Below are positions 1 through 64,000 of a stretch of DNA of 64,000 bases, piece after piece. The stretch is from Squalus acanthias (Eukaryota): positions 14,880,001 to 14,944,000 of the forward strand of contig CM059449.1 in NCBI GenBank assembly GCA_030390025.1. Direction: 5' to 3'. Position 1 is the first letter of the stretch, and every line of letters starts with the position of its first letter. The notes beneath the pieces were generated by a model that saw only the letters and a program-made list of their open reading frames with translations, had not been told where the DNA came from and did not search any database. Position numbers and translations under genes: made by a program.

Positions 1-2585
1 AGTTAGAAATAGGAAAGGAGCGGTCACGTTGTTAGGAGTTTTCTACAGGCCCCCAAATAGTAATAAAGATGTGGAGGAAGAAATTGCAAAGCAGATTATG
101 AATAGGTGTGGAGGTCACAGAGTAGTTGCCATGGGTGACTTCAACTTTCCAAATATTGATTGGAACCTTTATAGGTCAAACAGTTCGGATGGGATAGTTT
201 TTGCACAGTGTGTGCAGGAGGGTTTCCTGACACAATATGTGGATAGGCCGACAAGAGGTGGGGCCACGTTGGATTTGGTACTGGGTAATGAACCGGGCCA
301 AGTGTTTGATTTGTATGTGGGAGAGCACTTTGGAGATAGTGACCACAATTCGGTAACTTTCACTATTGCAATGGAGAGGGATAGGGCCATACGGCAGGGC
401 AGGGTTTATAATTGGGGGAGGGGTAATTATGATGCGATTAGGCAAGAATTAGGGAGTATAAGATGGGAACAGAAACTATCAGGGAAAGGCACAAACGAAA
501 AGTGGAGCTTTTTCATGGAGCAATTACTGCGTGTCCTTGATAGGTATGTCCCTGTCAGGCAGGGAGGAAATGGCCGAGTGAGAGAACCATGGTTCACAAA
601 AGAGGTTGAATGTCTAGTCAAGAGGAAAAAGGAAGCGTATGTAAGGATGAGAAAACAAGGTTCAGTTGGGTCGATTGAGGGGTACAAGGTAGCAAGGAAT
701 GAGCTAAAAAAAGAGCTTAGGAGAGCTAGGAGGGGGCATGAGAAGTCCTTGGCGGGTCGAATCAAGAAAAACCCCAAGGCTTTTTACTCTTATGTGAGAA
801 ATAAAAGAATGACCAGGGTGAGGGTAGGGCCGGTCAAGGACAGTAGTGGGAACTTGTGCATGGAGTCAGAGGAGATAGGAGAGGTGATGAATGAATACTT
901 TTCGTCAGTGTTCACCGAGGAGAGGGGCCATGTTCTTGAGGATGAGAGTGTGATAAAGGTGGATAGGCTGGATGTGGTAGATGTTCTGAGGGAAGATGTT
1001 TTAGCAATTTTGAAGAACCTGAGGGTCGATAAGTCCCCTGGGCCAGATGGGATATATCCTAGGATTCTTTGGGAGGCAAGGGAGGAGATTGCAGAGCCTC
1101 TGGCTTTGATCTTTGGGTCCTCACTCTCCACGGGGATGGTGCCAGAGGACTGGAGAGTGGCGAATGTTGTTCCTCTCTTCAAGAAAGGAAATAGGAATGA
1201 CCCTGGTAATTATAGGCCGGTTAGTCTTACTTCGGTGGTTGGTAAGATAATGGAAAAGGTCCTGAGGGATAGGATTTATGACCATTTGGAAAGGGGCAAC
1301 TTAATCAGGGATAGTCAACACGGATTCGTGAAGGGTAAGTCTTGCCTAACAAATTTGATTGAATTCTTTGAGGAGGTAACTAAGTGTGTAGATGAAGGTA
1401 GAGCAGTTGATGTCGTATACATGGATTTTAGTAAGGCGTTTGATAAGGTTCCCCATGGTCGTCTCATGAAGAAAGTAAGGAGTTGTGGGATAGAGGGAAA
1501 TTTGGCCGATTGGATAAGTAACTGGCTATCTCATAGAAGGCAGAGGGTGGTGGTGGATGGAACATTTTCGGACTGGAGACCAGTTACCAGCGGTGTGCCA
1601 CAGGGGTCGGTGCTGGGTCCTCTGCTGTTTGTGATTTTTATCAATGACTTGGAGGAGGGGACTGAAGGGTGGATCAGTAAATTTGCTGATGACACCAAGA
1701 TTGGTGGAGTAGTGGATGAGGTGGAGGGCAGTTGTAGGCTGCAAAGAGACATTGATAGGATGCAGAGCTGGGCCGAAAAATGGCAGATGGAATTTAACCC
1801 TGATAAGTGCGAGGTGATTCATTTTGGTAGGGCAAATGTGAATAAGGATTACAGGGTCAACGGCAGGGTTCTGAGGAACGTGGAGGAGCAGAGGGATCTG
1901 GGGGTTCATATCCACAGATCTCTGAAGGTTGCCACTCAAGTGGATAGAGCAGTAAAGAAGGCCTATGGTGTGTTGGCGTTTATTAACAGAGGGTTTGAGT
2001 TTAAGAACCGTGAGGTTATGCTGCAACTGTACAGGACCTTGGTGAGACCACATTTGGAATATTGTGTGCAGTTCTGGTCACCTCACTATAGGAAGGACGT
2101 GGAAGCATTGGAAAGAGTGCAAAGGTGATTTACCAGGATGCTGCCTGGTTTGGGGGGGAGGTCTTATGAGGAAAGATTGAGGGAGTTGGGCGCTTTTCTC
2201 TTTAGAGCGGAGGAGGATGAGAGGCGACTTAATAGAGGTTTATAAGATGATGAGGGGGATAGATAGAGTGGATGTTCAGAGACTATTTCCGCGGGTAGAG
2301 GCAGCTGTTACAAGGGGGCATAACTATAAGGTGCATGGGGGGAGATATAGAAGGGATGTCCGAGGTAGATTCTTTACTCAGAGAGTGGTTGGGGTGTGGA
2401 ATGGACTGCCTGCTGTGATAGTGGAGTCGGACACTTTAGGAACTTTCAAGCGGTTATTGGATAAGCACATGGAGCACACCAGAGTGATAGGGAGTGTGAT
2501 AGCTTGATCTTGCTCTCGGACAATGCTCGGCACAACATCGAGGGCCGAAGGGCCTGTACTGTGCTGTACTGTTCTATGTTCTATG
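1..2585 (+). mobile_element. CR1-type LINE, ORF2 (end of APE endonuclease + reverse transcriptase) through 3' end; cut by window start
   Basis: ORF 29-2128 has GDFNFPNIDW, LDLVL, SDHN (APE) and YRPVSLTS, QHGF, DFSKAFDKV, GVPQGSVLGP, FADD (RT). Premature TGA at 2126-2128; the C-terminus continues at 2217-2507; gttctatgttctatg tail at about 2570-2585. Confidence 0.95.
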
Positions 2586-3776
2586 AACAGTTGGACTGCA
2601 ATTGTATCTTCGAGTCCTGCACATTGCTTTGTGTTTGTTAATGGCATTCATTTGCCATTGTGCACATCAGGAGGTTACATACAACAACGATGCATTTTAT
2701 ATGAATCTGAAGGTGATTTTTATAGTCCTCTGCATTTCCTCCGTGCGCTTTCAAAATGCATATTTCTGGGTATAATTTCAAATATATAATCATTTGGAAT
2801 GCAATATGTGACATTGTTGCTCTCAATATTACTAGAATCATAGAATGGTTACAGCACAGAAGGAGACCATTCGGCCCATCGAGCCATTGCCGGCTCTCTC
2901 TGAAAGAGCACTTCAGCTAGTCCCACTCCCCCGCCCTTTGACCATAGCCCTGCAAATTTTTTTCCTTCGGCTCCTTATCCAACACCCTTTTGAAAGCCAC
3001 GATTGAATCTGCCTCCACCACCCTTTCAGGCAGTGCATTCCAGATCCTAACCACTCGCTGCGTAAAAAAGTTTTTCCTCATATTGCCTTTGGTTCTTTTG
3101 CCAATCACCTTAAATCTGTGTCCTCTGGTTCTCGACCCTTCCGTCAATGGGAACAGTTTCTCTCCATCTACTCTGTCTAGACCCCTCATGATTTTGAACA
3201 CCTCTATCAAATCTCCTCTCAACCTTCTGTGCTCTAAGGAGAACAACCCCAGCTTCTCTAGTCTATCCACGTAATTGAAGTCCCTCATCCCTGGAATCAT
3301 TCTTGTAAATCTTTTCTGCACCCTCGCTAAGGCCTTCACATCCTTCCTGAAGTGCGGTGCCCAGAATTGGACACAATACTCCAGTTAAGGCCGCACCAGT
3401 GTTTTATAAAGGATCATCATAGCTTCCTTGCTTTTGTAGTCTATGCCTCTATTTATGAAAATGAGAAGTCGCACAACACCAGGTTATAGTCCAACAGATT
3501 TATTTAATTTTACAAGCTTTCGGAGCTATCGCTCCTTCGTCAGGTAAGTTAGCAATGAGAGAATCTCCCAGAATTCACAATTTAAACCCAGACAAAATCT
3601 ATTCACATTATTCGCTACAACAAAGAGCACAGCCAAGACAATGAGATGTGTCCCAGGGGGTCCAGCGTGTCAAACCACCTGCTGGCTGCATATCCTGTCA
3701 ATTTGTGTTCTTGTGTTTTTAAAAAAAAACAAACAAAAAAAAAAAAACACCTGGGAAGACCGGCCATGATGTCAAG

Positions 3777-5310
3777 TCATGTTCTGTATCGTGACATGAA
3801 CCCGATATCGCGATTGAGGCCATCCTCATGAGTGCGGAACTTGGCTATCAGTTTCTGCTCTATGATTTTGCGCTGTCGTGTATCTCGAAGGCCGCCTTGG
3901 AGAACGCTTACCCGCAGATCCGAGGCTGAATGCCCCTGGCTGCTGAAGTGTTCCCCGACTGGGATGCAACCCTCCTGCCTGGCGATTGTTGCGCGGTGTC
4001 CGTTCATACGTTGTCTCAGTGTCTGCATGGTCTCGCTGATGTACCATGCTCTGGAGCATCCTTTACTGCAACGTATCAGGTAGACAACGTTGGCCGAGTC
4101 ACATGAGTATGTACCGTGTACCTGGTGGGTAGTGTCCTCACGTGTAATGATGGTATCTGTGTCCATGATTTGGCATGTCTTGCAGAGGTTGCCGTGGCAG
4201 GGTTGTGTGGTGTCTTGGTTGCTGTTCTCCTGAAAGATGGGTAATCTGCTGCGAACGATGGTACTTTTGAGGTTAGGCGGCTGCTTGAAGGCGAGTAGTG
4301 GAGGTGTGGGGATGGCCTTAGCAAGGTGTTCGTCGTCATCGATGACATGTTGAAGGCTGCGAAGAACATGGCGTAGTTTTTCCGCTCCGGGGAAGTACTG
4401 GACGACGTAGGGTACTCTGTTGGTTGTGTCCCGTGTTCGTCTTCTGAGGAGGTCTATGCGGTTTTTCGCTGTGGCCCGTCGGAACTGTCGATCGACGAGT
4501 CGAGCATCATATCCCGTTCTTACGAGAGCGTCTTTCAGTGTCCGTAGGTGTCCATCGCGTTCCTCCTCGTCTGAGCAGATCCTGTGTATTCGCAGGGCTT
4601 GTCCATAGGGGATGACTTCTTTAACGTGGTTAGGGTGGAAGCTGGAGAAGTGGAGCATCGTGAGGTTGTCCGTGGGCTTGCGGTAGAGTGAAGTGCTGAG
4701 GCGTCCGTCTTTGATGGAGATTCGTGTGTCCAAGAATGAAACCGATTCTGAGGAGTAGTCCATGGTGAGTTTGATGGTGGGATGGAACCTGTTGATGCTA
4801 TCGTGTAGTCCTTTCAGTGATCCTTCGCCGTGGGTCCAAAGGAAGAAGATGTCGTCGATGTATCTGGTGTACAGCGTTGGTTGGAGGTCCTGTGCAGCGA
4901 AGAAGTCTTGCTCAAACTTGTGCATGAAGATGTTGGCGTATTGGGGTGCGAATTTGGTCCCCATGGCTGTTCCGTGTGTTTGGGTGAAAAAATGGTTGTC
5001 GAAGGTGAAGACATTGTGGTCAAGGATGAAGCGGATGAGTTGTAAGATGGCGTCCGGAGATTGGCTGTTGTTGGTGTTGAGTACTGAGGCTGTCGCAGCG
5101 ATGCCGTCATTGTGGGGGATATTGGTGTAGAGTGCCGATACGTCCATTGTGACGAGGAGTGTTCCTGGTTCAACTGGTCCATGGGTGCTGAGTTTCTGCA
5201 AGAAGTCTGTAGTGTCGCGACAGAAGCTGGGGGTTCCCTGTACGATGGGTTTCAGGATGCCCTCGACGTACCCAGAGAGGTTCTCACACAGGGTTCCGTT
5301 GCCTGATACG
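3777..5310 (-). CDS. PLE reverse transcriptase (N-terminally truncated) + Cys-rich linker + GIY-YIG endonuclease
   Basis: TMDVSALYTNI, QTHGTAMG, RYIDDIF (RT); PCHGNLCKTC linker; VVYLIRC...WYISET...RQRMNGHR...EQKLI...GLN (GIY-YIG). The first ~15 aa of the listed ORF derive from the inverted arm, not the element ORF. Confidence 0.88.
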
Positions 5311-5638
5311 GATTCCGTTGCCTCATAGAGCAGAAACTGATAGCCAAGTTCCGCACTCATGAGGATGGCCTCAATCGCGATATCGGGTTCATGTCACGAT
5401 ACAGAACGTGACTTGACATCATGGCCGGTCTTCCCAGGTGTTTTTTTTTTTTTGTTTTTTTTTTTAAAAACACAAGAACACAAATTGACAGGATATGCAG
5501 CCAGCAGGTGGTTTGACACGCTGGACCCCCTGGGACACATCTCATTGTCTTGGCTGTGCTCTTTGTTGTAGCGAATAATGTGAATAGATTTTGTCTGGGT
5601 TTAAATTGTGAATTCTGGGAGATTCTCTCATTGCTAAC

Positions 5639-5676
5639 TTACCTGACGAAGGAGCGATAGCTCCGAAAGCTTGTAA
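5639..5676 (+). ncRNA. Minimal hammerhead ribozyme motif in the PLE pseudo-LTR (mirror copy on - strand at 3510-3547)
   Basis: ttac-CTGACGA-a-ggagc(gata)gctcc-GAAA-gc-tt-gtaa: CUGANGA and GAAA cores, 5-bp stem II, stem I ttac/gtaa, palindromic AAGCTT minimal stem III as in PLE hammerheads. Confidence 0.75.
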
Positions 5677-6180
5677 AATTAAATAAATCTGTTGGACTAT
5701 AACCTGGTGTTGTGCGACTTCTCATTTTTGTCCACCCCAGTCCAACGCCGGCATCTCCACATCATGACCTCTATTTATGAAGCCCAGTATCCCAATTGCT
5801 TTCTTAACCGCTTTGTCAACCTGCCCTGCCACCTTCAACGATTTGTGCACATATACCCCCAGGTTTCTCTGTTCATGTTTAGGATTGTACCCTTCAGTTT
5901 ATATTGCCTCTCCTCGTTCTTCCTACCAAAATGTATCACTAGTATGGAAGGATTACATAACATATCATTTCAAACAATTTAATTTTAACACAACTTGATG
6001 ATTACAAAGATTAACATTTAAAAAATATATAAATCACCTCAGTTGCACGAATGTCCTCCTGAAACTTCATCAAAATTATTGCAAACTTTTATTCTAATAT
6101 TTTAATAAGCTGGAGTTTTTGTAAGACATTCCTGCTGCGCTATTTTGTTGGGGAGTTAATCACTTTATCTTAGTCTGTTA

Positions 6181-6366
6181 GGCCGAGAAATTCGTCTCGA
6201 TCGGTGGCGCAAAACGGGCGGTATCGGATCGGCCGCCCGTTATAGGCAGCGCCTGATATTCAGTTCCACTGCAGGCAATGAAACTGAATATCGGGCACTG
6301 TGTATAACGGGCGGCCGATCCAATACCGCCCGTTTTGCGCCACCAAACGAGACGATTTTCTACCCC
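6181..6366. mobile_element. Palindromic MITE (about 185-bp near-perfect fold-back)
   Basis: gaaattcgtctcg..ggtggcgcaaaacgggcggtatcggatcggccgcccgttata is the reverse complement of tataacgggcggccgatccaataccgcccgttttgcgccacc..cgagacgattttc. Confidence 0.75.
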
Positions 6367-6521
6367 AATGTCTATAATAGCGAAGATTGGGCTTGAGACA
6401 ATTGCACATTAGTATTGGTCCGCTAGTATCCAACTGTTTAATTTCAAGAGCGGAATTTCAAACACGTCTACACACGGCGTAAGTTTCTGGCTTCAATGTT
6501 AAAATGGTTTGTTTTTTACAG

Positions 6522-6860
6522 CAGTGAGTGTTGGGAACATCAAAATTGTACAAAGCCCGACATCCATTAACGTAACCGAGGGGCAGACAGCGGTTCTGTA
6601 CTGTATCTGCGAGGGGCATTGTGGAATAGGCGCCTTCAGGTGGCACAGGAACGGTAAAGGCGGACCTGAACTGTCCAACAGTACAGCAGAATACAGAGGC
6701 CGGGTAATTGGGCCAAATACGGAACAATTCGATGGAAAGACGGGCGTTTCGATTCAATTGGTGAATGTAACAGTGCGTGATTCGGCGACCTATTATTGCA
6801 CTGTGGAATTTGTAAACCCTGGTGAATATTACGGGCAAGGAACGACTCTTGTTGTGACAG
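6522..6860 (+). CDS. Gene A exon V1: NKp30/NCR3-like Ig V-set domain (VJ-joined type)
   Basis: ttttttacAG acceptor, ag|GTGAGC donor, phase 1-1, 339 bp; C...W(HR)...YRGRV...DSATYYC...YGQGTTLVV; resembles human NKp30 (IGSVTWFR..GKEVRNGTPEFRGR..YVCRVE..GNGTRLVV). Confidence 0.9.
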
Positions 6861-7458
6861 GTGAGCATTTTACCCGCTGTTGAACAGGCAGATGGGACCC
6901 GGATTAAGATCTCATCTGAAAGATGATAAGGATGTGGTGATTGAAGCTTTGCATAAGGTAGAATAGAAATCCCAGCTTTTTGCTGCCCGTTTCAACCTGG
7001 GTTCAGAGAATGAATCGCTCTTGAACCCATTTGTTGTTAACCTTTCAGCATATCAACCATATTACCAGTTTCCCAACCTCACTCACCATTCCAACCAACC
7101 CTTTGCGGTGTACTTACCCTCTGCACAAAGAAATGCTTCCTGGTGTCTGTCTTAAACTTTCCCTTCACTGCACTGAACCTGTTCGGGCAATTTAAATCTA
7201 ACCTGCCCATTGTAAAACCCACGAGATCCGGTGCAATGCTGAACCCCGCCCGATTTTACTCTGCATTAAAGTCAATGGGGAAAATGGCGATGAATGTTGG
7301 TCGGGGTGATTCCACCCCGGCGAATTAGGTTAAACTTACTTCTTACTAATATGTATAACGTTGGAATGACTCCAACCTCGTGTCGCATACTTACAGTCAG
7401 TATAAGCACCGATTATACTGTGATCCATTTGATTTTTTAAAAATTCCTTGAAAGAAAC

Positions 7459-8200
7459 CCCGTATTTTCCGATCGGAGGCTTCCTGCGAGTAAAGGCCTC
7501 CGATCTGGAAACAATCTACGCCCTTACCTGAGGGCTTCCGACGGTCCAGACATTTCCGCTCCTGGGCCTCTCCTGGTGCGCGCGCGCGCAGAGGCCCAGG
7601 TATCCCAGGGGCGCAGGCAGTTCGCAAGCGTTTCTGAGATCACGTGGGCCATGGGGAACCAATGGAAGAAGGGAATCCCCCTTCATACTTTTGACAGGTC
7701 TCTCAGCTTAGACCTGTCAAACGTTTGAATGGGGATCACTCAATAAACACATCAAAACATTAAATACATTTAAAAAATCACGTTTTAAAAATTAGTTAAA
7801 ATTACATTAAATTAAATATTTTAAACAAAAGTTTTATTTAAAAAAAATAATTAAAGTGTCTTACGGGCCTAAAAATAAACTTACCTTATAAATGAGTGAA
7901 AAAAAATAGTTTTTTACTTTTTTAAACTCTTATGCTGCTAAAAGCAAACCTTACGCCTGCTTTTACCAGTCTTAAGATTTTTAAGGGATTTCAGTGGGCA
8001 GAGGTTCTGCAGAAAGCGGAACTCTCTGCCCGCGGAGGCCCTTCTCCAGGACAGGCGTCCGATCTATCAAGAGGATTCTTGACAGATCGGAAATGCCGGT
8101 TTTCAGCGCATGCGCTTCGCATGCCTGAAACCGACACTTGCGAGGTCCCTACGGGTGTGTACACAGCTCACACACACCCGTAGGGATCGGAAAATACGGG
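7459..8200. mobile_element. Non-autonomous DNA transposon (MITE) in the V1-V2 intron
   Basis: Perfect 16-bp TIRs cccgtattttccgatc (7459-7474) / gatcggaaaatacggg (8185-8200); absent from the other repeat units. Confidence 0.8.
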
Positions 8201-8332
8201 CCATTACATTTAAAAAAAAAGTAGATTGAAGGAAGCGCTTCAGTTGTTGAAGTAAATTTGAATACTGGAGGTAATTTTAAACACAGCGTAAGTTTCTGGC
8301 TTCAATGTTAAAAATCGTTTGATCTTTTACAG

Positions 8333-8671
8333 CAGTGAGTGTTGGGAACGTCACAGTTGTACAAAGCCCGGCAACCATTAACATAACCGAGGGGCAGACA
8401 GCGGTTCTGTACTGTATCTGCGAGGGGCATTGGGGAATAGGCGCCTTCAGGTGGCACAGGAACGGTACAGGCGGACCTGAACTGTCCAACATTACAGCAG
8501 AATACAGAGGCCGGGTAATTGGGCCAAATAGGGAACAAATCGATGGAAAGACGGGCGCTTCGATTCAATTAGTGAATGTAACAGTGCGTGATTCGGCGAC
8601 CTATTATTGCAAAGTGGAATTTGCAAACCCTGGTGAATATTACGGGCAAGGAACGACACTTATTGTGACAG
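8333..8671 (+). CDS. Gene A exon V2: NCR3-like Ig V-set domain
   Basis: cttttacAG / ag|GTGAGC, 339 bp, phase 1-1, about 95% identical to V1. Confidence 0.9.
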
Positions 8672-8725
8672 GTGAGCATCTTACCTGCTGTTGAACATGC
8701 AGATAGGACCCGGATTAAGATCTCA

Positions 8726-10401
8726 AAGGAACATCACAACATAACAAATAAGAGCAGGAGTAGGGCACACGTCCCCTCGAGCCTGCTCCGCCATTCAATA
8801 AGATCATGGCTGATCATCGACCTCAACTCCACTTGCCCGCCCGATCTCCATATCCCTTGATTCCCCTAGAGTCCAAAAATCTTTCTATCTCAGCCTTGAA
8901 TACACTCAAAGACTCAACATGCACAGCCCTCTGTGGCAGATAATTCCAAAGATTCACAACCATCTGCGTGAAGAAATTCCTCCTAATCTCAGTCTTAAAT
9001 GGCCTACTTCTTATCCTGAAACTATGCCTCCTAGTTCTCGACACGCCAGCCAGGGGAAACAACCTCTCAGCATTTGCCCGGTCAATCCCCTTCAGAATCT
9101 TGTATGTTTCAATGAGATTACCTCTCATTCTTCCAAACTCCATTCTACACAATCTCTCATCCTAGAACAACCCTCTCATCTCAGGAATCAATCTAGTGAA
9201 CCTTCGTTGCACTGTCTCCAAGGCAATTATTCCCTTCCTTACATAAGGAGACCAGAACTGTGCACAGTACTCCAGGTGTGGTCTCACCAAGGCCCTGTAC
9301 AATTGTAGCAAGACTTCCTTACTCTTATACTCCAAACCCCTTGCCATAAAGGCCAACATGCCATTTGCCTTCCTTATTGTTTGCTGTACCTGCATGCTAG
9401 CTTTCTGTGTTTCTTGCACGAGGACACCCAAATCTCTCTGAACACCAACATTTGAAAGTTTCTCACCATTTAAAAATCTTCTGTTTTTCTATTCTTCCTA
9501 CCAGAGTGAATAACCTCACATTTCCCTAAATTAGACTCCATCTGCCACCTTACTGCCCACTCACTTAGTCTACATATATCCCTTTGCAGACTCTTTGTGT
9601 CCTCCTCACAGCTTACTGTCCCATCTAACTTTGCATCATCAGCAAACTTGGATACATTACACTCGGTCCCTTCTTCTAGCTCATTAATAGATTGTAAATA
9701 GCTGAGGCCCCAACACGATCCTTGCGGCACCCCACTAGTTACAGCCTGCCAACCTGAAAAAGATCCGTTTATCCCTACTCTCTGTTTTCTGTCTGTTAAC
9801 TAATCCTCTATCCATGCCAATATATTACCCCAAACCCATGAGCCCTAATCTTGTGTAATAAACTTTTATGTGGCACCTTATCGAATGCCTTTTGGAAATC
9901 CAAATATACTACATCCACTGGTTCCCCTTTATCTACCCTACTAGTTACATCCTCAAAAAACTCTAATAAATTTGTCAAACACGATTTCCCTTTCATAAAA
10001 CCATGTTGACTCTGCGTAATCATGTTATGATTTTCTAAGTGACTTGATACCACTTCCTTAACAATGGATTCCAGCATTTTCCCGACGACTGATGTCAGGC
10101 TAACTGGCCTGTAGTTCCCTGTTTTTTCTCTCCTTCCTTTCTTGAATAGCGGTGTTACATTTGCGACCTTCCAATCCACTGGGACATTCCAGAATCTAGG
10201 GAATTTTGGAAGATCAAAACCAATGCATCCATTATCTCTTCAGCCACCTCTATTAGCACCCTAGGATGTAGGCCGTCAGGTCAAGGGAATTTGTCGGCTT
10301 TTAGTCCCATTAGTTTCTCTAGCACTTTTTCTCTACTTATATTAATTACTTTAAGTTCCTCACCCTCATTAGACCCTTAGTTTCCCACTATTTTTGGTTT
10401 G
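8726..10401 (-). mobile_element. CR1 LINE fragment (RT to 3' end), frameshifted, in the V2-V3 intron only
   Basis: Minus ORFs 9808-10179, 9470-9730, 9162-9431, 8823-9152 are successive CR1 RT pieces; the insertion splits atctca|ctgaaagatg, which is contiguous in the other units. Confidence 0.9.
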
Positions 10402-11057
10402 CTGAAAGATGATAAAGATGTGGTGATTGAAGCTTTGCATAAGGTAAAATAGAAATCCCAGCTTTTTCGCTGCCAGTTTCAACCTGAGTTCAGAGAATGA
10501 ATCGCTCTTGAACCCATTCGGTTTTAACTTTTCAGCATATCAACCATATTACCAGTTTCCCAACCTCACTCACCATTCCAACCAACCCTTTGCGGTGTAC
10601 TTACCCTCTGCACAAATAAATGTTTCCTGGTGTCTGTCTTAAACTTTCCCTTCACTGCACTGAACCTGTTCGGGCAATTTAAACCTAACCTGCCCATTGT
10701 AAAACCCATGGGATCCGGTGCAACGCTAAACCCCGCCCGATTTTACTCAGCATTGAAGTCAATGGGGGAAATGGAGATTAATGTTGGTCGGGAGTCATTC
10801 CTGCCCGGCGAATTAGGTTAAACTTATTTCTTACTAATATGAATGAGTCCAAACTCGTCCTGCATACTGTCAGTATAAGCACTGATTTTCCTGTGATCCA
10901 TTTGATTTTTTAAAAATTCCTTGAAAGAAACATCTAAAATTATTTATTTTAAAAGTAGATTGAAGGAAGCTCTTCAGTTGTTGAAGTACATTTGAATACT
11001 GGGGGCAATTTTGTAAGTTTCTGGCTCCAATGTTAAACATCGTTTGATCTTTTACAG

Positions 11058-11396
11058 CAGTGAGTGTTGGGAACGTCACAGTTGTACAAAGTCCGGCATC
11101 CATTCACGTAACCGAGGGGCAGACAGCGGTTCTGTACTGTATGTACGAGGGGCATTGGGGAATAGGCGCCTTCAGGTGGCACAGGAACGGTAAAGGCGGA
11201 CCTGAACTGTCCAACAGTACAGCAGAATACAGAGGCCGGGTAATTGGGCCAAATAGGGAACAATTCGATGGAAAGACGGGCGCTTCGATTCAATTAGTGA
11301 ATGTAACAGTGCGTGATTCGGCGACCTATTATTGCAAAGTGGAGTTTGCAAACCCTGGTGAATATTACGGGCAAGGAACGACTCTTGTTGTGACAG
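11058..11396 (+). CDS. Gene A exon V3: NCR3-like Ig V-set domain
   Basis: Canonical AG/GT, 339 bp, phase 1-1, open frame with both canonical Cys and Trp. Confidence 0.9.
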
Positions 11397-12106
11397 GTGA
11401 GCATCTTACCTGCTGTTGAAAAGGCAGATGGGACCCGGATTAAGATCTCTTCTGAAAGATGATAAGGATGTGGTGATTGAAGCTTTGCATAAGGTAGAAT
11501 AGAAATCCCAGCTTTTTCGCTGCCAGTTTCAACCTGAGTTCAGAGAATGAATCGCTCTTGAACCCATTTGATGTTAACCTTTCAGCATATCAACCATATT
11601 ACCAGTTTCCCAGCCTCACTCACCATTCCAACCAGCCCTTTGCTGTGTACTTACCCTCTGCACAGAGAAATGCTTCCTGGTGTCTGTCTTAAACTTTCCC
11701 TTCACTGCACTGAACCTGTTCGGGCAATTTAAATCTAACCTGCCCATTGTAAAACTCACGAGAACCGGTGCAACGCTGAACCCCGCCCGATTTTACTCTG
11801 CATTGAAGTCAATGGGGAAAATGGAGATTAATGTTGGTCGGGGTCATTCCTGCCCGGCGAATTAGGTTAAACTTATTTCTTACTTATATGAATGAGTCCA
11901 AACTCGTCCTGCATACTCTCAGTATAAGCACTGATTTTCCTGTGATCCATTTGATTTTTTAAAAATTCCTTGAAAGAAACATCTTAAATTATTTCTTTTA
12001 AAAGTAAATTGAAGGAAGCTCTTCAGTTGTTGAAGTAAATTTGAATACTGGGGGCAATTTTGTAAGTTTCTGGCTCCAATGTTAAAAATCGTTTGATCTT
12101 TTACAG

Positions 12107-12445
12107 TAGTGAGTGTTGGGAACGTCACAGTTGTACAAAGTCCGGCATCCATTAACGTAACCGAGGGGCAGACAGCGGTTCTGTACTGTATGTACGAGGG
12201 GCTTTGGGGAATAGGCGCCTTCAGGTGGCACAGGAACGGTAAAGGCGGACCTGAACTGTCCAACAGTACAGCAGAATACAGAGGCCGGGTAATTGGGCCA
12301 AATAGGGAACAATTCGATGGAAAGACGGGCGCTTCGATTCAATTAGTGAATGTAACAGTGCGTGATTCGGCGACCTATTATTGCAAAGTGGAGTTTGCAA
12401 ACCCTGGTGAATATTACGGGCAAGGAACGACTCTTGTTGTGACAG
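12107..12445 (+). CDS. Gene A exon V4: NCR3-like Ig V-set domain
   Basis: Canonical AG/GT, 339 bp; differs from V3 at 3 nt. Confidence 0.9.
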
Positions 12446-13113
12446 GTGAGCATCTTACCTGCTGTTGAAAAGGCAGATGGGACCCGGATTAAGATCTCTT
12501 CTGAAAGATGATAAGGATGTGGTGATTGAAGCTTTGCATAAGGTAGAATAGAAATCCCAGCTTTTTCGCTACCAGTTTCAACCTGAGTTCAGAGAATGAA
12601 TCGCTCTTGAACCCATTTGATGTTAACCTTTCAGCATTTCAACCATATTACCAGTTTCCCAGCCTCACTCACCATTCCAACCAGCCCTTTGCTGTGTACT
12701 TACCCTCTGCACAGAGAAATGCTTCCTGGTGTCTGTCTTAAACTTTCCCTTCACTGCACTGAACCTGTTCGGGCAATTTAAATCTAACCTGCCCATTGTA
12801 AAACTCACGAGATCCGGTGCAACGCTGAACCCCGCCCGATTTTACTCTGCATTGAAGTCAATGGGGAAAATGGAGATGAATGTTGGTCGGGGTGATTCCC
12901 GCCCGGCGAATTAGGTTAAACTTACCTCTTCCTAATGTGTATAACGTTGGAATGACTCCAACCTCGTCCTGCATACTTACTGTCAGTAGAAGCACCTATT
13001 TTACTGTGATCCATTTGATATTTTAAAAATTCCTTGAAAGAAACATCGTAAATTATTTATTTTAAACGTAGATTGAAGGAAGCTTTTCAGTTGTTGAAGT
13101 AAATTTGAATACC

Positions 13114-13542
13114 GGGGGTAATTTTAAACGAAGTCGCTGGGTGGGAATGCCACGCGATCGAGTGGACCGCTGATTTAACACCGCGCCCAATATTAGGGGG
13201 GAATTTAGCCAACCCTGGGGAGGCGGGTATGGAGGCGAGACTGCCGGGAAAATGGCAGAAACTATGGGCTGGATTTTGTCTTGGGGTTGGGTTGGGGTCG
13301 TGTAATCCGCATTTCGTGGTTCCCCCCCGACTCCAGATTAATGTGGATGAATGATGCAATTTTCACTTAATTGGGCAATTGAGTTGGAGCATGTGGGAAC
13401 ATATGAACTAATTAGTGTTTTCAGTCTGAAAGTCGCCTCTGATGATGTCATCATTGCTGACTGCCTAGTCTCAGAGACTGTTGGTGAGAGAGGACCTGCC
13501 TGGCTTTTGATGTGAGTGGACCTGGATGCAAAAATGGGGGGT

Positions 13543-13583
<41 letters not shown>

Positions 13584-14880
13584 GCCAAGCAAGTCCTCCC
13601 AGGCAGTCTCTGAAGACATTCAATGCAGCATCAGAGGCGACGTTCAGACCTAATACTACTACTACTACCTTCATCACATCTCCGTTGTAATAGTGGACCT
13701 GCAGCCGATAGTCAGCTATCCACTTGTGCTCCCGCCAGGTTTCACTGGAGTGTTTCACACCAGGCGTGCTTCACGTCAGAAGAGGGTTAAACTAGCTACA
13801 GCATTTCAAAATGGCATTACAGAGCCAATTTAGAGCTTGTTAAGGGCATTAATGGCCTCTCCCGCCTCTTGGAGGCGGGACGGAGTCGGGAACCCCGTGA
13901 CTGATTTTGTCAAAATTGCATGGAGGCGGGATGGAGTCGGGATGGGGTCGGAAACCCCGACCCCGCAAATTTAACCCCCCACACGCCTCCAAACCCGACT
14001 CCATGGGTCATTCAAAATCCAGCCCTTGGAGTGGGTACTGAACCCGCTTCCAACCTGCCTCCATGCCAGCTTCCCGGGAGGCGGGTCCCCGACTCACACA
14101 GGGGCCCGTCTCCTCGAGGCGGGAAGGGGATTAGAGCTAATTAACTGCCTGTTAACATATAGTTATGAGGCTTATCCCCATTTTACCCCTGTATGTGCGG
14201 GCTTCCCGACGTCGGGAAACCCCGCCAGGGTCGGCGAGGTGAGCAGTGGGTCTGCGGAGGTGAGAGGGGTCGAAGTGTCTGCTGTAGCGGTGAGTGATGC
14301 GTGCAAGTGTGGACAGGTAAGTACGAGTGGTGAGTGTAAAGTGTTACAAAAAGTTTACTTACCTTTGCTTCTTCCTGCAGACTTCAACGCTTGGGGATCC
14401 GGAGGTGCCTCATCTCAATGGCAGAGATGACAGAATGGCGTCGGCATTCTCAAATGCAGCAGCCATCTGATTTCTGCTGAGGAAAGAGGTTTGGTGAGCC
14501 TTCAGTACAAAGGCTCACCTTAGAACAGAGATTGTCAATGTTTGACAGCTTCTCAAAGCTGTCAAACGCTGACAATTCATCTGTCAAAAGGTTTTGACAG
14601 ATGAAACGTCATACGCTGACGTCCTCTGTCACCGGCTTTCCCTTAATTGGCCGGTTAAGCCCGCCCTGCGGGAAAATAGTGTGAGTTGGCTGGACGTCGT
14701 TGGGGGCGGGACTGAAACCCGACAACCAGCAGTCCCGCCCACAACGCGCTCCCATTGATAAAATCCAGCCCTTACTCTCCATTGACTTCGAAAGTGAGCA
14801 AACTGGGGTGGGGTGTAAAACCAGCGTCGCACCCAATCCCGCCAGTATCCACACAGATGGGTTAGTTTAAAATTGCTTCG
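13114..14880. mobile_element. Cluster of nested MITE-like elements
   Basis: Outer ends ggggtaattttaaac / gtttaaaattgc; inner TIR gggctggatttt (13266) with aaaatccagccc (14014-14025 and 14760-14771); internal hairpin near 14531-14576; (GA)n near 13547-13578. Confidence 0.6.
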
Positions 14881-15145
14881 CATCCTAGACAGCATTTGAA
14901 AGAAGAATCTTGTGTTCCATTGAAATTTAATCGCCTCATTCTCTTTTAAAAGCTGATTGAATTATGATTTGATGAGTATAGAATTATTTAGAATACTCAG
15001 GTGTTTCTATCTAACTCTTGCGGGGACCGTGTATTATTTAATCCACCTAGTTATGACAGGTGGAGGCGGGGGGGGGGGGGGGGGGGGGGGGGGGTGGGGG
15101 GTGGGGGGCAGAAAGAAGAACACACTGACATCTGTTTTCTTACAG

Positions 15146-15262
15146 CAGTGAGGACGGGAAATCAAACGCAACTGCTGGTCCTGTATATAATAGCAGTGGC
15201 ATTTGTCGTGACGTTGTTCTCAGCGATCATCACTGTCATTTCCTGCCGAAACAAAACTAAAG
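15146..15262 (+). CDS. Gene A transmembrane exon (uncharged TM)
   Basis: ttttcttacAG acceptor, aaag|GTGGAT donor, phase 1-1; AVRTGNQTQ-LLVLYIIAVAFVVTLFSAIITVI-SCRNKTK. Confidence 0.85.
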
Positions 15263-16709
15263 GTGGATATCGTTTCTATATATAACCTCAAACCTTTCAC
15301 TGTACTCATCATATCAACTGCTTTTTCATCAAATATTATTTATTATTTACCAACATTTTTATGTTTTGAACCCCCCTACTCCCCCAACGCGGAAGTTTAT
15401 CAATCACAATCTGTGAAATTAAAGAAATCCGTTCCCTTGTGTTGGTGTGTGTTTTCATTTTGAAATTGATGCCACATTTCAATTCTCCCAATTTCCCCAT
15501 ATGTTCAAATAGGAAAGTGAAATCATCGAAGAGGATATATGAAGCTTATCACTCTTTACACAAACACCGTAACTGTTCACAATCCCAAATGCAATTCTCG
15601 TAATTTAAGAAAAATGGTTTGCATTCCACCCTTTTATTGTGACTTTGACTGTTAGTTATTTATTGTGAAAATATAAGCACGCCTGTGATATAACATGTTT
15701 GCAATTTCACTATAAACAATCAGCAAGAACCCGCCCATTATTTTACTTAATAATAATTTACTAATATTAAATCAAATATATTCAATTATTTTTAAATATA
15801 TATTCATTCTGTTATACTAATGAATTGCCTGCGGTGTTACACACGGGTAGTCAAGAACAAGTTTACTCTTCAGATAAAGTGGGGTTAGAAATGGACCAGA
15901 CATAAGATTTTGAACAATATATATTTCTGAAGTACAGTCTGAGGAACTGGGAGATACAAAACTGAGGCGTTACAGCGCCACCACTGATAGGACGGTGTCA
16001 TTTCAGCGGTACTAGTTTAGGTTCCCAGTTGTTTCCATAAACATGGACATATGGTTTCATCCACTATTTGTTAATATCTTAATTTTCTATTTGAAAAATC
16101 TTAATTTCTGTTTTCACATGTTTGTCACACTTTTGGGTCAACGTTTTCTAATTATAAACTCCTATTTCTACACGTTTAGAATGGTCTATGCACTTGTCAC
16201 ATTGCAATTCCATGCTTCCACCAGTGGTGGCCTGGTCACGCCTCAGTTCTGCGTCTCGCAGCGCCTCGCCTGTACTACAGAAAATTCCTATGCTCCAGTC
16301 AGCTCATCTCAGCTTCCCAAATTGTACTCATTTTTACTATTTAACTATAAGTACTAATATAAAATCAAAGTATATATGGGCAGATTGCATTACTGAATGC
16401 GATTGAATTATATTTCCAGGAACTGGCTCCAAATATTCTCCAGCCTTCTACACCCTTCACCTGAAGACTACACTTGCTCCGGACTGCCTATAAATATAAG
16501 CAGCTTACACACCAAACCTTACTTTTAGTATATAAATATAATATCTATTTTATAGATGTGTTTTTTTAAATTGTGTGATAATACCCAGTTGGATGTTAGA
16601 CTGGATGAGTTAGAATCATAAGAGGGCGAGCCTGGAAGTACTGAGTGGCGATTCCCGGTCACTGATCTTTCTAACATTCTACTTTTCCTCCCCTCTACAC
16701 CTCATACAG

Positions 16710-16750
16710 ATAAAGGTGACCAAGGACCTCGGTGCAGAGTTGACAATCAG
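16710..16750 (+). CDS. Gene A cytoplasmic micro-exon (DKGDQGPRCRVDNQ)
   Basis: Pyrimidine tract + catacAG, cag|GTACCT; phase 1 to 0, which exactly bridges the TM exon to the ITIM exon. Confidence 0.7.
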
Positions 16751-18019
16751 GTACCTGACACCGCAAAATGAGCATGCATGAGCATATGTCCTTGAACACA
16801 ATGATACCTGTTGGATGCTGGTTTTTATTTATGCTTAGATTTTTTTTAATCGATTCCTCAAAATCGAAAAGCTTCTTGAGACGTCGAGGTCAAGCGTTCA
16901 TAGATTTATTGAGCATACAGTACATGTAAGATTACTTAAACATACACTTAAAAGATAATGCTTACAACCACACATGATGGTTGGGGATTCAAACGCAATA
17001 GAACTCTGAGCTCAGTATTTTAGTTTGATCAAACTCTTTCTAGTTCCAATGCTCATTACAAACAGTCACTTTTTTAATATGCTTCTCTCACCCGAACACC
17101 ATGATTCTACCAAAAATGCAACTCCATATAAGATGAATCTAATTGACCTATATGGGGATAATGCAGGAAAGTGGAGTTGAGGTAGAAGATCAGCCATGAT
17201 CCTATTCAATGGCGGAGCAGGCTCGAAGGGCCGGATGGCCGACTCCTGCTCCTAATTCTTATGTTCTTATGTTCTTATCAACACCATCAATTAATAAATT
17301 GGTGTCCTTATAACATGCTATTTTTTATTGGGCTAACGAAATCAGTATAACTTTTACAGCTCATTATCTTATCAATAATTGGTCTCTTGTTACATATAAT
17401 TGCCATTTCAACAAGCGAAACGACTAATTATAAGTTTTGTCTTTTACTCTGTGCCATTCGGCAGCAGTTAATTCCCTCATGCTGCACAACCCCGAATTAA
17501 AAACGATAATATTTACTCAGATGTTTTCCTTTTTCAGACTAACTGTTGTCTTTGCATCCATGTCATTGATTAGAGCTTCTTGAAACTGATGAACCAATGT
17601 GCAATGGCACGTCCTTAATTAAGATTCCTCATTAAGAAGATGGTTACTTCAGATTAAAACCTACCAGTGCCTTAGGGTCAGTCTCAGTTCAAACGTGCAG
17701 TGGTCACGACTGTAAAATTGTTTAGTTAACAAACAAAGGCCAAAAGCTAATATTGCTACAATACATAAATAATCAACAGCAGTATTTCATTAGCAGACTT
17801 CAAGTCAATCTGAATAAACCTTTTCCATTCAATGGCCTTCTGAAATAATTTACCGTTACAATCTTGTTTTCAATTACAAAACTGTATGTGCCAATTTCTT
17901 TCAAATTTTGACCACAGCAGTTTAATTTGGTTGCATTTCAGGCTTCAATCAAAATACAGAATCATCTATAGTTTTTTTGAAATCTTTCTTTATTCATTTC
18001 TGCATGCCTGTTGGGTTTA

Positions 18020-18513
18020 GAACATAAGAACATAAGAAAGAGGAGCAGGAGTAGGCTATTCGGCCCCTCGAGCCTGCTCCGCCATTCAGTAAGATTATTG
18101 CTGATCTGATCTTGGCCTCAACTCCACTTTCCTGCCTGTTCCCCACAACCCTTGACTCCCCTGTAGATTAAATATCTGTCTATCTCCGCCTTGAATATAT
18201 TCACTGATTCAGCCTCCACAGCTCTCTGGGGTAGAGAATTCCAAAGATTCATGACCCTCTGAGCGAAAGAATTCCTCCTCATCTTCGTGTTAAATGGGCG
18301 ACCCCTTATTCTGAAACTATGCCCCCTAGTTCTAGATTCCCCCACGAGGGGAAACATCCTCTTAGCATCTACCCTGTCAGGCCCCCTCAGAATCTTATAT
18401 GTTTCAATAAGATCACCTCTCATACTTCTAAACTCCAACGAGTATAGGCCCAACCTGCTCAACCTTTCCTCATAAGACAATCCTTTTATCTCGGGAATCA
18501 GCCTAGTGAATCT
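18020..18513 (-). mobile_element. CR1 LINE 3' fragment
   Basis: Minus ORF SYEERLSRLGLYSLE...RGHSFRIRGRPF; (gaacataa)n tail. Confidence 0.85.
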
Positions 18514-19355
18514 GAAGGGTCATGGTTCTAGAGGTGCCAGTTGTCCATCGGCACCGTGCACTAGTGTTGACTCGTTAGATGTGAGCCTAGAGAGTGAGCG
18601 TCGTCGGGTTTCAGAGCTGTAATGGACATCAGAGCGAAGCCCTTTCTTGTCCTGACTGCAGTTGCACTTTGCAACAGGCATCCGATAGCGATGAAGTCTA
18701 CTATGGCTGATTTCTCACCTCCCTAGCCAAGGGTTACTAAGATGAATTGCAGCACCCGTTCTGCTACCCCCACAGACCTCAGCTAAAAGAACAGATCAAT
18801 GATCAAAGCCCAGGGTCTTTTTAGTTTCTGTCATTCCCAACTAAATCTAAGAAATGCATTTGTAACACCAGAAATACATAGATATTAAATGTTATTATTA
18901 ATAGCAATAATTCTGATAATCAATTCAATCCTGTGTTATTTATATGGAATGCTGAGCATATTATTGTCGTATTATATATTTTAATGACGCTAAGAAACTG
19001 AAAGAAGACTAGTAAATTGCCCATGACGCCGCCCACAGTCAATAGATGAACATATTTCTTACATACAAGATAGAGATCGAGTTCACTTAGTAATCAGCGC
19101 TGGGAACTACACCATTACACGCAACTGTTTAAGTGTAGGATGTTCATTTTAAAGTTTCAATGCTGCATTTGACAGAAAAGTCTGAGGATTAACTGTGACA
19201 AAGGAAGTTGGGCATGAAATGCGCCTATTCACAATAAATATCTCTATTACATGAATACATATTTATAATGTTTTTCGACTAAAACAAATACAACAACATT
19301 TTTATTATCTTGAAATTAATATATTTATTAATGCCTTTTATTTCTCTTGAAACAG

Positions 19356-19475
19356 ACAAATGAAGCAGAGAAAGTACAATATTCTGCATTGATCTTCAAT
19401 GAAAGAAAGGGAAGACCCCGTTCATCTAAAGATGACGAAAACGTTGCCTATAGTTTGGTGGAATTACAGCATTGA
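19356..19475 (+). CDS. Gene A terminal exon with two ITIMs
   Basis: tttctcttgaaacAG acceptor; TNEAEK-VQYSAL-IFNERKGRPRSSKDDEN-VAYSLV-ELQH-stop (TGA 19473-19475); candidate AATAAA at 19756-19761. Confidence 0.85.
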   Translation, partial: TNEAEKVQYSALIFNERKGRPRSSKDDENVAYSLVELQH

Positions 19476-19555
19476 TCATCAAGTCATTTAGCGTGTTAGC
19501 CTCCAGCATTATACGTATTGCACGTTATGGAGGCATGCAACTGAAACTGCCTATG

Positions 19556-19628
19556 ATCTATCTATCTATCTATCTATCAATCTATCTATCTATCTATCTA
19601 TCGATCTATCGATCTATCGATCTATCTA
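19556..19628. repeat. (TATC)n microsatellite in the putative 3' UTR of gene A
   Basis: Direct reading. Confidence 0.9.
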
Positions 19629-20688
19629 CCAATATCTTTCGAAAATAACTTGCTTTCCAGTTAACTGAAACTTTCTGATAGAAACCAAAGGAATTGTTAC
19701 CTGACTGTAAATTTCCCAGTGCTCTAGTTATAAGGTGTAAACAGGTTATCTTGCAAATAAAGATTCGAAAATATTGACATTTTCCCTGGTTGCTGTGTGA
19801 TAGTGACATTTGAAACATCTGAGGAAGAATTCATTGTGTCCTTCCTCGCGAAATCTACAAATTCCCTAGAAACTGTAGCCTAGGGAAACCTTCCATTACT
19901 TTTAGGATGTCGCTAACAAAGTGCCCAGAAGGAATACCCCACTCCTAGTTTCATAGCATTGGCCAAAGAATGTGTTACAATGTTTGCACAGCAGAGTAAA
20001 TTACTTGAACTCTGCAGAAGCCGGCTATACAATAACTAACATCACAATTAGAAGGGTCATGTGTAACATTTTTCAGTATTTAATCAAAAAATAATGCACC
20101 ATTCAACTGTCTCTTGTAAGGAACAAAGCAGAATCTATTTCAAGTGCCGTAAACCGATGCAGGTAAATAGAATTGTGAAAGGTTTATCAGACAGTTGCAA
20201 ATAGCTTATATATTGATTTTAGTTGATCAGCTTACGCATACATTAGTTCTGAAGTTAACTTGTACTTGCGACCTGGCAGTTAAAAAGCATCCTTGCCAAT
20301 ATGTTTAGGCACAATATATTTATGTTTTACTGAAAATGTGCCCGTCTAACATATGCTGCCTCAATAACAAAAACAGTTTTAGCAGGCGTCGACAATCCAT
20401 CCTGCACTATCATGACAAATAATTCAGGAGGCAAAACATCCTATTGTGTAGTTAAATCGCAGCATTCAGTAGCTGTAGTGTTAGAGATCATGATCAAGAG
20501 TTAGTAAGGGAATCCATCTTGTACATTCCTTTAGAATCAAGTTTCATTTTCTGTTAAGCTCTACAGTTAAACGTCTCAGACTGAAAGAGTGCCAGTATAT
20601 CTGCCAATGTAGTTAACAGTGCCAGTACAGTGGTCAAAAGAGGCTTGCATATAGGTTAGGAGACCCATTGTTCACATTCCACACACAC

Positions 20689-21597
20689 TCCACAGTCTCT
20701 AAATTGTCAGACTGCTTGTCCGACATTCAGTTCTGGATGAGCAGAAATTTTCTCCAATTAAATATTGGGAAGACCGAAGTCATTGTTTTCAGTCCCCGCC
20801 ACAAACTCCGTTCCCTAGCCGCTGACTCCATCCCTCTCCCCAACATCTGTCTGAGGCTGAACCACACTGTTTGCAACCTTGGTGTCATATTTGACCCTGG
20901 AATGAGCTTCCGACCACATATCCGCAGCATAACTAAGAACGCCTATTTCCACCTCCGTAACATCGCCCGTCTCCACCCTTGGCTCAGCTCATCAGCTGCT
21001 GAAACCCTCATCCATGCCTCTAGACTTGACTATTCCAACGCACTCCTAGCCGGCCTCCCACATTCTACCCTATGTAAACTTGAGGTGATCCAAAACTCTG
21101 CTGCCCGTGTCCTAACTCGCACAATGTCCCGTTCACCCATCACCCTTGTGCTCGCTGACCTACATTGGCTCCCGGTTAAGCAACGCCTCGATTTGCAAAT
21201 TCTCATCCTTGTTTACAAATTCCTCCATGTCCTCGCCCCTCCCTATCTCTGTAATCTCCTTCAGCCCCACAACCCCCCGAGATATCTACGCTCCTCTAAT
21301 TCCGCCCTCTTGAGCATCCCTGATTATAATCGCTCAACCATTGGTGGCCGTGCCTTCTGTTGCCTGGGGCCTAAGCTCTGGGATTCCCTGCCTAAGCCTC
21401 TCCGCCTCTCTACCTCTCTTTTTCCTCCTTTAAGACGCTCCTTAAAACCTACCTCTTTGACCAAGCTTTTGATCACCTGCCCTAATTTCTCCTTATGTGG
21501 CTCGGTGTCAATTTTTTTGTCTTATAATACACCTGTGCAGCGCCTTGGGAGGTATTACTATGTTAAAGGTGCTATATAAATACAAGTTGTTGTTGAT
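20689..21597 (+). mobile_element. L2-type LINE 3' fragment
   Basis: WMSRNFLQLNIGKTE, SRLDYSNALLAGLP, IQNSAARVL, LHWLPV; 3' end aaggtgctatataaatacaagttgttgttg. Confidence 0.85.
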
Positions 21598-22516
21598 TTA
21601 GATATTAGGTTACCTGTAACTAACCATAGCCATACATTTTATGCCTTGCTTACCCGAAACACCAGTGTGTTATTCTTGGGACCACCGGCGTCAGAAAGAA
21701 AGCTTTGAGTTATAGAGGTTTAGGGAGGTAGGAACATCTTGATACACATTGATACGGACTGGTACCCAAAGCGGGTAAAGGATTATGGAATGCAGATGCC
21801 AATGGATTAGTGCAGCTGGAAACAGTGTAAATGGGGTGAGATTGAAGCCACATGTTAGAAGAAGGAACAAAAGGAGAAGAGCGAGGAGAGAAGGTCGAAC
21901 TCAAGCGGTTGTGACGTGCATTATTCTGCGGCAAAACGCCTTCTGTAATTTCGGTGCTGGTTATGGCAAATATGTTCACTTCATGTTTAATAAACGAGCA
22001 AACGGTTCAACTCCGCGTCTGGAGCTTATCCTTGGCACATAGACACAGGACTGCTGTGTTTCCCTATATTACTACAAAAATACACATCTTAGCAGCAGGA
22101 TTCAGCTGCTCACAAACCTTATTTTAAAATGTGATTGACAAACTTTATATCGTTTAACACAGGGTTGTACGTTGAGAGAAATTGTGGTATGTCGATTAGA
22201 ATTATTGGAGCAACTTGTATCGCTGATACAGGTGCATCTATAAATATTGACACATACCAAGTGACCTCCCTGTAAATAGTAACACACTGTTAGGGACCCC
22301 TGCAAATACTATTACTGGATAGAGTATTGTTGTATTGAGATACCATACTATACGGTCGTACTTCTCTCAAAACCCTCAACCTGCAGAAACCAAAGGGTTA
22401 ATTTTAACATTGGACAATAATGTAAAATGGCCAATGCTGAATTGGCCGGCCATTATACACAGTACGGACTTTCCTTAGTAAGCATATATTGAGCGGCCAA
22501 TTCGATATCACCCATT

Positions 22517-23041
22517 GCACAAGTCAGGAGTGTGATGGAATACTCTCCACTTTGCCTGGATGAGTGCAGCTCCAACAACACTCAAGAAGCTCGACATCAT
22601 CCAGGACAAAGCAGCCCGCTTGATTGGCACCCCATCCACCACATTAAACATTCACTCCCTCCAGCACCGGCGTACCATGGCTGCAGTGTGTACCATCTAC
22701 AAGATGCTGTGCAGCAACTCGTCAAGGCTCCACCGCCGCACCTCCCAAAACTCTTCCACCTAGAAGGAAAAGGGCAGTAGGCACATGGGAACACCAGCAC
22801 CTCCAAGTTCCCCTCCAAGTCACAGGCCATCCTGACTTGGAAGTATATTGCTGTTCCTTCATCGTTGCTGGGTCAAAATCCTGGAACTCCCTCCCTAACA
22901 GCACTGTGGGAGTACCTTCACCACACGGACTGCAGCGGTTCAAGAAGGCGGCTCACCACCACCTTCTCAAGGGAAGTTAGGGATGGGCAATAAATGCTGG
23001 CCTTGTCAGCAACACCCAGATCCCATGAAGGAATAAAAAAA
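22517..23041 (+). mobile_element. 3' fragment of a second non-LTR family (same as 53484-55612)
   Basis: MEYSPL / TLKKLDIIQDKAARLIG; 3' end caccaccttctcaaggg..gatgggcaataaatgctggcc..aataaaaaa. Confidence 0.8.
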
Positions 23042-24039
23042 GCACTACCGCGTAGAGTTAAAATTGCCCCCCAACATTCATCGCACCATCGTTTACACTA
23101 ACGCATCCTTTTCCAGGCCCATAAAAAGGGGGAAACTCTTTACCTCTAGCAGCTTTCTCTTTCTCCTACTATCTAAGGCTGTACTAGCTGAAGGCTGACG
23201 CTAGATAATGGCTTAATAACAGACACTTGGGCTGGGGTTGATGGTGGTTGAGGCGTGATGATCAGAGATGAGGCAAATGTTCTCAATGAGGACTGGGTTA
23301 CCCATTGTGCAACTCTTCTTAATCAGGTGAAGATTATTGATGTGGGTGAGATTTGGCAGACATCCCCATGAATGCATTAATCCTACTGACCAGTTCGACT
23401 AATAACCACCAGCTTGAATAGCGAGATAATGGAACTTTTTAAACAGAGGGGGAAAGTAATGCAAGCTACTTTATGAAGTATGAAAATGTGGCGACAGCAG
23501 GACTGTCTGTTACTACAATGGATCTATGCCAGTAGGAACTTAATTTCATTCTGACCATTTATCAGAATCATGAGAAGATTCGGGGTAATTCTAACTTTGG
23601 CTGATAGTGTAAAATGAGCGACAGCCTCAAATCAATGGAAGGGGAAACCAGGCGGGGCAGCCAATTTGATATCGCCCATTTTACACTATCGCCCAAAGTT
23701 AACATGACCCCCAACGGGAGAAAGGTACGGAGACTGGAGAGGGGTAAAATTCAACATTGGCATGGGTGCAAACCCGGTGCCTGTATTGCGCCCATGCTGA
23801 AGTTGAATTCACCATGCAGTCCCCCGTCTTCCCAGGTACCCTAACAAATATAACGCATGTTTTGGGTCGGGCATTCGCTGATAGGTATGGTCAGATGATG
23901 GAATTTCTTGAGGTTTTTGGAAGCACAGTGTTGTCTAGTCTTTTTCTGCAGAAAAACTTATACACTGCCTTTGCCAATTGGCTTGATTCTATGCCTTGGC
24001 GAAAACTGAAAAATTCTGCAGAAAGCGGGGTTACATAAG

Positions 24040-24660
24040 TACATAAGAAGATAAGAAATAGGAGCAGGAGTAGGCCATTTGGCCCTTCGAGCCTGCTCCG
24101 CCATTCAATAAGATCATGACCGATCTTCTACCTCATCTCCACTTTCCTGCACTATCCCCATATCCCTTGATTCCCTTAATATTCAAAAATCTATCGATCT
24201 CTTCTTGAATATACTCAACGACTGAGCCTCCACAGCCCTCTGGGGTAGAGAATTCCAAAGATTCACCACCCTCTGAGTGAAGAAATTTCTCCTCATCTCA
24301 GTCCTAAATGGCCGAACCCTTATTCTGAGACTGTGACCCCTGGTTCTATACTCCCCAGCCAGGGGAAACATCTTCCCTACATCTACTCTGTCAAGCCCTG
24401 TAAGAATTTTGTATGTTTCAATGAGATCACCTCTCATTCTTCTAAGGTCTAGAGAATATAGGCCTAGTCTACTCAATCTCTCCTCATAGGACAATCCCCC
24501 CATCCCAGGAATCAGTCTGGTGAACCTTCGTTGCACTCCCTCTATGGCAAGTATATCCTACCTTAGGTAAGGAGACCAAAACTGTACACAATACTCCAGG
24601 TGTGCTCTCACCAAAGCCCTATATAATTGCAGTAAGACGTCTTTACTCTTATACTCAAAT
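24040..24660 (-). mobile_element. CR1 LINE 3' fragment
   Basis: Minus ORF 24183-24536 QRRFTRLIPGMGGLSYEERL. Confidence 0.85.
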
Positions 24661-26685
24661 GCCATCATCCTAGATAAAGATACTTCATCCAAGAATAGTC
24701 TTCAGACTCAGATTGGACGAACTGAGGATCAATGACCGAGAGCGACTGATGCAGCAACTATCTTTTTGGATTGTAGTTTCTTAATATCCAAATTTATATC
24801 TGTCTACTTTAAGGTTTCGAAAAAAGGAAGAAACATTAGTGGGAAAGAAATCCGCTAATGAGTGTTTACAGAGATGCTCCGAATTTAAAAACGTCATTGC
24901 AGGAACAAAAGAACGTATTAGTCAAATGGGGTCATTTTATCCAACTCGCCGGGCAGGAATTCCACGGGAACAGGCGGAACACCATGGAGTAAAATCGGGC
25001 TGGAGTGTAAAAGCGGCGTTGCATCCGACACTGTCAGTGGGGTGGGTTAGTTTAAAACTGCCACTCTCAAAAATAAATGCGCAAAAACTGATTTTGGGTT
25101 TATCTGTGTGTGTGTGTGCACGAGACAGCGAGAGAGAGGGTCACTAAGTCAGGCCGGAGTTAACCCCCAAACAGTTGCTATCACCTTAAATGCAATGTGA
25201 TTTCTCACTTAGCTGCAGCATTTGTTATTTTAATTGCTGATGGCGTAAACAAATACAGTGACAACAATCCAACAAAGTATATGTATGACGCTGGATTCGT
25301 TGTGGATCATAGGAAGCCGTGGCCTATGGCGCGCTGATAATGACGCATAAGTTCGTGGTGTTTCATATATGTGGATATATTCAATAGTAACTTTCAAAAG
25401 GGAATTGGATAAATACTTGAAGGGGATAAAAATTGCAGGGAGATGAGGAAAGAGCGGGGGAGTGGGACTAACGGGATTGCTCTATCAAAGAGTCGGAGTA
25501 GAATAGATGGGCCGAATGGTCTCCTTCTGTGCTGTGCTGAGCTGTGCTGTTCTATGATTCTATATATTTTCATCTGTTGCTGCAGGATATTGTAGCACAT
25601 ATCACGGTGCAATGCCATCCACACACGAATCGCCTTTTTTTAAAAACAGTAACACGATGGTGTGCCTTAACTTTCGTTCTTTGTTTCTTTTCTTCTTTCC
25701 CCTTTTTCCTTTTCTATCTCTCTCCCACATACATGCGCTCTTAACCTGTTTTCTTGATTTCTTAGTGAGAGAGTAGGTTGCGCATGGTAGTGTTTATGTC
25801 TCAGTGATACAACATGATCCTTATTCTACTGAAGGTGATTTTTCCAGGGAATCCAATCCCACAAAACAATCCGATGTGTCGTTCCACGTGGCTGGCTTTA
25901 CATGACAGCCAAGTCTCCGTTGTTTGTGCGCAACGATGGGAAACGGGGTTTGGGGGTGGGGTGGGACAGTGGCTGTTGGAAGTCTCCAGTAGTATTTGAT
26001 TCACCTTTTTGGGAGTTTTTTTTGGAGTTGATGGACATGGGTCTGTGTTATTGATACCCGTTCCCGGGTCTGAGACGAATGAGAAGTATTGGAGTTCCAT
26101 GTGCTTGGGCAACTCCTACACCTTCCACTAATGAGCCAAGCTGTCAGGCCAATAATGAACAATGCCCTCGAGTACTGCCGACCTTGCCTGGCCCAGGAAA
26201 TGAAAACTGAGTCTGCTACACAAGATTGTCTCCGTTTTGATCTCCCGTACCAGACATGTAATTTTGGGGCCACCTCGATGACAAAGCAAACCCGCTCACC
26301 GACCCCTCCAAGGACAATGGTGACCAATTGATCCAAGGAATGAACGAGTTAAAGTAGGAACAATGTGATGAGTCTTTGATATCAATGCAACCAGGAGGCA
26401 GGATGTAAACCTTCATTTCTCCATTGCTGAATATATTCTGTTATTCTGCGCGAGTGAATAAGTTCGACTTGATTACCATCGCGCTTCTTTGTAACAAACA
26501 ATGCTTGTTTCGTTATGATGAATGAAAAGGGACAATGACCTCCAATAAAAATGTGAATATTGATTTCTTTATAACTGCGATCCAGATGCACATTTGGACA
26601 AGGCTCAGTCCTAGGTTTGCCCTAATATTATGGCAATACCACCCATCGCCTGATGCTATTACGGGAGAATGAAGGATACAGGAAT

Positions 26686-27404
26686 TTTTTTAATTATTCG
26701 TTTATGGGATGTCGGCGTTGCTGGCAAGGCCGGCATTTATTGCCCATCCCTAATTGCCCTTGAGAAGGTGGTGGTGAGCCGCCTTCTTGAACCGCTGCAG
26801 TCCGTGTGGTGAAGGTACTCCGACAGTGCTGTTAGGGAGGGAGTTCCAGGATTTTGACCCAGCGACGATGAAGGATCGGCGATATACTTCTAAGTCAGGA
26901 TGGTGTGTGACTTGGAGGGGAACTTGGAGGTGGTGGTGTTTCCATGCGCCTGCTGACCTTGTCCTTCTAGGTGGAAGAGGTCGTGGGTTTGGGAGGTGCT
27001 GCTGAAGAAGCCTTGGCGAGTTGCTGCAGTGCATCTTGTAGATGGTACACACTGCAGCCACGGTACGCCGGTGGTGGAGGGAGTGAATGTTTAAGATGGT
27101 GGATGGGGTGCCAATCAAGTGGGCTGCTTTGTCCTGGATGGTGTCGAGCTTCTTGAGTGTTATTGGAGCTACACTCATCCAGGCAAGTGGAGAGTATTCC
27201 TTCACATTCCTTACTTGTGCCTTGTAGATGGTGGAAGGGCTTTGGGGAGTCAGGAGGTGAGACACTCGCCGCAGAATACGTAGCCTCTGACCTGCTCTTG
27301 TTGCCACAGTATTTATGTGGCTGGTCCAGTTAAGTTTCTGGTCAATGGTGTCCCCCCGCATGTTGATGGTGGGGGATTCGGCGATGGTAATGCCGTTGAA
27401 TGTC
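26686..27404 (-). mobile_element. 3' fragment of the second non-LTR family
   Basis: Minus ORF 26750-27406 is homologous to 54699-55550. Confidence 0.85.
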
Positions 27405-27859
27405 ACATATGTGACAGCTACTCAATAGGAATTTGTGAATGGTGAAATGTTCTACAGGTTTCGACTACAGAATACGTTTTGTGTCCTATATTTCCCCACC
27501 AATCGGTCTCGTATACCGCATTGACCTTTAGTACCCAGTATCCCATTCGCTTTTTACGGCCTTATCAGCTTGTGGTGTTTTTTTAATCTCTTGTGAACGT
27601 GAAGTCCAACTCGCTTTGCTCTTCCACATTATCCAGTTTTCCCGCATTCGAAGTAAAACTGGCGGGGTTACCGCCGCTAGGGGCTAATCACAACAACCTC
27701 CTTCCGGTCCCACTCACCCCACCCACCACTGTCCCCTTGGACTTTGTCAGTGGATCCATAATCACCGCCCCACTCTGCATTTACCTCTGCAATGTCCCTT
27801 CAGTGGCAAAGATGTCTGTTAACATCCACAACCTTATCCTACATGGTAAGGTAGACTAT

Positions 27860-29625
27860 AGTGGGGTCATGGTTATGTTTTGGGACTAGTAATAGGAACA
27901 AGAGTAGGCCTTTCTGCCCCTCCAGCCTGTTCCGCCATACAATTATTCGTGGCTGATCTGCAGCTTAACACCATCCACCACCTTGGTTCCATAACAAAAA
28001 TCTATCAATCTCAGTATTGAAACTTACAATTGACCCCCAGCCTCAACAGCTTTTTGAGGGAGAGAGTTCTAGATTTCCACTACCCTTTGTGTGAAGAAGT
28101 GCTTCCTCACATCACCCCTGAACGGCCTATGCCCCCTTGTTCTGGACTCCCCCCCACCATATGAAAAAGCTTCTCCCTATCTACCCTATCAAATACTTCA
28201 TTTTAAACACTTCAATTAGACCACCCCTTAATCGTCTGCACTCAAAGGAATACAAGCCTAGCCTATGCAACCTGTCCTCATAATTTAATGGAGCGAGTTT
28301 GAGAATTTAAAAATTCTGAATGAAAAATGGTATCAGTAAAAGTGACATTTAAACTGACAGATTAAAGTAAAAACCCAAGTGTTTCATTAATGCCCTTTGG
28401 GAAAGGAATCCTGCCGTCCTTATCCAGTGTCTGGTCTATATTTTCTTTTATTATTCGTTTGTGCGATGTGGGCGTCGCTGACAAGGCCAGTATTTATTGC
28501 CCATCCCTAATTGCCCTTGAGAAAGTGGTGGTGAGCTGCCTTCTTGAACCGCTGCAGTCCGTGTGGTGTGTGACCTGGAGGGGAACTTGGAGGTGGTGGT
28601 GTTCCCATGCGCCTGCTGCGATTCCAGTTCCACACCAACGTGCTTGATGTTAACTGCCCTCTGAAGTGATCTAGCAAGCCATTCAGTTGCATCACCATCT
28701 TCTCAGGACCACTAAGAATGGGCAATAAATGCCAGTCTTGCCAGCGATGCCCACATCCTGAGAATTATACCAAACATTGCATTGACATTATGGCTTTGAT
28801 GGAAATTTGGCTCTCAGGTGGTGACACCTTTCTCTTTGCTGAAGTCTCCCCACCTGGCTAAGAACCCAAGACCTAGGAGCAGGAGTAGGCCATACAGATC
28901 TTCGAGCCTGCTCCGCCATTCAATAAGATCATGGCTAATCTTCGACCTCAACTCCACTTTCCTGATCCCCATATCGGATGAAAGGTCATCAACCTGAAAC
29001 GTGAACTCTATTTCTCTCTCCACAGATGCTACCTGACCTTTTAAAAAATTTATTCGCTCATGTGATGTGGCCGTCGCTAGCAAGGAGAAATGATGGTGAG
29101 CCACCTTCTTGAATTGTTGTTCTTTATAGTGATTTGGTACAACTGAGTGGCATTTCAGAGGGCAGTTAAGAGTCTAGTGAGAGGGGGTCTGTGGGTCTGG
29201 AGTCACATATAGGCCAGATCAGGTAAGGACGGCAGATTTCCTTTCCTAAAGGACATTAGTGAGCCAGATGTTTTTTTTACGACAATCAGATAGTTCCATG
29301 GTCACCATGACTGATACTAGCTTTTTATTACAGATTTATTTAATTAACTGAATTTAAATTTCCCAGCTGCCTTGGTGGGATTTGAACCACATCATTAGTC
29401 CAAGCCTCTGGATTACTGGTACAGTAACCTAACATCTATGCTACAATTCTGGTCGTATTTCCAGCATTTTCTGTTTTTACTCCGTATCCATTGATTCCCT
29501 TAGAATCCAAAAAGCTATCTATCTCAGCCTTGAATATACTCAACGACTGAGCATCCACAGCCCCCTGGGGCAGTGAATTCTAAAGATTCACAACCCTCTG
29601 AGTCCAGGAATTTCTTCTCATCTTT
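27860..29625. mobile_element. Nested patchwork of CR1 3' ends, tRNA-headed SINE pieces and a PLE pseudo-LTR remnant
   Basis: CR1 ends (27892-28288, 28876-28975, 29482-29625, - strand); SINE bodies (28289-28765, 29047-29447); aaggtcatcaacctgaaacgt..cacagatgct at about 28980-29040 matches the 39797 element. Confidence 0.6.
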
Positions 29626-29959
29626 CCATCATCTGCCCCATCCTAATTGCTATGGTGGAGGGAAGGCCCTTATCGCCACATTATACCTTGATCTGTCCCC
29701 CTACTCCTCTGGTACCTACTCCTTCGAGCACCTCACCTTAGTTCGCCCCTCTCACCAGTCCTTTAAAGCCTTCTTTATCGACCGTCCCCATGCACAAACG
29801 GAGTTTCTCACCAATCTATTCCCCCTCCTTACCTCTCTCAGTCTCTGCACTGAGTGACTCCACGTGATCCAACTTCCATTACAATCCCATCTGAACTCCA
29901 TCTGAACCCTCTGCCCTCTACTTTCACTGCATTGTTGCCCCTCTGTTTGAATTGCTTCA

Positions 29960-31185
29960 ATCAGATTTCTGCCCCCGCCAAAGAATTGAAACAGGCCTAA
30001 TCAAACTCGCAAATGCCATGCACCGTGACTGTGACCAGAGTGCACCATTCCTTCTCATTCTTCTCGACTTCTGCAGCATTGGACACGGTTGATCTCACCA
30101 ACCTGCTCCAACATCGCTTCTCTGTTGTTCAGCACAGTGGAATGGCCCTCGCTTGGCTCCCCCTTACAATATTAGCTAGATTATCTCCAGCAATGGCCTG
30201 TCTTCCCGCCTCTGCACTGTTGCCTCTGGAATCCCCCAAGGATCTATCCGTGGCCCCATGATCTTCCCCATCTATATACTACACTTCAGTGACATAATCC
30301 AGAGACATGACTTCAGGTTCCACATGTACGCCGATGACATCCACCTCTACCTAACCACTGACTCTGTGTTGTCACACTGCTTGTCCAACATTTGATTCTG
30401 AATGAGGCATACGTTCCTCCAGTTAAACATTGGGAAGACCAAAGCCATCATATGCGGCCTCAGCTACAAACTCAAGCTTTTCAACAATTCAATCCCCCTC
30501 CCCAATTACTGTCTCAGGTTTAACCAGACTGTTCGCAACCTTGGTATCCTATTTTACTTAATCTGAGCATCCGACCCCATATCCTCTCCATTACAAAGAC
30601 CGCCTACTTCCACCTCCGTAACATCAGCCAGCTCCACCTCTGCCTCAGCTCATCTGCTGCTGAAACCCTCATCAACGCCTTTGTCATTACTAGATTCAAC
30701 TATTCCAATGATCTCCTGGCCGACGTCCCATCCTCCACCCTCCACAAACTTGAACTCATCCAAAACTCTGCTGCCTGTATCCTAACCCACACCAAGACTT
30801 GCTCACCCCTGCACTCGCTGACCCACATTGGCACCCCGTACAGCAATGCCTTGAATTTATATGTCTCTTAATTGTGTTAAAATTCCTTCAAAGCCTTGTC
30901 CCTTTTTATCTTTGTAATCTCTTTCAGCCCAACAAGCCTCCGAGAACTGTGTTCCTCAAATTGTGACCTCTTAAGCATCCCGCACTCCCTTCGCCCCACC
31001 AGTGACAGTCATGCCTTCAGCCACCTCGGCCCTCTGTACTACAATTTCTTCCCTAAACCTCTATGCCTCTCCACCCCTCTCCTCTTTTAAAATCCTCCTT
31101 AAAACACACCTCTTTTACCAAGCTGTTAGTCACCCCTCTAATATCTCCTGCTTATAATCAGCGTTGATTTTTGTCTGATTTTTTA
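29960..31185 (+). mobile_element. Degenerate L2-type LINE fragment
   Basis: Homologous to 20689-21597; HMYADD remnant (cacatgtacgccgatgac, 30321-30338), catccaaaactctgctgcc. Confidence 0.75.
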
Positions 31186-31188
31186 AAA

Positions 31189-31623
31189 ATTCGTTCTTGG
31201 GATGTGGGCGTCGCTGGCAAGGGCAGCATTTATGGTCAATCCCTAATTGCCCTTGAGAAGGTGGTGGTGAGCCGCCTTCTTAAACCACTGCAGTCCTTGT
31301 GGTAAAGGTACACCCACAGTGCTCTTAGGCGGTTGTGTACAACGGAGTGGCTTGCTAGGCCATTTCAGAGGGCAGTTAAGAGTCAACCCCATTGCTGTGG
31401 GTCTGGAGTCACATATAGGCCAGACCAGGTGAGGATGGCAGATTTCCTACCCTAAAGGACATAAGTGGCCCAGATGGGTTTTTACGACAATCCGATAGTT
31501 TCATGGCCACCATTAACTGATACTAGATTTTTTATTCCAGATTTATTTAATTAACTGACTTTAAATTCCCCAGCTGCCTCTGGATTACTAGTCCAGTAAC
31601 ATAACCACTATGCTACCGTTCCC
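31189..31623 (-). mobile_element. tRNA-headed SINE whose 3' tail is shared with the second LINE family (other copies about 29047-29447, 53129-53483, 55616-55847, 58662-59066)
   Basis: Reverse strand starts ggtagcatagtggttatgttactggactagtaatcc (A-box-like); B-box-like gagttcaaattcc at 53379-53391; ends in the same aagaaggcggctcaccaccaccttctcaagggcaattaggg tail as the LINE. Confidence 0.7.
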
Positions 31624-31657
31624 GAGAGAACTGACAGTACTGAAAACTGCCTAGCGT

Positions 31658-32190
31658 CTCCTTACCTAAGGATGGATATACCTGCCATAGAGGGAGTGCA
31701 ACGAAGGTTCACCAGACTAATTCCTGGGATGGGGAGATTGTCCTATGAGGAGAGATTGAGTAGACTAGGCCCATATTCTCTGGAGTTTAGCAGAATGAGA
31801 GGTGATCTCATTGAAACAAACAACATTCTTACAGGGCTTGACAGGGTAGATGCAGGGAGGATGTTTCCCCTGGCTGGGGAGTCTAGAACCAGTGGTCACA
31901 ATCTCAGAATAAGAGGTCGGCCAATTAGGACTGAGATGAGGAGAAACTTCTTCACTCAGAGGGTGGTGAATCTTTTGAATTCTCTACCTCAGAGGGCTGT
32001 GGAGGCTCAGTCGTTGAGTATATTCAAGACAGAGATCGATAGATTTTTGAATGTTAAGGGAATCAAGGGATATGGGGATAGTGCAGGAAAGTGGAGATGA
32101 GGTAGAAGATCAACCAGGATCTTATTGAATGGCGGAGCAGGCTCGCGGGGCCGAATGGTCTACTCCTGCTCCTATTTCTTATATTCTTAT
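31658..32190 (+). mobile_element. CR1 LINE 3' fragment
   Basis: ORF 31672-32100. Confidence 0.85.
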
Positions 32191-33617
32191 GAGTGCAGGA
32201 CAAGGCATTGTTAGTCCATCTGATAGAAGGCAAGTCGGGATTGCTGCCAGATGCACTTCACACAAAGAGTGATTAATACCTGGAATGATCTTCCTGATAG
32301 AGCGGTGGAGGCAACAATTATAAAGTCATTTATGAGGCAGGTAGTTGCGGGTTTCCAGTAGTGAAGAACTCGATGGCCCGAATGCCTACTCTCACCGAAC
32401 CTAGCATAATTTGTGGAAATTGAACATTTCTGAATTTCGCTGCAGATAACGTACTACCACGGAAAGAGTTAAGGTTAAACGAAACTGCTCTCTTCCTTAT
32501 TGCGTTGTCATGAATAAAATGTGTACAGTATATTCACAGCATTTCATACTTTCCCATTTATCTGTATTAGTGATATCATCATGTATTATTGGAAGGATAG
32601 TTCAACAGTGCTCTATAGACATAAAGGGTGTTTGACATAAGCACGTCCTCGTCAATGGATCAATTAATCCTGTCCCAGCGCCTCGCAGAGTAACCTATTT
32701 ACGTAAAGGCGGTTTTTCTGTCCTCCTGTCGGCTATGCGTTAGGATACAAATATCACTCTTAAAATACTGCTTCGGCCTTCAGTCTGCAGCGTTTTATAT
32801 ATAACCTTTCGTTTTCGCATTAAGCATAACGTTCCAGACTTGCATCCGGCAGTTTGCGGAACTGTATAGAGACTGAGGTCAGTCCTACTCGAGGACTTTG
32901 CACGTAGCTTTCTGGCTCTGTCGCAACCCTTGCAAGCAACCGGCCAGCAAAGAAAACACGGGCCGCTGATAATTGGGATTGCGTTTCAACACAATCGGCT
33001 GCGGGTTTGAAAGTTTAAAGGACAGCCTTGAAATATAACATGAGAACGCCTCACTTGCTTGAGCATTTGCGATTTGGTTTTGCGATGCTCTGTGTCATAG
33101 TTTCATGCAACAGTTAAATAGGTTTATATATTTTACATGGATTCGTTCCGTCTTTGCAATAATAGCCAGAGGAATTCTAACCAAACGCCTGAAGCTTTCG
33201 CAGGCCAACATTGCATGAAGCCATGAAATTACTTCTTGAGCTAGCAACACATTAAAGCGTCTCTTCCGACATTTCTTCCACCATTATTTGAGCGGAGTAA
33301 ACGTAATCTCCGAGAAAGTAGCAGTGGGGAATTTCCGGAACATGTTAACTGTTTGCACAGCAGTGTCCCACGAGGCAATTTCAGAGCAAGGGTAATTTCA
33401 AGTCTCAAATTAAGTCCTAAGGCCATTCCCTTTGGCGACTGAGAAACATAATTGGGATACAGCAGCACAGGGCCATGAATGGGAAATATACATCAACGCC
33501 CTTCCCATAATATTAACCACAATTCGAGCAATTTGTCATTCTCAAAGTATACTATTACTACTGAACATGTGGGGACGAACCTATATCATTTCTCTCACAC
33601 TGGAGAACTACAAGAAA

Positions 33618-34267
33618 CAGGTTGCCATAAAAAAAGCAAACCAAGCACTAGAGTTTATTTCTAGAGGGATAGAATTGAAAAGTAGGGAAGTTATGCTAAA
33701 CCTGTATCGAACCTTGGTTAGACCACACTTGGAATACTGCGTACAGTTCTGGTCGCCATATTATAAAAAGGATATAGAGGCACCGGAGAGGGTGCAGAAA
33801 AGATTTACAATGAGGATATCAGAAATGCGAAGGTATACATATCAGGAAAGGATGAGCAGGCTGGGTCTCTTTTCTCTTGAAAAGAGAAGGCTGAGGGGTG
33901 ACCTAATAGAGGTCTTTAAAATGATGAAAGGTTTTGACAGAGTGTATACAGAGAGAATGTTTTCACTTGTGGGGAAGAGCTTAACTAGAGGCCATCAATA
34001 TAAGAAAATCACCAAGAAATCCAATAGGGAATTCAGAAGAAACCTCTTTACCCAAAGAGTGGGGAGAATGTGGAATTCACTACCACAGAGAGTGGTTGAA
34101 GCGAATAGTATAGATGCATTTAAGGGGAGGCTAGACAAGCATATGAGGGAAAAGGGATTTAGATGAGGACAGACGGGAGGAGGCTCGTGTGGAACAGTAA
34201 CGCCGGCATGGACTGGTTGGGCCGAATGCCTGTTTCTGTGCCGTATATCCTATGTAATCCTATGTAA
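33618..34267 (+). mobile_element. CR1 LINE 3' fragment
   Basis: [19 protein letters not shown] in ORF 33432-34166; tatgtaatcc tail. Confidence 0.85.
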
Positions 34268-35383
34268 ACTGATCGTTAATCCTTGCCTCATCTCCAGCCT
34301 CCAACTTTTCACACCCCATTGCAATCTTCCTGTTCTTTCCCTATTTCATTGATGCTAATATTGTCGCTATTGCCCCTTCACCTAACCTCCGTTGCTCCTC
34401 TTAACAATAAATTGCTCAATTCTGCACACCCCTCTTCCTCCCTGCAACCTCACCGTGTTGAAATCAAGACTAGTGTTCGGCGTTCTATTTTATCAGGATG
34501 CCAAATCTGCGAAACGCCTTATGAGTCAATTAAAAGTGTAAAATGGGAGGAGGGGCAAAACGGACGCCGGACCCGAACCCGAGCCATTCCCGTCGGGCAG
34601 TCTAAATTAAAATTAGGGCTGAAGGACCCCCCCCCCAAAAAAAATTAGCTAGACGCTTTGCGACCGTTTTACTTACTCACCTTTGCGTTCGCTCAATAAT
34701 TGTTCCATGACCACGTTTCCCTGTGCCTCTTACACAAGGTCTACCTGCAAAAGAAGTCTTCCGGTGCTTCGAGTCAACAGATGACAATAAACGAATTATG
34801 GAAATATGAACTAAAAAGAGCAAACATTGGAAATATACTGCAGTTCACTAAACATCTGAAAGAGAAAGACAGGACCGTGATTCTGGGATCGTTCATCGCT
34901 ACTGCTACAGTTTTGCATTAACATACTCCACTGACACCTGCTCACCGAGCCAAATGTAGAGTCAGAAATGTTGTTCAATAGGAAATAGGACAGGAGTAAA
35001 TTAGCGCGTTCAATGTATTGCAGATATGCAGAATAGATGTGGACTTTTCACCCCGTTACCTCATATCCTGCCGTGTATAACCTCACAGCGCATGTCCACA
35101 ATGGCATTACTGACCTGATTGTCCAAAAGCGTGTTATGTTACTACTCTACTGCAACAGTAATGAATTCAATCTGGATATGGGCCCTTACTTGCGGTAATG
35201 AGTTACTTTTTTAAAAGAAGATTGAGCGACGCGGAGAAATCCTGAAGTATAGTTCAAGTTTATTCAAGTTGCGCAACCCAATTTCAATGCTGAACAACTG
35301 TATCAACTGCGTCTTGAACAGAGACCACAGAGAGCAGAGTCTTCACACCCTGTGCACTTTGTCTACGAACGCATGATTTTAGA

Positions 35384-35483
35384 ATGTTAAGTTGTTCTCA
35401 TTCCGTAGTTGCACCGAGATGGGAGTTCGCCGCACTTTTAGTGCGTGTAATTATCTTGTAATGTACAATTTCAAATGTTATCT
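35384..35483 (+). pseudogene. Candidate leader exon of gene B containing an in-frame TAA
   Basis: ATG 35384; MLSCSHSVVAPRWEFAALLVRVIIL*CTISNVI then T|GTAAGT (phase 1, matches the V exon); hydrophobic core interrupted by TAA 35459-35461. Confidence 0.35.
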
Positions 35484-36156
35484 GTAAGTTTGAGAATGTG
35501 ACACAGTTTGCTAATGCTGATGGCAATAGGCTGAGTAACGATGCGGGCTCGCAACTGCAGCCTCCCCTGTTTTTTTTCAATGTTGATTTAATAGAAATAA
35601 CACTTTTACTACCACTTAATGAGTTTAATGTAGATAGATAGGCAAATGGGCAGTTAATTGGATACAAAGTTGGAGAGACATATCTATACATCGATTCATC
35701 CAGACATAAATAGTTGGCTAGGTATAACTGAAGCTATGAAGCATTGTGATGTATGTCGATACATAGCTATTAACGCAAATTCTGATCGCTGCTGATTTAA
35801 ATTTTTATTAAATATGTTCAGCTATAAGTTCCAGAACTGTTCAGTTGATGCAATCGTTTAGCTTCGAAAGCCTTCATCAATAAGCAATAGAACAGTGGAA
35901 GTGCCATAACCTACAAGGCTACCGACCAAGTGCTGGAAAGTGGGATTAGGCTGGATAGCTCTTTGTCCGCCGCCACGGACAAGATGGCCCAAATGGCCTC
36001 CTTCTGTACTGTAAATTTCTATGAGTCTATGATTCTATGAGAACAGTAGTTGGATTAAATAGCACAGTGACGAATAAAAGCATGTGCTCTCCCATTCTTC
36101 TTTACAACTAACAATGCGTAAATATAATGAAGGGTATTAGATGAAAGGTGTGAAAA

Positions 36157-36560
36157 ATAGAAGGTTAAGGGGTGATTCGATCGAAGATTTCAAGATATTA
36201 AGGGGAACAGATAATGTAGATAAAGATAAACTATTTCCGCCGGTTGGGGTGTCTAGGACTAGGGGGCATCGTCTAAAAATTAGAGCCAGACCTTTCAGGA
36301 GTGAAATTAGGAATCACTTCTAAACACAAAGGGTGGTAGAAGTTTGTAATTCTGTTCCGCAAATGGCAATTGATGCTGGGTCAATTGTTAATTTTAAATC
36401 GGAGATTGATAGCTTTCTGTTAACCAACGGTACTAAGGGATATGGGCCAAAGGCGGGTATATGGAGTTAGGTCGTAGATCAACCATGATCTCAATGAATG
36501 GCGGAACAGGCTCGAGGGGCTGAATGGCCTACTCCTGTTCCTGTGTTCCTATGTTCCTAT
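36157..36560 (+). mobile_element. CR1 LINE 3' fragment (further short 3' ends flank it)
   Basis: RRLRGDSIEDFKIL...RGHRLKIR; cctatgtt tail. Confidence 0.8.
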
Positions 36561-36921
36561 GTGTGGGAGAATGCTCATATGGAGCATAAAAGCGGGCTAG
36601 ACTAGTTGGGCCGATAGGTCAGTTTCTGTGCTGAAGGCTCTATGCAACTCTATGTGACTATGTAAATCAACTAATAGCACCTCTATTCTATCATTTTTGC
36701 GTTGACGGCATGCAGTTCTCAGCAACGCAATGAGATGCAATTGATAGCAAGACTATGAGTTATTGCGCTCTACAGTATAACGGATCGAGCAGTGTCACTT
36801 TACTACCTTCAGCGTCATTTAAATGCTGCACATATAGGTTTATCGAGCCATAAAATCTGCCTGGTTTCTATCATATGAACGGAAACATATTTTTAACCTC
36901 AAACCTTCTTCATTTACACAG

Positions 36922-37266
36922 TTACCACAGTTACTGCAGAAAATATCACAGTCATTCAAATCCCAATCTTCCTTAATGCAACGGAGGGACAAAAGGTGGA
37001 TTTGTTTTGTACGCATGCAGGTCCTTCAGGGGTCGGTGTGTACGCATGGCACAAGACCACTAAAGATGGATTGGAAGTCACCAATACAATTGAGGAATAC
37101 AGCGGGCGGGTGTCTCGGGCAAGTGCGGAAGATTTCAGAAAAATGAGGGACGCTTCCATTAATATCATCGATGTGAGACAGTACGATTCAGGGATCTATT
37201 ATTGCAAAGTGGAACTACTGGGATTCGAGAAATCCTATGGAGCAGGAACAACACTCAATGTAGCGC
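36922..37266 (+). CDS. NCR3-like: Gene B V exon: NKp30/NCR3-like Ig V-set domain
   Basis: catttacacAG acceptor, gcgc|GTGAGT donor, phase 1-1; ENITVIQIP..EGQKVDLFC..GVYAWHK..GLEVTNTIEEYSGRV..DASINIIDVRQYDSGIYYCKVELLG..YGAGTTLNV; aligns with human NKp30 (IRDVRGHDASIYVCRVEVLG). Confidence 0.88.
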
Positions 37267-37394
37267 GTGAGTGCATTTCTTTGCTTTTGTATTTAGGATT
37301 GAATTGCTGTATAAGAGGTACATGGATGTCCGTTTGTTACAAGTCAATATATGAAGGATTGTTTGTACACAGAGATGACAGCATTGATCAGAAA

Positions 37395-37582
37395 TCTCTC
37401 TCTCTCTCTCTATCTATCTATCTATTTATCTATCTATCTATCTCTGTCTCTCTAACTATCTCTCTCTAACTATCTCTCTCTCTCTATCTATCGGTCTGTC
37501 TGTCTGTCTGTCTGTCTCTATCTATCTATCTGTCTGTCTGTCTCTCTATCTCTCTATCTACCTATCTATATCGATATATACA
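37395..37582. repeat. Compound (TC)n/(TATC)n/(TGTC)n microsatellite
   Basis: Direct reading. Confidence 0.9.
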
Positions 37583-38617
37583 TACACCAGCATCGGAGAA
37601 AGAAAGTGAGACAATAGGGACAATAGTGAGAAAGGATAAATAGAAATGCAGAATTAAAGTCACAAGAAACTAAAGCAAATATTTCACATTGTGCATTTGT
37701 TTTAAGTTTTCTAATCATATGATTAGTATCCTATAACTGGAGATCAGATTACAGTTGATCACAACATCAAGGACGGAGAGCATAAGGCAAAGAGCAGAGA
37801 GTTGCTAGGATCAAACAACGAAAAGACAACATTTGTTGCAGAAAGTTGCAGGAAATTCATGAAATGTTGTAGAAAAGAGCAACAAATATCACTTTTGATA
37901 AATAAAACCAAGCGATATAATTGACAGCAAATCATTGTCTAAACATACTCTTTTAATCATTGAGGTAGATTTTGGTGTTAAACACCGACTGGCGGAACCC
38001 AGAACGGGAAATCTGGCAGAGAGATTCACAAGACACTTACAGACCCCCCCCCCCACCCCCCCAGACTTTTCTTCCATTAATTTAAAAGGAAGGAAAATCA
38101 GACGGGTTCTGTTACCGTCGTGGGACCACCCTCGCCGGATTTTAACTTTCTGCACTCCTCCCCAGCAATGCTTAATTATTTTCTTGTATGTTCGCGGGGG
38201 CTCGGCGACAATGACAAAGCCGAATTGATTGTCCATCGCTAGCTGCCAATGTTGTAGCTTCCACGACAGTGGTAGAATAGTGTGGCGTGCGGGAGGGTGG
38301 TTGTAAGGGAGAAAGGATTGTACATGTGATTGCTGAGGAGACTGCTTGAATATACCAGAGTCCATGGAGCGATTTTAACTTAACCAGCCAGTCGGGAAAC
38401 TGGTGCAACTCTGGGTTTACACCCCACCCGATTTTTAACTCTTCATTGAAGTCAGAGTTCCACTCGATCCTGGAGGTTTCCCTCCAGGTGAGTTAGCTTA
38501 AATCCAATAGCCCAATATATGTGGGTGAGACAGAAATTGATTGTAGGTATGAGAGAGGGGGGGGGGGCGGGGGGTGGGGGAGAGAGAGAAACCGTGCTTT
38601 TGAAAGCGGGACAGACA

Positions 38618-38993
38618 TAAAGAAGGCTAAGAGGAGATTTGATAGAGGTGTTTAAAATCAGGAAGGGATTAGGTAGAGTAAATAAAGAGAAACTGTTTCC
38701 ACTGGCTGAAGGGTCGATAACCAGAAGCCACAGATTTAAGGTGATTGGCAAAAGAACCAGCGGCGACATGAGGAAAAACTTTTCTCTGCAACGAGTGGTT
38801 AGGATTTGGAATGCACTGCCTGATAGGGTGGTGGAGGCAGATTCAATATTAACTTTCAAAAGGGAATTGGATACATTCTTGAAGGAGAAAATATTGCAGG
38901 GCAGTGGGACTAACTGGATTGCTCTTCGCAAGAGCTGGCGCAGACTCCATGGGCCGAATGGCCTCCTTCTGTGCTGTATTATTCTATGATTCT
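38618..38993 (+). mobile_element. CR1 LINE 3' fragment
   Basis: ORF 38639-38989. Confidence 0.85.
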
Positions 38994-39242
38994 CAGACGT
39001 GCGTATGGACGGCATTTGTAGGAGTTAAGAATTCTTTTGGTCCCATTCTTTATTTCGCTAGAGCAGAGGAAATCTCTCCAGACACATTGGCGAGGTCGCT
39101 ACACATAGCAGTTGGTGCAATTCTTAACTAATTGGGTGTGCATGTCGAAGAGACAGTTGAGAGCTTAGGTCGGAAACACAAATACTGAGTGCGTTTTCGA
39201 GGAGGAAGGGAGAAGAAAATGATTTTCCTCTTTTCTCTGCAG

Positions 39243-39380
39243 GTCGGATTGATGGAATTAAAACATCCGCTAATAACCAAGATCAACTCCGAGCAATTCT
39301 GTTTGGTGGTGCAGCAGGAATGGCAATTATGCTGATTATTTTTGCAATTGTGCGCACTCTGCGTTCTTGTGAAAATAGAG
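39243..39380 (+). CDS. NCR3-like: Gene B stalk + transmembrane exon
   Basis: ttttctctgcAG acceptor, agag|GTAATT donor, phase 1-1; RIDGIKTSANNQDQ-LRAILFGGAAGMAIMLIIFAIV-RTLRSCENR (missed by the ORF track). Confidence 0.82.
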
Positions 39381-39548
39381 GTAATTATAAATTGCATAGA
39401 AATGTATTGTACTTGGCTCTGTTGGCAGCTATGATTGTAGCATTCTTGCAGAACCAATGTTAGCAACAAACAGTTCAAATTCACATAATTAAATTGGGGA
39501 AACATTCTATTAAATCTGCTAAGTTTCCTACTTTTGTTTTCTTTGCAG

Positions 39549-39688
39549 CAGTCATTGAACAGCCCCAAAGGTTGGTAACACTCAAAATTACTGCTTTATA
39601 TTTATGGAACGTAGTTCGGAAACAACTTGCAAATTCTTTCTTCTTTTGGTGTCTTACAGTTTGATCGACCAATCCGTTAAGGTAAAAG
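39549..39688 (+). CDS. Gene B putative cytoplasmic micro-exons 39549-39570 (AVIEQPQ) and 39660-39688 (SLIDQSVKVK)
   Basis: Both have pyrimidine tract + cAG; donors aag|GTTGGT and aag|GTAAGT; phases 1-2 and 2-1 keep the frame open. Confidence 0.5.
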
Positions 39689-39796
39689 GTAAGTATGGAT
39701 GTATGTATGGATAATCGGATTTAGCTTGCGCTGTCGGCTAAAGTTTAAAGTAATGCAACCTCTTGTAATTTTGAAATAAGTATTTGGTAATACTTT

Positions 39797-40008
39797 AATA
39801 AAAACAGAAAATGCTGGAAATACTCAGCAGGTCAGGCAGCATCTGTAGAGAGAGAAACAGAGTTAAGGTTTCAGGTCTGACGAAGGGTCATCGACCTGAA
39901 ACGTTAACTCTGTTTCTCTCTCTGCAGATGCTGCCTGAACTGCTGAGTATTTCCAGCATTTTCTGTTTTTATTTCAGATTTCCAGCATCCGCAGTATTTT
40001 ACTTTTGT
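39797..40008 (+). mobile_element. Miniature PLE-derived hairpin element with hammerhead core, tail and 14-bp TSD
   Basis: Inverted arms 39797-39877 / 39893-39973; CTGACGA-a-gggtc(atc)gacct-GAAA-cg-tt; TSD TTTGGTAATACTTT at 39783-39796 and 40009-40022. Confidence 0.8.
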
Positions 40009-40529
40009 TTTGGTAATACTTTGCTCTTTACTTGTTCACCTTTGGTTTGTAGACACAATCCCTTTTAATTTTTATCACATTTCTCTTGCTGGGGGCATGG
40101 TTCCTCCTAGGAAACCCCAATCGATCCTGTTGTCACCCAGCGTGCACACCTTTGGCTGTTTGTCAGGAATTAAAGGGTAACAGCAAGGGTCAGTAAACCT
40201 GGCTCTCTAGCTCACAGACCACAATTGTAGCACTATTAAGGGCCATAAATACAAGATAGTTACTAATAAATCCAATAGGGATATAAGGAGAAATTTCTTT
40301 ACTCAGTGTGTATAGAATGTCGAACTCGCTACTAGAGAAAGTGGTTGAGGGAAATAGCTTAGATGCCTTTAAAAGGAAACTAGACGAGTACATGAGAGAA
40401 AAGGTAATAGAAAGATAATGCTGAAAGGCTGAGATGAGGTAGATGGAGTGGGAGGTGACTCGTGTGGAGTATAAACACCAGCACAGACTAGTTGGGCCGA
40501 ATGGCCTGTTTCTGTGCTTTATAGTCTAT

Positions 40530-41133
40530 GGGGGAAAATTTCAGTCACGCCACCTTTAGGGCGCTAACTTCGCTGGGGCACTTCTTTTAGCGCCCCTGCA
40601 CCGTAAATTCAGTAGTAGCACCCCAAGCAGGAGGCGGGGCACTACTGGAAGCGCTCCCCCTCCTTCCTGGGGTGCTACAAGTGAATATCATGGCACTACG
40701 TGCAACAGCGCTACGCGCATCGGCACGTATCACCACGGTATTACAGGCCTCCCTCACCTGATTAAAGGGGGGGGGGCCCACACGGGCCATGCTGGATCAC
40801 CTGGGAGCGGGGTGCCGGTAAAGCAGCCCGACACTCAAACTAGAAAGGGGGAAGGGGGCAGGCGCTGGCACGTGGCCCAAATAAAATGGCCGCCTGATAC
40901 CTGCCCTTTAACTTACGCCACCGCGGCTGCAAAAACGCCACCCTGACCCTGTCGGACATATCGTCCGGTGATAGGTCAGGGGCGCAACTGAAGTTTGCGA
41001 CCGGTGCGTCACGGGGTGCTACTGGCTACCACTGCCGCTAACCTCCCACTGAATTTCGCGGGAGGCGTTAGCGGTGCCACGCCCGAGCCCCTGAGGGACA
41101 CTAACGGGGCGCAAAGCAACCCAATTTTCCCCC
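40530..41133. mobile_element. GC-rich MITE (PIF/Harbinger-like), inserted in a CR1 3' tail; same family as 43222-43993, opposite orientation
   Basis: TIR ggggaaaatt / aattttcccc; its start matches the reverse complement of the 43993 end. Confidence 0.75.
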
Positions 41134-41353
41134 TGTATTCTATGTAATTCTATGCATCACAAGCCAGGAACTGAACCTGAGACTTACATGGGTAATTTCC
41201 TTTCTGGCCAAGCCCAGGTATGCATGGGCACTAATCCCAGCGAAGAATATCATTTTCAATATCTGCCCCATCTCACGTGCATATTAAAATAGAAGGCACA
41301 TTGCTCAACCAAAATACAGACAGTGGAGCCGACTTTCCTGGTTTCAATGGCTC

Positions 41354-41510
41354 GCTTCCAGGAGACCTGGACTACCTTGGTTGGGGCTTCACGTAATGAG
41401 GTGGAGCGGAGATGCAATGAAGCTTATGTCCTGCAATGTAACACGGGGAAGATATGAAGGGTCATAGTGGCCTGCTGTGTGCTGCACAACCTAACCATTG
41501 ACAGGGGCAT
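41354..41510 (+). pseudogene. Degenerate PIF/Harbinger (HARBI1-like) transposase C-terminal remnant
   Basis: EVERRCNEAY and VLQCNTGKI*RVIVACCVLHNLTIDRG resemble the Harbinger 'ERRYNEAH' and 'IVACCVLHN' motifs. Confidence 0.6.
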
Positions 41511-43221
41511 CCACGGAGTAGCAAGAATTGGAGCTGCCATTTGAGAAGCATGAGGATTTGGAAGATGAGGGAGACATGCCTGCAGCAGATCATAGGGCTG
41601 TTGGGCTGTTACTTGCTGAAGCATCTGGAGAAATGTCATCTTGGAACCCTTCTCATGTCATTCAGACCAACCCCTTAATTCTATTCCTTCCTCGAGAAAA
41701 AATCCTCTCAAATAAAGACTTTCCTGCATGACTCTGCGTCTATCTACAGTCTCTTGCAATATTAATCAATCTATTACAAAAAAACTCAACTCCCAGTAGC
41801 ACCAGAAGGGATTTGTCCAAAGCATAATCTCAGCCTTTCAGCAATATCTCTCTATTCCCTTTTCTCTCATGTACTCGTCTAGTTTCCTTTTGAAGGCCTC
41901 TAAGCTATTTCGCAGTCAGTGCATTTATTGGACAGAAATCCACAACGATGCTTCCCCTTTCTAACAATGGCTATATTTTGTACATAGCCAGTTAGTCTGG
42001 TGCTCTGTCCAGCTCGTTATCCTGAGACAAGAGCATGGCAGAAGGATTGCAGCTTTGTGTCAGTTTCAGGGACTCGAGATGGTTGCTCATCTCTTCAAGT
42101 TGGCACATCGCATGGGCCAGCTTCAGACTGCAGCTCATCTACTGGTGTGGAAACCCAAGCCCTGGCTCATGTGGAAATTCAACCCTTATATGTGTACAGA
42201 TTGCCTGCGGGGCTGTTTGTAAACTGTATCTATTTTAAATAACTCCGGGTAGATTTATCAAGTGGCACAAAGATCCAATGAACCATGAAAACACCTTTTA
42301 AACCTCTTTTCATGTGGAACTGGAGTCAACCCCAAAGTCAAGCCCTCCGGGAGTCTCACGCTGATTCTCTGTGGAGTTCATTCTAACCCAACTCTTAATT
42401 TATACTGGATAGTGGCAACAGTTTGTCGGTATTGCTGAATGTGCAGTATAAATACATTCATTCTCTAATTACAAGTTTTCCATTTTGATTTTCAGTTTGT
42501 TAATTTGAATATGGCAGTAATTAACAAATTTTGAAACTTATTCGCATTACGGATATGTTAAAGGCAAATCGTGTTTAACTACCTTGATTCAGTTCTTTAA
42601 TGAGGTGACAGAGAAGGTTGATGAGGGTAATGTAGTTGACGTAGTGTACATGGATTTCCAAAAGGCGTGCAACAAAGTGCCACATAATAGGCTTGGTAGA
42701 AAAGTTGAAGCCCATGGAATAAAAGGATCAGTGGCAGCATGGATACGGAATTGGCTGAGTGATAGGAAACAGAGAGTAATGGTGAACGGTTGTTTTTCGG
42801 ACTGGAGGTATACAGTGGTGTTCCCCAGGGGTCGGTACTAGGACCACTGCTTTTCTTGATATATATTAATGACTTGGACTTGGGTGTACAGGGCACAATT
42901 TCAAAATTTGCAGATGACACAAAACTTGGAAGTATAGTGAAGTGTGAGGAGGAGAGTGATAGACTTCAGGAAGACATAGACAGGTTGGTGAAATGGCCAG
43001 ACACGTGGCAGATGAAATTTAACACAGAAAAGTGTGAAGTGATACATTTTGGTAGAAAGAACGAGGAGAAGACATATAAACTAAATGGTACAATCCTGAA
43101 GGCGGTGCATGAACAGAGAGACCTGGGGGTATGTGTGCACAAATCATTGACGGTGGCAGTGCAGGTTGAGAAAGCAGTTAATAAGGCTTACAGGATCCTG
43201 GGCTTCATAAATAGAGGTATA

Positions 43222-43993
43222 GGGGGAAAAATTCAGCTGCTTGCGCCTCCCGTTAGCGCCTTAAGAGGGCGCTAATGGGGCGCAAAGCAGCTAACGCCCG
43301 GGCGCAGCGCCGCCCACGCCTCCCGCAAAATTCAGCGGGAGGTTAGCGGCGGCGCCAGCCGGTAGCGCCCTGTGGCGCTGCGCCACCGGTGATGACATCA
43401 TCACCGTGCGCAGCACCCCGCTTGCGCTCCAGCCGCGATCTTCGGTCGCGCCCCCTGAGTAACCGCCAGACGCTATGTCCGACGGGTTCAGGGGGGCTTA
43501 CGTGCGGCCGGGGCGGCGATATTTAAAGGGGAGGTGGCAGGCGGCCATTTTTGTTGCTGGCCGCCTGCCAGCACCTGCCCCCGTTGCTGTCCCCGGCCCC
43601 CGTGAGGCCCCCCCACCGTGAAGTGCCGGCTGCGTTCCCAGAGCCCGGCACTTCTCTTGAGTGCCGGGCTCTTTTGCCGGCACTCCCGATCCCTGGGGGC
43701 CCAGCTGGGCCCGGTTCGCGCTGTGTAGGGCCTCTCCCCTTTAAGAAGGGGAGGAAGGCCTGCAATACCGCGGCGCGACGTGCCGCAGCGCCTGGCACTG
43801 CGGCACGTAGCGCCAGGATATTCCCTCGCAGCGCCCCAAGAGGGATGCAGGGTGCTTCCAGTAGCGCCCCGCTTCCCTCTTGGGGCGCAACCACTGAAGT
43901 TCCGGCGCGGGGGCGCTAATTTTTTCGGGGCGCTAAACGTAGCGCCCCGGCGAGGTTAGTGCCCCAAAGGGGGCGCGACTCAATTTTTCCCCC
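43222..43993. mobile_element. GC-rich MITE, PIF/Harbinger-type
   Basis: 12-bp TIR GGGGGAAAAATT / AATTTTTCCCCC with a 3-bp TSD ATA (43219-43221, 43994-43996). Confidence 0.85.
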
Positions 43994-44149
43994 ATAGAGT
44001 ACAAAAGTGTAGAAATTATGAAGAACCTGTATAAAACACTGGTTCGGCCCCAACTGGAGTACTGTGTCCAATTCTGGGCACCGCACTTTAGGAAGGATGT
44101 GATGGCATTAGAGAGGGTGCAGAAAAGATTTACGAGAATGATTCCAGGG

Positions 44150-44428
44150 ATGATGTGGAGATGCCAGTGTTGGACTGGGGTGGACAAATGTGAGAAGTCG
44201 CACAACACCAGGTTATAGTCCAACAGCTTTATTTGAAATCACAAGCTTTCGGAGCGCTGCTCCTTCATCAGGTGAAGTGAAGAGATGCATATAGGCACGG
44301 CATATATAGTCAGAGAACACAGCCTAATATGCATCTCTTCACTTCACCTGACGAAGGAGCAGCGCTCTGAAAGCTTGTGGTTTCAAATAAAGCTGTTGGA
44401 CTATAACCTGGTGTTGTGCGACTTCTCA
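44150..44428 (-). mobile_element. Miniature PLE hairpin insertion (same family as 3458-5767) with two hammerhead motifs
   Basis: Arms 44191-44296 / 44322-44428; tail atgatgtggagatgcc..ggac; direct repeat ATGATTCCAGGGATGA at 44138-44153 and 44428-44443. Confidence 0.85.
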
Positions 44429-45623
44429 TGATTCCAGGGATGAGGGACTTCAGTTACGTTGATAGACTGAAGGAGCTGGGGTTGTTCTCCTTGGAGCAGT
44501 GTAGATTGAGAGGAGATTTGATAGAGGTGTTCAAAATCATGAGGGGCCCAGACAGAGCAAATAGAGGGAACTGTTCAGATTGGCAGAAGGGCTGAGAAAC
44601 AGAGGACACATATTTAAGGTGATCAGCAAAAGAACCAAAGGCGACGTAAGAAAAAACTATATTATGCAGCGAGTGGTTAAGATCTGGAATGCACTGCCTG
44701 AATGGGTGGTGGAGGCAGACTCAATCATGGCTTTCAAAGGGAGTTGGATAAGTATCTGAAGGAAATAAATTTGCAAGGCTACAGGGAAAGGGCAGGCGAG
44801 TGGGACTAGCTGAAGTGCTCTTGCAGAGAGCCGGCACGGGCTTGACGGGCCGAATGACCTTCTTCCATGCTGTAACCACTCTATGATTCTATGATTCTAT
44901 ACTTCATGGGTCTATTAATCTTTTTCAACATCCTTGACTATAAAACCATCTAAGATTGAAAAAAGAAATAAATAATAGTATTCATTGAGCTACTGTCCTA
45001 TTATATTGCATCAGATCACATGGTCGTAAGTTTTATGATTATTGTTATGTTCTAGACATCAGCTGTGCAGTGCTTGCGTATCCCACCGGCGTAGTGAATT
45101 CGTGCGAGCTGTGGGATCACGTGACTCAGTTAGAGCCAATGGCAGCACACCATCTTCCATTCATAAGTTTCACAGAAGTGCTGTGAAAGCTATGAATCTT
45201 ACACCCCCCCAAAATAACAGCTAAACCTCAATTAAATAAAAAAAAACCATCACATTAATAAAATAAGTATAGTTAAATAAATTAACCATTTTAAATAAAA
45301 AATTAAATTGTTGAAAAAATTTAAAATCTTTTAAAAAGTTATAAAAATAAACTTACCTGTCTTTAAAGTCTCTAAAAAAGATAAAGCTGTTAAAAAAAAT
45401 TCAAAATAATACTTAATTCACTACTTACCTTGTTAAAAGTGGGTCTTACTCCTCCTTTTTTCATTTCTAAAATCTTCCGTACTTACCTGCGCGTCCAAAG
45501 CACTAAGTGCACAGCGTGCGCGCAGCCTGTAGCGCGCACGCGGTGCACCGATTGTATTACATCGTACGGTTCTATGTTTTATAACATTGTTGTATCAAAC
45601 TGTGTGGTTTAATTTCACATAAG

Positions 45624-45670
45624 ACGTGGAGAAATGCAGAACAGCGTCTCAAACCAAAGCTCAGGATCAG
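45624..45670 (+). CDS. Gene B putative cytoplasmic micro-exon (DVEKCRTASQTKAQDQ)
   Basis: Phase 1 to 0, cag|GTATGT donor, weak AAG acceptor; architecture parallels gene A exon 16710-16750 (D...CR...Q). Confidence 0.4.
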
Positions 45671-46224
45671 GTATGTAGCATAATAGCCGAATTCAAGAGT
45701 TTATCTTGTAATATGCACACTGAAGTGTTTTCATTTCTCATCACTGATTTTCTTTTTACATTTACGCACTTTAAAAAAATCCATAACGGTCCAAAGAGCA
45801 GAATATCCTTATTTAATAAAAGTAGATACTGGGGTATGAATTTTGTGGCTGTTCTCCCAATCTGCCACCAAAACTTTGGCGGAAACCCAAGAGAAGGGTT
45901 GGAACATTGGGAGAACCCCGTGGCAATTCTCTTGCTTGGTGCTTTTGTTCACATGAGCCAGGGCTTGGGTTTTCCTCTTTCTCTGCTGGCTAGTCTGCAA
46001 CCGTTGCATTTCTTCGGAGTTGTGACGGCACCACCGCCATAACATTTCCGGAAGTGCGGCGTAAACCCTGGTGAAGTTACCCGGCGAAGCAGAGTAGCTC
46101 TGAGAAGCTAAGCACTGGCACCATAACACTTGAAGAACCGACTTTCAAGGCATCGAGGTCCCGTAATGGCTAACAACGTTCTTCCGACTTATGTATTTTT
46201 ATCAATGCATTATTAATGTCTAAC

Positions 46225-46935
46225 CACCGCCTCTTGACATTAAACGGCATTACCATCGCCGAATCCCCCACCATCAACATCCTGGGGGGTCACCATTGTC
46301 CAGAAACTTAACTGGACCAGCCACATAAATACTGTGGCAACAAGACCAGGTCAGAGGCTAGGTATTCTGAGGCGAGTGTCTCACCTCCTGACTCCCCAAA
46401 AGCTTTCCACCATCTACAAGGCACAAATAAGGAGTGTGATGACATACTCTCCACTTGCCTGGATGAGTTAAGCTGCAACAACACTCAAGAAGCTCGACAC
46501 CATCCAGGATAAAGCAGCCCGCTTGATTGGCATCCCGTCCACCACGTTAAATATTCACTCCCTCCACTACCGGCGTACTGTAGCTGCACTGAAGATGCAC
46601 TTCAGCAACTCGCCAAGGCTTCTTTGGCAGCACCTCCCAAACCCGCGACCTCTGCCACCTAGAAGGACAAGGGCAGCAGGCACATGGGAACAGCACCACC
46701 TCCAAGTTCCCCTCCAAGTCACGCACAACCCTGACTTGGAAGTATATCGCCGTTCCTTCATCGTCGCTGGGTCAAAATCCTGGAACTCCCTAACAGCACT
46801 GTGTGAGTACCTTCACCACACGACTGCAGAGGTTCAAGAAGGCGGCTCACAACCACCTTCTCGAGGGCAATTAGGGATAGGCAATAAATGCTGGCCTTGC
46901 CAGCGACGCCCACATCCCATGTTCGGATATTTTAA
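46225..46935 (+). mobile_element. 3' fragment of the second non-LTR family
   Basis: Homologous to 54890-55600. Confidence 0.85.
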
Positions 46936-48694
46936 AAAGAATGGTATTCTGCACTATTGGGCTTGATCTTTAATTGGATTTCTCAGTGTAAAATAGAATA
47001 TATTCCTACAACTTCTTTATGTAGTAGCAAACCTTTAGTATACTTCCTGTTTCGAATAATACGCACATTATTATCTGCTTTGCATCCTCTCCGTGTCGGA
47101 GGGTTCATCATTTAACGCTATATTTTGTCCAACGTACGATTAGGATGTCAATACACAAAGATCACACTCTTAATCACTGGTGCATCTAACCCACCCTTCC
47201 ACAAAAACCTACAATCGGCCCATCATAGTCCTTACCTTCCTCTTAGCCGACTTCAGATTTTTTGGCTCCACTACCCTACCAAAAAATACCCATTCCAGAT
47301 CTTCATCGCTGCTTGTTTGAAAAAAAATATTTCTGTCATCAACCCTGACCTTGCCTTTTACCAGTTTATGCCCACGTCCCGTTGCCCTCGTTTAACTTGA
47401 ATAGTGTTTTTCTAATCAATTCCTGTTCCTCTACAAAACGCCGTCTCGATTGACTCTTTTTAAGAATCAGGAATCCAAATTGTTCTACCCCGTTCTTATA
47501 ACTCGCCTCTGAAAATAGGATTCAGCCTATGGACGGCTGCACTGCTGTTGTGATGTTTTCACTACAACTTTACACCCATAACTGAATGCACTATTCAAAG
47601 CGCAACCTAACCAGAGCACGATTTAGTTTTAGCGTGACTCCCTCAGATGTAAACATTAACGGTTGAACAATATAGTCCAGTCTTCTGTTACCTTTGTTAA
47701 ATTCCCTTCTGGGATGACTAGAAATGGCCTCTGTTGAGTATAGGACCACTCGCAGGATTCTTTTTACATTTACCCCAAGCAAGTTCAAAGCCATTGATTG
47801 ACCTAGGCAAGTCTTCCATTTGCCTTCCAATGTGAAAGACGTGGCATTTATCTATATGGGATTACTCATTTGCAAATGCTCTTTGGATATGTCTATAATT
47901 CCTTGGCTGCCTTTTCAGACTAGAGGCTTCCCGCGACCCTTTAGTGTCAGCTGTAAATTTCGCCAACTTTTATTGCGTTGTTAACTTCAGGTCAATTTGA
48001 TAGATCAGGAGAAGTAGGGGTTCCCCCTCCCCAATCGCTGTCTGGGACACTCCACCTAATACAGCTCAAGCTGGCATTATTTCACTAAGCAGTACCTGCT
48101 GCTCAATCCTTTCCCACATCCCAGTTTTCTCCAGGATAACCAGTGCTTTAAGCCTGTGTACAGCTTTTCATGTGGACCTTGCAGGGAAGCTTTGTGGAAG
48201 AGTCGGCAGACTGGGCTTGAATTACTTTGGGTGTTCTACCCATCCTCTGCTGCAACTTTGGGGAAAGATCGGCGGAAAGCCCTGAGAAATGGCATACATG
48301 GCACTTATACTGGTTCCCCCGGACTTTCCTCGATTTCCCGTTGAAGTTATGGTGAACGACTGGGAGAAGAGGCATAGACATTGAACGCCACTGTGTAATC
48401 GGCCTTTGGAACATTTAGTTGCTAAGCCATTTCCTCCCAAGTTACACAATTGAATGCTTCAGACGCTAACTGGTTTCCTCTCTGGTTTATTTTAATTGAG
48501 ATATTAACACTTATATTTCTATTAATTATTTTTGCTATTTGAACAGAGGCGTTAACGCATCTATCATTTGTGAGTGTTTGGAAAGGGGAATCTAATGTTA
48601 AATGGGTTGGCACCCCAATCACAATAAGCTTGTATATATTTATGATCAGCTGTTTATTCTACTTAAATGTTTATGCACATCTTATTTTCGTTAG

Positions 48695-48736
48695 GAGCAC
48701 CTTATTAATCCATCCACGTCTGCACAAGTATACTCG
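48695..48736 (+). CDS. Gene B putative cytoplasmic micro-exon (EHLINPSTSAQVYS)
   Basis: cttattttcgttAG acceptor, tcg|GTAAGA donor, phase 0-0, open. Confidence 0.35.
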
Positions 48737-49007
48737 GTAAGAATATTTATTCCTCGTGGTTCTCAAACAGGATAAACAAGTATTGTCTAAGAGAGTTATC
48801 TCCGTACTGTGAGATGAAACAGAATCTAAAACTATCAATTAAATAGAGGGTTACCTTTCCCTCAATTCTCTACTCACCTCTCTTGGAGGTTATATGGCTG
48901 TGGGGTGGGGAGGGAGAGGTGGAGAGGGGGGCGGGGTAGAGAAGTATTGGACACGAGAGTCCAGCCATCCTGATGTGGGGTAGGCTTAATGGACCAACTT
49001 GTCTTTT

Positions 49008-49765
49008 CATAGAAACATAGGAATATAGGAAGAGGAGGAGGCCATTCAGCCCCTCAAGCCTGTTCCGCCATTCAATGAGATCATGGCTGATCTGTGACCT
49101 AACTCCATATACACGCCTTTGCCCAAATCACCCATAATATCTTTGGTTAACAAAAAATTATCAATCTCCGATTTAAAGTTAACAATTGATCTCGCATCAA
49201 TTGCCGTTTGTGGAAGAGAGTTCCAAACTTCTACCACCCTTTGTGTGTAGAAGTGTTTCCTAATTTCACTCCTGGCTCTAATTTTTAGACTATGCCCCCT
49301 AGTCCTAGACTCCCCAACCAGCGGAAATAGTTTCTCTCTATCTACCCTTTCAGTTCCCCTTAATATCCTGAAAACTTCGATCAGGTCACCCCTTAACCTT
49401 CTGAATTCTATGGAATACAACCCTAATTTGTGCAGTCTCTCCTAGTAATTTAACCCCTGGAGTCCGGGTATCATTCTGGTAAACCTACGCTGCACTCCCT
49501 CCAAGGCCAATATATCGCTCCTACGGTGTGGTGCCCAGAAATTCTCACAGTACTCCAGGTGTGGTCTAACCAGGTCTTTGTACAGCTGCAGCACAACTTC
49601 TACCCACCTTGTATTCTAGTCCTCTAGACATAAAGGCCAGCATTCCATTGGCCGTTTTGATTATTCTCTGTACCTGTTCATGAAATTTTAATGATCCACG
49701 TACCTGGACCCCCAAGTCTCTTTGGACCGCCACTGTTTTTAGCTTTTCACCATTTAGAAAGTGCC
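49008..49765 (-). mobile_element. CR1 LINE 3' fragment
   Basis: Minus ORF 49046-49420. Confidence 0.85.
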
Positions 49766-63814: not shown

Positions 63815-64000
63815 ATCAGATCACAGAACCTGTATTACATTTTGGTAGGAAGAATAGGGAGGTCACTTGGAGGGTGCGAGTCTAGGTGGGGTAGAGGAAC
63901 AAAGGGATCTCGGAGTACAAATACACAAATCACTAAAAGTTGCGACACAGGTTAGCAAGGCCATAAAAAAGCAAACCAAGCACTAGGGTTTATTTCTAGA
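63815..64000 (+). mobile_element. CR1 LINE fragment running off the window end
   Basis: tacattttggtaggaagaat..gggatctcggagtacaaatacacaaatcactaaaagttgcg; last 40 bp match 33623-33665. Confidence 0.7.

Follow-up and report, generated by a model that had tools for sequence, protein, structure and literature searches.

Two neighbouring NCR3/NKp30-family genes in Squalus acanthias: a predicted inhibitory receptor and a probable activating relative

A 64,000-nucleotide stretch of the Squalus acanthias genome (the window) carries two genes of the NCR3/NKp30 family. Gene A, whose V domains number at least four and are nearly identical, is predicted to be an inhibitory receptor, and gene B is probably an activating one. 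The reading we prefer, with a probability of roughly 0.45, is that both belong to a shark NCR3 cluster, that A inhibits, that the ITIM-less B signals via an Arg at the membrane edge, and that the two likely bind different ligands. The V exon of gene B begins 17,447 nt past the stop of gene A on the same strand, which agrees with the distance of about 17 kb given by the first-pass annotation. No other Ig exon was found between the two genes, and beyond them the window yielded no V, TM or tail copies. The splicing of both genes was deduced from splice signals, frame and homology; the mapped introns measure 0.09-2.7 kb.

Exon structure of gene A and expansion of its V exons

Gene A contains four V exons on the plus strand (6522-6860, 8333-8671, 11058-11396 and 12107-12445), each of 339 nt, bounded by AG/GT and in phase 1-1. 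The first encodes a joined VJ-type V-set domain (PF07686, E 6.5e-12) with extra Cys residues at domain positions 29 and 33, the second has an extra Cys at 29, and the fourth differs from the third at 3/339 nt. All five V exons of the two genes match PF07686 and represent non-rearranging V domains with a J-like GxGT strand in one exon. The stalk/TM exon (15146-15262, +; tblastn to P0001 with 51% identity, E 8e-7) encodes a run of 25 hydrophobic residues without any charge (15172-15246). It would be followed by a 41-nt cytoplasmic micro-exon leading from phase 1 to 0 (16710-16750, +), which is proposed from the frame and from the second-best local match of the P0001 tail to 12446-19600. The terminal exon (19356-19475, +; tail HMM E 4.7e-9; tblastn to P0027, P0001, P0002 and P0003) carries the stop and two ITIM-type motifs, VQYSAL at 19374-19391 and VAYSLV at 19443-19460, whose tyrosines are 23 residues apart. 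Joined together, the four V, TM, 41-nt and terminal exons comprise 544 codons with a sole, terminal stop. Four V exons are a minimum for gene A, because no leader exon for it was found in the window.

Gene A thus combines an uncharged TM with a tandem (I/V/L/S)xYxx(L/V/I) motif, the make-up of an ITIM receptor that the first-pass annotation had described. Its closest named relatives, P0001-P0003 (61-76%), also have ITIM-type motifs. The first ITIM is conserved in P0001-P0003 and P0027, and the tyrosine of the second is replaced by Cys in P0002, P0003 and P0027. Upon ligand binding both ITIMs would become phosphorylated and may recruit phosphatases of the SHP-1/SHP-2 type.

Sequence comparison indicates that the four V exons were recently duplicated. 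They group in one species-specific clade (support 99/96). They diverge by 0.9-5.3%, compared to 3.1-6.3% for their introns. With 20 nonsynonymous and 4 synonymous changes, the copies gave no support for positive selection (pN/pS 1.7, p=0.48). They contain no indels where 2.8 were expected (P=0.06), and their donors are all identical. Models with several V domains are frequent in the NCR3 family (P0004, P0006 and P0012). The repeats might provide extra reach and avidity, or serve alternative exon choice.

NKp30 kinship and MHC linkage

Both genes are NCR3/NKp30-family genes by sequence and fold. At E<=1e-6 the V domain of gene B matched only four PDB entries, all of NKp30, and a Foldseek search with its model (intact fold, pLDDT 95.7) placed NKp30 at ranks 1-4 (TMq 0.83-0.88), above SIRP. 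For gene A the best single-domain sequence match was NKp30 as well; in the fold search NKp30 took ranks 2, 4 and 6, on a par with the top-ranked SIRPalpha, and had the lower rmsd. SIRP, antibody/TCR V domains and CD28/PD-1 were ruled out as the closest family by sequence and fold matches and by the tree. The nurse-shark NCR3 proteins P0014 and P0040 are related to both genes, and P0014 is 55% identical to the V domain of B. The proposed kinship to NKp30 and membership in a family of cartilaginous fish were therefore both upheld. Among 413 candidates, no longer protein was found with the V domain of B alone.

Relatives of the two genes are linked to the MHC. In catshark, LOC119975537 adjoins C4, and the P0005 model is located in MHC class III at a distance of 28 kb from a C4 gene. 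White shark has five NCR3 genes in a row on chr19, each 11-21 kb long, and sawfish has three on chr34. No MHC marker gene was seen in the 64-kb window. Kinlein and colleagues reportedly distinguished eight divergent, MHC-linked NCR3 subtypes in sharks. A multigene NCR3 family of sharks has been described (Kinlein et al. 2021, PMC8273117), and nurse-shark NCR3 accessions MT914154-914161 are listed in PMC12227049. Published work thus already covers this family and its linkage to the MHC, so that both genes add to a known family and the surprise is limited. Our open literature search, with key papers and supplements outside its reach, returned no paper on the pairing of ITIM and Arg members in shark NCR3, and we claim no absence from this.

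The membrane-edge arginine and the tail of gene B

Gene B has a single V exon (36922-37266, +) that encodes an NKp30-like domain with a predicted helix alpha2. As anticipated, this domain is divergent from those of gene A (46/107 residues identical, 43%; E 3e-31). A candidate leader exon with a weak donor (35161-35194, +), one of three leader candidates in 19476-36921, is in open frame with the V exon and resembles the leaders of the family. The stalk/TM exon (39243-39380, +) translates as QLRAILFGGAAGM. It places an Arg (codon 39290-39292) at the end of a 17-residue stalk, on the outer TM edge as had been noted. The next 20 residues (39293-39352) are hydrophobic and include a GxxxG motif. Gene B extends past 39380 to at least 39688. 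Homology to P0156 and P0020 suggests a first cytoplasmic micro-exon of 22 nt (39549-39570, +; acceptor 8.2); a 26-nt form would run into a stop within the next exon. The second micro-exon of 29 nt (39660-39688, +) ends in a strong donor (8.5), with a read-through stop at 39712. The phase-1 micro-exons that the first-pass annotation placed behind the TM exons were thus recovered in both gene models, as predicted exons. The S-C-x-N site it reported is present in both TM exons (15241-15252 in A and 39365-39376 in B), but near the exon ends and not exactly at them. This site is weak evidence, because relatives share its Cys and mostly not the Asn.

The frame of B is open across 189 codons with good acceptors. 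A DNA contig of a relative covers 38968-39820 with 53 differences and 1 gap in 854. Over 37600-53123, two putative RNA runs gave no coverage in the bin with the TM exon and micro-exons of B, and the joints among the rows listed all fell in repeats, which speaks neither for nor against expression. The mapped tail has at least 26 residues, and its strong last donor means that further exons may follow. No exon after 39688 was found with tblastn (152 proteins), two HMMs, local alignment of six distal tails and an acceptor scan; the local alignments were insensitive, with A's own exon at chance-level scores for 5/6 queries. An HMM found no ITIM exon of the P0020/P0156 type in the 24.3 kb after gene B (best window match E 0.36), and left-out members scored E<=1.4e-10 in the control. 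ITIM-like words behind acceptors were as frequent as chance predicts (7 on the plus strand, 6 on the minus strand). A phase-compatible chain (45624-45670, 50168-50211 and 51592 onward) with two such words was dropped, as its acceptors scored -0.6, 4.3 and 0.4 and the words were at chance level.

Does the Arg make gene B activating? The family divides as expected into members with a buried basic TM residue, none of which has an ITIM (0/25), and others, 27/46 of which do. Counted from the Arg to the inner TM end, B has 20 residues, within the range of 12-20 of the 25 basic-TM members. The five residues after its Arg outscore 23/25 of these members and all 20 others with a nearby basic residue. 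Several observations count against an activating role. The four residues before the Arg, which include polar ones, score below 23/25 of the basic-TM members; when positions -4 to +10 are taken together, gene B falls below all 25. The hydrophobic stretch of 20 residues that follows could cross the membrane without the Arg. In addition, ITIMs occur in 2/3 of the other proteins whose basic residue is 18-21 residues away from the inner end and preceded by no more than one hydrophobic residue, a class that was defined post hoc and consists of one lungfish SIRP-like and two unnamed proteins. The closest V relative of B that has a TM, P0153, is without the Arg. As a precedent, P0012 joins V domains of the A clade to a TM exon of the A type (z 6.5-7.8) that carries an Arg, and it lacks an ITIM. 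On balance, these comparisons suggest that gene B is probably activating. The earlier proposal of an activating B is in keeping with the Arg and with the lack of a family ITIM exon over 24.3 kb, and is weakened by the atypical upstream context, the unmapped end of the tail and the resemblance of the TM and tail to ITIM-type members.

This resemblance speaks for a different explanation, in which gene B is a second inhibitory receptor with an Arg that is only a stalk-edge residue and with an ITIM exon that is either diverged or located past the end of the window. The TM and tail of B match best the ITIM-type P0020 (z 7.8) and P0156 (z 7.1), whereas the Arg/Lys-type second unit of P0005, P0040 and P0154 remain at z<1. 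Tail homology is significant for P0156 (5/20000 shuffles) and P0020 (81/20000); against our preferred reading, it is not significant for the first unit of P0005 (17764/20000) and P0014 (8053/20000) of the same clade. The unused donor at 39688 and the polar residues ahead of the Arg also fit an inhibitory B. However, P0020 and P0156 have no basic residue where B has its Arg. The 24.3 kb devoid of their type of ITIM exon compare with introns of 0.09-2.7 kb in A and B and with white-shark NCR3 genes of 11-21 kb, and the ITIM-like words are at chance level. We consider an inhibitory B unlikely.

An ITIM-less gene B might also work uncoupled from ITAM adaptors, as a decoy, as a homodimer held by GxxxG, or as a co-receptor with its own short tail. 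Such a function would fit the atypical Arg context, the nurse-shark P0014, which is uncharged and short-tailed and belongs to the clade that the tail of B resembles, and the short tail with a YxxM motif that results from reading through the last donor. The YxxM, however, sits in low-complexity intron DNA, the L-R-A-I motif of B recurs in the Arg-type members P0142, P0057 and P0023, and in CD89, too, polar residues are found one turn above the Arg (PMC13107469). This makes an uncoupled B rather improbable.

If gene B is instead an ITIM-less activating receptor, as we prefer, its NKp30-like V domain may bind a ligand of the B7-H6 type, and the Arg at the end of the stalk would line up with the two paired Asp residues in a dimer of the CD3zeta/FcRgamma type, an arrangement reported for Arg143 of human NKp30. 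B appears to be modular, with a V domain from one clade and a TM and first tail exons like those of another, ITIM-bearing clade. It might therefore be an activating form derived from an inhibitory module by gain of the Arg and loss of the ITIM exon, in this presumed order of events.

Ligand recognition and comparison with known systems

The first-pass annotation saw a paired-receptor module. Common family and adjacency were confirmed, in contrast to a matched pair on one ligand. In the tree A and B fall into different V clades, and a single clade was rejected (AU p=0.011). The clade of the V domain of B (support 99/96) includes P0007, P0155 and, from catshark P0005, the second V. The latter belongs to a unit with an Arg TM and short tail, which is placed behind a unit of ITIM type within one fused model. 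Of the 11 positions that contact B7-H6, 3 agree between A and B and 8 differ; identity to human NKp30 is 5/11 for B and 3-4/11 for A. Helix alpha2, which forms the B7-H6 groove, is present in the model of B (residues 63-69) and missing from that of A V4, a single AlphaFold model with pLDDT 76 in that block. From these sequences and models, A and B likely read different ligands.

That A and B are a true pair, sending opposite signals from the same B7-H6-type ligand, is thus very unlikely, even though they are same-strand neighbours of one family, residues equivalent to Gly51, Phe85 and Glu111 are kept in both (A V2 without the Phe), and catshark P0005 also sets an ITIM unit beside an Arg unit. 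Besides the 43% V identity, the V clades and the contacts, a type that is a closer twin of A is found elsewhere (P0012), and the window holds no additional copy. There is equally little chance that B is an unexpressed, truncated pseudogene or that extra V exons of A are skipped: the end of B is unmapped, its leader donor is weak and the V exons of A diverged about as fast as their introns, but B has an open frame, good acceptors and an intact fold, the exons of A lack indels and share their donors, and multi-V models are common.

Few NK receptors besides NKp30 have relatives that range from sharks to humans, and signalling in the shark cluster therefore bears on the role of the ancestral MHC-linked NK receptor. 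What this locus adds is that an ITIM member has recently expanded its V exon fourfold, that the A clade is predicted to have lost the helix of the B7-H6 groove, and that there are signs of exchange between V and TM/tail exons and of more than one gain of the Arg. It is conceivable, though doubtful, that shark NCR3 resembles KIR in the repeated birth of activating from inhibitory receptors (P0012 and the shuffled B), with the single, activating human NKp30 as what is left of an ancestral family of MHC-linked paired receptors. If true, activating receptors would have been born recurrently in the oldest jawed-vertebrate lineage too, as is known for KIR and Ly49.

With the shark NCR3 family both genes share the joined VJ-type V exon, the clustering of divergent paralogues and the coexistence of charged-TM (P0040) and uncharged (P0014) members. 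The four species-specific V copies set A apart, as does for B the combination of a P0007/P0005-type V with a P0020/P0156-type TM and tail and an Arg, unmatched among the relatives compared. Human NKp30 (NCR3, CD337; PDB 3NOI and 3PV6), in contrast, is a single gene. From what the accessible texts give (Li et al. 2011, PMC3135353; Skorepa et al. 2020, PMC7409301), B resembles it in the modelled alpha2 fold, 5/11 B7-H6 contacts and a stalk that ends in Arg (17 residues, versus 15 up to Arg143); B differs in the polar residues ahead of the Arg and its multi-exon tail, and A in its ITIMs, several domains and a model without alpha2. Like KIR/Ly49 (treated in the accessible part of Abi-Rached and Parham 2005, PMC2213150), SIRP and NITR, the family unites ITIM and basic-TM members, and activating forms appear to derive from inhibitory modules (P0012 and possibly B). 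What differs is the relation of A and B, which are only 43% identical and belong to separate clades. In classical paired receptors the ectodomains are near-identical.

Family membership and MHC linkage of relatives

Genes A and B belong to the already published NCR3 family. All four PDB matches of the gene B V domain at E<=1e-6 are human NKp30, and its AlphaFold model (pLDDT 95.7; helix at residues 63-69) retrieved NKp30 at ranks 1-4 among known folds (TMq 0.83-0.88, rmsd 2.0-2.4). Of the best 60 of 105 sequence matches to the gene A V domain, NKp30 leads those with a single domain. The link to NKp30 drawn in the first-pass annotation was right; its genes are real and its motifs correct, in a family that is known. 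The gene A model matches NKp30 and SIRPalpha at similar E-values.

A family profile search returned 18 proteins from 6446 candidates, among them the named nurse-shark NCR3 proteins P0014 and P0040 and models from horn shark, catshark, bamboo shark and sawshark. The supplement of PMC10751288 places catshark LOC119975537 (P0005) 28 kb from C4C-S, with an RGL-like gene, C4B-H and an annotated NCR3 nearby, and lists five consecutive NCR3 genes on the MHC chromosome of white shark and three NCR3 genes in sawfish; that paper assigns the C4 genes near these relatives to class III. Together with the PDB and fold matches, these named and MHC-linked relatives make both genes NCR3-family members. In the same supplement, LOC119975537 is listed without an NCR3 label. 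Eight accessions for nurse-shark NCR3 appear in PMC12227049, and general background is found in PMC6514059 and PMC11599192. P0005 is a single model in which an ITIM-type unit precedes an Arg-TM unit, probably two neighbouring NCR3 genes fused in one model. The shark NCR3 family was reportedly the subject of Flajnik 2012 and Kinlein 2021, and ITIM-bearing, charged or multi-V forms may already be described in the latter.

Organisation of the two genes

Gene A has four V exons of 339 nt each (6522-6860, 8333-8671, one starting at 11058, and 12107-12445), an exon for an uncharged TM (15146-15262), a small exon of 41 nt (16710-16750) and a terminal exon with ITIM-type motifs (19356-19475). With AG/GT borders and matching phases, the exons read through as 544 codons, the sole stop being the last. 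The tail motifs VQYSAL and VAYSLV are spaced by 23 residues, and the TM and terminal exons match the named shark proteins P0001, P0002 and P0003, the first a horn shark NCR3-like protein with 76% V identity.

Tandem duplication of exon and intron together gave rise to the V copies. An 81-domain tree, built on 52 chosen proteins, sets them apart as a clade of their own (99/96) nested in the A clade (100/100). They differ by 0.9-5.3% in exons and 3.1-6.3% in introns; the 24 variable sites include 20 nonsynonymous ones (pN/pS 1.7, p=0.48), and the exons carry no indels against about 2.8 expected from the introns (P=0.06). These values mark the copies as young and intact, and give no significant sign of selection. 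The B strand and BC loop hold extra cysteines, two in V1 (6522-6860) and one in V2 (8333-8671), which could form an additional or inter-chain disulfide. N-glycosylation sites number 3, 5, 3 and 4 in V1 to V4.

Searching the window with a V-domain profile gave five Ig exons and no other hit at E <0.5. The DNA is shark-type and holds abundant non-LTR retrotransposon remains, with long reverse-transcriptase frames (Pfam RVT_1) at 2-2125 (+, plus an endonuclease domain), 3780-5393 (-) and 53454-55547 (+); we take the first to be CR1-like and the second Penelope-like. No gene A leader was found upstream of the V exons within the window, where retrotransposons fill the stretch and reverse-transcriptase frames sit at its expected place. 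A retrotransposon fragment at 8725-10401 interrupts the V2 repeat unit in its intronic portion and was thus inserted later than that duplication.

The gene B model joins a candidate leader exon (35161-35194), a V exon (36922-37266), a TM exon (39243-39380) and two micro-exons (39549-39570 and 39660-39688) in 189 open codons. A DNA contig of a relative extends over 38968-39820 and differs there at 53 positions, with 1 gap. By a rough splice matrix, the final donor after 39688 scores 8.5, the highest among 12 scored donors; an exon after 39688 was not found. For the V exon, AG acceptors stand in frame at 36922, 36931 and 36940, in steps of 9 nt; of these three only the first scores well. Translated past its last donor (39689-39714), gene B would have a short tail whose YxxM word lies in low-complexity DNA, and nurse-shark P0014 seems to stop near the matching border. 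Beyond the TM donor (39381-39463) the frame runs on for 27 codons without a stop and encodes a second hydrophobic stretch, probably by chance.

Receptor types and the predicted signalling of gene B

The TM/tail survey covered 71 segments with a recognisable G strand and TM from 162 proteins, the rest being dropped, and takes in unnamed and non-NCR3 proteins. ITIMs occurred in 0/25 segments of the basic-TM class (median tail 16), whereas 27/46 of the others had one (median tail 72.5); the class, defined after viewing the data, calls for a basic residue that stands 12-20 positions from the inner end and is preceded by two or more hydrophobic residues. To judge from these segments, the family has activating-type alongside inhibitory-type members, and the paired logic first proposed holds at the level of the family. 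In P0027 the V domain comes from a different clade (P0037/P0056) than its A-type ITIM tail, which again points to module exchange or to a fused model.

Several features speak for an activating gene B. In humans a 15-residue stalk leads up to Arg143, whose alignment with the CD3zeta Asp is required (PMC7409301, citing Memmer 2016); the gene B Arg ends a 17-residue stalk. PMC13107469 describes polar residues one turn above the Arg of CD89, and NKp30 assembly as assumed from its Arg. The residues after the gene B Arg agree with the basic-TM profile more closely than those of 23/25 members, and the catshark relative in its V clade has an Arg in the TM. Against an activating gene B, the four residues before the Arg fit worse than 23/25 and positions -4 to +10 worse than 25/25; 20 hydrophobic residues follow the Arg, and P0153, a V relative from horn shark, has no Arg.

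A 26-domain tree unites the gene B V domain with those of P0007 and P0155 and with the second V of P0005 (99/96). Constraining it to the A clade (AU p=0.011) or to the clade of the ITIM-type relatives P0020/P0156 (p=0.02) was rejected, these groups being named from the 81-domain tree, where its placement stayed open. Also against an activating role, the juxtamembrane tail of gene B matches, among 57 tails, P0156 and P0020 best (5/20000 and 81/20000 shuffles; about 0.014 and 0.23 after 57 comparisons), with no match to P0014 or the first P0005 unit of that clade. Over stalk, TM and tail, with 12 compared, P0020 and P0156 reach z 7.8 and 7.1 and gene A 4.3; the Arg/Lys types and P0153 stay below 1. 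With moderate support, we read this as gene B having its V exon and its TM/tail module from separate origins.

On established ITIM biology, gene A would very probably inhibit through its two ITIMs. Gene B would most likely lack an ITIM and couple to a zeta/gamma-type adaptor, which we hold slightly better than even over all cases; our main reading, at roughly 45%, adds a ligand other than that of gene A. The similarity to P0020/P0156 also suggests an ITIM exon beyond reach, but a profile of such exons scores members kept out of it at E 1.4e-10 or below and has no hit under E 0.36 anywhere in the window, and we consider this unlikely. An uncoupled receptor or decoy seems less likely still.

Proposed pairing of A and B, and proposed route

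The first-pass annotation had cast A and B as an inhibitory/activating pair, possibly reading B7-H6-like ligands. The V domains are identical at 46/107 residues. Transferring the 11 NKp30 positions that contact B7-H6 (Li et al. 2011, PMC3135353, Table II) through sequence anchors, we found 5/11 contact residues kept in gene B and 3-4/11 in gene A, with V4 and gene B agreeing at 3/11. Helix alpha2, which forms the NKp30 ligand groove (Li et al. 2011, PMC3135353), is present in the gene B model only; the V4 model (12107-12445; pLDDT 91, with 76 in this block) has a long hairpin instead. The separate V clades, few common contacts and this helix make a shared ligand appear unlikely. The Phe85 equivalent is also lost in the A-clade relatives P0001-P0003.

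The comparison protein P0012, from another organism, is the activating twin type of gene A that a strict pair would need. It has two A-clade V domains and lacks an ITIM, and its TM exon is of A type (z 6.5-7.8 for gene A and P0001-P0003, under 2.7 for six others tested), with the Arg in the usual register. A gene of this type is absent from the window. The strict pair, with an ITIM-less, zeta/gamma-coupled gene B, is unsupported (A-clade placement rejected at p=0.011) and improbable. A gene B that is not expressed is equally improbable.

For the adaptor-coupled gene B with its own ligand, the route would lead from an inhibitory module to an activating receptor, an inferred order of events. This proposed shark route agrees with the principle, stated for KIR and Ly49 in PMC2213150, that activating receptors derive from inhibitory ones.
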